From contig OZ025720.1 of the NCBI GenBank assembly GCA_964019335.1, positions 124,001 to 188,000 of the forward strand: a DNA stretch of 64,000 nucleotides. Direction: 5' to 3'. The notes under the pieces were generated by a model. That model was not told the origin of the DNA and ran no database searches. It saw only the letters and a list, made by a program, of their open reading frames with translations. The DNA comes from Diplonema japonicum. Taxonomy: Eukaryota > Protista > Euglenozoa: Diplonemea. How positions within the stretch are numbered: the first letter of the stretch is position 1; every line of letters starts with the position of its first letter. Position numbers and translations under genes: made by a program. Shown one piece after another: positions 1-64,000 of this stretch.

Positions 1-280
1 CCTTATTGTTGGACATCGGGCCCGTTTTTATTTGATACCCCCCCCCCCGTCCTTTTTTTGAGGTGTTCGGGGGGAGGGATCACAAAATAATGCTGGGGAA
101 ACAAAACAAAAAGAAAAAGAGCTTTATATCTTCTTTGGTTGTTAAGAATAAAGCCCTTTCTTCTTTTTCTTTTCCTTTTTTTTTTTTAGTCGTTATTTTT
201 TTTCTTCTTTTTTTTCTTTCGCGTCGGGGCCCCCTTTCTTTACAAGGATGCATCCAATGTATCCAGAAAGCCGTTAAAAT

Positions 281-318
<38 letters not shown>

Positions 319-434
319 CTTCTTATTCGTGTTACTATGTCAAACCCCTTTTTTCTTTTTCTTCTTCTTCTTCTTTTTTGTTTGCGGGTTTGCGGGCTTC
401 CTCAAAGAAAAAATGGGGAAAAAAGAGTGGATAA

Positions 435-633
435 AAAATATAAGAGATAAAGGAGGCCAATATTGGTGGCGCAGCTCAAATTCTGCGCTCGTGCAGTTTT
501 CTGCCTGTTCGTCACTCCGAGCATCTGCAATACGTTCTTCCACTTGGGCGCTACCGGTGATGACCGACGAGGAGGTCAACAGCGAACAACACATCTGATG
601 TACTTCTTATATTTCCATGTTATCCCCACCACC
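435..633. repeat. Dispersed ~300-bp repeat family, copy 1 (internally deleted)
   Basis: 480-633 is near-identical to 3229-3376 and 61106-61259, all ending ...atttccatgttatccccaccacc. 435-470 (aatataagagataa..gaggccaat.ttgg) matches 45267-45298. Confidence 0.9.
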
Positions 634-645
634 AAAAAGTTTGGA

Positions 646-758
646 GGATACAGCACCAGGGCTTCCCACGTGATCACTCACCGCAGTACTAACCTGGCCT
701 GCTGGTGCTTAACTTCCCAAATCAGGCGGGATGGGGTATTCAGAGTATGGCCGTATCC
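646..758 (-). rRNA. 5S rRNA-derived sequence, probably a pseudogene copy
   Basis: Reverse complement reads GGATACGGCCATAC...GAAGTTAAGC...GGCCAGGTTAGTACTGCGGTGAGTGATCACGTGGGAAGCCCTGGTGCTGTATCC. Terminal helix GGATACGGC/GCTGTATCC and box A/C-like motifs are present, followed by TTTTT. It is only 113 nt, with apparent small deletions in the helix II region. Confidence 0.9.
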
Positions 759-1206
759 ATTTAAAAAAAAAAAAAAAAAAGCAACAAAACCGGGTGGGAG
801 GAATCATAAGGAAGGCTTGGTCTCCACGCGCAATTTGGAAAACCCCACCCTAGCTCCAACTTTTTGCAAAATCTGCATTTTCTTGTGACGGGGGAAACGA
901 GAAGGGGGGGGGGGAAAGGGGATGAAGGGTGGTGCAGTTCGAACTTTCATTCAACGTTGGAGGGGAGAAGGGGAGGGAAACTTCGAGGTGTTACATTTCC
1001 TTTTTTTTTTTTTTTCGTACAATCCACTTCCCCACCCCCACCCCCAAGCAATGCCACCTACCCTTGGTGACCTTAAGGAGAAAAAAAAAAAAAAAAACAC
1101 GCAAGGGGAAACACAAAAAAAATATATGAGTGAAAGAAAGTTATTGACAAGACACCCTCCCAGCTCAAAAGATAAAACAAACAGTTTTCTAAAATCTGCG
1201 ACACCC

Positions 1207-2790
1207 CTACAGCTTGGCCTTGCGTGGTGCAACCTTCGGCTTGGGATGGACAAAGACGTTGTGCGTGAAGGTACCGTGGAAAGAGATGGGGATATGGATA
1301 CCAAGCTTGAGCCTGCAGATCGGGCCCTTAGAAAGGTCCTTTGCGTCGAGAATGGCGAATTCTGTCCTGTGTGCCTTGGGGATGTAGTGCTGCACGATGA
1401 TCCATCCGTCGTCTTCGTCTCCGTGTGTGGCTGAGGCCTCGCCTAGTCTAGGGATGAAGCAGGGCTCTCCTACGATACCTTCGCTGTGCCACTTCCCTGG
1501 CCTCTCGTTGTGAAGGTCGTTCTTCACGACGTCGCAGTAGGGAAGCGCCACCCCTACGGCACCCCCCATTAAGTAGAAGAACCTCGGCTCCTCCACCCCC
1601 GCCCTCACACAATGCCTGAATTGGTTCACAAACGGGAACTCACACCCTACCCTCTCCGTCTCTTTGATGACAACCCTCTTCATTGTCGGTTCCCCGCGGA
1701 GGTCCACCACGTACTGCTGCATCACCCCCGGAGCCTCACCTGTGTTCCCGAGGAATAGCTTATGCTGCCATTCCATCGTGAAGCCCGGTGGCAGGCAGCA
1801 TGCGTTGAACTTCAAGGATTGCCCGTCTGGTGTCTCGTACACGTTGCCGAAGTGGTAGATGTGGCAGGGCTCCGTTTCCAGTTGGATGATCCTGGGCGGG
1901 GCCGCACCCGCTTCTGTGGACTGCCTCCTCTCTACAAGTACCATCTTTGACGGGCACTCTGGGTAGTGGCGCAGCGACTCCCCTGGTGATGTCTTGCCCT
2001 TGATGATCGCATCGGTGAACTTCTTGGATGTGTTCACAAACGGCGACATGTGCAGCACGTACCAGTTAGGCGTCAACCCGAAGTCGTGTGCGTAGTTCAG
2101 CCCTGGCACCGACACCTTTGTCTTCCGCACCATGTTCCACGCCCTGTCGTACTCGTACAGTCGTACCTGCGGCTTCGTCTTCAGCATTTCCAGCCCTGCC
2201 TTGAAGGCCACTGTGCACAGCAGGTCTTGTTCCGCATCAAGCCTGAAGTGCGCAGAGAAGGTCCCGATGTCCAGCGTCCCGTTCAGACTGTCCCGCCCCA
2301 CAGTCTCGAGTGTCGCAGGGTCCAGGCAGTGAGGGAGCGCGTACTCATGGCAGGTCAGCACCTTGCCCCCCCAGTAGAACACGTTTGTGTGCGACGGGTC
2401 CCTGTACTTTGACAGCTTGCCCCCAGGGGGTGGGCGTGACCCCATCTGCCCTGGGAACAGCATCCTCCCTGCTTCCTTCTCCTTCTTGTGTGTGTAGGTC
2501 TCTACGTACTTGTTCCTGAAGTGCACCTTCCCGTTTGTGAAGCTCAGCGCGCACACCATGCCGTCACCGTCGATGGGGTGCTTCAGCGGTGTCCCGTGCA
2601 CCTCCGTCAGCCCAGGCCCGTTCCTCAGGAACGTTCCCATCAGTTCCGCAGGCACCTCTCCCTCGATCTCCCCCTTGCCTCCCTCGTCCCCGAACCAGAA
2701 CTCGTGCTCCTCTGTCTGGCTCTCCCAGCCCCTCGCGTAGTGCGGGAAGACATTCTCGATCTCATCCTTCGTGGGGCCTCTAATCGCCAT
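1207..2790 (-). CDS. Carotenoid oxygenase / RPE65-family dioxygenase with C-terminal PTS1 (AKL)
   Basis: 527 aa. Motifs EGEVPAELMGTFLRNGPG, HPIDGDG, EPCFIP and EDDGW; four iron-ligand His candidates (SAHF, YAHDF, YHFGN, FHGTF). Confidence 0.92.
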   Translation of the reverse strand: MAIRGPTKDEIENVFPHYARGWESQTEEHEFWFGDEGGKGEIEGEVPAELMGTFLRNGPGLTEVHGTPLKHPIDGDGMVCALSFTNGKVHFRNKYVETYTHKKEKEAGRMLFPGQMGSRPPPGGKLSKYRDPSHTNVFYWGGKVLTCHEYALPHCLDPATLETVGRDSLNGTLDIGTFSAHFRLDAEQDLLCTVAFKAGLEMLKTKPQVRLYEYDRAWNMVRKTKVSVPGLNYAHDFGLTPNWYVLHMSPFVNTSKKFTDAIIKGKTSPGESLRHYPECPSKMVLVERRQSTEAGAAPPRIIQLETEPCHIYHFGNVYETPDGQSLKFNACCLPPGFTMEWQHKLFLGNTGEAPGVMQQYVVDLRGEPTMKRVVIKETERVGCEFPFVNQFRHCVRAGVEEPRFFYLMGGAVGVALPYCDVVKNDLHNERPGKWHSEGIVGEPCFIPRLGEASATHGDEDDGWIIVQHYIPKAHRTEFAILDAKDLSKGPICRLKLGIHIPISFHGTFTHNVFVHPKPKVAPRKAKL

Positions 2791-3081
2791 TGTGTCCTTT
2801 TGTTCTTTTTCTTGCCTGTGCGGTTTGAGGATGGAAGAAATAAATGAAGAAAAAAAAACTTCTTCTGGCGCTTTTGTTTGTATATGCGCACTAGCGGGAC
2901 TTACAACCTCTAAAAAAAAGGCTCAAGGACAAATCCCAGGAGGACCGCCCTAAAAAAAAAAAAAAGAAGAAGAAAATAACACGGATTCTAAAATAAAATA
3001 AAAAAGTTACCCTCTACACGGGACCTCTAAAAAAAAAAAAAAAACCAAAAGAAACAAAAACTCGATGATTTAAAGGAAGCC

Positions 3082-3376
3082 GGTGGGGGCACCCTGCACA
3101 AGCACCATTTACTTGATTACAGGGGGCGCACCTCGGCCTAGCTGTAGCTTCTTCTGCGTTCCGCGTCGTGTCCTTAATGCGTGCGGTGTGCAGCTCAACC
3201 TCAGATGGGGCGCCCCGGGTAACCAAGATTCTGAGCCCGTGTAGTTTGCTGCCTGTTCGCCACCCAGAGCATCTGCTTCTTCCACTTGGGCGCTACCGGT
3301 GATGACCGACGAGGAGGTCAACAGCGAACAACACATCTGATGTACTTCTTTATATTTCCATGTTATCCCCACCACC
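3082..3376. repeat. Dispersed repeat family, copy 2
   Basis: Aligns over ~270 bp with 60990-61259. Its right end lies 13 bp from the stop codon of the gene at 3389. Confidence 0.9.
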
Positions 3377-3388
3377 TCAAAAATAAAT

Positions 3389-4645
3389 TCACGTATGCTG
3401 CAAAAGTCTGGAACGCCATTGTTTCAAACGTTCTTCTGTTTTTTGACGCTGCGCGGCATCACGGGCCCTACGAGGGGATGGGGTGGCAGGTCGATGCTGC
3501 TGCTGCTGCTGCTGCTGCTGTTGTTGGGGCATAAGATCTGCCAAGCTTATCCTAGACCGGACGACGACAGGAGAGGGCCGCGAGGCTGGGGTAGAAGACT
3601 TCAGGTGGTTGTTAATATTATAATACTGCTCCTCATCACGGCGGGCAATGCTACCACCGCCACCACCTGTGTGATGCGCAAGGGTAGCCTGCAACACTTG
3701 CTCCCGCTGCTTGATCATAGCGGTGGACGTGACCCGAACAGAGGCAAGCTGGAGCCCCGCAAGCCGAGAGTTGCATTCACTACTCAACAGCTTACGGGTG
3801 TACAGTTCAAGCGAAACAAATCGCTGCTGTTCCTCCACATCCTTCCTGGAATGGATTCTCTCAGAGTGCGCTTTGAACACATCCCTCTCAGCACGTGCTT
3901 TCGCAGCTTGAAATTCAATCTCGGCCAGCTCCGCGGTGAGGCTGGTAACCATATCACGAGATGATGCTGCTTGTTGAACCTCAACGGAAGCTGATTGTGT
4001 CAGGGATTCAATCTGCTGCCTAGCTTCAGGGGTTGTTTCCAGTTTGAAAAGACAGTTCCGTTCAAGCTTGACAGCAATCTCACAGAGAATGTCAAGCTCG
4101 TCGTGTATTTCACAGCCTGCTTGGTAGATACGGTGGGAAAGCTGCTCGATATGGTGAGGAGGAAGTGTTTTCGAAGCCTGGTTTATCCTTTTTAAAAAAA
4201 TCTTCCGCTGTCCGGCTTTATAGACGTCGCACGGTGCAAGGACAGAGGGCAAGGGTTCTACCGTTTCTGTTTCGTAGAAATCGCGAAGGAGAGAGTGGAG
4301 GTGGTACCGTTTGCTCCCTTCGCTGCATCTGCAGAGGAAGGGTTTCTCGTGGTCGCTCCGGAGGGAGAACATGACGCTGGTGTGGTCTGCTGCGTCCCAT
4401 GTGACTCTCTCTATGTCTCGGAGTTGGATTCTTTTGATCAGTTCCCACCCGTTTGTGTTGATGAGTAGGTATATCGCGTACCGCGTCATGGCCATGGAAA
4501 TCGCGGCCCCTCCTTCCCCCTCGCTCCACTGAATACTGTCTGACCATTCCACTGTAGACTCTCCCAAGTGGTACAATTGTTGGGAGACACCTTCTTCGTC
4601 GCCTAGATGCAATGTGTCGTGGCGGCTTGTTTTTAACATTGACAT
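3389..4645 (-). CDS. Hypothetical protein: PH/TH1-like N-terminal domain plus coiled coil and polyQ
   Basis: Long ORF. Likely start is MSMLKT after an A-tract. AMTRYAIYLL...LIKRIQLRDIERV resembles PH-like/myosin TH1 strands; the C-half is heptad-rich. Confidence 0.75.
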   Translation of the reverse strand: MSMLKTSRHDTLHLGDEEGVSQQLYHLGESTVEWSDSIQWSEGEGGAAISMAMTRYAIYLLINTNGWELIKRIQLRDIERVTWDAADHTSVMFSLRSDHEKPFLCRCSEGSKRYHLHSLLRDFYETETVEPLPSVLAPCDVYKAGQRKIFLKRINQASKTLPPHHIEQLSHRIYQAGCEIHDELDILCEIAVKLERNCLFKLETTPEARQQIESLTQSASVEVQQAASSRDMVTSLTAELAEIEFQAAKARAERDVFKAHSERIHSRKDVEEQQRFVSLELYTRKLLSSECNSRLAGLQLASVRVTSTAMIKQREQVLQATLAHHTGGGGGSIARRDEEQYYNINNHLKSSTPASRPSPVVVRSRISLADLMPQQQQQQQQQQHRPATPSPRRARDAAQRQKTEERLKQWRSRLLQHT

Positions 4646-5521
4646 TTTTCTTTTTTTTTTTTTTTTTTTTTTTTTTTCCCCTTTTGAGCAATACATGTAC
4701 ATATTTATAAGGAAGAAAATTGAAGGGAAAAAAAAATATAAAACAAAACAAAACAAAACAACAGGGACAATATAAAAAGAAAATGAAAAAAAAAACCATT
4801 CTTGTTCACAACAAAGATTGAGGTGGGGAGGGGGGGGGGGGGGGGGGAGAGAATAGTGAGAAAAAGGGGAGGGGGTAAAAAAAATGAAATATAAAAAAGG
4901 GTGCGGTGGTTTAGCCGGATGGGAAAGAATAGGGGGGAGGGGGGGAGGGGGTGAGAAAAAAAAACAAGAGGTCCTTTTTTTTGTTACGCCCCTTTTGTTT
5001 TTTTTTTCCCCCTCCTTTTTTTCTCGTTTTTTCCCCCCCCTTCACCCCTCTTTCTTTCGAGGAGGAAAAAAAAGGGTTTTTTTTTTTTGTAATTGCAAAT
5101 TGCTATTTCTTTTGTTGTTTGTACCCACACACCCTCATCATCTCTTTTTTTTTCCCCCCTTTCCTTTACTCTCTGTTTTCTTTCTTTTTTTCCTTCCCTC
5201 TTTCTTTCCCCCGTATCGTAGTGAGAGTGGGGGGGGGGGGGTTGGGAAGAACTAATATAAATTCATAGATACACCCCCCCCCCCCCTTTCCCTGTTTTTT
5301 TCCTCGTCTTCTCTTTTCTTTTGAGCATTTCTTTTTTTTTTTCTCTTTTTGCACCATTCGTGAGTACCAAACCTTTTTTTCGGGGGGGGGTGAATGTTGG
5401 GGAGTCAACGAGTTTTTATGCCACGACGTTGATCTTACTCTTTGAGTGAGCCAAAAAAAAAAAAAAAAAAAAAAAAAAAATAGGAGAGAGGAGTGTGAAA
5501 GAGAGGGTGGACGGGGATGAA

Positions 5522-5695
5522 CCCCTTATTCGAAAAACTGCTTTTCTTTTGAACAGGGCAGCTAGTATCCGAAAAGTTCTTTGCTCAGCAGACCACTACT
5601 TCCTGAAGAAGGAGAAGCTACAGGAAGAGCAAGCATATGGGTGGTTCCAAGCTAACCTGGCTTTCGGACAGTTCCACACTTTTACGAATAAAGGG
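5522..5695. mobile_element. Small MITE-like element
   Basis: Imperfect 16-bp inverted repeat: ccccttattcgaaaaa (5522-5537) versus ttttacgaataaaggg (5680-5695). Inner tccgaaa/tttcgga pair. Confidence 0.45.
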
Positions 5696-6758
5696 ACGTG
5701 GTAAGGGGGATGGGGAAAAAGAAAAAAAGAATGAACAAAAAAGGGTGGGGGGGATGCCGTGAGTTCCCCCGATTATTTCTGTTTTTTTTTTCTCTCTTTT
5801 TATTTCTTTTTTTTTTTTCCTCCAACCACCCTAAAGAGATATTTAAAAAAAAACCCCCCCCCCGCCTTATTATACCCGGGTTTATTAAGGCAGGGGGCCA
5901 CTACAAGAGTCAGTTCACTGTAGTCCCTCCTCTGGAGTCCACCAGACTTTTTTAGCAAAGTCGCACAAGAGGTGAGTCCGTTTTGGAACGTAGTGAACAC
6001 GGGTGGAGGTCTCCAGTGCTTCCTTGTGGGGGGTCAGCCCCGCCCCTTTGGCTTGTGCCACAATAGATCCTTGGGCAGACTTGTCCTGGGCTAGGGCACA
6101 GGGGACTCGGGCATACAAGGCGGCAAGTTAAAATTTGTCAAGGGGTCCAGGGGGGGGGGGGGGATTTTAACAAGAAAAAGTTTAAAGTAAACATGGGGGG
6201 AGGGGGATACTAAAGGGGGGCAAAAAAAATGGCAGGGGTAAAATAAACTATTGTGACTCAAAATTTTTTTTTTCCCCCCCCCACACAGAAATACGAAAAC
6301 TGAGGTTGGGCCGCTATACCCTGGGGAGGGGAAACATCACCACCACCCCATATTCAAGGTATTTCGCCCCCCCCCCCCCCCCCCCCTCTTTTTTCCCCCT
6401 TAGAGGCAGATACGATCTACTTTTCTTTTTTCTTTTCTCTTTTTTTTCCCTTTTTCTTTAAACGAGGATTAAGAAACAAGATCTGAGAGTTCCCCCTCCA
6501 GCCCTCTTGTTTTTTTTCATTTTCTTTTTTTTTTCTCCTTTTCTTTTTTTTTTTTTTCCTTTTTTTTTTTCTCTTTTCTCTTGTTATCGCAAACTCAGAC
6601 GACAAGAACTAACTGCCTGAAAATAGAGAAAGGGTATAAAAACAAAAAAAAAAAAAAAAAAAAAAAAGAACGGAAGAAAAAAAAAATTATACAAAAAAAA
6701 AAAAAAAAGAACACTCAAAAAAAAAAAATAAACCACCCCCACCCCCACCCCCAACCTT

Positions 6759-9700
6759 TCATTCCAACCTGCTGCTTGATTTTGTAGGAGTGAGCCGTAA
6801 ATTACTGGCAGAAGCCTCCAGCTTATCCCACGGAACAACGGACTTCCTCCGTTTTCCAGCAGTGGACGAGAGAGACGGATCGTCGATGGGGTACTCTATT
6901 TGGAGAAATGTGTGATTGACGTCGTTGCCACCCGACTGTTTGTCAGGCACGTGCACGGCTATGGAAGTAAACGGAGTGAAAATGGAAGGAGAAGCAGGAT
7001 CCGGAACGTCAGGAGGGGCTTCAGTTGCCTCAGTGTCCGCCTTAAGGTCCCGCCTCTTCATAACATGCCGATGCCAGGTGTTCAAAATCTTTCGAACGCA
7101 CCAAAAGTGCGCTGCTGTGAATGAGTCCTCACTAAGCCTCACAGGGCTTAAATGCGACAATTCAAAAGCTTGATCAAGATTGATCTCGAACACATGTCTC
7201 GCCAGAGCGTGCACCACATCAGTGTACTGGACCATTAAATTCACATCGACGGGAATATTCAGATTCTTGAGAAGTTTCAGCATAGCAGCGTCGGGTGTTG
7301 CAGAAAGCCCGATCGGAGGAGGAGTGTCTTGTAAAAGATCGATCAGCGTTTCCACTTTCAACAAATTGTTGTCATGTTCTTTGTCGAATGTGAGTGAGAG
7401 CCAGTCTCGTCTGAAATCCTTGAACGCCTGCACAAGCTGATCGTTTGAAAGTAGATCCTCCGCGTCTTGAAAAGCCTCAAGCACCACCGCCACGAACAGA
7501 TTCACCATTAAGAAAGACACCAATATCATGAACAGCAAGAAGTATAAAATGGCGCCGTCCGTCCCACATTTGCAATCACCGTAATTATCGTCGGGTGCGC
7601 AAACATTTGTACAAAAAGGTGGGCTCACCATACATCCGTTCATCACTTGAATCCACAGTTCGCCTGTAGAAATTTGAAACAGCAGCAAGGCAGCTTCGGC
7701 GAGGTTTCTAAAGTTCACGTAGCGGTTGAGGTATGGGTTCAGATCGATATCTAGACGGCCGAAGAGGTCGACCCCAGTCACACCGAACACGAAGAACACG
7801 CATAGAACTAATAGCCCGATATTGAATAATGGAGGCAACGCGTACAACAATGCGGAAAACATTTTGTTCAAACCCTTCGACATGTGGAACAACCGGAGGA
7901 CCCGCAGCATTCGAAGCACTCTAAACACCGTCAAACTCGCACCTACAACAAGCCCTGTGATGGAAATCCCCAACACAACGAAATCAAAACGGTTCCACGG
8001 GTCCTTAAAGTACCCCGCCACACCATACCCAATCATCTTCGCTCCGCACTCCAACACATATATCCCGACAAATATGTAATTGAGGATGGAAAACGTCAGC
8101 TTGTACACCGAAGATTCATCCGCGTGCTGCGTGCACAAAAGCAGTAAATTGCAGATGATAACGATGGCGATCGCCCATTCAAAGTGAATACCCTCAACGA
8201 CCGTATATACATGGCGACGCAAGGTTCCCTCGGGCAACGGGATGTAAGTAATGTCCGAGACAAGAAGTTGTTGCGAGCGAACCCATCTCTTCTGTTCATC
8301 GGTAAGGAACTGGTGCTGAACAATGTCGAATCGACGTAAATCTGTCTTCCACCCCGAGTACGCCTCATCTTCGTTTCCAAGCGACTGGACAAACCTCGCT
8401 TCATGATACGACGAGAACGACGAGATCAGTATCGATATTATTAGATTCAAGCACAGGAAGCTTGCGACGGCGATAAAAACGACGTAGAACAAAATGACCC
8501 ATTCGTTGTAATCCTTCACAGGCCCGGTGTCTCTGCCAGAAGCATCTACAGTTGAGAACATGATACCGACCCACTCTTCCCCGAGGCCCACTTTAAGCAA
8601 GGTCCAAATACTCTCGCCGATATTGTTGAAGTTCGCATCCAACGTCTTCCAGTCTCTGCTGACGTTGAAACCATTAGCATCGACAAAGGTCCCGGTGCAG
8701 TTCTCCTTGGCGGGTATGGTACTGTCATTGCACTGCACCATGACACCCTTGAAGAGCTGAACACCAAGGATGCCGAACAACACGAAGACGAATCCGCATA
8801 TTACCAAACCGTTCAAAACGGAGGGCATGGAACCCACGGCAGCGTACAGAACCACCTTTACGTTGGTGGAACGGATCGCAAGACGGAATACCCTAGCAGA
8901 TCTGAACAGCCTGAAAAACGGTACTATTAAACCAAGAATTGAAAAAACCGCTACGATCGCGTCTATTACGTTCCACATGTCTCGCAAGTAAGCGTGCGGC
9001 GTCTTCCACACACCAAACACAATGATTTTCATAAGCATTTCTATTACGAACAATGCTGTTACCGCGTATTCTGCGACGTCGAAGGCGAGCGACGCAGAGC
9101 TGTTCTTTCTCGTTGCGGAGTTGTCCACCGCCAGGAATAGCAGATTAACCGTGATGATCAGTATCATCACCACGTCGAAAATATCGGACAAAACAATGGG
9201 TGTGAGGGTTTTTCTTATAACGCCGTCCGAGGCGAAGATCTTGCAGGTTTTCTCGCCGAAATACGCGGTGTTGATCTGCGCTTTCTTCTGCGAAATCTGG
9301 TTTCCATCCTCGTCGCCTTCTTTGAAATGAAGCTCGCATATCGATCGTTTTCGAAGTTCTCTTGGTGACAAAGCCAGCCTTCTCGACTCGCTGTAGTTTG
9401 ATCTCGGCGATGCGGTGTCTTCGTCGTCCTCATCGTCCGTCGGCGTTTGTTCTGCGTTGGAGAAAAGCCGGGCTTGTTGTGCCGTGCTGAGCGACAGCAA
9501 CGCCGCTTCCTTTTCCTTGTGAAAATTGTCGATGATGATCGCGATGAACAGGTTCAGAATGATGTATCTCCCGATTATAAACAACGATATGAAATATATC
9601 GAAGCTGCCCAGCCTACGTTGGCCATTGTGTCTGTCATGATACGCGACCACCCTTCACCCGTGATCACCACGAAGACTGTAAGAAATGACCTCCACAGCG

Positions 9701-12614
9701 TTCCGAAGTTGAGCCTGCTGTCGCTTCGTTCCCTTCCGAACAAATGCATGCCCAGGACAGAGTAGATGAACACAACCAGCCCGACGATCATCGATAGATA
9801 CGCGACCGAACCAAGCGAGCCTCCTACAATTTGAATCGTTTTCCGAAGAAGGTTCCATCTTCTCCCCAATCGCAGAATCCTCGCAACACGCAGCAATCGG
9901 AACACAGATACCGCGTTCCCCGTATCTGTACCACCGGCCCAGAATATAATAGTCTGCGGTACGCCTATTGCCACAAGGAGCGCGTCGACTCTGTTGTACG
10001 CGTCTTTAAATGTCAGCCTGAAGCCAAGCCCTACGATTTTCATCACGATTTCGAAGAAGAACAGCGCTGTGCAGACGGTGTTGATGATTTCGACAGATGT
10101 GACGACGCTGCTCTCGATGCCCTCGTAGTCCACCGCCAAGGCGACCACGTTTACTATTGTGACACCAAGCATGAATTTCTCGAAGTTCGGGTTCAAAACG
10201 AGCCGTCTGAGTTTCATCCTCCAGGCGCTGATGTGCTTGATGTCCGTGTTCGGGAGGTAGAACACGATGCCCTTTCGGTACGCCAGCAGCTCCGAACACT
10301 CCTCCGAGTTTGGTTTTCTGAAGAACACAACGTTCCCCTTCACCGCGAACCCTCCGTAGCCCTTGTCCAAACAATACCGTCTGCACACTGCGATCTGCCT
10401 CAACGGGATGGTCTCTGCGTTCTGCCCGTGGTACGCGTCTGTGTCAGGGAAAATCTTCCATCTGCTCAGCAAGAAGACCACCACACCGCTTCTTGGTTTC
10501 AATTTTGACCTTAGTTTCGACGGTACCTTGTTTGTGAAGTACGCTATGCCGTCGAGCACTGCGAACCCTGTGAAGGCCTGCTCTGTGCAGATCGTTTTGC
10601 AGTTCTCGATGCCCTCCTCGTCCTCGAGACAGTCGCACTGGTACACAGCACGGTCCTCGTTGAAGGCCATCACATCGATCTTGACGTCCCAGTGGAAGAT
10701 CTCTTCCATCATGGACCCGGTTGTGTCACCACCGTACTTGGCGACCTCCTGTCTCACGTTGATTGTGTGGTCCAAGACGTCGTCGTTCCGTGAGCCGTCG
10801 GTCGTCTCATCGTCGTCGTCGTCGTCATCGCCTGTGTCTTCGTCTTCGATGTATTCTGTTGTTGCGTCTTCGGAGCCATACGGCGCTGCGCGAGGCGACG
10901 CACGCGGGGTGTCGGGGAGTGTCGGGGTCGATCCCGACGAGACTGTGGTTCCGTCGTCGTCATTCAGAAACACGTGTTCCCTGTTCTTTACCCTGTTGGT
11001 GGGCGGTTGGTGCATTCCCAGCAGGCAACCGTGCCTTGTCATCAGCGGTCCCAGCTCAGGGTACTCCGAGCTGTCCGAGTCGGTGTCGGAGTCCACTTCT
11101 GTCCCTCGTCTTTCGTGCCCACCGTCAGTCGTTGTCATATCTGAGTCGTCGAAGTGGGCCATCAACGACGGCACTTGCAGCAGCGTGTTCGTCGTCCTCC
11201 CGTGAGCAAAGGTTGCTTGAGAATTTCGTAGAAGCAGCGCGCTCTTGTTCCGCAGCACGACGCTGTAGGGGGAGAAGTCCATCCCCATGTCCGCGTTGGG
11301 TGTCTTCGGGATAAGCGCCGAATGGTGGTACCGCACCGAGCTTCGCGAGCTGCTGCTTGCTTCGCTGTTGGTGGCCTCCGCCATCTCCTCGTGCATTTCC
11401 TGGTTCTCACCGAGAACCTTGGTCTTACCCGACCGTTGGGTGCCCTGTCGCATGATGGCGATTACGGCCTTCATCTTGCAAACGGCTTCTTCTTTGTTCT
11501 TGTCCTCCTGTTCAAGCTTCTCGTGGGAGGTGAAGATAGAGGAGAGAACGGCGAGGAAGAGATTCACAGCGAAGTAAGCACCGACGAGCACGAGCACAAA
11601 GAAGTAAAGCCACGCGATGTGCATCGAGGTTTGCTGGACGAGCCAAAGGTCGAGCGGCCAGTCGTCAAGGGAAACAATCTTGAAAACGAGGATGAGAGCG
11701 TACCCGATATGGTCGTAGTTTAGGTTGTTGATATGGTACACAGGGTCCGTCCGGCAGACGCTGTTGTTCACGGAGCATATCTGCCCGGTGTCGAGCGTGC
11801 TGCAAGGCGATGTGGACTCGAGAAGCGTGAGGGTGTCAACGTCGTAGCAACGCTGATGAAGGGATGAGGACCACAGCTGCACGCCGATGATGGCGAACAT
11901 TACCATGAGCAACGTGAGGAGGAGAAATACGTCGGCGAGAAGCGGGAGGGAGAAGGCAAGCGTGCTTATCAAAGCTGACATCCCCCTCACCTTGGAAACC
12001 GTCCGAAGCGGCCGGAGCACACGCAGAAGCCGTAGAGCTGATATATTCGCACCCTGCGACGACGATGACTCTGTCAGCGAAATATCAACAATGCCAACTA
12101 ACACAATAGACAAGTCGAGCCAGTTCCATGAGTTGCGGAGGTATGCAGCAGGGTGGCCGTACAAGCCCAACGCGGCTATTTTAATCACAGCTTCAAGGGA
12201 AAAACAGCACAGAAAGAAAATCTCAGATACCCTAAGAAACTCAATGAGATCATCGTTGTCCTGGTGGTTCGGAGCATCCAGGGCCAGGGTCACAGCATTT
12301 GCAATGATAAGAGCAATGTTAACATATTCAAACCGCTTGTCCTCCACAATACGTAGGAGTAAATGCCTGAATGGGTGATGGTCCTCAAGAATCCCGCAAC
12401 AGCTTGAGCCGAGATCTGGGTTTCCGGTGAATCGGTTGTTTAGGCATTGTACAGCAGCAGCCCTGGCTGCCAACCCCAGGGAGACTCGCTGGTATACGCC
12501 TTCTATAAGTTCGCCCTTGACCTCCATTTCTTGTTCTTCTTCCTCTTCGATTGCATCTGGTGGCGAGATCTCTACCTTCTTTCGTGAGGGCACATAGTTT
12601 AAATCTTGTGTCAT
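6759..12614 (-). CDS. Four-domain voltage-gated Ca2+/Na+ channel alpha subunit
   Basis: 1951 aa with four 6-TM repeats. S4 segments LRLLRVLRPLR, FRLLRVARILR, FRLFRSARVFR, FRVLRMLRVLR. Pore loops SLDDW/TGEGW/LGEEW/TGELW. Post-S6 EF-hand-like region (TPPPIGL). Confidence 0.96.
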   Translation of the reverse strand: MTQDLNYVPSRKKVEISPPDAIEEEEEQEMEVKGELIEGVYQRVSLGLAARAAAVQCLNNRFTGNPDLGSSCCGILEDHHPFRHLLLRIVEDKRFEYVNIALIIANAVTLALDAPNHQDNDDLIEFLRVSEIFFLCCFSLEAVIKIAALGLYGHPAAYLRNSWNWLDLSIVLVGIVDISLTESSSSQGANISALRLLRVLRPLRTVSKVRGMSALISTLAFSLPLLADVFLLLTLLMVMFAIIGVQLWSSSLHQRCYDVDTLTLLESTSPCSTLDTGQICSVNNSVCRTDPVYHINNLNYDHIGYALILVFKIVSLDDWPLDLWLVQQTSMHIAWLYFFVLVLVGAYFAVNLFLAVLSSIFTSHEKLEQEDKNKEEAVCKMKAVIAIMRQGTQRSGKTKVLGENQEMHEEMAEATNSEASSSSRSSVRYHHSALIPKTPNADMGMDFSPYSVVLRNKSALLLRNSQATFAHGRTTNTLLQVPSLMAHFDDSDMTTTDGGHERRGTEVDSDTDSDSSEYPELGPLMTRHGCLLGMHQPPTNRVKNREHVFLNDDDGTTVSSGSTPTLPDTPRASPRAAPYGSEDATTEYIEDEDTGDDDDDDDETTDGSRNDDVLDHTINVRQEVAKYGGDTTGSMMEEIFHWDVKIDVMAFNEDRAVYQCDCLEDEEGIENCKTICTEQAFTGFAVLDGIAYFTNKVPSKLRSKLKPRSGVVVFLLSRWKIFPDTDAYHGQNAETIPLRQIAVCRRYCLDKGYGGFAVKGNVVFFRKPNSEECSELLAYRKGIVFYLPNTDIKHISAWRMKLRRLVLNPNFEKFMLGVTIVNVVALAVDYEGIESSVVTSVEIINTVCTALFFFEIVMKIVGLGFRLTFKDAYNRVDALLVAIGVPQTIIFWAGGTDTGNAVSVFRLLRVARILRLGRRWNLLRKTIQIVGGSLGSVAYLSMIVGLVVFIYSVLGMHLFGRERSDSRLNFGTLWRSFLTVFVVITGEGWSRIMTDTMANVGWAASIYFISLFIIGRYIILNLFIAIIIDNFHKEKEAALLSLSTAQQARLFSNAEQTPTDDEDDEDTASPRSNYSESRRLALSPRELRKRSICELHFKEGDEDGNQISQKKAQINTAYFGEKTCKIFASDGVIRKTLTPIVLSDIFDVVMILIITVNLLFLAVDNSATRKNSSASLAFDVAEYAVTALFVIEMLMKIIVFGVWKTPHAYLRDMWNVIDAIVAVFSILGLIVPFFRLFRSARVFRLAIRSTNVKVVLYAAVGSMPSVLNGLVICGFVFVLFGILGVQLFKGVMVQCNDSTIPAKENCTGTFVDANGFNVSRDWKTLDANFNNIGESIWTLLKVGLGEEWVGIMFSTVDASGRDTGPVKDYNEWVILFYVVFIAVASFLCLNLIISILISSFSSYHEARFVQSLGNEDEAYSGWKTDLRRFDIVQHQFLTDEQKRWVRSQQLLVSDITYIPLPEGTLRRHVYTVVEGIHFEWAIAIVIICNLLLLCTQHADESSVYKLTFSILNYIFVGIYVLECGAKMIGYGVAGYFKDPWNRFDFVVLGISITGLVVGASLTVFRVLRMLRVLRLFHMSKGLNKMFSALLYALPPLFNIGLLVLCVFFVFGVTGVDLFGRLDIDLNPYLNRYVNFRNLAEAALLLFQISTGELWIQVMNGCMVSPPFCTNVCAPDDNYGDCKCGTDGAILYFLLFMILVSFLMVNLFVAVVLEAFQDAEDLLSNDQLVQAFKDFRRDWLSLTFDKEHDNNLLKVETLIDLLQDTPPPIGLSATPDAAMLKLLKNLNIPVDVNLMVQYTDVVHALARHVFEINLDQAFELSHLSPVRLSEDSFTAAHFWCVRKILNTWHRHVMKRRDLKADTEATEAPPDVPDPASPSIFTPFTSIAVHVPDKQSGGNDVNHTFLQIEYPIDDPSLSSTAGKRRKSVVPWDKLEASASNLRLTPTKSSSRLE

Positions 12615-12938
12615 CCACTCTATAAAATTCTTCTTTTTTTTTTTTCTGATCTATTTGTTTTATTTTCCTTTTCTTCGGCGGGACTCCTCACTCCGCCACG
12701 GCCGCCTTGCCCAAGATAGCCAGCTCCCCTTTTGTTTTAAATATATTTTTTTTCTTGCCCCCCCTCCTATCTTTCCTGAGGTTTGTTGGTGTTGCTTGTT
12801 GCTGTGTTATGGTACTTTTTTTTTATAGGGGAGGAAGAATAAAAAAAAAAAAGAAAAATCAGGAAGGATATAAAAAAAAAAAAGGGCAATAAGGTAATAT
12901 GAGTGGAAGTAAGAAAGAAGCATAATATTGTCATCTTC

Positions 12939-12977
<39 letters not shown>

Positions 12978-13345
12978 GGAGAGGCTGAGAATAGAATCAG
13001 GGGATTAACAGGAGAAAAAGAAAGAAAACTGAGGAGGGGGAAAATAAAGAAGGAATTTCCATCGAGCCTTTGTTAAATCCAAGGTGTCTTTTTATTTTAT
13101 TTTCATGGAAGAAAAAAAGAAAAAAAGAAAAAAAGAAAAGCGGAACATCTTCAGTGATCACAATTCCAGGGAACTCTTGAGTATATTCTCACATTTCCTT
13201 TTCTTTTAGTTTGCCTGCTCTGTGGTCTCCTTAATCGTGCTCCCCCACCCCTCTTTTTCCTTCTTTTTCTCACCGTTTTGGTCCCATTTGATTGTTCTCG
13301 GGAATTTCTATGGTGGGAAGGGGAGAATGGCTTTTTTTAAAAGCG

Positions 13346-13377
<32 letters not shown>

Positions 13378-14304
13378 GGACACCTACAGCTGTATTTAAA
13401 AAAAAAAAAGGAGAAAAAAAAAAGAAAAGAAAAAGCAAAAGTCCCGTTTTCTAACTTATGTTTCCAAATACAACTACGAAATATGAAGTAAGAAAGAGAA
13501 AAAAAAAAAAAAAAGAGTTCTTCCCCTTGTTAGACTAGGTAAAGGACTCGTTCCCATTTAAGCGTGTTCTCCATTTGTATTGAAAGTACCCAATAAACCT
13601 AGGCCCGAAGACCTTGGTCTCCCCAGAAAAAAAGAAAAGCCTGCACACGCGCACAACGAGGGCGGGTGGGGCATCTCACCACCCTTGTGCATCTCCGGGT
13701 GTTACATTGGTTATACAAAATAAGAAAATTGAGGTGGGAAGTGTTCGGTAACAACCCACTGGAAGGAAAAAAAAAACCTCCCCCCCCCCGGTCCTTGATG
13801 TTCGCACACAGGGAAGAGGACGGGGGTGGGGGGAGGGAATATAAAAATCCTTTCATATGGCCTTACTAGAGCAAATACCAGGCCAAGAAAAAAAAATAAG
13901 CGGATGAATAGGGGGGTGGGGAAGAATTTTTTTTCTTCTTTTTTCTTCTCTTTTCTTTCTTCGGTTTGCAGTTCTTTCAGCGGGAGGGGGGAAAAAAAAA
14001 ATTGGGTAGGGCATGAGAGCCCTATTTTCGGGAAAAGGTTGCTGTGCCTGATATGTAAATCTTCTGTAGCACCCCCCCCCAAAAAAAAGTGTGATTTTTG
14101 CCATAGAAAAAAACCCCTCCCACCTCTGATCTCTGATGTGTCTCAGATGAATCAGTGAAGCAAATCGGGAAGGTAGACAGAATTTCGGCAAAAAGGGGAA
14201 AAAAAAAAAAAAAAAAAAAGGGAAAGGTTATTTTTTTTTCTCCTACAACTGAAAAAAGAGAAGAAGAAGAAGTGAGAAAAAAAAAAATCGACTTTCTTTT
14301 TTAA

Positions 14305-16086
14305 CCCATAACACTCCGGGGCCTATCTACATAGGGGTCCCTTTTTTGCTCCTTTTCATAATTTGACGGGGAAAATGGCAGCATTTAACCCCCGTTTGCA
14401 GGTAAAACGGGTTTTTTGGACCAGGAAAATTTAAAAAAAAGCTCAAAAAATTAATAAAAATACAAAGGGGATGAAGAGTTGAATGGCCGTAGGGTGCTCA
14501 AAAACGACCATGCCAAAATGGGTTGTGCACGGGGGGGTGTAAATTGAGCATCTTGGGACAAAAAAAGCAGCATCAGGACCCCTCAGATGTCTCAGACCGA
14601 GAGAAGTGCCTTTTGCGGGTGGAATATCGGCCTCGAAATCGTCAAGAAGCCTTTTTGGGGTGATGGAAGAGTGGTACGAAAAAAGCACTTATTTGGACAG
14701 AGGTGTTGGTTACAGGTGTAGCATTTGTAGATTGTGCGTTTTGTGTCATCCTTTCAACCTGCAGAACCTGGAGTTGCCCCCTTTGAGTGGTTGGTGGTCA
14801 CGTTTGGTGTAATCTGGGGTGTCGGGTGTGTGTGCTCCACTAGTTGGGTGCCGGGAGTGGTGTTTTTGCAACGCTGGACCCATCATTTAGGCTCTCTCGA
14901 AAGCGCTCTTTAAAAGCAGCCAGGGTTTTGTATCTCTTTGGCTGAACCCTAACCATATTTTATTTAAAGTGCAAGGCAGTTAACTATTGTCACTTCTAGG
15001 GCCCACCAGAAGAGTCCGCAACACTCCAACGAAATGCAAGCCCCCTCACAGTTTTTTCACAGGGCTTCGGCCAGACCCACAGTCGAAAAGTAGTTATTGC
15101 AAACTACCGTGTTGTCGTTCCCCGAAAATTCCCCGTTAACCCCAGCACCACCTTTTCCACGACACTGAAATCTTCAAGTGCGTGCCCCTCGATTTTGGTG
15201 GCGTGGAGGTGAAAACGCGAAAGATAACCCGTGCTCACGCAGTTTAGGCAGTATATTTTTATGCCATATCTCTTACGCTTGAGAGGACAGTAGACCCCAA
15301 GCCCCCCCAATTGCCCCGTGACGGTACGAGTGTCTCGTCAATGCTTAAATATTTTCCTGGCACTGCTGTTTTTGCCCACTTGTTACCAATTCTGTCCAGA
15401 AACCCTCGTGTCTTCCACAACACATCACCGTTTGACTCTTCTGTGTGAGTGAAGTGGAGGCTACTTTTAATTTCCTGGTAGCTTCTCCTGGGCTTCGTGT
15501 TACTGAAAAGGGGGATTTTCATGGGTCCTGTGGACCAATACGTTTGCTAATTCTGGGCACGCCGCAAACCCATTATAATGCTCAATCCGAGAAAGCGGTG
15601 GAGTCCTGGGTCGAAATCTTATCAATCTCAGCGTCCTTATGCTTGTTTGTCTCTTCTTGGATGACGTCTGTGAACTTCTTATCAAAAAACCGAAGGAATA
15701 ATCATTTTGCGTCGTCAGGTTTCTGCGTACCACGGGACAGCTTTTTTCCCCCCCACTGGCCTATTTTATGGTCTCTATGGGTACCAACTCCCTTACCCAT
15801 GAAGGTTGGACCTCGTCCGTAGCTGTTTTGGCTTTACCTTTGCGTTTTTTGGACACAGTCTGCACACCCGTTATTTTGCGTTTTTTCGCCTATCCACTCG
15901 GATTTGGGACCCACTTGGTGGGTGGATAACAAGGTAAAGTGATGCAGTGCAACATGAATTGCAGTTGAAAATAACTCCTCACTATAGTCGTTCTTGGAGA
16001 TCCAGGGGTCGTGGGGACGAAAAAGTACTTAGAGAAAAAAACGATTTTTCAAAACGACAAATATTTGCGCCTTGGAGTGTTATGGG
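14305..16086 (-). mobile_element. Degenerate piggyBac transposon
   Basis: Perfect 13-bp TIRs CCCATAACACTCC (14305-14317 / 16074-16086) flanked by TTAA on both sides. Frameshifted transposase pieces LSIDETLVPSRG, RYGIKIYCL, NNYFST, and a Cys-rich tail TIYKCYTCNQHLCPNKCF. Confidence 0.95.
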
Positions 16087-16407
16087 TTAAGTAAAAAAAA
16101 AGAAGGGAAAAAAAAAAAAAGAAAAACGAATAGGCTGCGACTGGAAAAAAAAGGGCGGGGCTACATTATAAGTGTAACCAGCACCCACTGTATTCCCCTA
16201 CCCCCTGTCTTACTAAAAATGAAGAAGGGAGGGGAAAAGAAAACTAAGAATACCTACTACGAGAATAACGAAAAATCTTCTCTTCTTTTTTTTTTTAGAA
16301 TGAAGAAAAAAAAAAATCTCTTACTACAACTCCAAAGAAAAAAAAAATGGAAAGGAGGGGGGAAAAAGGAAATTTTTTTTTAATTTTTATTTTCCTCTTC
16401 TTTGACA

Positions 16408-16452
<45 letters not shown>

Positions 16453-16505
16453 AGAAGGAATTTCTTTTTTTTTTTTTTTTTTTTTTTTTATATTTTTGGG
16501 ACAAA

Positions 16506-17287
16506 CAGCGTACACGGTAACCAAATAACTTTTTTTCCACCATCCACGGTAACCTGCAACTTTTTTTCCACCGTCCTTTTTTTTCACCGTTCACGGTAAC
16601 CTACACCTTTTTTTCCACTTTTTACTGTAACCACCAACAATTTCCCTTATGCAACCACTAACTTTTTTCCCACCGTCCACGGTAACCTCCGACATTTTAT
16701 GCCTCATTGGGGAGGAGAAATGGGTGACTACCCTGAAGGCTGGGGACTACAACCGGGACAGCACTTCGAGGAGTGATTGTGGTTGGTGCAGCAGTTGAGT
16801 AATGAGGGTTCTTACAAGTTGCATTTATTTTCCCCTTCTCACTTCGCTTCCTCCTCTTTGCTGGCCTGCCTATCTGTGACTTCGTGACAACAGGGGGCTT
16901 GAGGGCGAGGGGTGGAGAAGTACATCAGACGACAGATACCTCGGCTTTGGCTTTAAATCGTCTTTGGAAATCGCCCTTGCCAACTTCCAGGAGAAATTCT
17001 TGGTGTCTTTTTTCGAGCCCTGGTTGTGCCTACACGTTTTTCCAAAGTGCACACACACCTCCACCGTGGACGTTGGAAAAAAAGTTCTTACTTACATGGT
17101 TTAGTGGAAATAAAAATAGGTTACCGTGGAGAGTGGAAAATTTTTACAAAAAAACCATTTGAGTGGGAAAAATAAGTTGTAGGTTACCGTGGAGAGTGGA
17201 AAAAAAGTTGTGGGCTACCGTAAACGTGGTGGAAATTCTGCTTACAGACTTGAGTGGAAAAAAGTTATTTGGTTACCATGTACGTTG
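16506..17287. mobile_element. Foldback-type non-autonomous element with long reiterated TIRs
   Basis: cagcgtacacggtaaccaaataactttttttccac versus gtggaaaaaagttatttggttaccatgtacgttg. Each arm (~180-220 bp) is built from repeats of cacggtaacc...ttttttccac. Confidence 0.85.
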
Positions 17288-17292
17288 CTGTC

Positions 17293-17328
<36 letters not shown>

Positions 17329-17330
17329 GT

Positions 17331-17810
17331 CTACTGCCTCCTTCTCGGGCTTGACCCAGGGCTTTTTGCATTCCGCATAAATTCTTTTTTGTAAACTTTC
17401 AACTGCCTCGGCTCAACGTGCAACGAGAATGAAATATCGGTGATTAGCTGTCTTTCAATAGTGTTTAAATCGGCGACTGTGACCCCTCCCACAGCCGCAT
17501 AGTGCGTGTTGGTAAAAGGCTTGTCGTTTACCCACTTCGACCCAACAACCAAACAGGCAAGAAGAAGTCGGTGGACATTTCGTTTAGTAACCTGCATCTT
17601 GGTCTTAACACAGCATCTGTCAAGGTAGATCATTGCGATCAATATCACCTCCATATCTTCATGGGCATATTTCTGCCATCTTTCCAAGTACTCCCTCACT
17701 GTGATTCCCCTTTCCCTCTTCCCGTCATATGGGGTGGCTTCACGAGTATCTTCTCGTTCGCCCTTCGTCAGGCTCGAAATCACCTCTGAAACGATTTCTG
17801 GGAGTGACAT
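17331..17810 (-). CDS. PHO80/P-type cyclin (CYC2-like)
   Basis: ITVREYLERW, AMIYLDR, NVHRLLLACLVVGSKWVND, NTHYAAVGGV..DLNTIERQL. Start MSLPE follows an A-tract. Confidence 0.92.
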   Translation of the reverse strand: MSLPEIVSEVISSLTKGEREDTREATPYDGKRERGITVREYLERWQKYAHEDMEVILIAMIYLDRCCVKTKMQVTKRNVHRLLLACLVVGSKWVNDKPFTNTHYAAVGGVTVADLNTIERQLITDISFSLHVEPRQLKVYKKEFMRNAKSPGSSPRRRQ

Positions 17811-18266
17811 TTCTTTTTTTTTTTTTCTTCTTTCTTTCCCTTCCAATCTGTTTTTATTTTACTTTTTCTAGACTTTAAAAAAAAAAAAAAAAAAAAAGAA
17901 TCCAATGAAAGAGAAAAATAAAAAGGGAATAAAAAGATAGAGAACGGAGAATAAGAAAGGGAAGAAAAAAATGCAGGGGGGGGTAAGGGGTAGTTTGGGA
18001 GGACATAGTTTTTTTTTTTTTTTTTTTTTTCCCCTCTCTTTTTTTTTTTTTTTTGGTCGTATGTAGGAGGGGGAGGGGAGGAACATTGGGGTTTTTTTTA
18101 CAGAAAAAGGGAAAAAAAGAAGAAAAAAAAAGGGGGGGGAAAAAAGAAGGTTTTCCTTGTTTCCTTTCCCACTCTCCCCCATTCCTCTTATTTCATTTTT
18201 TTTCCCCCTTCATCTGGTTTTTTTTTTTAAGTAACAAATATGATAAAAAAAATATTGTTTCGGTTC

Positions 18267-18486
18267 TAGTGGTGCCATGCGTGTGAAACCGCAGCCACCT
18301 CTGTGAAAGGTTCCCTTAGAGGTAAAGAACTCTTAGCTTCGAAATAGGGAGAGGGGTCACACCAGTTGCGGGGGGCACGTGTAACCACCCCTTGTTCGAT
18401 GTAATGGGATAAGGGACCTCCTGACTGGCGCCACGTACAGCGGGCTCTCCACACCCCCTTCCAGGTTAGAAACATTGGTCCCTTAT
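18267..18486. other. Complex-sequence island with several predicted stems (candidate ncRNA or retroposon fragment)
   Basis: Perfect stem ataagggacc/ggtcccttat (18409-18418 / 18477-18486), plus ggtcacac/gtgtaacc, acctct/agaggt and tgcg/cgca. Followed by an A run on +. Confidence 0.3.
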
Positions 18487-18714
18487 AAAAAAAAAAAAAA
18501 AGCGAAGTCTCAGCTAGGGAAAACGGCAGAATGGGAGAGGGGTATATTTTGCCCCCTCCCCCCCCCCCCCCTCTCCTCCTTTCTTTCACCACCTCCCCCT
18601 GTTTTTTTTTTTAACTCAATTTTATTTTCTTTCCTCAGCCATGTTGTACATCTAGGGGGGGAAATGGAGAGAGAAGAAAAAAAAACAAAAAAAAAAAGCC
18701 TTCCCTAACCCGTT

Positions 18715-20671
18715 TCATTCAAGTACGAGAAGGTCGATTTTCCCTTCCTTCCGTATGAGCACGAACCCGGCTGCGTTTTCATGACCCTTTTTTTTTTGTT
18801 TTTTTTTGCGTTCGGATGGAGAGATTCAAAGAAAACATCGACCCTTCTTGATGGCGCTTACGTAATACGGGCGGACTACCCTGGAGGTAAACCACTTCAA
18901 GAGACAATCTAGTGGACAGCAGCAATGAGACCTCAGATGGCGATGAACGTGATAATAGACAAAACAAATCATACTTCCCTGAAGACAACCGAAGCTTTCG
19001 AGGGTTTTCTTCCCGAAAAAAGCCCGCTTTTGACCGCCCTCCCACATCTACCGCTCAGCCCCTTGCACGCAAAGGGGGTCCATGCGAGACACGGCGTTAG
19101 TTGGGCGATGGTATGAGACGAGCGAACGACGCAAAGGAGAAGCACCCTTTCCACAGTTTCTTTCCTCTCCAGAAAAAAAAAGAAAAAAAGAAAATACCTG
19201 ATAATTCGAGCTGCTGAAAACAGTCACAACCCGGGAATTCTGCGAAATCTTCAAGCCCGCCGCTTTCTCCTCATGCCCCCTGATCATGATATCGTAACCG
19301 TGATTGTCCAAAAAGGTCGAAACAGCCTTCTCAGAGAAGGACGCGACAGTGCTGTCCCGGTCACTGCGGCCGAAGCTGCGTGGTGTTTCTTTCTTTTTTT
19401 TTTTTTTTTTTTTTTTTCTCGTACCCATAGACATCGAGAGGTTCTGTTTTCCCCTTCACGGGGTCCGACCACAGCAGATCGAAGTTTAGCAACCATTGCC
19501 GTTGCGCTTCTGTTTTCTCCTCTTTTGTTTGGCAGCCGTCGAGAATCGCCTCCACACGCGGCCCGAAGAGAGACGGGAACTTTATCCGTTTCGCCGGGTT
19601 TTTTAACGGCGCAAGACGATCGTCCTTTCCCGGGACAGCAGCACCCCAAAACCTCGGAACCCCGCCATGGACACAGAATACCTTACTGTCAACAGTAGCA
19701 CAGAGAGGAAGGTGCGTGAACAAATCGCAACACAACGAAAACAACTCTTTGCCGTTGCTGGACCCAAATTGCTCAGTACATTGCGCGGCTAAGGATTCAG
19801 ACCCGTACACGGGGATCTGCCCACATACCTCCGGGTCCTCATGGTTGCCTCGCAGCATGTAAACAGTGTCGGGAGCAAGCGCACGTAATGCAAGTAATTT
19901 CATCAATGTCTCCAGCCCGAATTTTCCACGATCGACATAGTCGCCGAGACACAGAATCTTCTCAGGGCAAAGCGCGACCTCGCCGAAAGGAAGAATCTTC
20001 TCCAGGAACCGGTCGAGATCTTTGTAGGAGCCGTGAAGGTCTCCAAGTACCCATACGTTGGGAGGGATATCGAGATGCGCAGCAGGATAAGCAGTATAGT
20101 TCCGAACAACGTGGTTTAAAACATCTTTAAAACACCGCAAGCGTACGGAAGGAGGGTGGGAAGCTGGGTACTCAAACGTGTCAGAACTACGTGAATAGGA
20201 CTTTTTGAACAAATCCAAAAGCTCGATCGCATACAGAGGCGACGAGACCGGTCCCACACCATGTTGTAGTTCTTGATACGACGCTGGTGTGATCACCGCG
20301 TCATATGTGAAGCAGTTGGAGGCAACCTGTGCTGACTTCTTAGAAGGCTTTGCCGGGTAATCGCTGCAGCATAGAACAGGAGTGTCCGCTTCTGCTTCAA
20401 CAACTTGTTTTCCAAAGGCCAGAACCTCTAGGATTCCTACCTGTTTCACCTTATCTGTGTCGGTGATGCGATACACAGTGGAAGGTGGTTTGAATCCGTC
20501 TGCTGCCGGGGATATTTTTCTCCTCTTTGCGTTGGTTTCATTTTCGGGGTTTTCGTAGCCTCTCTTGCCGTTTATAACACCATCTTCTGAGGTGTCCTCT
20601 GCCTCTTCTTCTCTATACGTTTCGGGGCAGTCTAGATCGAAGCCGTCAACGAAGTACTCAATCCCCGTCAT
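18715..20671 (-). CDS. PPP-family Ser/Thr protein phosphatase, 3 exons (20671-19425, 19375-19198, 18786-18715)
   Basis: GDLHG, GDYVDRG, RGNHE, HGG and DLLWSDP lie in exon 1. Removing GT-AG introns 19424-19376 and 19197-18787 restores YGFGRSDR...IRGHE...FSSSNYQGHENAAGFVLI...*, the canonical PPP C-terminus. Confidence 0.93.
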
Positions 20672-21070
20672 TCTTTTTTTTTCCCTCTTCCCCCGCCTCT
20701 TCTTCTCCTTTACCCCCCCCCCCCCTGCCCCTCCTATATTTTTGTGGAAGAATTCTTTTCTTTTTCTTTGAATAAAAATATCTTTTAATAAAATTCATTA
20801 TCTACGAGGGTGGGGAGGGGGGGCAGGTATATCAAAAAAAAAAAATAAATAAATAAAAAAAAATCTTTAACGCCGCATGTCACACAACCCGTATAACACC
20901 CTCTTGTGTGCTCTAAGATTTCTTTTTTTTTTTCCCCCGAGATTTTTCTAAAAGTTCTATAGACATCCCTTAGAAGCAAGTCTTTTAGTGATCTGGGGCG
21001 TAAAAATAGAACTCATAGTAAAAGACAATCCCACTGGAGGACAGCCTCTTGTGGTGTGAGTTCCTATCTA

Positions 21071-22253
21071 TTAATGCTCCCCTTCTGGAGCATAGCCTTC
21101 GTTCCTATTGTCGCCTTTAAAGCTTTTCGTAGTTCCGACACGCGTTCTTTCTTGTATGTCCCTTTCAACTCCTGCTGTCTGTCTTGATGCGAAGATCGGT
21201 CTCCTGTTAAAGCGTATTGCAGCCTTGCCTCCGATCGCTGTGAGCGACTTGACCCTCTTTGCCCCGTCCGCAGGGAAGGGGCGTCTTATCCGTCTCGTTC
21301 TGCACACTGCGTTGGCTCTCTCCACCAACAGCTTGATTCTGCGTGCCTTATGTTGTAGACTCCCAGTGACTTACCGGTTGTCTCCTCAAAGTCGAGTGCA
21401 AGTTCAGCTGCCGAAACCTCCGAGTCGGTGTCGCCCTCCACCCATCGCAGCTTTCCCATCCATTCCAGTAGTGGTTCCCCGAATTGCTCCAGCAGTCCCA
21501 CCACTGTCCCCAGCTGTGCTGTCGTCGGTACCGGGGTCACTTTGCCTGTCACTTCCCGCTCCCATGGTAGCTTCTTGTTGCCGCCTTGTGCCTGCATCAG
21601 CCCTTCGTCCCGCTTTTCCACCACCATTGCCAGGTATCGCTACTTCCACGCCCTTTCCTCCTTCTTCGTCGTCCTTGCTTTCCGTTGTGGTTTGCCGACC
21701 ACCGTCCACGCCTTCTTCTCCATCCGCTACGGGGACCCCTACTTTTGGGGGGGTGAAGTCCGTGGCTGTCACCCCTTTCAGTGCCGACGGTGTCCTCGGC
21801 TCGATGACGCCGTAGAAGGACTTCCCGTCGAAGGCGATGTGGACCGGCTTCTGTCCCTTCTTCGGTTTCCCAGGCACCGGTCTGTGCCTTCCTCAAGGAG
21901 CTTCGTGTACTCCTTGTCGTTGCCCCGCAGCTCCTGCACCATGAGGCGCCACACCTCATGTCCCTTCTTTCCCGCCTTCGACCCCGCCACCGCGTACAGC
22001 CCTCCGGCTCCTCCCTCCAGCCCCAGGCCGTACCCGCGTAACCCCGCCCGCAGTCTCTCCATGCTGGTCGTGCTGTGCTCTGCTTCCTTTTTTTTTTTTT
22101 TTTCACTTCTTGTCAACTTCAATGTCTTCTTTTACCCTCTTTTAGCTCTCTTTTCTGCGATCTGCTTTCTCAACTTCTTTCAATTTTCTTTCTTTACAAA
22201 CCGTATTACCTATTGACTTTATTGGCACGGTCGGACACCAATAAAGTACAGAA
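21071..22253 (-). mobile_element. Internally deleted, frameshifted non-LTR retroelement-like remnant
   Basis: GC-rich broken frames. OTU-like N-terminus (GGAGGLYAVA..HEVWRLMVQELRGN..EY...VHIAFDGKSFYGV) and a C-terminal LLEWMGKLRW..VSAAELALDFEETTG..RRPIFA block, which I recall from protist LINE-like ORF ends (unverified). No RT motifs are visible. Confidence 0.5.
22239..22253 (-). other. Spliced-leader relic (3' 15 nt)
   Basis: Minus strand TTCTGTACTTTATTG equals the 3' end of the Leishmania/Diplonema-type 39-nt SL exon. It lies ~176 nt upstream of the ATG at 22062. Confidence 0.6.
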
Positions 22254-22838
22254 TATAGAAAAGCATCATCCACCACTTCTCTCTTTCATTCTCTCTCCCC
22301 CCCTCCCTTTTTTTTGAGATAACAATTTCTGTTTTGTCACTACCTGAGAAAGGAAAAAAAAAAAAAAAACCTATTCGGTAACTTGCGCAGTTTTGGCATA
22401 ACCTCTTTATAAAAGGATTTTAAAAAAAACAGAAAAAAAAAAAAAAAGAGACATTTAAAATAAATTGCACACAAATAACGCAAATAGGGTTTTTTTCCTT
22501 TTTTTTTTAATTCCTTCTTCTTTTTTTTTTCTTCTTTTGTCCAAAAGAAAAAGAGGGGAAGAAGAAAAAAAGATTTTTAAAAAAAAGGGGGGAGGGAAGG
22601 GAGACAAAAGAAAAGGAGAGGGACAAACAAATAGGAAGAAAAAAAATGTACTTATTGCAATAAAAAAAAGGGGGGGCGAGAGAACAAAAAAAAAAAACAT
22701 AAGTAAAACATCCTCTTCTTTTTTTTTTCTTAGAGGTGGGGGAAAAGTGAAGAATGGGATCCACACACAAAGCAAAAAAAAAAAAAAAAAAAATCCCTTC
22801 CCAGGTTAATTCATCCCCCTCCCCCCTTTTTTTTTTCT

Positions 22839-23600
22839 TCACGCAAGGGTTTGGTGTTTGGCATTCCACGGCCAACAAGACAGCGATGACGCAAAAGATT
22901 TAGATTGTTGCTGTGAGGGTTGTTGTTTTGAAGAAGGGGGGGACGCGGGGAGAGGGGAAGACTGATCGCCTCCCATCCGCTGTTGCTTCTTGAACTCGCA
23001 GAAATTGAGGAAAAGGCCTAAAACGATGGAGGAGGGCAGCTCGTGAGTGGTGTGCAACCAATCCAAGTCATTGTAATCCGAGGACAAAGGTATCCCAGAC
23101 TGCCTTGCAAACGCCAACGCCAGCCTCTGCGCAGTGACACAAGACCGGTCGTCAGCTCCGGACCGTGGGAGGTAGCCCTCCTGGTTTGTTGATCCTGTAA
23201 TCGACTTAACCCAATCTTGTATTTTCTTACACGTTTCACCAGTCAAACCATGTTCACTCTCTATGGCCTTTGCATGCTGTTCGTCTTCCAACATTTGAAT
23301 CTGCCGTTCTAGTCTATGCTTGGAAATCTCGAGCTCTGCTTCTGCTTTTGCGACATGGTCGCCTTCTTTCACCTTTACTTCAGCCTCCTCCACTTTTCTT
23401 TTGAGGGTTGTGTTTTCCTGTCGCTTTTTTGTCAGCATGTTCTTGCACGCTGCCACCTCCATCTCCAGATTCTGTATTCTACCGTTCGCCTCACGAAGCT
23501 CGTTCAGCAACATGTCTCCGACCTCCGCTTCATCGTGGCCCTCGTTCACAATATCCACAAATGTAATCCCCGACCGCAGCCATGCCTCTTTAAGCAGCAT
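22839..23600 (-). CDS. Hypothetical coiled-coil protein
   Basis: 253-aa ORF with coding-like composition and an E/K-rich heptad region. Confidence 0.75.
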   Translation of the reverse strand: MLLKEAWLRSGITFVDIVNEGHDEAEVGDMLLNELREANGRIQNLEMEVAACKNMLTKKRQENTTLKRKVEEAEVKVKEGDHVAKAEAELEISKHRLERQIQMLEDEQHAKAIESEHGLTGETCKKIQDWVKSITGSTNQEGYLPRSGADDRSCVTAQRLALAFARQSGIPLSSDYNDLDWLHTTHELPSSIVLGLFLNFCEFKKQQRMGGDQSSPLPASPPSSKQQPSQQQSKSFASSLSCWPWNAKHQTLA

Positions 23601-24046
23601 TATTATGTGTGTGCTCTCTTATTTGCGGGGTGGGTGGGTTTATTCTTTTTTTACGGGAAAAAAAAAAAAAAAAAAAAGACAATTTCTTTTTTATTCACGC
23701 ACAAAATGCTGTAATGTGAATGGGGGGGGAAACAAAGGGGTGGGCAAGCAGCAATATAAGAAGAAGGGAAAAAAAAAAGAAAAAAAAAAAAAAAAAAACC
23801 ATCTCGGGTTTGATCACGCAGAAAGGATAAAAAAAAAAAAGCCGGTATGGCCTCAATAATAATATTTAAAAAAAAACTTTGAATAGTAATGCCATTTTTT
23901 TTTTTTTTCTTTTTCCACTTTCTATTTTTCTGTGAGTTCTTTGTACCAGTTCAGGTGTCCCACCAAGATCTCGGTGGATGTGTCCAAGGAAAGGAAAAAA
24001 AGTAGAGAAAAAGGAAACGTTGCTAAACATAGAGCCGGGTATATAT

Positions 24047-25596
24047 GGGTAAACCCCCCCCTCCAAAATGAGGCCAATTGACACTTTCGTTGCATCTTTG
24101 GGCATGCCATCCCCTTTAAAAAAATTTCTCCATATTTCCCGGCCCATATTAGGAAAGAACCCGGGTCAGAAATCGCTCAAGAGTGCTATTTTGACCTATG
24201 AAAAATTCAGTTTTAGGGTCAAAATCGGGTTTTAGTGGTTTTGGTAAAGTCAGAGAGTATGCTTTCAATAGCAAGAAATAGCGGAACTCACTACTAGAAG
24301 GTGGCTGAAATGATGTTGGAAGTGGAAACCTTCGTTTCCTTCTGCGGCTGAGATGTGCTGCTGCTGAGTGGGCGACCTCGTTTCTTTTTCATACTATTAG
24401 GCCTTCTACCGCATTTTGGGGGGGTTTTAAGAGGCTCATTCGTAGGTGTACTTGGTGCTTTGGCTTGTCATGGGGTGTCAAGTATTTTCGTAATTTGGTT
24501 ACTATTCTTTCTCGTTTTTCAAGTCCGGGAAGGCTATCAGGAACGTCCTCATACTCATCACAAGATTCATAGACTGGGGGCCTTTTCTCTACCCTGTCTG
24601 CATCGAGTTCTTTGATGATGTACTTTGTTCCTTCTAGCTCGTGGACGCGCACGTAGCAATACACCCTCCGGTGTGCTCCTGAGCTCATATGCACCTGTAA
24701 AATCCGGAAACTCAAGAATTTTCTTTTTGTACGGTCCAAAGACATCAGGAACTACATGCACGGCGCACTGTATCGTATTGGTGACGTTAGCTATTTGTTC
24801 CACAGTTTTAATTGTTGTGGAACGAGGCCACCCAAAGCCAAACACGAGAGAGCACACCAAAGTGGCTGTCCCTGCTGTTTTTGCCGTGTTTCTCCCCCAA
24901 AAACCACAGGGAAAACGTCCGATCAGGATAGACATAACGAAGACCAAAAAGAACAAAGTAGCAAAACTCCTTTGCACGCCCACCGTCAGTCCAGAGTATC
25001 CACTCTATTTCTTTCTTTATTTTTTTCTGTGACCATGCTACTGTGGAACAAGTCTTTTCCAACAGTAAGCCAGCTGCCCTTATTTCATCATGTGTGATGT
25101 GGTCAAGCCTCATGCCTCTGACCAATTGGCGCCGTGTGGTGTCTTGTTGGCTACCAGAAAATGATAGCAGAAGTGCCGCTAAAAGTTCCCCTTTACGCAC
25201 TACGTCACAAACTAGTGCAGCACAGTCGTTGCCACTGAGCTCCTGAAGAACCTCTGTGGCGAGTGTCCTGATCGCCGAGGTGTTCCCATTTACCCTTTCT
25301 CGGTCCGAATACCATTTTTTTTTACCCCTAGCTTCTCAACAGCAAGTTTAAAAGCATCCATTTTTGTCACCCCCTCTTTTACTGAATTTGTGCAAAGTGA
25401 AAAAACCCATTTTTACCCCTAGGACTGAATTTTTTGGGTACTAGTAACACTCACTTTCCAATTTTCTGGGGTGTTTTTTTTCCTAACCTGGGCCGGGAAA
25501 GTTGTAGAATTTTTTTTCTTTGGAAAAAAGTACTTAGAGAAATATTGAAAGTGTCAATTGGCCTCATTTTTTTGGGGGGGGGTTTGAAACGATGCC
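24047..25596 (-). mobile_element. Degenerate TIR DNA transposon with Sola2-like transposase remnant
   Basis: Perfect 24-bp IR aaaatgaggccaattgacactttc (24065-24088 / 25547-25570) within ~200-bp imperfect TIRs, with TA-rich flanks. Fragments WILWTDGG and FLGEKHGKNSRDSHFG resemble W.DG and HGK..D..G DDE motifs. The superfamily call is inference. Confidence 0.8.
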
Positions 25597-25833
25597 ATAT
25601 ATATATATGCATTGTTTTTTGCACACTCTTACAAGAAAACTGAACAGTACTGTTTGTTTGAAAAATACCAAAAAAAAAAAAAAAAAAGAAACAAATTTAC
25701 TTTAACTTTCCAAGAAGTTTTTTTTTCTTTTTTTTGTAGCTCGTTCCCCCCTTCACCCCCGTATTTTTTTTTCCCCCCCCCTTTTTTTTTTTTTTTGCCC
25801 CGACGCGAAAAGGCATAAGACACTCGGGTTCCC

Positions 25834-25871
<38 letters not shown>

Positions 25872-25874
<3 letters not shown>

Positions 25875-28796
25875 ATCCTCAATCTCAATAGGCGGCCGCT
25901 TCGTCCTGACTGTCTGTATGAGCCGCGCAACATGCGTGTTCACAGGAACGTTATCAGGCCTCATGAGTATCTCGTCTGCTAGATCCCACTCCTCCGCGAT
26001 CGCCGCATTAAACGCTTCGAAATGGCTGGGACCTGCGACAGCCTCGGGGAGGTAATCACCCACGGTAGGGTCGTGCAAGTATCGAGACGGACTAACAAAC
26101 TCATAAACAGGCGTGAGAGGGGTGTCCTTCCTTGAAGAAAGTCGCTTATAATTAATAATCTCAACAGGACGGCAGATAACAAGTTTCCGTTCCTCGATAG
26201 TGAGCCTCTCAAAGACCCACCCGTCCATGAGCGAGCTCGTAGAAACCTTCTTGTTAAAACTCTCAAGATGGGTAGCTTTGTTTACAGGGATTCCGAGCAT
26301 ATTGACGACGGACATACCCCTTCCTTCAGAAGGGCTGAGAGAGAAGTTTCCCCAGATGATCCTCCCTCCGGAAATACCGATTCTTACAGATATTGGTTGC
26401 GATCGTCGTGATCTCGATCCGAGCTGGTCTTGAATGCTTAAAGCGGCGATACAAGCCTTGGAGGTCTTATCGCATTTCCACAAGGCGAGCATTCTGTCAC
26501 CGGAGATGTTTATGGTGGTTCCGAAGTTCTCAGAAACTGCTTGGACAGCGGTGGTGAAGACCTCGCTGAATAATTCGACAGCTGCGTTGGGCTTCATGCT
26601 GCGAAGATGCACGTGGAACCGCGACACGTTCATTGCCAACACTGCCGCATCAACCGATTGCAAAACATGCCGTGGGGAAAGATGCTGGACTTTTGTGTCT
26701 GCGGAAAATCTGACAGCTTTCTTCACCCCTCCTGCGGTTGTTTCCGGCTGTGTTGCTGCAGTGCCGGTATCATTCGCGGTGCTTTGCAACAGGTTTAAAG
26801 CGGCGGATTTCCGAGGGGACTTCGGTGTCGACGGGATAGGCGACGGAGGCGAGTCCTTCTTCTTTATTATATTCTTAATCTGCCAGATGATGCTTGATGA
26901 ACTGTTGTTGGCGAGGCCCTCCTCGTCGGGAGCAGTTTCTGCGTCACCGCGTTCAACGTCTGTTTTTTCCCATTCGTGTGGGGACTCCTTCCGAGCCTCG
27001 CCTTCACTTTGCTCTGCGATGGTCCCCTCGGATATCAGCTCGTCCTCACGCTGTTTGGAAGCCAGGTCCAACGCGCCAGGATGAACAAGATGCCTTGCCT
27101 CCAGAACAGCATTCGCCAGCCTGTTTAAAGCCCATTTTAAATAAAGCAATTCTTTGTAATTACTGGAGGGAAGCCGCATTTGTTCAAGGGGCCTATCCCC
27201 GCATGCAAATTCGTGAGCGGTGATTGCAAACTTGTTTATAGGCGTCAACGCGGCCGCCACGACGAGAATTGTCGCGGAACTGCCTGCCAAGACGATGATC
27301 CACAAGACAAGGAGGCGGAAAATATCGGGGGTGAGGGTGGGGAGGCCTACTGCTTCCATGACGCTGAGGGGGGTTCTGGTTGACGCGACGCATGTGACGA
27401 GGTCGTCGTTGGTCTGGCAGCCTGTGAGAAGGTTGTCAAAGTCTGCCACCACAGAGCCGTCCACTAGCTCCTCCACAATGCACGCGATCCCGTACAGGAT
27501 CGCACCGGACTTACAGGTTGTCGTGATTGCGGTCCCGTTCTCAAGCGGGGTCCTGTCGTTCTTCTGGGTGTCGTTTATCCCTATGTTCTGCGCCCTTCCG
27601 GTCAAATCCGAACAATTATCTGCGTTAGGCTTGTCTTCGTACCTTGCGTAAAAGAGCTTCTCGTAAGGCTCGTACTGACTCCGTACTTCATTCCAAGACT
27701 GACCTGTGACGTCCGTTACCGTCCCACCTTTCTCCAAAAATTTTGATGAGATCTCCGTTTTGCTGTTCATATCGTACGACCACAGCATTAAACTCTCGGG
27801 GAAGGCCATTGTGGTGTTTAGCGGCGCGGTCCGTACCTTTGAAAATTGCATCAGCGTTCGCTGGTGGTTGTCCAGGCTGTCCTGCAAGCCCTTCGCCTTC
27901 AGCATCGAGACGGTGTTTGCATGGTTATCCAGGATATCGGTCTGCTCCCTTCGGTTCGTCCTGTAGCTTCCGATCAGTAGAAACGTCACCGCCATCCCTG
28001 TCGCGAGGAAGATCAAGGACGACAGTAAGCCAGCGTGCCGTCTCAACGACCACATACAGAAGCACCCGTCGATCTCTTCACCATCATCGTCCATTAATAC
28101 ATTCTTAGCGTGCTGAAGGCTTCTGTCACCCAGGTGCTGTTCTACATACATGGGCGGTCTGATCTGGCTTCTTTTTCTGAAGAAGTACCACGTCATCGCA
28201 AGCGATCCGAATGGCCCTACCAAAATACAGTAAGCATGGCCAACAAGCTTAGCCCTGTCAGACCAGTGGTGCATCGGGATCTCCCCGGTTATCACTGTGG
28301 GGTTTATCTCCAAAGCAGAGCCCATGACAGATGCAAACAATGCACATGCAGCCAAAACAGTTGTGTTGGTACTGTCCTTTCCCAAGGATAGGTCTGTGAA
28401 GGGTGCCAGGATGGCTAGAAGGTGCACTGGGACCTCTCCGTGTAGAAGAAAGGTCAATGCGCCTGGTACTAAAAGGGAAGTGCATGAGACTGCTAGTGTG
28501 AAGAAGTTTAGTCGCGAGGTGACAGTGTAGTGCAGCAAGCCGATCCCTACTATGGTGAAGCCACTGACCCCTGCCATTGAGAGCAGTAGGGCGTCCTTGT
28601 TCCCTATGTCGTCTTTGACAGCGGGAAGCACCACTATGACCGCCACTACTAGGTAGTGCAGCATCAAATACAAACTGACCACGCCGGCAGCTACTTTCAT
28701 GCTTACCTTTTCATCGCTGTCCTCCACCCGCAGCCCCATCCCTACAAGATACCCATACCGCTTGGGGAGAAGCGGGCGTCTTTCCTTTTCTTCCAT
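25872..28796 (-). CDS. Multi-pass membrane protein with HAMP-like linker and degenerate class III nucleotide cyclase domain
   Basis: ~7 N-terminal TMs, an extracellular region, a TM and LTPINKFA...LNRLAN. Cyclase fold VLAMNVSRF, ISGDRML, VRIGISGG, MLGIPVNKATHLES. Likely start MEEKER. Confidence 0.85.
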
Positions 28797-28980
28797 TTTT
28801 ATTCTCTTCTTTTTTCTTCTTTTTTTTTTCTTCTTCTTTTTTTTTTTTTCTTTGTTGTTTACGCCTTTCAAAAAACACTTTTAAAAAAAAAAAAAGAATA
28901 CGCAAAAAAAGAGAAAAAAAAATTGAGAGGAGAAAGGGGGTTGAAAAACCACCCCAGAAAAAAAATCTTTTTTATACATA

Positions 28981-29547
28981 TTAAACTTCTTTCAAGCAGT
29001 CAGGAGAGGTGTCTCCGGTGGCGATGCGCTGGAGGATGTCGTAAGTCCGGCCTTCCACGTATTCATGAAAGCTGACCCTCCCGTCACCGTGGTCATAGCA
29101 CATCACCGACTTCACCTCGGAGAGGAGTTCACGGGAGAAAGACGGGTCAGAAGTGTTGCAGGTTGTGGATTTTTCAAGCTTTTTTATTTTGTATCTTACG
29201 CACTCCATCAGGTCCACGAACCCGTCCTTGTTGGCGTCCATCGAGTTGAATTCCCTGACGAAGGTTGCTTCGACAAACTGGGTGAACTGTTGTAGCATGA
29301 TTTCCTCTGCACCGACGGTTCCGCCTCCTTCCTCGTTGTTTCCGTATAGCATAAAGCCTAGAAGGCGTCGTGCTGCTTCGACAGTTACCCCGCCCCCCCA
29401 CGCGCTTTGGGAGAAATACTTGTGGACTTCTTCCGCCTTCAGGAACAGGTTTTTGTCCCCCTGCCCCTCTGTGTTTCTCAGCCAGGATCTGAATACTATC
29501 TCTGTCGTCTTTCGATGATCGACAACATTTCCCAGTAATTGGCCCAT
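28981..29547 (-). CDS. EF-hand Ca2+-binding protein, possibly N-myristoylated
   Basis: Starts MGQLLG after an A-tract. EF loops DANKDGFVDLME and DHGDGRVSFHE. Confidence 0.85.
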   Translation of the reverse strand: MGQLLGNVVDHRKTTEIVFRSWLRNTEGQGDKNLFLKAEEVHKYFSQSAWGGGVTVEAARRLLGFMLYGNNEEGGGTVGAEEIMLQQFTQFVEATFVREFNSMDANKDGFVDLMECVRYKIKKLEKSTTCNTSDPSFSRELLSEVKSVMCYDHGDGRVSFHEYVEGRTYDILQRIATGDTSPDCLKEV

Positions 29548-30786
29548 TTTTTTTTCTTTTCTCTTTCCCCCCCCCCCCCCCCGGCGCGGACTATATATGG
29601 AGGGGGTTTTACGCCGCATAGGAGTGTCATTTGTTGACATTTTTTTCCGGACGAGCTCATATAAAAAAAAAAAAAAAGATGTCTTTAAAAAAGTGGGAAC
29701 AAAAGCTTTTTTTTTTTTTTTTTTCCCGGAGGTTGTTTCCTCTCCCCCTGGGGAAGAGGTGTGAGTTCCCGGAAAAAAAAAAAAAAAAGTAAAAAGAAAA
29801 GAAACTCTGGATGTGTATTTTTTTAAAACCACCCGTAATCTCAACGGAAAGGAAAAGGAAGGAGGAAAGACTAACTTGGTAGTTGTAGAAAATGAAAAAA
29901 GAAAATCAAGAAGAGTCGAACTCCAATGGTAGGTTGCACCCTTATTGTCGATGTCAAAATATTAAGGCCTTTCTTTTCTTCTTTCTTTCCTCTTCTGCAA
30001 ATAAATTATCCAGAGACGAAAATAAGCCTTGAAATAGATATTCACTTCTTCTTCTTTTTTTTTTTTTTTTTTCCTTCTCTTTTTTTTTTTCGCTTCCTCC
30101 TTTCATGGTTAACCGATCACGGGTTCTGAAACCCGACCCGGGCAATTTCAGATTCTTTTTAAGATCATAGCATGTTTTAGATATGTTCAAATCTTCAATT
30201 TAAAGCCATTGGTGACCTGGCAACTCCTTTCCCTCGAAAAAAAAGGGGGGGGGGATATACTGCTTTATGAGATATGAGGCGGAACAAACATGAGAATTAA
30301 AAGAATAGAACAAAAGTTGCATGAGAGGGCGGAAGCAGCCCCCTTTTTTTCTTTAGGAACAAAAAGGGTCACAAAGGCCTAAGAGCATTACAAAATAACT
30401 ATTTCGTTGAGGGGGGGGGATTGAAAAAAAGAGGGAGGGGGGGGGGGGGAACGCACAACTTACTGCTCAATGAGTAATAGAGTATATATAATAATAATAA
30501 AACCACCTTATTCACGCCCATGAAATTCTTTTCCCACTCTCTTGAAGTAAAAACAAAAAACAAAGACAAAAAAAAATCACTCGAGGCCTTAGGCTTCTAG
30601 TGATTTCTTTTTTATTTCTTTTTTTTTTTTTTTTTTACTGCACCGAAAACTTCATTCGTTGTGAATAAGTAGCGATTTTTTTTTTCCCTCCCTCTATCGC
30701 TCACTCTACCTGTGAGATTAAAAAAAAAAAAAAAAAAGAGAGTTGTTTCTCCACAATAAAAAAAAAAAAAAAAAAAAAGGAAATGT

Positions 30787-31491
30787 TCAACTTTGTTTAT
30801 AAGTCTCAACCAGAAGAACCAGCGAATCGTTCTGGGGAGGGGGATTTTTAATATACGTGTCACACGCTTTAAACGCAGAATCTAGCAGGTTGGGCACAAC
30901 GGTTGAAGTGAACCAGTTAAAGACAGAAGTGGGGATGTTCGCCTTCGGGTCGTCAAAATACACGGAGACATACTTGCACCAACCCTCACCCTTATCCGAC
31001 TTGGAAATTGTTGTGTTGTTGACAAAGGTCTCAACACGAACAGACTTGCCAGGGGGTTTTGTTGCGTGAGGGGCTGCCTTAGACACCGTGGCAAAAACAC
31101 CTTTTTCCACCCTATGCTCACGGTAGAACACATAATCGCGATTTGTGAAGGGCATAGGGCACGACACCTTCCAATACACCGCACAGTCCCTTTCCCCGTC
31201 GTACTCCTCGATGGTCTCGATCTCCTTGCAGTACCCGTCCCATTTTTTACGGAACTGGAGGTCGTTGTTCACGATGAAGAAGACCTCGGCGTCTACGTGG
31301 AGGTTCCCGATTGTCAGGTATTCCATGAGGCCCCCGTTCCCTTCTCTTGGTCGTCTGTAGACTGTGATCACGCTGCCGTTCTTCAGCGTGTAAGCCTTCA
31401 ACAGTGTCCACCCGTCATCCGTGGGGGAAATTTTTTCCAGCGTGAGCAGCCGGTCAAAATCGGCATCCGTGATCACAGGACCTTCGGACAT
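30787..31491 (-). CDS. START-domain lipid transfer protein (PCTP/STARD2-like)
   Basis: FRKKWD, YWKVSCPMPFTNRDYV, VRV, DDPKANIP. Confidence 0.92.
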   Translation of the reverse strand: MSEGPVITDADFDRLLTLEKISPTDDGWTLLKAYTLKNGSVITVYRRPREGNGGLMEYLTIGNLHVDAEVFFIVNNDLQFRKKWDGYCKEIETIEEYDGERDCAVYWKVSCPMPFTNRDYVFYREHRVEKGVFATVSKAAPHATKPPGKSVRVETFVNNTTISKSDKGEGWCKYVSVYFDDPKANIPTSVFNWFTSTVVPNLLDSAFKACDTYIKNPPPQNDSLVLLVETYKQS

Positions 31492-31563
31492 TTTTTTTTT
31501 TTTCTTCTTTTTTAAATTTCCCCCTTTATATAGAAACGTTTTGTCATGGTCCGATGGGACTCG

Positions 31564-31608
<45 letters not shown>

Positions 31609-31871
31609 AGTTTGATGAAAGAGAGAGAAGAAAAAAAAAAAAATGTGTGAGTTGAAAGGAGGTCATTGTGAGACGCCCCCTCTCCTCGTGGCTCTTTTTT
31701 TTTTTTTTTTTTTTTTTTCCCTCTCCCTTTTCTTCTTTTTTCCCCTCATCGGGTTTACCCAATAATAATAATAAACAAACTTTTTTTTTTTTGTTGCACA
31801 TTAATGTAGTAAGATGTTTAAACATACAAAAACAAACGTCCCCCGTCCCCCCCCTCCCCACCCATTCTTAC

Positions 31872-33470
31872 TCAGTCCTCACCTGCAAACGCCCTCCGCA
31901 TTTCCTGCAGCTTTGGGTTCTGATCGGCTTCATATTTCGCACAGGCTTTGAACATCCCTTCTAGATAGTTAGGAATTCCATGTGCTGTGATCCAGTTCTG
32001 CAGGGAGGTGGGGATGTGCGCCTTGGGGTCCTCATAATAGACAGCAATGTAGTTGCACCACCCGACACCTTTGCTTGAGGTGGTCAAGAGCACATCGTTA
32101 GTAAAGGCTTCAACTCGTACTGAGCGGCCGGGGGGCTTAGCAGCGTGGGGAGCCGCTCTGCCGACAGACATGAAGGAACCCTTGTCGACCCTGTGCTCCC
32201 TGTAGAACACGTAGTCCCTGTTGGTGAACGGCATGGGGAAGGCGACCTTCCAATACGCAGCACAGTCCCGTTCACCGTCGTACTCCTCGAGAATGCTGAG
32301 GTCCTTGCAGTAGCTGTCCCACTTCTTACGGAACTGCATGTCGTTGTTCACCAGAAAGAAGATGTCAGGCGCCACGTGGAGCTCCCCGATCGTGAGGTAC
32401 TCCATCAAAGAGCTCCCGCTCCTCGGACGAGTGTACACCTTGACAACACTGCTATTCTTCAACGTGTACGTGTTCAAAGACGACCAGCCTTCTGCAGCGG
32501 GCGACGTGTTTTCAAGCTGTTTCAATTTGACAAAATCGGCGTTTGTCACAACAGGACCAAGCGACACGTGCCTGGGTGCAGGGAGAAGCGGTGTGGGCGG
32601 CGTCGCGACCGACAGTTCAAGCCCGTCTGCGCACGACCTTGGCGTCAGTGTCAAACACGTTTGAAGAGGTATATCATCCACATACATATCAGGTACTTCA
32701 GGGGTTTCAGGGGTTTCCCTCCCATGAGACAACGGGATGTCGTCAAACTCATTCCCAACAGGCTCTGTCGCCAGAGGGGTCTGTGGGTATGGCACCCTTG
32801 GTTTCGGCGACGCCTCTTTGGAGCCCCGCCTGTCCTCCACACGGACGACAATATCCTTCTGCTTCACATGCATCCCTGCGATGCTGAGCAACGTCAGAAG
32901 CATTGCCGTCCCCCCGACGATCAACGCAAGGGTCAGAAACTCATCATCATGCGTTGCAACAGGCTGCGCTGTACCAAGAATAACATAAGGGTCGTAAGCG
33001 TCCCACACATGCACAGAGCAAGTCAGAGGAAGGGGATGGGAGTATGCTCCAATGGGCGATGATGATAAAGAGAAGTTTGTGAAGTTTACTACCAATGTGA
33101 CTAACAGAAGATGTTGGTTGGCTCTTGGGGTGAGCGTGACGATGATGGGAGGGTCGCCCGTGCTGCTTGTTAACATGATAGGGCTGCTTAGGTCTCCGCA
33201 GTTTGTTAGAAATTCTGTCCGATAGCTCGACCACCGGCTTTCTTGGAAGGTGATGAACTCGCTTTTCAATACTCCTTGCGTGCCGTTTAAAGAGACGTTG
33301 GTGTAGCCTACTCGTTCGTACTCATCGATGTCGGATTGCAGTCCGTTCCTCTCACCTTCTCGCAACCCCAATGCCACCCCTGCACATGCGACCATTAAGA
33401 CCGCGACGAAGATGCCAATTGTGCTGACCAACCTCACCGGGCTGTCAGGTTTCCGTCTTGTTCTGAACAT
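31872..33470 (-). CDS. Membrane protein (2 TMs, N-glycosylation-sequon-rich loop) with C-terminal START domain
   Basis: TMs at ~aa15-36 and ~178-200. Sequons NVS, NGT, NFT, NFS. The START domain is highly similar to 30787-31491. Confidence 0.9.
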   Translation of the reverse strand: MFRTRRKPDSPVRLVSTIGIFVAVLMVACAGVALGLREGERNGLQSDIDEYERVGYTNVSLNGTQGVLKSEFITFQESRWSSYRTEFLTNCGDLSSPIMLTSSTGDPPIIVTLTPRANQHLLLVTLVVNFTNFSLSSSPIGAYSHPLPLTCSVHVWDAYDPYVILGTAQPVATHDDEFLTLALIVGGTAMLLTLLSIAGMHVKQKDIVVRVEDRRGSKEASPKPRVPYPQTPLATEPVGNEFDDIPLSHGRETPETPEVPDMYVDDIPLQTCLTLTPRSCADGLELSVATPPTPLLPAPRHVSLGPVVTNADFVKLKQLENTSPAAEGWSSLNTYTLKNSSVVKVYTRPRSGSSLMEYLTIGELHVAPDIFFLVNNDMQFRKKWDSYCKDLSILEEYDGERDCAAYWKVAFPMPFTNRDYVFYREHRVDKGSFMSVGRAAPHAAKPPGRSVRVEAFTNDVLLTTSSKGVGWCNYIAVYYEDPKAHIPTSLQNWITAHGIPNYLEGMFKACAKYEADQNPKLQEMRRAFAGED

Positions 33471-33560
33471 TTTTTTTTTGAGGGGGGAAATTTAAAAAAA
33501 AGAAAAAAAGGGGAGGGTTTCCCCTCCCCTTTTATCTCCCCCCCCTTTTTTTTTTACCCT

Positions 33561-33850
33561 CCCCCTGGAGCTGTACCTCGCTGCGTAGAGCACGCAGGAC
33601 GTGGAGAAGGCCAGGTACAGGCTGCTGTCGTGGCTGAGAGAGAGGAGATCCCCATTACGGTGAGGAGAACAATGTTCGACCGTGAGCACTATGAGGTGCT
33701 GGAGTTGGAATGCAGGCGCACCGGATGGCCAGTCATTGCTTAAGTTCGGCGACAAACAGGCGTGAGCAGCGACCGCGGAGACAGAACCGAAGGGCCTGGT
33801 ACTGATGGTGCAGAAGAATCGCTGGGCGATCCAGCCTGCGCGTGATTAGA
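33561..33850 (+). pseudogene. GC-rich coding-like fragment with stops and frameshifts (probable transposon or gene relic)
   Basis: Plus-strand broken frames such as DVEKARYRLLSWLRE and ITVRRTMFDREHYEVLELECRRTGWPV, lying between homopolymer flanks. Confidence 0.35.
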
Positions 33851-34358
33851 GGAAAAGAGGAGAAAAGAAAATAATCAGGGGGGGGGTGTGAGGAAAAGAG
33901 GTAGTTGTGTGGAGGGTTTGCATTGGTTGAAAATCTTTTTCCGGCAAAAAGAATGGGGGGGGGAATATAGCTGGAGGTGTAAGAGGAGGGGAGGGAAGGG
34001 AAACTCAAGACATCAATATCGTACAAGTGTTTTTTTTTTAAAAGTTCTTTCTACTGTCTCTTTTTTTTTTTTAAAAAATAGAATTGGAGGCCGTTTTCCG
34101 AGGCCGTCCCAGGCTCGCCTTTTCGTTTTTTTTTTTTCCTTCTTATTTTCCCCACGTTGCCCTAAACTAATGTTTTCTTTTTTTTTTTCTTCCTCTTTTC
34201 CCCTTTTCCTTTTTCCCATTCCTTCACTATTCCTCCCCCCCCCCCCCCCCCCCCCCCGCATTCATAATTCTACCTACGAACACTTTTCTTCTTCTTCAAG
34301 ACAGAAACCTACAGACAAAAAAAAATGAAGGTCGCACATAAGCCTTGGAAAAGAAACT

Positions 34359-34391
<33 letters not shown>

Positions 34392-34517
34392 AAACCCCGC
34401 CTTCATCAATAGGAAGAAAAGTGTTTGCAACAACCACACACACACAAAAAAAAAGGAAAACACTTCAAACTTCCTCCTTCCTTTCTCCAATCTTTCTTTT
34501 TCTCCAACAACCCCTCT

Positions 34518-37063
34518 TTACATGGTAGGCAGTTTCGTGGCTAGAGAATCGACGCGGTGCTGTAGTTTTTCTTTCTTTTTTCTTTTTTTTTTTTTTTTTC
34601 CCTCCCAAAGAAAAATACCTTATAAGCAGATGGGTGCTGCTGGGTGGCAGGCTTAAGGGTGACTTTCATAGATGAATCGTGAATGCGCTTCATTACCTCT
34701 TTCTGAAGAGATTGTTCGAGAATGTCGAATTCAAGGAGGTGGGCGAGTTGCTGTTCTTCGCAGGACGAGAGTGTTGCCAGAATCTTGTCTTTGAGCTGCG
34801 TCGCGCGGTACCTCTCGGCAACGCCGAGAAGGGTGCAGAGGGCGCCGACGCCTTCTTCAGACATTTGAGACCAGATTTCCTTTTCGCACAATGTGCGCAG
34901 GAGAGGGAGTTTTAAAAGGTTTGCCGTCTCCATCACGCCAGCTGCTGTGGCAAGAGACACAATGCACTCCCCTGTGTACAGAAACACAAGTACAGCTTCG
35001 ACGCCTTGAGAGGAGACGTCCCGGAGTGTGACCTTCCGTATGCCGCCTTCGCTTCCAACTTCGATGCCTTCACTACCTTTTCCCTCGTTCACAGCCCGTC
35101 TGAGGACAGCACTCCCTGTTGACAGGACAGCACAGTGCGCCATCATGAAGCGAGCACCCACTGTAGACGTGCCAATGGTCACGTCGCATGCTACAGGCTT
35201 CACCCGCATCCTTGCCATGTCCGCGCATAACATGTTTCCTGCAACGTCCTCTGCGCTGGAGATTCTTTGCGTCAAGGGTTCCTTGCTAGGCGAACTGCCG
35301 CCCACCCTCCGGAGGTCTCTCCCAGGGCTCAACACGCTGTTTACGTGGTCCGCCAGCGCAGGGTACTTGAGATCCATCACAATCTGCGAAAACTCCTCCA
35401 AATGATCATAGTCCGCAAGCCTCCCTGAGTAGACAAACGACAGCAAGGACAAAAGCAAATCAGCGTCCGCGATACACGGCAGGCCTTTCCTTCGCTTATT
35501 ACCATCAAGCACGTATTCCGTACGGCTGCCCGTTGCACTGCCTTTGCACGACTCGAGGGAGGCGTACAGTTCAGGAGCACGCTCAAGGATGATGGAGGAG
35601 TGCGCGTAGCGTGTGCGCCCATTTACAACAAGCTGCATGTTGGCACCCCACTCAAGGGGGCGCTGTTGGGTGCGGCGAAGGAGTCTCTGCATGCTTGCTT
35701 GGATGGAGACGCCCTCGGCAACGATGTCGGACATGACGAGCATCGACAGCAGGTTGTTGGTGCTCTCGGAGGTTGTCACAAGCGATCCTCCGAACAGAAC
35801 AAGAGCACCGTTACGCATCGCACCGCCGCCCATGTGCGCCGTGCCGGCTTGTGTGAGGGCACCGTTCACGTGTATCGTGTTCCACTGATGGTGGTCGATG
35901 GTCGTGAACTGCAGCAATCTCGCAGCGTCCTTCGTCCCGCCGTAGATGAAGAGCAGCGGGCCTGCTTTCGTAGCGAGAGGTGCCATGAAGTGGCCATGAC
36001 GCGGGATGCCAACAATGGACAGCTCTGACCATGTCTGTGTGTCGATATCGTACTTCCACAAGTCATCGTAGACCGTGTTGGTGTCGCTGCCTCCGTGCAC
36101 GTACATCACAGTGCCCACCTTGCAGACTGCGTGCCCCGCACGCTTGGACGGCGGCTGGTTGGCTTCCTTGAGATGCCGCCATTTTTTATGGCGTGTGTCG
36201 AAGGTCCAGAGTTCGTTGGAGTAGCCCATTTTATGCTTCTTGCCCTCCGGTTTGTTGCACCGCCCGCCGAAGAGTAAAAGCCGTTTGTTGTGCGCGATGA
36301 CCGAGCACTCCGCACGCTCGGGAGGCGTACGCTTCTCGCTCTCATCGGGCTTGAGGTGCGTCCATTCTTGTGTGTCGGTGTTGTACTCGTGAACATCTGT
36401 TTTGAGCACACCGTCATGACACCCACCGTAGATGAATAGTGAGTCTGCTAAAGCCACCATGGATGCATTGTATCGTGGAGGTGGGGGTTCGCCTTTGGCT
36501 GCAAAGCATGGGTCCCATGCTGCCGACTCAAGGAGGTACTCGTGCAGGTCATTGCTGGTGTCGTGTTGGCCGTCTTTTCCGCAACGCAGCCCGCCAAACA
36601 CGTAAAGCGACCCGGACAGCGACGCGCAGGAGTGTCCCCACCGTTTCATTGGAATAACACCAGATTTTGGAGTGACGTTGGTGATGGTGACGAGCCCTCT
36701 TGGTTGGGGGTACGGGAATGGGGTTGTCTTATGTGGTGATGTTGTTTCTGGAGTGGGTTTGAGTTTTGGAAGGGCTTCCCTGTGGCTGCTCGACCAAGGG
36801 TCCATGCCACCGCTCCCAACTCCGATAGGGGCGATTTTTCTAGGCAAAGCACGTTTTACTGCGATTATCTGTTCGGATTCCGCATCAGGGTCGGGGTCGC
36901 CTGCGCTGTATGTTGAAAAAACGTTTGAGTCTCGTATCGCGGTTTCAAGCTTTTCTTTTTTTTTCGGCGGTGTCAGCGCGTTGCCCTCTAAATAGGCTTC
37001 CTTCGCTTTTTCTTTTTCCTGCACCTCAAATTCTTCAAGGAGTTGTACAATGTCTTCTTGCAT
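34518..37063 (-). CDS. Kelch-repeat plus tandem BTB protein (LZTR1-like); probable intron 34618-34560
   Basis: Six Kelch repeats (RWGH..YVFGG, RYNA..IYGG, RAGH..VHGG) and two BTB-like domains (YAHSSII, MAHCAVLS). Splicing GTATTT...CTACAG gives the tail HRVDSLATKLPTM*. Confidence 0.9.
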
Positions 37064-37515
37064 CTTTTTTTTTTTTCTTTTTTGCCGCCCCTCGACTTTT
37101 GTTTAAAGGGTGAATAAAGCAAGGGAAAAAAAAAAAAGAAGGGGGGGAAAAAAAACAGGGAGATGGAGAGGGGCAGTGGTGGTGGTAATTCGGGGAAGGG
37201 GATTAGATAGAAAAAAAAAAAAGACTTTATTTTTTTTCTTCTTGGAGAAATGGTGGGGGCGGGGGGGGGGGGGGGGACAGAATATCTTTTTTCTTTTTGA
37301 CACATAAATAAAGAATAAAAAAAGGGAATCACAAAAATGAGCTCGTCCGGGAAAATAATGTCCACAAATAACCTTAAAATCCCTATAAAAGCAAACTTTT
37401 TTCAATTGAAAGAACGGGCGCCCTTTTTGCTCAAATAATCGAAACAAAAAAATATTGGACATTCTAATGCGGCCGAGCTCATATATAGAATGGGGTGTGT
37501 TTTCTTCCCCCTTCT

Positions 37516-37550
<35 letters not shown>

Positions 37551-38238
37551 CAACGACCGACTAACGAAGAAAAAAAAAAAAAAAAGAAAAAGAATAGTAA
37601 ACAACAAAAAAGGAGTCAGGTAGCCCCACCCCTCTTCTTGTTCTTCTTTTCTTTCGACAGAATTTCGCCGAGTTGGTGGAGGAGAGGTTATATAACAATC
37701 CCGGATACACACTCCCATCTCTGATTCCAATCTCTCCCCTCAGCACTTGTTTAACCACACTAAAGAGCATAACAATTCGCTTATTGGTGGTCACAGCATA
37801 ATTAATTTTCCGGGGAGAGCGGGAAAACAAAACAAAAACAAAAAAAAGATCGTTGCTTCTTCATTTTTTTTTTTTTTTGGATACTACCTTTAGAAAAGAG
37901 AAAGAAAATACTCAAATGAAAGAAAAGTGGTTGTTTTGTTTTTTTTTTTCTTTTTCTTTTGGTCCGCCTTAAGAAAGAAAGAAAGAAAGAAGAAGGGACA
38001 AAAAAAAAGAGGGGGGGGAAAGAAAAGGGATATCCTGATTTTAGTGAATAAAGGAAAAACTTCACCCAATAAGAAAGAGAAAAAAAAAAAAAAAAAACTG
38101 TTTTCTCCCGGTGCGCAATCAGCACTGTTTCGGCAGGTGTATCAGCTGCCCGGGTGATGTGTGCTGGCAACATTAATGCACATCCTTCCTTCCCCCCCTT
38201 CTTTCATACTTTCCTCCAATCCTACTTTCAAGGGGACA

Positions 38239-38277
<39 letters not shown>

Positions 38278-38280
<3 letters not shown>

Positions 38281-39102
38281 ACTAGATTGATTTATGAAAA
38301 ATAAAGTGGACTTTATTTCCCGCGGCTGATAATCTGTCCCTCGGAATCTGATTTTCCCTCGCTTCCCTCGTGAAAATCACCACCTCGGGACAGATTATCA
38401 GCCAAGGGAAAGAGTAAAGTCCACTTTAATTCATGAATACGTAATTTTATTTATTTTCTGGTTCCCGATGGCACTCTCAAGCCCCCCCAAAGCCAGGAAG
38501 TCCAGGATTTGACATATTAAGACAGGAGGCTGCTTGCACTGCTCGTCCACGCCTTCAACATGGGCAGTCTTGCAGTTTTGTGCTTATGCTTCATGGTATG
38601 GTTCAGGCGGCTATAAAGGGACCAGAGGCTCGACGGCTTAGCCCTCCTTTGTACAGGGCATCGAACTACGTTATCATGTCAGCCTTTCTGGTGCGGATGC
38701 GGCTGAACTCGATGAACTCCCTGAGGAACCTGGGTGCACCAGCGACGCATGGCCCCTGTTCTCGTCCACCCAAACAGCTCCCTACTTAGAGGGGCTGCGA
38801 GCGATGTTCGTACTGCAGATGCCATCCATGACTGAAAGGCAAACCCCAACAACCAACACCAGGATGCAACAGCAGAATGGTGACAGGCACGTGTAGGATC
38901 CCCTGTCCACGGTGGGCACCAACCGTGGCTCTAATACCGCAAAATTCTTCGGCCTCTTTTCTCTGAAACCCCATTTTCACAAATCTGCTTAAAACATGAG
39001 GAAAAAAATAAAGTACTTTATTTTCCCTAGGGAAATAATGAAAACTTTATTTTCCCGGCTCTAGCCAAAATTCCTTTAGAGGGAATCCAGAAAATAAATA
39101 AA
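38278..39102 (-). mobile_element. Crypton-like element: terminal palindrome, asymmetric sub-TIR and tyrosine-recombinase N-terminal remnant
   Basis: Palindrome 38291-38438 with arms taaagtggacttta and ggctgataatctgtccc. atttattttctgg(ttccc) at 38449-38466 is inverted with 39081-39102. Minus-strand remnant MIT*FDALY..KPSSLWSLYSRLNHTMK. Confidence 0.7.
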
Positions 39103-39593
39103 TAAAAAAAAAAAAGAAATACGGGGAAAACGTAGCATTGTGTGTGTGGGGGCGGGTCAACTTAAGAAATTACACAGAAGAAAAAAAAAAGGGTACGAAA
39201 GAAAAGAGAAAAAAAGAAAAGAAAGGCCACTCCCCTCTCCTTCATTCTCTATATACTCGTGCCACTACTTTTACAACTCTGTAGGCAAAAGAATATGAGA
39301 AATTAGCGAAAGAAAAAAATAAAAACTGACTCACAAGAGTGAGGGAGGTGGGGGGGGGGGGGGGGGGGGGGGGTATCATAACATAACAAGATAACAGTAA
39401 AAAAGAAATTGCGTGCAAAATAACAAAAAGGTACAAGAAAAAAAAAGAAGAAGAAAAAAGGGTGGGTGGTCGCCTTTTGTCTGGTGTCGAGCTTTGCATA
39501 GCTTCCAGAGAACCCTGCCCCTGTGTGGCTAATTTCTTATGGCAAATTTCTTTTAATTCCCCCCTTTTTTTTCAGCCTTTGGTCGATGCACGC

Positions 39594-39650
<57 letters not shown>

Positions 39651-39804
39651 GAGATTCGCACTCATGTTTTTTTCTTCGTTTCTTCTTCTTTTTTGTTTTT
39701 GTTTCCCCCCCACCGGGCGAAAGCTCTTTTCCAGAGCAGTTTTCTTTTTTGTTTTTTGTTGTTTTTTTTCTTTTTGTTTTGTTTTCCTTTTTCTTCTTAT
39801 CTAG

Positions 39805-42800
39805 CTAAGCTGCTTCGTTTTTGAGACCTGTGTTTTTTTTTTTTTTGTTCTTCTTTTTTTTCTTTTTTTATTTTCCTTTATTTTACTCCTCCCTGCATAC
39901 GACATGGAGTCTCCCCTGTGCCGCGCGGGACCAGACTTACCAGAAAATGAATTTCTGTGAGAGTTCCGGGTTGATTCCTGGGGTTTTTTTTTTTTTTTCC
40001 TGCTACTTCCCCCCCCCCCCCCCCCCCCCCCCCCGTACCGCTTGAGGCATGAATGTAGGGGTGGCGGGGAGCACGGGAAGGTCATCGGAAGCCAGGCTTT
40101 GCCGGTGTGCCATCTTCCTGACAATCTGACCAGCCGAGGACTGCGGAGGGTTTTGTTCAGACACAAGCAGGATTCTCTTAACAGCATCAGACTTCCGTCT
40201 AGACTCCTCAGCCTTGTGGTCCCGCTGCGTCTTGCCTTCCCCTCCAGCCCCTCCCCCCTCATTCAGCGTTTTGGCAACAGTCGCGAAAAAGTTTTCGTCA
40301 GCAGCTTTTTTCATATCGTCCTCTATAACCTCACGCTCCAGTTCAATAAGGTATTTCTCACGCTTTGCCGCCTCTGCTTTGCTTAAAGACCGGGTTTGTT
40401 TCACGATTCTAGCGAGTTCTGTTTGAAGCCACTGAGTGGCGTCGTTGATGTCTTCTCGTTCCATTGCCTCGCCATCCATGAGGACAGTCCGTTCGTTGAT
40501 TTCCTGTTGCTCCAAAGCTACAAGCTGCCCCCACCTCACCTCAGACTGATTCGCGATGGGACGAACAGGCCTATAAGTCTTAGGGACCTTCAACCCTGCC
40601 AAGGTACCTCCGATGACAACATCACCAGTCTGTGCAGTACGGTGCATAGTAAGACGCAGGGTGTACTCCTCATGGAGGATGTTGTACCTCCCCCACAGCT
40701 CGTTTTTATCGAGAAGCTCGTGTTTGAAGATGTTGCTAGCGGCGTACTGGTGCATTATTTTAATCTGCCCGCCGATGCCTTCTAAGAGTAGCGCATTCAT
40801 GCTTTCCCATGTTTCGACGCACCCTCTTGTCATCAACTGGACCTTGTTGAAACAATCAGGTACCTCGCGGAAGAACGCCATGCACTGCTTCGGGTCAACG
40901 GGGGTGGTCAGTGTCTTGCTCAACGACGATAGCAATCGTTGCCACAGGAATTGTCGGTCTTCGACTTCCCATTCTTCCAGGTTGACCCTTTCGGTAGCTT
41001 GGTGTTCCGACACCACTCGTTGTTCCTCTGTTCTGTTATATGACAGCCGTTGTTCCCATTCATCGGACTCCTCTTTTTTAAGAGAAGTGAGCGCTGAGCT
41101 TTGCATTGCGAACAGCGAGAAGAGAATCTCTTGTCTTTTACGGATGTAGAAGCCTTTCCACAGTCTTTGAACGATGATGGTTGAAAGGTGTTTTGTTTCA
41201 TCTGTTGGGTCGACCAGCTTGCTCGATATCAGTTTTATCCTTGCCTTGTTGACTGTCTGTAAGATGTTCGCCCTCGCCGCTTTGTTCATTTTGTGGAAGT
41301 CTCTGAGACACCCTGTGAAGCTGAGGCACACCCCTAACGTTGCGTTCTTGACACCGGTGTCCAGCAACGGTTTGTTCATCCCTTTCGCAGCCTGCAGGGC
41401 TTGGACTGCCCGTAGTGTAGTGCACTTAACACGGACAACCTGCGCACAACGTACCACTGTAACCTCCTTTATATCTGTATCGTGTTTGATGCCAGCCCAT
41501 TCCTTTAAAGCGTCACGCCACGTGTGTAAACCTTGTGCTGGGTTTAAAATTGAATCCGATACGTAGAGAGACACGTCCATGGTTAAGGACAGTGCGACTA
41601 GCTGTATTTGCCTCACGTAGTCTTCACAGTGGGCTTGGCTTGATCGGTAAACCAGTTTGTACAGTTCGCGGAGGAGGTGGGTTTTTAATGTGGATTCATT
41701 GTGTTTTTCCAATGGAATTTCTGCGGTGGTGAGCCATCTGCATTTGTGCCATCTTGCCAGGCCTTGGAATGCCTTGTGTTGCTTGCGCAGTGCGCTGACG
41801 GCTTCTTTGTCGAAGATTATTCGGTTTCCGGGGGTGAGGTGGTTTGCTTCGGTGTGGACGGTTATCTTCTGCTTCAGAAGCCTGTCGCTGATGTACGCGT
41901 TCACGGCGCACGTTGTGATGGTCGATCCGCGGCCCTTCCCAGCCTTGCCCTGCAAGGCCTTCACGAAATAATATGTCAGCAACCCGCCTTCTTGGTTGCT
42001 TGGGTACTGCGCGTCTAATTCTCCCGCTACACTCTCAAACCCTCCGATGAACCCTATGCCAGGCTGGCCTTTGATGGATTGAATCCCTCCGCGGAGTGTC
42101 CATAAATCGCCTACCACAAGGGGCTTTCTTCCAAAGCAGTCGCGGAGTTGCATCAACGATGCTAAAGGGATGATGCCCGAATGTTTTCTGTCGTTCGCGT
42201 AGCTTGCTTCTTGAGTGAACGCGAAGCGTGAGTTGTAACCCGTGTCGAGGAAGGTGAGAACCCCCTCGACACCCCGTGCCATGACGACGACAAGGACGGG
42301 CGGTGTCCGTTCTAGAAGCGCCTCTTCCTTTTCTTCGACGATGTTTGAGGTGTTGCTCTCAACGCGTCTTGCGTTGGCGAGCGCAGTGTCGAGTACGCGA
42401 ATGAAGTTACTCCGTGTGGGGTGCATGAAGGTGTCGTGAGCATTGTCGCTGAGAAGATCCACGGAGTACCTCCCGTCGGTCAGGACTGTCACAAGCTGCT
42501 TTTCATCGATGCGTGAGGTTGGGATGTCCGGCAGTGCGGGGTCGTTGTACTTCCCCACGGAGAGGACCACCGCGTGGAACGGCTGCTGCCGCCTCCCCTT
42601 CACGTACCTCGCCCACCCTTCGTCCTCCAGAAGCGGGTCGGACTCCTTGTTGTACGCCACCAAATCCTTTGCCGCGCTGCCTTCGTCGATGTCGTGCCAC
42701 AGCCTGCGGCTCACTGGCTTCGCAAGGAAATGGTTTCCGTGCCGCGAGAACCCAACGTTTGCCTTTTTGCGCCAATCCTTCGACTTCAAGAACGTCACCG

Positions 42801-44742
42801 GGACTTCGGAAGAGCCCCTCCTCTGCGACATGCGTCTGATGTGCTCCTTTGCCTTCGCTGTCACCCCGTCCTTCTTCACGCCTTGCTGCTTCCCTTCACT
42901 GATGCTCTTCGACCGCGCACGCTGCGCTCCTGGGGCGATCGAGGATCTTCTGCCAACAGGAGACACGATGGACCCCCTGTGGGGGCGTCTCATAGGGGGC
43001 TCCCCAATCGACGCTTTCTTCGGAAGAGGCGAGAAGCTCGCTGTCCGCCCCCTCGGCATCCCAGTCACTGTGGGCGACAGGCACGACGGCTTCTCTTCAT
43101 TGAGGCCCTTCTCTTTCATTCTTTGTGCCTTCTCGCAGTTAAGTTTCAAAATAGGCGGCAACACGTCACCCTCTGGTGAGGTTTCAGGACTCGCGACAAC
43201 GGCTTGGGCGGGTGGTTGCTTCTCCTCAGGCTCCGTTTGTGGGGTAAAGTAACTGGGTTTGTCCTCGGAGTCAATGGCATCAAGGTTAGATGGCGAGAGA
43301 GGCGGCTCAGGCGAAAAGGGCGGCTCAGATGCCGCATGTGGGGAGGGCAGGGTTACTTCTTCCACTCGCTTCTGAGCTTGCTTTGCGACAGTTTCCGATT
43401 CCTTTACATCCTCCACTTGTTCTTTGCTCTGTTTCTCTTCAGAGTGTTCTCCGGTAGGTTCAGCAGGCGTCTCTGGCTCAAGCGGCTCCTGCTCCTGCTC
43501 CAGCTCCAGCTCAAACGTAGTCACAGCCGTCCGCGTTGGTGTCGCTTCTTCAGATAAAGACTTTCTTCGGTTCACAGCCGATACTGCAGCAGCAGCAACG
43601 CTTGCAGTGGAGCTGCCCGTGGAGCCTTGTCGGGACTGCCTGGCGGAGTGGATGGGTGATGCCCCTCCTTCTACAGGAGGCTGTGGGATTTCAGGGACGA
43701 AAGGGATAGTACTGCGGTGGACGAGCTGGTTGCTTTGTATCATTAGAGCGCCTTGCAGGACGGGGTCGATGCTGCCTCGGGAGTTGCGCTCTGAGGATGT
43801 CCTGTCGAGAGACGGACGCGGGGACCTGCGGGGAAACTGGAAGGCTGCCATGCGCGAGGAGGACAGCGAGCTGCGTCGCTCCATGGGGACTGTCGGGCAC
43901 TCGCGAACTGGGGTGGCAGTGGAGGCGCGTTTCTCAGGCAGTTCTGTGAAGACGTCCCTCTCGTCGGGGATGGAGAGCCGCGTGAAGGGTTTAATGAGAC
44001 GCTCCTGCTCCTCCTTCCAGAGTTCCTCTTCGCAGTGCTGCGGATCTTCCCTTTCGGAGGGTATCTTTGCCAACGGGAGCAAAGGCACAGCGGGTGCAGC
44101 TCCAGAAGGGGAAGGCGTCTGCCGAGACGACATCACCGAAAAAGCACGCTCGGTGGCCTTCTCTCGGAGAGACGGACCTGTCTTCCCTGTATCGGAGACG
44201 GGTGAAGGAGAAGCTTTAATGAGTTGCTGCTGCGATGGCTGCGGCTGAGGTGGGGACTGAGGTGGTCTAGGAGATGTAGGCGGGCGTGGGGACAGCTGGG
44301 ACTGCGCATTCTTAAAGGACATCCTTTGCAAGGTTCGTTGTGAGATCTCCTCGGTAGAGGAGTCGGTGCTGCCCCGTCGAATCACCTGTTGTTGGGGCTG
44401 CTGGTGGGCGAGCTGCATAGAAGGGATAGATGGTAGGTTCTGAGAGGTCCGTGGTGTATACTTCCCTCCCATAGCACCTCTAGGGGAGTCAGTGGCTGAA
44501 CTCCGCGACAAAGAGGGGGGTTTAGGAATTGGCTGCACTTGCTTTACTGACGGTGCTTTCGGTGCCTCGCCCACTGGTAGCTGATGCAACTCGCCTCCAC
44601 GCACCACCCACGTCGCATCAGGTTCCGGTACTGGCGCCCCTACATTAAAGTCCCCAGCCAGAGACACAGTGGTGACTCCAGAGAACAACGACCGCTGCTT
44701 TCCTTTTATTGTGCTCTTTCTCTTCCCAGACTCAACCGACAT
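39805..44742 (-). CDS. Large protein: S/P/R-rich disordered N-terminus, inactive caspase-like (C14) domain, IQ motif, coiled coil; probable 3' introns 40038-39978 and 39940-39828
   Basis: 1579-aa ORF. HAVVLSVGKY.D..LPDI, PTRSNF and GLLTYYFVKALQGKA; IQ motif IVQRLWKGFYIRK. The ORF runs into GTACGG-polyG. The spliced 3' end is inferred. Confidence 0.85.
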
Positions 44743-45260
44743 ATTGGTCTATCTTTATTTTATTTTTTTCTCTCTCGTTTCTTTTTCTCAAGGGGCCGCA
44801 GCCCCTTTTTGGAGTCTTCCCCTTTGCCCTACACCGCACCACCCTCCCCTCCCACTCCTGTGTAGATTTTTATAGGACAGAAAAAAAAAGGGGGGTATGG
44901 TCACTCCTCTATGGCTGCTGCTAGCATCCCAGCAGCACTGTTCTCGATAAAAAGGCGATGTGAAGCCACTCAATGCCTCACTTAAGCGATTAGGTCAAAG
45001 AACCATACGCGTGTTCAAGATAGTCGTATGATTAATCTGCCGGATGTGTCGCGCTATATAGCCCTATTGTATTGCTATGTGGACAAACAAGTGCTCGTAA
45101 CGTAACAGAGAAACTTGTTTTAAAAAAAAAAAGAGCAGTACGATGACGGGGGGGGAGGGGAGGGAGAAGAAAGAAGGGGGGCGGGCGACGGGGGAGAAGA
45201 AATCCACAATGATGGGGAGATTGTTTCTTTGGCATGGACTCCCCCTAAAAAAAAAGAAAT

Positions 45261-45331
45261 AAATATAATATAAGAGATAAGAGGCCAATGTTGGCGGTGC
45301 CCTGCACAAGCACTGTCTACCTGATTACGGG
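45261..45331. repeat. Dispersed repeat family, copy 4 (left end only)
   Basis: Bridges the left parts of copy 1 (taagagataa..gaggccaat) and copy 2 (ccctgcacaagcac...tgattac). Confidence 0.75.
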
Positions 45332-46410
45332 TTCAAATATAAAGAGCTCACAAGTTACATACTTTCTTTCCTCAAGAACAAGGTTACTTTACGGAAAAGA
45401 GAAAAAAAGGTAGGTGGGTGGGTGGGGGGAGGGGGGGGGTCGTTTACATAATTATCACAACTTTTTAAAGGAAATATTAATACGAGAGTGAGAGAGAGGC
45501 ATTGTGGAAAGATGTACCATTTCCCCCTTCTTTTCTTTCTTTTCTTTCTCCTTTTTTTCTGTTGGCATAACAGGCCCGCGAGAGGAGGGCTTTTTTCTTT
45601 TGGGGGGGGAGGAAGGAACCCTCGTTTTCCCCCTCTCTGGAGAAGAAAATGAAGAAGAAAAAGAATGGGGGAAAAATAGGGTGAGGAGAGGGCTCGGTTC
45701 GGCGCTCACGGAAATAGTGCAAAGTATCCTAAAGAGGAGCTGCCCATTATTTGTACCACAACACCTTTGGTCATGCTTACTAGAAGTGGCCGGCTCGAGC
45801 AAACAACGGTCAGCTCCTCTTTGTTTAGACAAATTAAAAGACTCGTTCTTGCAGAAAAGACTTTCTTTAAACCCCCAGTTTGGGCAGTTTGCATGCAAGA
45901 AAAAAAAAAGTCTTCGTTTTTTGTCTTTACAAAAGGAAAACTTTTTTTTTCTTCCCTCCCATCTATTCTTCTACCGCTATCGTGCGTTTGGTATAATTAA
46001 AAAAGAAAAAAAATAAAAAAAGAAAAAAAAAATAACAACATGTACTACTATTTCTACTTCTTTCTTCCCTCTTTTTTTTCTCTTTTTTTTTCGTTCTGCT
46101 AAGGACCGAGCCATTGGATACCGGTTCTACCGCTACGAAGCGGCCATAGGTCACGGCGCCACGTGCTCTTTTATCTCCCTTTCTTTTTTTTTTCTTCTTT
46201 TTTTTCTTGAATACCGGTTGAACAAAAGACATTTTGAGTCCTTTAAAAAAAAAAATCTTATAATAGATTTCTTTTTTTCTTCCTCATGCACGCACCATTC
46301 ACGCACCAGCACGCATTCACAAACAAAAAAAAAAGAGAGATGATTTGGATTTTCTTTCCTCTCCATTCTTGGGGGGGGGGGGGGTAAATTCTCAACCAAC
46401 AACACCCTCC

Positions 46411-46502
46411 TCACCTATTGCCACAGAGTTCTTACACCTGCAATAAGTATAATTTCCGTGTGAAGATTCTCAGAATGATATGAGGGGTGTGGCAATAGGT
46501 GA
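46411..46502. repeat. 15-bp perfect inverted repeat (tiny MITE or hairpin relic)
   Basis: tcacctattgccaca (46411-46425) / tgtggcaataggtga (46488-46502). Confidence 0.6.
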
Positions 46503-46621
46503 ATTATAGAGGCAAATCCCCCGCAGGTTTTATAGTTAGTGATTATCATATTTTCTGGGGATGGTGGGTACCCTTGATCCCTTTTGCCTCACGGTAGGGG
46601 GGGGGGGGGGGGGGGGGGAGC

Positions 46622-46865
46622 GGCTATGTCGGCAAGAAATGGGGGAAACGTTTCCGTATTTGTTTCCTTATTTGTTTTTTTTTGGGTTTTCTTTTTTTTT
46701 TTTTTTTTTCAGATACTTGAGGAAACGTTGTTCCCTTCTTAAGGAAACGGCTCCAAAAAATAAAAGGAAACGTTTCCGTTCCCGTTTTCCCTATTTTTCA
46801 AAAAAAATAATAAATTAAAAAAAAAAAAAAAAAGCTTGGAAACGCGTTTCCTTGCCAACATAGCC
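46622..46865. mobile_element. MITE, hAT-like
   Basis: TIR ggctatgtcggcaag / cttgccaacatagcc (1 mismatch). The right end continues as ...CCCTG. Interior has reiterated ggaaacg(tttcc) motifs. Confidence 0.65.
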
Positions 46866-47445
46866 CTGGGGTGGGATTTTTCCATCGGCTGTTGCCCCCG
46901 CCAGTCACGAGACCCCAGAGGTATCGCCTATTTCCTGGACCAGTAAAATCCTGTTCCCAAAGAAGAGAGAAAAAAGAGAAGAAGAAAAAAAAAAGGATGG
47001 GGCCTGCTACCCTTCATTCTTCTTTCTCCCCTTTTTCTTACAAAGAGAAGAGAAGAAAAAAAGGGAGGGGGGGTAGCAGGCGCAGGAGTGGTGGTAGGGA
47101 TGGATGTGGCAAAGTAGACAGCAAAACAACAGATATACCCCAACACCGCATGTGGTGAGTCTCACCCAGATGAGAGACTGACGCAAAGGGATGGGTATAC
47201 GACAGAAAATACAGGGGAGAAGGGGAAAGGACGAAGCCGAACCAAAAAAAAGTTCCTTCTTTTTTTTAAAAAAAAAGTTTTTCAGTATAGACAATTAAAT
47301 TGTTATCACAAAAAAAATGAGATATTTGCGAGGTTTAGGCTTTTTTTTTTTTTTTTTTTTTTTTTTGGGATGGGGAAAAGGTAAGAACAATCAAAACATC
47401 AAACAGGTATCATTCGACATGAGCGACCTATTACAAAAGGCACAC

Positions 47446-47479
<34 letters not shown>

Positions 47480-48027
47480 CCCCTTTGATGGTTTGTTTCC
47501 TTTTTACTCCCCTCTTCCCGTCCTATTTTTGCAAGAAGAAAATAAAAATAGAAAAAAAATAAAAATAAAGAGTCGGTTTTTGATTGTTTTTTTTTTTTTT
47601 TTTTTTTTTTTTTGCAACGGCCCAGGGATTAACCCCATGTAGAAGGATAAGTCCCCAAATGTCCATCTTTTTTTTACTGTTAACCACTAAACCCAAGATG
47701 CCCGTTTTCGGCATTATTTTAAGGCATAATCTTAATTATTTCCAGAGGTCACTTCGCCATAAAAGAACACTTTGAATGGTCAAATGCTGCCATTTTCTTT
47801 TGAATTCTTTATAGAGAATTGACTTTTCCCGTTATTAGCCTGTGGGCTAAGCGGTTTAAAAAAAAAAAAAATCCAACTCAAAGGAAAGAAGCCCTTTTGG
47901 TGAGTTTTCCTTCTTTTCTTCCTTTCTTACCCTCTAAAAATTTCAACAGAACGCAACGCAGGTGGCTTTTCTTTTCTTTTTTTTTTCCACATTTTTTCCC
48001 CCACGACAGTTGGTCAAAGTGAGAAGA

Positions 48028-48602
48028 AATAACTATTTATTGCCAACAAATAATGAGTCATTATTTAACTCGAGTTCCCGAATTTTTTGCACGAGGGCCC
48101 GCAGGGCCCGAGTGCAAAAAAACGGGTAACGAGTGTTAAATAATGGCTCATTTGGCGGCAAGTAAGTCGTTTTATTTCACTCTTCGTCATTTGAGTCACT
48201 CACTCTTCACTGCTTTCACTGCTGTTTTTTTTCACGCAGGTCAGCTTTTTGGGGATTTTCCTAAGGTAATACAGGGTAGCTATTTCGCCGTGGCATTTAA
48301 AGGGGAAGTAAGGCACTTATTCCCACTTTTAAGGGCTGGAATGGCCTCAGATGGCCAAAAATAGTCAAAATACCCCCACCCCAAAAAAATTTTTCAAGGG
48401 GTTGGGTGCATTTTTTTCCACGACAAGACCCATTTTTTCACTCTGAAGGGCCATTATTTAACTGCAAAATCTCATTATTTAACTAGTTAAATAATGGCGA
48501 TTTCGCGTTAAATAATGGCCGTTTCGCGTTAAATAATGGCCATTTCGCGTTAAATAATGAGGCCCCTAGTGAGTGAAGAAAATGACGAAGAGTGAAATAA
48601 AA
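48028..48602. mobile_element. Non-autonomous Crypton-like element with terminal palindrome and asymmetric sub-TIR
   Basis: Palindrome 48052-48152 centred on cgagggcccgcagggcccgag. Perfect 23-bp IR ttttatttcactcttcgtcattt (48170-48192 / 48580-48602). Tandem ~21-bp gttaaataatggc..tttcgc units at 48486-48559. Confidence 0.7.
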
Positions 48603-49596
48603 AAAAAAAAAAAAACGGTGGTACCCTCAGGGTTGGGACGTATCTGACTACCGTTGTACCAGGGGTCGCGTTCAAGTCACCCCTGCCAATTAAAAAAAAA
48701 TGAAATAAAAAAATGCATGGAGAATATGCACACCGCACTGAGCTGTGGATTTCGGACTTTCTTGTACCTTTTAGTAGTACCGGGCTTTTCTTTGATAGGT
48801 TGGAAAAAAAAAAAAGAAAAAAAATACCCCACCTTTTCCCCCCCCAAAAAAAAAATAATGCTTAAATTTCCTTTGTTGTTGATGGGAGAAAGAAATGGCG
48901 AGCACCCAGAATACGTGTAGGGTGTCATCCCCCCAATTTAAAAAAAAAAGTCGGTGGTAAATACCCCACTTTTTTTCTTCTTTTTTTCTTTGTGTGCTAA
49001 GAACTAACTACAATTAAGATTGAGGTAAACACTTCAAAAAAAGGGGGGGGAGAGGGGGGGGGGGGGGACACATAACTGGCCAAGCTAAACCATTCACGAC
49101 ATAAACAGGTTCCGGTCCTTTTCTTCTTTTTTTGTTTTCTATAATTCTTTTTTTTTTTTTTTTTCCCTGGGTGCTTCTTTCTAACAACTGGTTTTAAGCA
49201 GGCCGGTGCCAGAAAAGAAAAAAAAAAAGAAGTGCAAGAGGCTACGCCCAGTATTATTACTTACAGTTTTTCTTTTCTTTTTTTCTTTTTAAACAATTAG
49301 GTTCGAGACTAAAAACTAATTGAAAGTGCAAATGAGTAATTTCATTAGGGGTACTATGTACATTAATGTTCGTGTGCAGTGCCAAACTAGATTTTTTTTT
49401 TTCTCTCTCTCTTCTCTTTTTTTTTCTTCTTTTTTCTTCTTTTTTTCTGCATCAAAAAAAAGGGGGGGGGTGGAACTGAACACCACCTCCCCCTCCTTTT
49501 ACATGACATGACAAAATCACTTTGGGATTCTTTTTAATTTCCTCCCTCGCTTTTCCTCCCCCCATTTTTTTCTCGTTTTTTTTTTTTTTGCTTTCT

Positions 49597-49629
<33 letters not shown>

Positions 49630-49974
49630 CCCTCCAAGGGCACAGTTAAGATACCCCAGTTTTTTTTTTTTTTTTCGTTTTTGTTTGGGTTCACTTTTTT
49701 TTTTATTATTATTATTTTATTAATTCTTTTTTTTTTTTATTATTAATTTTGTTGTTTTACCTTTTTTTTCTTTTTTTTTTTTTTTTCTTTCTTTTCTCAG
49801 AAAAAAAAAAAAAAAAAAAATCAACGCCCAAGTTTACCACAAGGCAACTGCGTTCCATACCCCTCCCCACCTCCCGTATTGAAATGACGACACACAGCTC
49901 AAAATAGCTGAAAAGGGTCGATCGCCGGGAGCAATGAGATCTTTTTTTTTTTTTTTTCCCTCCCCCATTCCATT

Positions 49975-50901
49975 CTAACTATGTTGAAAAGCGGACTTAG
50001 GTGTATCCATCATATTGTAATGAGATGACTCCCCATCAGGGCTGATCGACATAGTGTATACAGAGTCTTCAACACGAATGTCAAGCTCGGCAACCAACGC
50101 ATCTTCAAACCAATTAGCACCCGACGAAAAAGGGCAGTGACAGCCCGCCACAGGGGTATGCTCCGAAAGCGGGCTAATGAGTTTTTCCTGTGGGGGATGA
50201 ACCTCTATGAGCGGTGAGGAAAGCTGGAACACCTCTGCACAGCTCACCCACGACGGCTGCTTCTCAGACCGCAGTTTTTTGAGTTCGGAAAAGATAGGTG
50301 GATCGTCCAAACCTTGCGAGGACACAGAAGAAGTAAATGTGACAGATTCACATACTTCAGCTATCCGGTCTTCCATCCAGGAAAGCAAATGTAAAGCATT
50401 GAAAGTCTTCTTGTGGGTCTCAGCAAATGAGACATACCACCTTACCCAGCTTGCCTCGTCGGAATTTGAACCAAGTTTAATACTCACATCAGCGTCTATA
50501 TGCCGTGGTACGTTTTTTCTCCGTATTATTCTGATCAATTCCTCTTTCAAAGGTAGGTGTTCCCTTCTGAACCCGTTGTACACGTTGATCAATCTTATAT
50601 GTACAGTGCTGGACAGAACAGTGGGGACTCTTTTTGGTGTTGAAGGGGAATGAGCCTGCAATGCTTTGGCCCTTGCGGGTTTATCTTCTTCTACTGTGCC
50701 TGCTGGCATGTCTTCTACCGGGCGGTTTTTCCAGTCGCCTCCGACCCCTATGCCGACCATTTGTCCTGTTCCATCGTTGGATTCTAGGTCTCTTCGCGAC
50801 CCACTTCTAGCCCACAACGGTACCCCCCAAGGGCTCATCCCCGGTGCCCTCACCGGCAATCTCCGGGGGTTTTTTCTAAACATACCATCTTGAAGCAGCA
50901 T
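49975..50901 (-). CDS. Hypothetical protein
   Basis: 308-aa ORF with coding-like composition, co-oriented with the cluster. No recognisable family. Confidence 0.7.
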   Translation of the reverse strand: MLLQDGMFRKNPRRLPVRAPGMSPWGVPLWARSGSRRDLESNDGTGQMVGIGVGGDWKNRPVEDMPAGTVEEDKPARAKALQAHSPSTPKRVPTVLSSTVHIRLINVYNGFRREHLPLKEELIRIIRRKNVPRHIDADVSIKLGSNSDEASWVRWYVSFAETHKKTFNALHLLSWMEDRIAEVCESVTFTSSVSSQGLDDPPIFSELKKLRSEKQPSWVSCAEVFQLSSPLIEVHPPQEKLISPLSEHTPVAGCHCPFSSGANWFEDALVAELDIRVEDSVYTMSISPDGESSHYNMMDTPKSAFQHS

Positions 50902-51339
50902 TCTATGGGGTTGGTTGTACGGATTTTTTTTTTTTTTTTTGTTGGAGGGGGAAAAAAAAAAAAAAAAAAAAAAAAAAACGGGAGGGGAACGGTGGGGTTA
51001 TGAAGAAAAATGGGGGGGAAAATACTTTACAATGAAAAAAAGGGGGGGGGGTGAAGAGGAGAATATTGTGGTATTGCTTCTTTTTTTTTTTCTTTTTTGA
51101 GGGAAAGAGGGAAAAAAAAAAAAAAAGGAAATAAAAAGAGACTATTGGAAATCTTTTTTGTAAAAGATTAAAAAAGAGGGCGAAGAAAAAAAAAAAGAAG
51201 AAAAAAATAAGAACAGGTACACACAAGTCCCTCCCCCCTCCCCCCCTCCAACCCCAATAGGTATTATCGAAAAGGAAAAGGAAAAAAAGAAAAAGTGAAG
51301 AAACCCTGCAACGGCCACATTTTCAAGAATGTGTGAAGC

Positions 51340-51374
<35 letters not shown>

Positions 51375-51659
51375 GTTTTTATTTTAAAAAAGAAAAAAAG
51401 AAATGACTTGGTATTGGCAAAAAAAAAAAAAAAAAAATGAAAAGGTAGAATTCGTCTTTTATTCCCACGAGAGAAAGCAAGGAAGTTCGAGCACAAAAAA
51501 AACTCATGTCAAAAGGGGGGGGAGGTGGGATTATGCAGGCTGTGACTCAAGGTTGAGCATAGTAAGCAAAACCCCCTACCTACACGATCACTGTACTCTC
51601 CCCCCACCTATCTATGCCTCGCGAAGAAAGAAAAAACCATATTGGGCCCCCTGGCCACT

Positions 51660-51693
<34 letters not shown>

Positions 51694-51928
51694 TCAGGGA
51701 AAGGAAAGAAAACAAGAAAAATAAGAGCAAATTCTTTTTTTTTTTTTTTTTTTTCACCCGGAGCAGGAGCGGGGGAAAAAAAAAAACCCCCCTCCCCACC
51801 AAAATAAAAGAAATCAAAAAGAACAAATTGTCGCTGTTCTTCCCCCTCCCCACACCCCACCTTTCTTTATATTATTTCCTCCCCTCCATTTTTTTTTTTT
51901 TTTTTTTTTTCTCACTCTCCCAAACAAT

Positions 51929-52766
51929 TTACTTCTTTGCTGCGGTTTTCACGCTGGAGCTGGGCTTTCTTTTAAGCAAGGTTTTCTTTCCACCCGCTTT
52001 CTGCAAATTTCTTTTTTCTTTCTTCCCCCACCCTCCTTCATACCAATGCTGTTTTCGAGGGCTTCCTCAACGTGGGTTTAGATTCATCATGCTCCGGTTC
52101 GGTAGAAGGCTCGGGTGTTGCGGGAACAGGGCTAGGCTCCACAGAGGTCTCCACCTCACTGACAGGCTTTTCGGGCACTGGGAGAGAAGGGGCTTCAGCA
52201 ACGGGAACGGGTTCCGGAGAGGCCTCCTTTATTTCTTCTTTTGGTTCGGGCAGAGGAGGGAGAATTTCTTTTTCCATTTCTTTTGCTTCGACAACCGGCT
52301 TCGCAACTGGTTTTAACTGCACCTCAACTTCACCTAAGGTCAGCTGGGTCCCTTCAGTTGGAGGCCTTATCTGAAGGGCTTCCCGGACCTCTGCCACTGT
52401 AGTGACCCGCCTTCCATTCACTGCATCAACCTTGAGACCCTTCGGGGCGCTAGGATGATCGGAGTCAACTACCAATCTTCTACCTTTACCGTCTACCTTT
52501 TCCAGCAGTTTTACACTATCTTCCTCACCCACTGTGATAGCTTCCATGACTGATTCCACCTCTGCCTTTATATTGTTACCTTTGCTGAAGCAGCTTCTGG
52601 GGTGCGAAAAAAAAATCTTTTTTAAAAATATTTTTTCATACTTCAATGCCAAGCCACCCAACAGCAAGCTCACGGATGCCACTCCTGCCGCGATTTCCTT
52701 GTTGTCCTTTGCTAGCTTCACTACCTTCTCCATCGCCTGTTCAAGGGCTTGCTGTTGATTTGTCAT
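51929..52766 (-). CDS. Single-TM protein with PDZ-like fragment and P/E-rich tail; introns 52641-52597 and 52043-52001
   Basis: TM segment IAAGVASVSLLLGGLAL; GLKVDAVNGRRVTTVAEV. Two GTATGA...CAG introns; the second restores the tail KAGGKKTLLKRKPSSSVKTAAKK*. Confidence 0.8.
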
Positions 52767-53547
52767 GTTTCGTTCTCTGAGGAGCTGGGTTTTGGGAGGA
52801 TATAGAAGTTTTTTATCTTACTAAGTAAAAAAAAAAAAATGGGTATATTGTTGAGGAGGTGGATCGACACTGGTTTTACTATCATTCTGATGGTAAAGAG
52901 GGGGGGGGGGGGGGGGGGATAAAGGAAACAGTAAAAAAGAATAAAAAGAAACTTTTTTTTTTTTGGATAGGTGAGTACTAGGTGGAGAAGAATGGGAAGA
53001 AAAAAGAGAAGAAAAAAAATGAGAACGAAAAATGAAACGAAGAGGAAAAGAGAGAAGAAAAAAAAAAACAAAAAGAAAAATGCTTAAACAGGTTTTCTTT
53101 TTTTTTTTCGAACACCAACACCAAAAAGAGAGAAAGAAGAGAAGAACAAAAAAAAAAGCACTTTATTTCCTTTCTTTCTTTCTTTTCGTTCTCTCTTTGT
53201 TAGGGGGAGAAAAAAAAGGGCAAACTCTAAGGACAGGAACAATATGGGTATGGGGCGCTGGGCAATAGTTTTCTTCCCCCCCCCCCCATTTTTGCATTAC
53301 CTTCGTCACTGTCGGCTAGTAGCCAACGTCAAAAAAAAAATCTTTCGCTAATGCTAATTGACAATTTACAGTCATAGTCATATAAGCCTGCCACCCCCCC
53401 TCCCCCCATTGAAAAAAGCAGCCTTGAGGTAAGTAGCTTTCTTTTTTTCAGTTTTTTTTTTTTTTTTTTTTTTTTCCTAAGGGATACAAAAAAAAAAAAA
53501 AAAAAAAAAAAAAAAACAACAGAAAATAAATAAATAAACTCGATTTA

Positions 53548-53611
53548 TTTTTTGCGGTGCGCTGTTCGGGGCCCACCTTGGACTGGGTATCTTACACGTG
53601 CCTGTCACCAT
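53548..53611. repeat. Repeat segment homologous (inverted) to 38876-38945
   Basis: Shared ttttgcggt...gcccacc.tggac.ggg.atc.tacacgtgcctgtcaccat. Confidence 0.7.
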
Positions 53612-53946
53612 CCTTGTGCCGGCCGTCGCATCTACGCTAACAGCACCGGTCTCTCCAAATAAGGAGCGTAATAAGTGTAAGAAAGTACTTTGTCCTCTGT
53701 AGCCGTACCGCTGAACCTCCCAGTCTCATAACCGAGAATAAAAAAAAAAGGAAGAAGAAAAAACTTACTGAAAATTTTCATCGTGGGAGGAAGGAGAAAA
53801 AATAGACTCTCTCAATAACCTCCCCACGCACGAAACACCGAAAACCTCAAAGTTGCATCGGTGGGAGGGGGGAGATATTTTTTGGGGTATTTTTTCTGTC
53901 GGGCAGCATCAAATAGCTAAGACAGAAATCAGTTCTATTCAAAAGG

Positions 53947-53982
<36 letters not shown>

Positions 53983-54209
53983 CTCCTCAATGGAGGGGAA
54001 CCTGAAAAAGTTCTTTTTTTCCCCTCTTTGGTTTTCTTTTTTCTTTTCTTTTTTTTTTTAAAAACCCAAATCAGTGGATTATTACTATTTCTTTTTTTTT
54101 TCTCTGGGCGGAAACATTTCCCCCCCCCCCCCCCCCCCTTCTTCACATTAATGAATACTGTAGTGAAGAAGAAGAAAAAGAAGAAGAAAATCAACGTTTA
54201 TTTTTTTTT

Positions 54210-54528
54210 GCGCTCCTTATCTCTAAAACCCGTTTTTTTTGACCCTCCCCCCCTTCCGTCTGGAGCAAGAGCTGAGAAAATTATTTCTTTTTCCAAAACA
54301 ATGGTGGGGATAAACTCAGATCGGAAAAGTCTTTTTAATGGGTGAAAAATTTTGACGAGGTCACCCAGAGCGACCAAACAAGCCTTCGGGTTTTGAAAAA
54401 ATTCCCCGTCGGATCGCCAATCAATTCTTCCCCCCCCCCCAAAAAAAAAAAGATTCTCAACCAACCTTTGCAACATTTCTCGAAAATCTTTCAATCTTAG
54501 ATCCACGTAGGTTTTGGAGACATGGAGC

Positions 54529-54530
<2 letters not shown>
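54210..54530. mobile_element. MITE-like element
   Basis: IR gcgctccttatctctaaaacc (54210-54230) / ggttttggagacatggagcgc (54510-54530), 3 mismatches. Confidence 0.65.
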
Positions 54531-54565
<35 letters not shown>

Positions 54566-54610
54566 CTTTGTAGCGGCAGCAGCAGCTGGTATTTTTTTTT
54601 TTCTTTCTCC

Positions 54611-55399
54611 TTACGTTGTCTTCTCCCGCCCCTCATAAAACAAAGAAGAGATGATGCTCAACAGTGTTGGTTTTTCCTTTCCGTTCCTTTGCTTTCCCTG
54701 CAAAGGCGGCCCCAACAAGCTCTCCTCAAGCAAACTCTCCACAGGCTTAAGAGGAATGGTGCTGAAAGATGTAGCAGTTGCACCATCACAGTCAGGATAC
54801 CGCAGCCAGAGGTCAGGGTTTGGTATCAACCGGTGAGCAGTCATGGAGGGGAACCAAGTATGGATGAAGTACTGAGCGGAAGGCGGCACAGCATCAACGA
54901 ACGATGTGGAAGCTGATTTCTGTGGCTCAAGATCCGCAGGCAAAGCTTTGCGGTAACAACCGTCCAGACACGCTATGTGATAAACATGGCTGAAGGCATA
55001 GACAACTCCTAAAACATCGAGTTTATTGTGGTAAACTATGGTACCAATGTTCAAATCGAGGTGCTGTGGTCTGGGGACCTCAGTTTTGCACTTTTCGATG
55101 AGCTTTGTCAGGTCTTTGCCCAGCCTCAGGGCTTCGAACGCCTTCATCTCGTCGTTCTCTTCGCTGCGGAACGATTTTTTTACGTAGCCTACGAGACCGC
55201 CTTCCGTTTGTAAAGCGTTTTTCAGGTCGCTGAGCACCTCTCGCTTGGTGTCGACCTTCTGCTCCTTTCGCAACGCCGCCCTCACCACCAACCGATCCAA
55301 CTCCCGCATATCCCGGGACCCCCCCAGACTCTCAAAATCACTTTGCAACCCTTGACAGCTCCGTAGCAACCTGGCGTATAACCGCAGTTGAACTGACAT
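54611..55399 (-). CDS. Hypothetical protein with LYR-like N-terminus and YccV/HspQ-like domain
   Basis: LRLYARLLRSC; IGTIVYHNKLDVLGVV...YHI...LIPNPDLWLRYPD. Confidence 0.7.
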   Translation of the reverse strand: MSVQLRLYARLLRSCQGLQSDFESLGGSRDMRELDRLVVRAALRKEQKVDTKREVLSDLKNALQTEGGLVGYVKKSFRSEENDEMKAFEALRLGKDLTKLIEKCKTEVPRPQHLDLNIGTIVYHNKLDVLGVVYAFSHVYHIACLDGCYRKALPADLEPQKSASTSFVDAVPPSAQYFIHTWFPSMTAHRLIPNPDLWLRYPDCDGATATSFSTIPLKPVESLLEESLLGPPLQGKQRNGKEKPTLLSIISSLFYEGREKTT

Positions 55400-55587
55400 T
55401 TTTTTTTTTTTTTTTTTCTTTCTTCCCCCTCCCGCTCACCCCGCCTTTATATTGATGGGAATAAAAAAAAAATTTTTTTTTTAGGGGTTCGAAAAAAAAA
55501 AAAATTCTTTTTTTTCTTGATTTTTTTTTTTTTTTTTTGATGAAAACTTTACCCCGGTTTTTTTTTTTTTTTTTTTTTCCCTCCCAT

Positions 55588-56569
55588 TCACCTTTTTTTA
55601 TAAACACAGGGTGACAGGTAGCTTGATGCGTCCCTCGGCACCCTGTCTCTGGTGTCGTCCTCGACCGACCATTCCTTTGTCGCGTCAATGAGGATGAAAT
55701 GTGTGTTTGAAGAATTCGGCTTTCCGGCTTTGAAGCCCAACGCAGACAGCAGGTGAAGAAATCGATGGACGTCGCTTTGAAAGCGAGATGTCACCTCGGC
55801 AATCTTGAGCGAGCCGCCTGGGACGAGCACACGGTTGGCTTCCTTTAGAATCTCGATCCAGTTGGTCCCCATCAACGCGAGCGAAATCACAACAAAATCG
55901 ACAGAACAGGAGGGAAGGGGCACCTTTTTGGTTATATCACATGAAACGATGTGGGATGCCTTTGACACAAGGTCGAAGGAGTGAACCTCAATGTTAGAAT
56001 TGCGTAGATTGTAGGCGAGCAGGCCATCCCCGCACCCAAGGTCAGCACAGACTACTCGTTTCGACTTGCTTCCCTTTGCTTTCAGCCAATTTGTAATCAC
56101 TGTTAAAGGGTTTGCCGGCCATTTCTCAACTTGTTCCCTGTACCCCTCGTGGTAAGCCTCGAACAGACCCGGGTCATCGTTAAACATCCCGCTGCTGTCC
56201 TCCGACGTGCCAGTGTACATTTTTTCATTGAGCCATCTGAATTTTCCGGATTTAAGCTGTGCCTCTAGTTTTCCTAGTGTCGATGACGCCACTTTATGCG
56301 GTTTTGCCTTCACAGTGTTCTCTGGCTTGGTAGGTGCGTCCGGGTACACGCGGGTCAAACTCTTCTGTTTCTTGGCCTGGGGTTCCCTTTCCTCTCGTTT
56401 TTGCGTTGTGGGGGTCTCCTTGGGGGTGTCCTCTTTAGGGGACGTCTCGTTTTTCTGTTCTTCTGTCGCCGGGCCCTCCACCAGCACCGCCAACGCTCGT
56501 TTCGGCTTCTTCTTTCTATTCCTCGGGTCGGGGCATAAGACTATGGTTTCCCTCACTATTTTGTTCTCC

Positions 56570-56571
<2 letters not shown>
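55588..56571 (-). CDS. RRP8: Ribosomal RNA-processing protein 8 (25S rRNA m1A methyltransferase)
   Basis: GKFRWLNEKMYT, YHEGYREQVEKWPANP, ADLGCGDG, HSFDL, LALMGTN, EANRVL, IAEVTSRF and terminal PCVYKKR. Confidence 0.96.
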
Positions 56572-56601
<30 letters not shown>

Positions 56602-56685
56602 AAAGTGTTTCTTCTTCCCCCCGCCCCCTTTTCCTTTTATCTCTTTCCCCCCCTTTTTTTTCTTTTGTCCATTATATTATCGGGG

Positions 56686-57097
56686 TGGCCCTGGTGAAAG
56701 TACTACAGCGACCGCACGGAACCTGGGACTACAACATTATTCTTCTTTTTTTTTCTTTTTTGCGTGGACCTGACACCGACGCGGGGAAAGAAATATGCTG
56801 TACGAACAACGTATTCGGCAAGGCGGTGGGCAAGGCGGAGAGAATACAACAAATCCGCCCTCACCACTACTCTATCCTGCCACCCCAAAATATTATTCCA
56901 CTCCTCCCTTGACCCCGATCGAGTGATTGCGAGATCCCAGCAAGGAACGTGCCCAGACTACCAGAAAGACGCGAGGAACCACAGCCACGACAGGACGGCA
57001 CTGAGGACCAGAACCACCACCTCGACGCGATGAACCCTCCAAGAGGGCCCGGGCATGTCGGGTGAGTCACGACACCCCCCGGTAACACAGTGAAGCT
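56686..57097 (+). other. GC-rich antisense island, possible retroposon relic
   Basis: Complex sequence starting (gg)ccctgg, with short broken plus-strand frames. No diagnostic motif. Confidence 0.25.
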
Positions 57098-57329
57098 TGA
57101 TTTCAATTAGCTTCTACCTTTTTACTTCTTACGTAATCCGTTTTGTAGTTTCCAACAGTCTTTTCCGTTCCTTTACCTCACCTGTTCTCCCTTCCCAGCC
57201 GGTTTTGATTTCTTCGTATTCTTTCAGAGTTGGAACAAATCGAAATCAAAAAAGAAAATGGGGGGGGGGGGGAATATTTGAACAAAAAGAAAAAAACGTT
57301 CTCACGGAAGTGGGATGTATCGCTCACCC

Positions 57330-59258
57330 TTATTTTTTCTTCTGTTTAAGCAACCTCCCGATGCCACCAAGCTTCCTCATCTTCGAAATTTTCGCCCGCA
57401 TCGGTGTGCGAGGGCTTTGCGGAAGGGGCTGTTCTGGCTTCAAGCCAGATTCAGAGCCTATGACAACCGTGGTAGGAGAAATAGAGATACGCCTGAACGA
57501 GGCACGGAAAGACGAAGGAGCGGAAGGGCAAAGGGACACCGGGCTTGAAGGGCCGGAAAGGGTTCCGACGGAACTATCGGTGTCTGAAGACCAGTCGGTC
57601 GCGAAATTACTGATTGAATTACGTTGGGGTGCCCAGTTCCCAGCGAGGATCATGCCTGTGAGGTCTCGGAGGCTAGTGTCGGGCTTTCTGCCGCCCCGTC
57701 GCCAGTTCAAGAAATTACTGGCATATTGTTGGTCCTTTTTGTCACGAAGGCCTTTCTGTACCCTGCTGGAGTAGGTATCGATTCTGTCACAACCCGAAAA
57801 AAAACTCCCGACACGATCCCTCCTTCGCGGTGACGTGAAACCCTCGTTGTCGATCGTCGGTAGAAAACCATTTCTCCGGTTTCTAAGAACCTTCTCAACC
57901 CCGTTGAACTCCTGTACACTGCTGTGTAGTATCTCACGGAAGTGCAATGTGGTGTCGTATACGGGGTTCTTCAATTTTTTCTCGCGGATGTCGGTCCGGA
58001 ACTCCTTTCTGCGGTGGACCAGAACGTCGCGTAGAACCCCTGCTTTGAAGCTTTTTGACGATTGTATTTTTTCGAGCTGCAGGATGGCGATCTCGACCAT
58101 CGTGGGGTCGTTCAGCTTGGTGCCGAACGCGATCTCCTCGTTGAGCGTGGCCACGCTGTCGGCTTGCCACTCGTTCCACTCCTTTATAACCATGAGAATT
58201 TGCCGTTTAACGACTGCCTGGATGCGTCTTATAAAACATTGTATTCTTATTGTCGCCCGTCGGAACATTTTTACAATCGCGTAGAACTGCTGGCTTTTGT
58301 TCAGTTCGGAGAGCAGTTTTTTAACCTGCGTGGTGGCGGTGACGAGCCTTCCCATTGATACCGAGCCGAAGACTGTTCGGAAGGCAGCGGGGCAGCTTGA
58401 CAGCCCGACGAGATCGTCCGCGGAACGAGGAGCTTGTTGCCCTGGCTGCGTTTTAAAGGTGTAGGTTTCCAAAGGTATCAACCTAATCAGTTTCAAATCG
58501 GAGTCTGTTCTGTGGAAATACTGTGCAGTCAATGATTTGTAAATATCGGTGCAGCAGAACATGACAACATCTTCGTCGGAAGCATACTGGACCGGATTGT
58601 TATTGAACGGGTGGCACTGCAGCTGGTAGTCCCCGTTCAGGTACAGCATCCTGCCGGAGAACGAAATCTCAGAGGAGCTCAACGTCACCAGCGAACGGTC
58701 GTTCGGAACTGTGAACCACGGTGGGGAATCGAACCTCGACAGTGCGGAAGGATCGGACAATACACTGTGGACCCTTTCCCAGATCGCTGGGGTGATGAAC
58801 GCCTTTGAGAACAGCGGGGAATGTATCGGGTTCGATGAAGTGTCCCAAGAGGATATCCATTCTGTTACGTCCTCCAGCCCCACCATGGCGGAGTAGTTGG
58901 TGGGCTTTAAATTGTGGTAGTCTAGTAGGCCCAGATCGTGGTTGTTCACTTTGAGCCATTCTAGGATTTTAAGGTGTCCTCCTGCTGCTGCGAAGTGTGC
59001 TGCAGTGCAGCCGTCTTTGTCGCGTATATTTGCTTTGCCGTTGTGGAGTTGCATCCACTTCAGAACCTCCAGGTGTCCTCCTTGAGCTCCTAGGTGCCAC
59101 GCGGTTTGAGCGGTGGCTTGGTCGGTGATGGTGTCGACTGCGGGCCTCCCGCATCTTTCCCAGCTCTCCTGCATGGCGGGGTTGTTGCCTTGCTCTGCCG
59201 CGGCGAGAAATTCCTCCCACAGGCTGCATGCTTGCTGCGCTTCGGGGGGTCTTGCCAT
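57330..59258 (-). CDS. Ankyrin-repeat protein with IQ-like motif
   Basis: TAWHLGAQGGHLEVLKW and TAAHFAAAGGHLKILEWL; ATIRIQCFIRR. Confidence 0.88.
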   Translation of the reverse strand: MARPPEAQQACSLWEEFLAAAEQGNNPAMQESWERCGRPAVDTITDQATAQTAWHLGAQGGHLEVLKWMQLHNGKANIRDKDGCTAAHFAAAGGHLKILEWLKVNNHDLGLLDYHNLKPTNYSAMVGLEDVTEWISSWDTSSNPIHSPLFSKAFITPAIWERVHSVLSDPSALSRFDSPPWFTVPNDRSLVTLSSSEISFSGRMLYLNGDYQLQCHPFNNNPVQYASDEDVVMFCCTDIYKSLTAQYFHRTDSDLKLIRLIPLETYTFKTQPGQQAPRSADDLVGLSSCPAAFRTVFGSVSMGRLVTATTQVKKLLSELNKSQQFYAIVKMFRRATIRIQCFIRRIQAVVKRQILMVIKEWNEWQADSVATLNEEIAFGTKLNDPTMVEIAILQLEKIQSSKSFKAGVLRDVLVHRRKEFRTDIREKKLKNPVYDTTLHFREILHSSVQEFNGVEKVLRNRRNGFLPTIDNEGFTSPRRRDRVGSFFSGCDRIDTYSSRVQKGLRDKKDQQYASNFLNWRRGGRKPDTSLRDLTGMILAGNWAPQRNSISNFATDWSSDTDSSVGTLSGPSSPVSLCPSAPSSFRASFRRISISPTTVVIGSESGLKPEQPLPQSPRTPMRAKISKMRKLGGIGRLLKQKKK

Positions 59259-59893
59259 ATATTTCTTCTCCCCCCCCCCCCCCTCTTTTCTTCCCGTTTG
59301 TTTGCTTTTGTTTTACATCTGCAAAAATAAAAGAGAAGGAAATAAACAAAGGTGAGGGGGGGGGGGGGGGGGGGGTGAAGTTGGCAATAAAATAAATAAA
59401 ACAAAGGAATAACGGTGTGTGTGCGTGTGGAAGGGGAGGGGGGGGGGGGATGGGCCAAATGAGACCGGTTCACGAAGAATTTCAATTAAAAAAAAAATCC
59501 ACTCAAAAAACAAAAAAAAAAACAAAAAAAGCACATCTGATATCTGGGGAGTGCTCGCATTTAGGCGAGTCACATGGCATGGAGTCGTACTAGGTGGATC
59601 TTATGCGGATTGTGGACTTTGTCATTCCCTCCGAGGCATAGAGTGCTTGGGGGAAAGAGGGATTCATGTATTGAACAAGGGTGAAAGAAAAAAAAAACAA
59701 ACTGGACCGGCATAAATGAGGTACTTTCCAGGGGTCCTACACCATATCACCAGCCTCATCACTGATATATTTTCTTTTCATTGCGTTTGATCTTTCTTCT
59801 TTCTTTTTTTTGTTTTCGGTTTTTTTTTTTTTTTCCCTTTTTTCTAGTTGCTTGACTCACCCGATATGGGGACCGGACGGAGGAGTGTGTTTT

Positions 59894-59924
<31 letters not shown>

Positions 59925-60132
59925 CCCCTTCTTTCTCTTTGTCTCTATCAGATTTCTGCCAGCCGGCCTGCCCTCCGTACGAAAAAAAAAAGATATAGAA
60001 AAAAAAAAAAAAATTTTTGTTTGCATCTTTTTTCTTGGGAGTATAATATTCTTTTGTAAGAAGGGACGAGGGGAGGTAGGAGGAAGGAGATGGAAAACCG
60101 CTCAGCGATTGTCCGTACTTCACCTTGTGTGG

Positions 60133-60163
<31 letters not shown>

Positions 60164-60979
60164 AGAAGAAGGGGAAAAAAAAAAAAAAAAATAAGAAACC
60201 GAAAAGGAAGGAACAAAACCTTAGGACAAGAAGAAAAAAAAAAAAAAAAAAAAAGAAGAACTTACTATGTAACGGGGAAGTGTCGCACTCCCCCCCTCCC
60301 CCCATCTATCCCTTGATCTCGTGAGACTTTCTCGTTCTCATCTATCTCCATAAGTTACAACGGAGCTTTCCAAAGAAAGAGAAAAAAAAAGGGAGGGGAA
60401 GGAAATCTGTACCGGGAGCTCTTTATGAACACCTTCGGAAAGGTCGAGTTCCAGTGCAATTTCTTTCCCCCTTTAACGGGAGGAAAAAAGAAGGGGGGGG
60501 GGGTTTTTTTTTTCATATTTTTCCTTTTTTTCTCTCCACCAGCCCAATCCTGAAACAATCAGGCTCAAGTCTACTCAAAAAAAAAAAAAAGAAAAAAAAA
60601 AAAAAAAACGAAGAGTTGGGCGGTTTGTTGCTTGCAAAAGTCCGGGTTGTCCAGCAAAAAAAAAGGGTTAGCCGAACAAATGACACTTTTTTCAGCCTTC
60701 TCTTTATATTAAATATAAAAAAATATATATAGAGGGAGCCTACTTTAGGCTGCGCCACACACAAAAAAAAAAGTGTCCAAATTGCCTTGGAAATCTTAAC
60801 CTGCACTAAACAGGCAATTTCCGTCCAATTTTGTTATTTATTATTATTATTATTATTTTTTTTTTAGCAGCAACGATTCATTTTACAACTATTGTTTTTC
60901 GCGTTCAAAGCAGGGGGGGGGGGGGGGGGGGGAAATGGGGCTTTGATTGCAACACTAGGTGGCGTTAAGCGTGCAATGA

Positions 60980-61259
60980 AGCACGAACTACCTACTTGAT
61001 TACAGGGGGCGCACCTCGGCCGAGCAGTGCTTCTTCTGCGTTCCGCGTCGTGTCCTTAATGCGTGCGGTGTGCTCAACCCTAGCCGGGGCGTCCGGGTAA
61101 CCAAGATTCTGCGCTCGTGCAGTTTGCTGCCTGTTCGTCACCCTGAGCATCTGCGTTACGTTCTTCCACTCGGGCGCTACCGGTGATGACCGACGAGGAG
61201 GTCAACAGCGAACAGCACATCTGATGTACTTCTTATATTTCCATGTTATCCCCACCACC
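60980..61259. repeat. Dispersed repeat family, copy 3
   Basis: Aligns with 3101-3376 and 480-633. Confidence 0.9.
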
Positions 61260-61530
61260 TTATTAAAAAAAAAAAAAAAAAAAAAAAACGCCATTGCACA
61301 TATCATCGTTTCCATAGTATTCTTTTTCTTCGTTTTCTAACCCTGCTTTGGTAGCACCGTAAAAACTTTTTTGTCTCGTGGCGCAGAGAGGATCCCAAGT
61401 GCGCTCGAACAGCTAATCTCTTTTGGAAAAAGAAGAATAAAAAAAAAAAGAAGAAAAAAAAAAAAACCTTTGTGGACATTTTTACAGCTGACGAGCTCAA
61501 ATCTATTTAGTGAACACGAACAAGAAAAAG

Positions 61531-61581
<51 letters not shown>

Positions 61582-62491
61582 GAAAACATTTATTCTTCTT
61601 TTTTGTTTTGTATTGTCTGACTCTTGAAAAGCAAGCCTTTGTTTTCTTGTTTTTCTTTTTTTTTTTGCTTTTTGCTTTTTTTTGCTTTTTGTTTTTTTGA
61701 ATGATATTTCTTACGCACTAAACTGAGACTAACTTACATATTTTCCTTTTTTTATTTTTTTTGAAGTGCGAACCAGCATCGCTAAAGGTGGATAAAAAAA
61801 GAAAAAAAAGAGAGAGAGAGAGAAAAAAAAAAAAAAAAAAGAAACAAAGAAAGAAAGAAGGAACAGTGAGACGACATAAAAAGAAAAAAAACGGGAAAAA
61901 AAAAAAACAATGTGGGTAAAGTCTTTAAAAAAAAAAAAAATCTTTCAGCTGAGCGGAATGACATAAAAATACACCCACCTTAACTTGGTTGCTTATAAAC
62001 CGCCTGGCGTACAAGCAACTGAAAAAAAAAGGAAAAAAAAAAAAAAAAAAAGGGCTTTGAACACTAAGTGGCGCTAAGTGTAGCAACTAAAAGAAAAGAT
62101 GAAGCCAACTGTAATATGGTGAAAGATCTCTCATATCTCGCACGCGGGGGTTGGGTACGTGATGCGGGTAGGCGTTTGCGATTACTAGCCCGCCCTCATT
62201 TTTTCTTTTTTTTTTTTCCCCCCGTCCTTGAGACGAAATCATGTTTCTACGGAGACAGGGAAGACGCAGGAATACTTCAAGGTGTGGGGAAAAAAAAGGG
62301 GGGGGGGTTTTCTTTATGACTTGTTGTTCGCACTTTTTGTGGTTGATCGCGCAAAAGCCAAAAAAATTTAAACAATTTAAAAAGAAAAACAAACCCCCCC
62401 CCCCCTTCGGTCAATAAAAAGGTCAAAACAAGAGTGTGAAATGTGAAAAAGAAGAAGGATAAAAAGAGAACGGAGAGGAGAAGAAAGAAGG

Positions 62492-62520
<29 letters not shown>

Positions 62521-62524
<4 letters not shown>

Positions 62525-62576
62525 TCATCATCTACCACACCTTCCTCGCCCTCTGGGATGTATAGGAACGATTGTA

Positions 62577-62618
<42 letters not shown>

Positions 62619-64000
62619 CCTCTCCAAATCCCCTCCCCCACATACCAGCCCCTTTCCTTTCAACATAGTTTTCCCCCGGGAAACAAAAGGAAGCGACGGC
62701 AACCGGTACCTCGTTTCATGAGACACCTGAATGGTGCCTATCGGCGCAGAGGTGCTGAACCTCGCCGCGATGTTGACACTGTCCCCAAAGATGTCGTAAG
62801 CAAAATTCGAGGTACCAAGTAACCCAGCAGACAGCTTACCAGTGTGCACCCCAGCACGAGTAGGCACCTTGCCATATGGGAACGATGAGGCCACCTGAAG
62901 CGCTGAGATGCAGAACTCAGTCACCTGTTGTGCGTGGTTCACCGCTGTAGGCGACGTGCAACCGCTGACCACCACATAAGGTATGTTTTTAAGCTTTACA
63001 ACGTCAGGTGTCTTCATCAGCAAGTCATCGACCACCCTGAGCAAGCTGTTCAGTCTATCTACTAAGTCCGACGGGCTTGCCTGACTGTCATTCGTCACGG
63101 ATACCACGTCCTGGAACTGAATGAACCCCACCGTCGCAGAGTCCACGTTGTGGACAACACTCTTCTCCCCCCTCCCTAGCTGTTGAAGGACCTCGGGGGG
63201 TATGCTGTTCAGCAGCATTCTTTCAGCGGTGTTGACCGACTTGTCGATGGCGTCTCGTTCTATCAGAATTCGTTGCTCTTCTAACCAAGCAGAGCGTGAG
63301 GACCGTTCGTTGGCCAATGATGCAAGCACACCGGAACCTTCCAATAAGAGGAAGGCTATCGCGGGCATCACGATGTTTGTCCTGTCCTGCTCGATGTAGA
63401 AGACCAATGCGTGTGCTACTACCGTCGCTGAGATCCCTGCAACCTTGACCGTGACACAGAGTGTCGGGTGCAGCCCTAGGAGGAGTGCCACCTGTGCGGC
63501 GATGCCGATGTTGCCAGCAGTCTCATCGACGACGATGTACTTGTACAGCCCGCAAGAGACGCCTGAGTAGATAGAAAGCACCCATGCGTAGAACAGCAAG
63601 GTGTGCCGGAGGGAGGCCTTCAAGGCCCACGGTATTGCCAGCATCGCGACGCATCCCACCATCACCCACACGATCCACAAGCCTTCGTGTTCGATTCTCA
63701 TCGCCACACACCCGGCTGTCACCGCTATGCCTCCTGCAACAAGGGAACAATACGCCTGGGGAGGGGGGTTTGTTTTTTTTTGTTTCGACATACTGCGAAA
63801 GTACCAAACTGCACCTCCATAGTGTCTCTGTAGCGCCGCTCTGTTACTTCGCAGCTGAAACTCACACCGGATTGTTGCAACGAAAGCGGTTCGTGTTCAT
63901 CTGGGGATATTGTAAAAAAAAAAATAAAAAAAAAATTAAAAAAGCATACAAAGCTTATCCCGCAAAGAACCGTCCAAGTTCCGAAACGTGCTGCGAGAGA
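62521..64000 (-). CDS. Membrane adenylyl cyclase-like protein, 5' end outside the window; introns 63949-63901, 63793-63756, 62645-62578
   Basis: Multi-TM block, then AERMLLNSIPPEV, RAGVHTG, YDIFGDSVNIAAR and KGKG. Removing three GTATG..AG introns gives one open frame to the window edge and the tail KGKGLVQSFLYIPEGEEGVVDDE*. Confidence 0.88.

What the first reader, a model, noticed from the sequence alone, without database searches (positions are those of the whole stretch)
18787..63949. Cis-introns use A/purine tracts instead of polypyrimidine tracts before the 3' AG: a possible cis-versus-trans acceptor code
Seen: 10 reconstructable GT-AG introns on the minus strand: 19424-19376, 19197-18787, 34618-34560, 40038-39978, 39940-39828, 52641-52597, 52043-52001, 62645-62578, 63793-63756, 63949-63901. 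Eight have A- or purine-rich 3' regions, e.g. A30+AG at 62578, CAAAAAAAAAAAG at 18787 and GAAAAACTACAG at 34560; two (52597, 63901) are U-rich. The PPP and cyclase introns are well anchored because removing them restores conserved motifs. In contrast, likely trans-splice acceptors upstream of genes (e.g. 2816-2860, 37096-37150) carry U/C tracts. Known: the polypyrimidine tract binds U2AF65 and is the main SL trans-splicing signal in euglenozoans. Inference: cis acceptors may avoid pyrimidine tracts so that SL is not added mid-gene, which would imply a different 3' splice-site recognition mode.
Basis: partly seen in the sequence, partly recalled or inferred. Interest (0 to 1): 0.8.

Follow-up and report, generated by a model that had tools for sequence, protein, structure and literature searches.

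The report
A-rich intron ends in Diplonema japonicum
In the marine flagellate Diplonema japonicum many introns end in a run of A's where other eukaryotes have a U/C-rich tract, a trait already published for this species; whether it also keeps the spliced leader off the middle of genes is still untested.

Summary
The window is from Diplonema japonicum. Two transcriptome-derived proteins of that species are reproduced exactly (498/498 and 1603/1603 residues) once four introns are removed, so four acceptors are confirmed. One donor needs correcting (39900, not 39940). A fifth intron restores a cyclase motif; five remain unconfirmed. The A-richness is real: 7 of 10 acceptors have at least 50% A in the 20 nt before the AG (pooled 0.62; non-coding DNA 0.30), and the four confirmed ones hold no U in 80 nt. 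It is also known: Thakur et al. 2025 (RNA) report A as the commonest base of this tract in about 10,000 D. japonicum introns, with U2AF1/2 present. The cis-versus-trans code could not be tested: no spliced-leader site was mapped. The DNA before start codons runs U/C-rich, then A-rich, so most genes offer either kind of AG, and U/C-tract AGs are hardly commoner there than elsewhere (14 of 16 versus 72%). A small new point: the 411-nt intron passes 19 AGs, some pyrimidine-rich, for the A-tract AG, so the tract may be a positive signal.

The parts
19376..19424 (-). Intron 1 of the PPP-type phosphatase gene, 49 nt, GTACG..A-tract..CAG
   Evidence: Confirmed: needed for identity with D. japonicum protein P0121; A 0.60, U 0 in last 20 nt
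18787..19197 (-). Intron 2 of the phosphatase gene, 411 nt; U tract plus AG near the donor, A tract before the used AAG
   Evidence: Confirmed by P0121, 498/498; passes 19 AGs at 38 nt or more from the donor
34560..34618 (-). Candidate intron near the end of the kelch-BTB gene, 59 nt, A-rich end
   Evidence: GT..CAG in sequence; unspliced product not in the collection; not confirmed
39978..40038 (-). Intron 1 of the 1603-aa gene, 61 nt, G run then A run then CCCCAG
   Evidence: Confirmed by P0218
39828..39900 (-). Intron 2 of the 1603-aa gene, 73 nt; donor corrected from 39940 to 39900
   Evidence: The one tested two-intron model giving 1603/1603 identity with P0218
52597..52641 (-). Candidate intron, 45 nt, in frame and stop-free, U/C-rich end
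   Evidence: Sequence only; the frame does not need it; not confirmed
52001..52043 (-). Candidate intron, 43 nt, purine-rich
   Evidence: Sequence; unspliced product not in the collection; not confirmed
62578..62645 (-). Last intron of the cyclase gene, 68 nt, long A run ending in AG
   Evidence: Removal restores the cyclase C-terminal motif seen in P0210-P0212; exact acceptor not transcript-confirmed
63756..63793 (-). Candidate cyclase intron, 38 nt, A run then C tract
   Evidence: Removal opens the frame to the window end; not confirmed
63901..63949 (-). Candidate cyclase intron, 49 nt, U-rich; could instead be a trans acceptor, since the gene start is not in view
   Evidence: GTATG donor; an open frame exists without it; not confirmed
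2816..2860 (-). Possible trans acceptor of the carotenoid oxygenase gene (U/C tract, CAG 25 nt before ATG)
   Evidence: Sequence only; six A-rich AGs compete within 150 nt
37064..37150 (-). Region before the kelch-BTB ATG: U/C tract, AAG at 37096, then an A-tract AG directly before the ATG
   Evidence: Sequence only; acceptor undecided

Best explanation
These are ordinary GT-AG introns of Diplonema japonicum, most of which end in an A tract instead of a pyrimidine tract, and the A tract likely serves as the branch-point region that marks the acceptor, with little need for a U-rich tract. Shown: the introns (four against transcript-derived proteins), the A enrichment, and that a 411-nt intron passes pyrimidine-preceded AGs for the A-tract AG. 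From print: GTATG donors, CAG ends, median 41 nt, a full U2-type spliceosome with U2AF1/2. Inferred: the strong donor and short length define the intron, SF1/U2 pick an A in the unstructured tract, the first suitable (C)AG behind it is used, and slippage-prone homopolymer runs set the tract lengths. Cis versus trans is then likely decided mainly by the presence of a nearby donor, with U-tract strength at most a bias and not a two-letter code.
For: Exact protein matches. A 0.62 vs 0.30 background; no U in 80 nt of the four confirmed acceptors. In 19197-18787, 19 AGs are passed, 5 of them YAG and 4 with pyrimidine 0.65 or more; highest A among them 0.5, used site 0.9; in 40038-39978 a CAG after a G run is passed. 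In 39900-39828 three A-rich AAGs are passed for a CAG, so tract and YAG both count. Eight of 10 end in CAG; YTRAY lies near the acceptor in 1 of 10; four introns fold to 0.0 kcal/mol. PMC12621601: A most abundant in the tract, YTRAY in 13.9% of introns, U2AF present. PMC9639853: in T. brucei any A upstream of the tract can be the branch, no consensus. PMC11170887: Euglena uses the same C-rich tract for cis and trans acceptors.
Against: No branch point was mapped and no U2AF or SF1 sequence examined. The skipped-AG argument rests mostly on one intron and one assembled isoform. The complete lack of U in confirmed acceptors and the raised pyrimidine zone at -61..-160 of start codons fit active U avoidance as well. 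In S. mansoni SL does reach intron acceptors despite upstream donors, more so with longer pyrimidine tracts (PMC5832876), so a donor alone does not always protect.
Confidence: 0.5

Rival explanations
1. Cis-versus-trans acceptor code: U/C tracts call SL addition and upstream polyadenylation, so cis acceptors were selected to avoid them and use A tracts, read by a different factor or mode.
For: No U in 80 nt of confirmed cis acceptors; pyrimidines 0.63 vs 0.51 at -61..-160 of ATGs, p=0.013, about where a 70-nt 5' UTR as in P. papillatum would put the acceptor (PMC10161547); in T. brucei U tracts drive trans-splicing and purine insertions harm it (PMC9639853); S. mansoni introns that get SL have longer tracts (PMC5832876).
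Against: No SL site known. Pyrimidine-tract AGs near ATGs 14 of 16 vs 661 of 919 controls, p=0.13. Two genes lack one within 150 nt. Three of 10 candidate cis acceptors are pyrimidine-rich (all unconfirmed). A confirmed intron holds a U tract plus AG. Related diplonemids combine trans-splicing with C-rich cis tracts (PMC12621601), and Euglena uses one tract for both (PMC11170887).
Confidence: 0.25
2. One A-rich signal for both reactions: SL is added at the A-rich AGs close to the start codon, and the U tracts further upstream serve 3' end formation of the previous gene or act from a distance.
For: A is 0.67 at -1..-20 and 0.52 at -21..-40 of 16 start codons (0.59 vs 0.29 in controls); 14 of 16 genes have an A-rich AG within 150 nt; some introns show the same U-then-A order as the intergenic DNA; for three genes (START1, Rrp8, ankyrin) an upstream ATG lies between the pyrimidine-richest AG and the start codon.
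Against: A-rich 5' UTRs would give the same profile; most of these AGs are AAG or GAG, not YAG; no SL data.
Confidence: 0.15
3. No signal: the 3' tract is free filler, and A runs reflect homopolymer slippage in this genome's non-coding DNA.
For: 45 long single-base runs in 64 kb; G and U runs fill other parts of the same introns.
Against: Sense-strand non-coding DNA has A 0.30 and T 0.31, with no A bias to inherit; the skipped AGs; the published logo over 10,131 introns.
Confidence: 0.1

Closest known systems
A-rich 'PPT' of Diplonema japonicum introns (Thakur et al. 2025, RNA; PMC12621601)
   Same: Same species, same trait: A most abundant in the 20 nt before the acceptor, GTATG donors, CAG ends, short introns, U2AF1/2 present.
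   Different: The text has no comparison with SL acceptors ('spliced leader' and 'outron' occur 0 times) and proposes no mechanism beyond a flexible spliceosome. Figures and supplements were not visible to me.
C-rich tract of Euglena gracilis introns and outrons (Gao et al. 2024; PMC11170887)
   Same: A euglenozoan with both reactions and a non-U tract; the cis-versus-outron comparison was made there.
   Different: Tract is C, not A, and cis and trans acceptors were alike.
Cis/trans competition at intron acceptors in Schistosoma mansoni (PMC5832876)
   Same: Asks how SL is kept from, or reaches, internal acceptors; longer pyrimidine tracts go with SL use.
   Different: A graded U-tract effect in an animal; no A tract.
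Trypanosoma brucei polypyrimidine-tract-driven trans-splicing (PMC9639853)
   Same: Source of the premise that U tracts drive SL addition and upstream polyadenylation; branch at any A.
   Different: Trypanosomes have three cis introns at most, and these carry pyrimidine tracts (PMC11613528).

Membership tests
U2-type (major) spliceosomal introns | GT..AG ends | tested here: met
   10 of 10
U2-type (major) spliceosomal introns | Removed from the mRNA | tested here: met
   4 of 10 by exact match to transcript-derived proteins; 1 by motif; 5 not confirmed
U2-type (major) spliceosomal introns | Donor close to the species consensus GTATG | tested here: met
   GTATG 6, GTACG 2, GTATT 2 after correcting one donor
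U2-type (major) spliceosomal introns | Polypyrimidine tract before the AG | tested here: not met
   7 of 10 have 0.25 pyrimidine or less; a common but not universal feature
U2-type (major) spliceosomal introns | Branch-point adenosine and lariat | not testable with these tools
   YTRAY near the acceptor in 1 of 10; no lariat reads
Non-canonical structured introns of hemistasiids and euglenids | Non-GT-AG ends that pair with each other | tested here: not met
   Canonical ends; the nine short introns fold at 0 to -6.3 kcal/mol
Published D. japonicum A-rich acceptors | Species is D. japonicum | tested here: met
   100% identity to EP01064 Diplonema japonicum proteins
Published D. japonicum A-rich acceptors | A is the most abundant base in the 20 nt before the acceptor | tested here: met
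   Pooled A 0.62, C 0.195, T 0.125, G 0.06
Cis-versus-trans acceptor code (proposed) | Mapped SL acceptors are U/C-rich | tested here: inconclusive
   No SL junction seen; sequence profile fits either placement
Cis-versus-trans acceptor code (proposed) | U-rich cis acceptors receive SL more often | not testable with these tools
   Needs raw RNA reads

The most novel reading that the evidence does not exclude
D. japonicum runs two acceptor grammars on one spliceosome: an A tract positively marks cis acceptors while U/C tracts are kept for spliced-leader addition and coupled polyadenylation, which would be a sequence-level answer to how an intron-rich, polycistronic eukaryote keeps the leader out of gene bodies and would imply an A-reading U2AF2, SF1 or partner.
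Probability: 0.25. Interest if true: 0.72.

Novelty: already known. Interest (0 to 1): 0.36.

Why it matters
The confirmed part is a published oddity: an intron-rich eukaryote whose acceptors lack the tract that U2AF2 normally binds. The open part touches an old question, how organisms with both reactions sort cis from trans acceptors. D. japonicum is a good place to ask, because its cis tract is so unlike the trypanosome trans signal, and existing RNA reads would settle it in a day. If SL sites prove U/C-rich, this would be a clean natural separation of the two signals; if they prove A-rich, trans-splicing itself has left the polypyrimidine rule in this species.

Tried and rejected
No whole genome is held, so no genome-wide logos or U2AF/SF1 search. 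Sequencing runs: no RNA holder listed. One stretch could be laid, 54600-59500 with runs X5-X8: all contigs, none on record as RNA; the A-rich stretches right before two start codons were skipped as repeats; no SL-like loose end among the 22 shown (43 not shown, 13 dropped in X8); the stretch holds no intron. From record lengths, one X8 contig would end where an SL junction at the TAG at 56703, which has no pyrimidine tract, predicts; 9% of nearby positions would fit as well (15 of 164), a poly(A) end explains it too, and the letters were not seen, so I do not count it. The cyclase search found no D. japonicum protein (8 distant hits, 250-795 aa only). Both tried starts of the EF-hand gene were absent from the collection, so it was left out of the start-codon counts, as were the unclear frames at 22112 and 25335 and the cyclase (start not in view). 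The donor 39940 was rejected. Pairing of intron ends as the mechanism was rejected. Four stop positions in my coding mask were off by a few bases (one search check), which blurs the after-stop profile; I drew nothing from it. Literature searches for a cis/trans acceptor comparison in diplonemids found none; the library lacks most subscription papers, the supplements of PMC12621601 could not be read, and Additional file 1 of PMC10161547 (intron and UTR sections) was too large; either may hold SL-site logos. The scan's earlier notes held nothing on this.
Full report
Organism. All long frames lie on the minus strand amid homopolymer-rich DNA. The carotenoid oxygenase at 1207-2790 has its nearest relatives in Diplonema ambulator (77%) and Flectonema neradi (64%). 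The phosphatase and the long gene match EukProt proteins labelled Diplonema japonicum at 100%.

Are the introns real? All ten stretches start GT and end AG. Removing 19424-19376 and 19197-18787 gives a protein identical to the Trinity-derived P0121 over 498 of 498 residues; one or no removal gives 475 or 416. The acceptor stands and the donor moves to a GTATG. Removing 62645-62578 turns a lysine-run tail into KGKGLVQSFLY, in line with KGKGEIDMYFV and KGKGEMQTWFL of distant cyclases. The remaining five are unconfirmed. Unspliced products of the kelch gene and the 52766 gene are not in the collection while 4 of 4 intronless neighbours are, which does not say which intron is used. 52641-52597 is in frame and not needed; 63949-63901 is not needed for an open frame either and could be a trans acceptor.

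Is the A-richness more than background? In the 20 nt before the AG the pooled make-up is A 0.62, C 0.195, T 0.125, G 0.06; sense-strand non-coding DNA (30,165 nt) has A 0.30 and T 0.31. Seven of 10 acceptors have A of 0.5 or more, against 26% of 1,688 non-coding AGs and 11% of 497 YAGs (p=0.003 and 0.0002). The four confirmed acceptors contain no T in 80 nt. 63756 is C-rich at its end, so the split is 7 to 3, not 8 to 2.

Is the A tract a signal? In the confirmed 411-nt intron 19 AGs lie 38 nt or more from the donor and are passed; 5 are YAG, 4 have 0.65 or more pyrimidine, none has more than 0.5 A, and the used AAG has 0.9. In 40038-39978 a CAG behind a G run is passed. In 39900-39828 three A-rich AAGs are passed for a CAG, so an A tract alone does not fix the site. 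This points to a positive role, on one informative intron and single assembled isoforms.

What is in print. Thakur et al. 2025 (PMC12621601; I read parts 1-4 of 8: abstract, introduction, results, discussion, start of methods, plus a term search; no figures or supplements) mapped RNA reads for six diplonemids. [quoted passage not shown] The core observation is therefore known. The text makes no comparison with SL acceptors.

The cis-versus-trans contrast. That nearly all mRNAs are SL trans-spliced is carried over from P. papillatum (PMC10161547, passages: 5' UTRs about 70 nt). Before 16 start codons the DNA is A-rich close in (0.67 at -1..-20, 0.52 at -21..-40) and T-rich further out (0.46 at -61..-80). 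Pyrimidines at -61..-160 exceed controls (0.63 vs 0.51, p=0.013) and A at -1..-40 does so far more (0.59 vs 0.29). Nine of 16 genes have a pyrimidine-rich AG within 150 nt, 14 an A-rich one, 7 both. A looser test finds a tract-plus-AG for 14 of 16 genes but also for 661 of 919 control positions (p=0.13); the calcium-channel and Rrp8 genes have none, though their UTRs may be longer. Choosing trans acceptors by their U tract is thus circular. The one read-laying that ran showed no SL junction and cannot decide.

Outside evidence cuts both ways (all read as passages). For: T. brucei trans-splicing needs a U tract of 9 or more, is harmed by purines and dictates upstream polyadenylation (PMC9639853); S. 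mansoni introns that receive SL have longer tracts, and upstream donors do not always prevent it (PMC5832876). Against: E. gracilis has the same C-rich tract at cis acceptors and outrons (PMC11170887); the few kinetoplastid cis introns all carry pyrimidine tracts (PMC11613528); other diplonemids manage both reactions with C-rich cis tracts; and the confirmed 411-nt intron has a near-pure U tract with AGs 31-33 nt behind its donor.

Mechanism. I commit, at about even odds, to short introns defined by a strong donor, an unstructured A tract that supplies the branch region, and a preferred CAG, with U-tract binding by U2AF2 relaxed; donor presence would do most of the cis/trans sorting. The branch role, the relaxed U2AF2 need and the sorting rule are inferred. 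The code (0.25), a shared A signal for both reactions (0.15) and neutral filler (0.1) are the rivals.

Verdict. Observation mostly confirmed with one donor and one count corrected; main trait already known; the new hypothesis is neither shown nor excluded, was not found in nine searches, and is cheap to test. Interest 0.36.

Noticed in passing
window 22237-22252 (-): Exact 16-base match to the 3' end of a euglenozoan spliced-leader exon plus GT (0 of 100 shuffles match). The motif was recalled; its first 14 bases match the partial B. nonstop leader printed in PMC12153298. It forms one arm of a hairpin (z -1.3) and lies just before an unclear frame at 22112-21404. No Rfam hit; perhaps a leader remnant at a decayed element.
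   Followed up: partly
window 645-758 (-): A lone 5S rRNA gene inside the protein-coding array.
   Followed up: no
window 480-638, 3110-3387, 60993-61272 (-): Three copies of a 150-280 nt dispersed repeat, 90-95% alike; one starts right behind the 5S gene, one right at a stop codon.
   Followed up: no
window 30787-33470 (-): Tandem START-domain paralogues, 69% alike in DNA over 580 nt.
   Followed up: no
16 start codons across the window: The 20 nt before the ATG are 67% A although coding DNA is near 50% G+C: a strong A-rich start context or A-rich trans acceptor.
   Followed up: partly
window 28981-29640 (-): EF-hand frame; neither of two tried starts is in the protein collection, so its start or an intron may be unrecognised.
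   Followed up: partly
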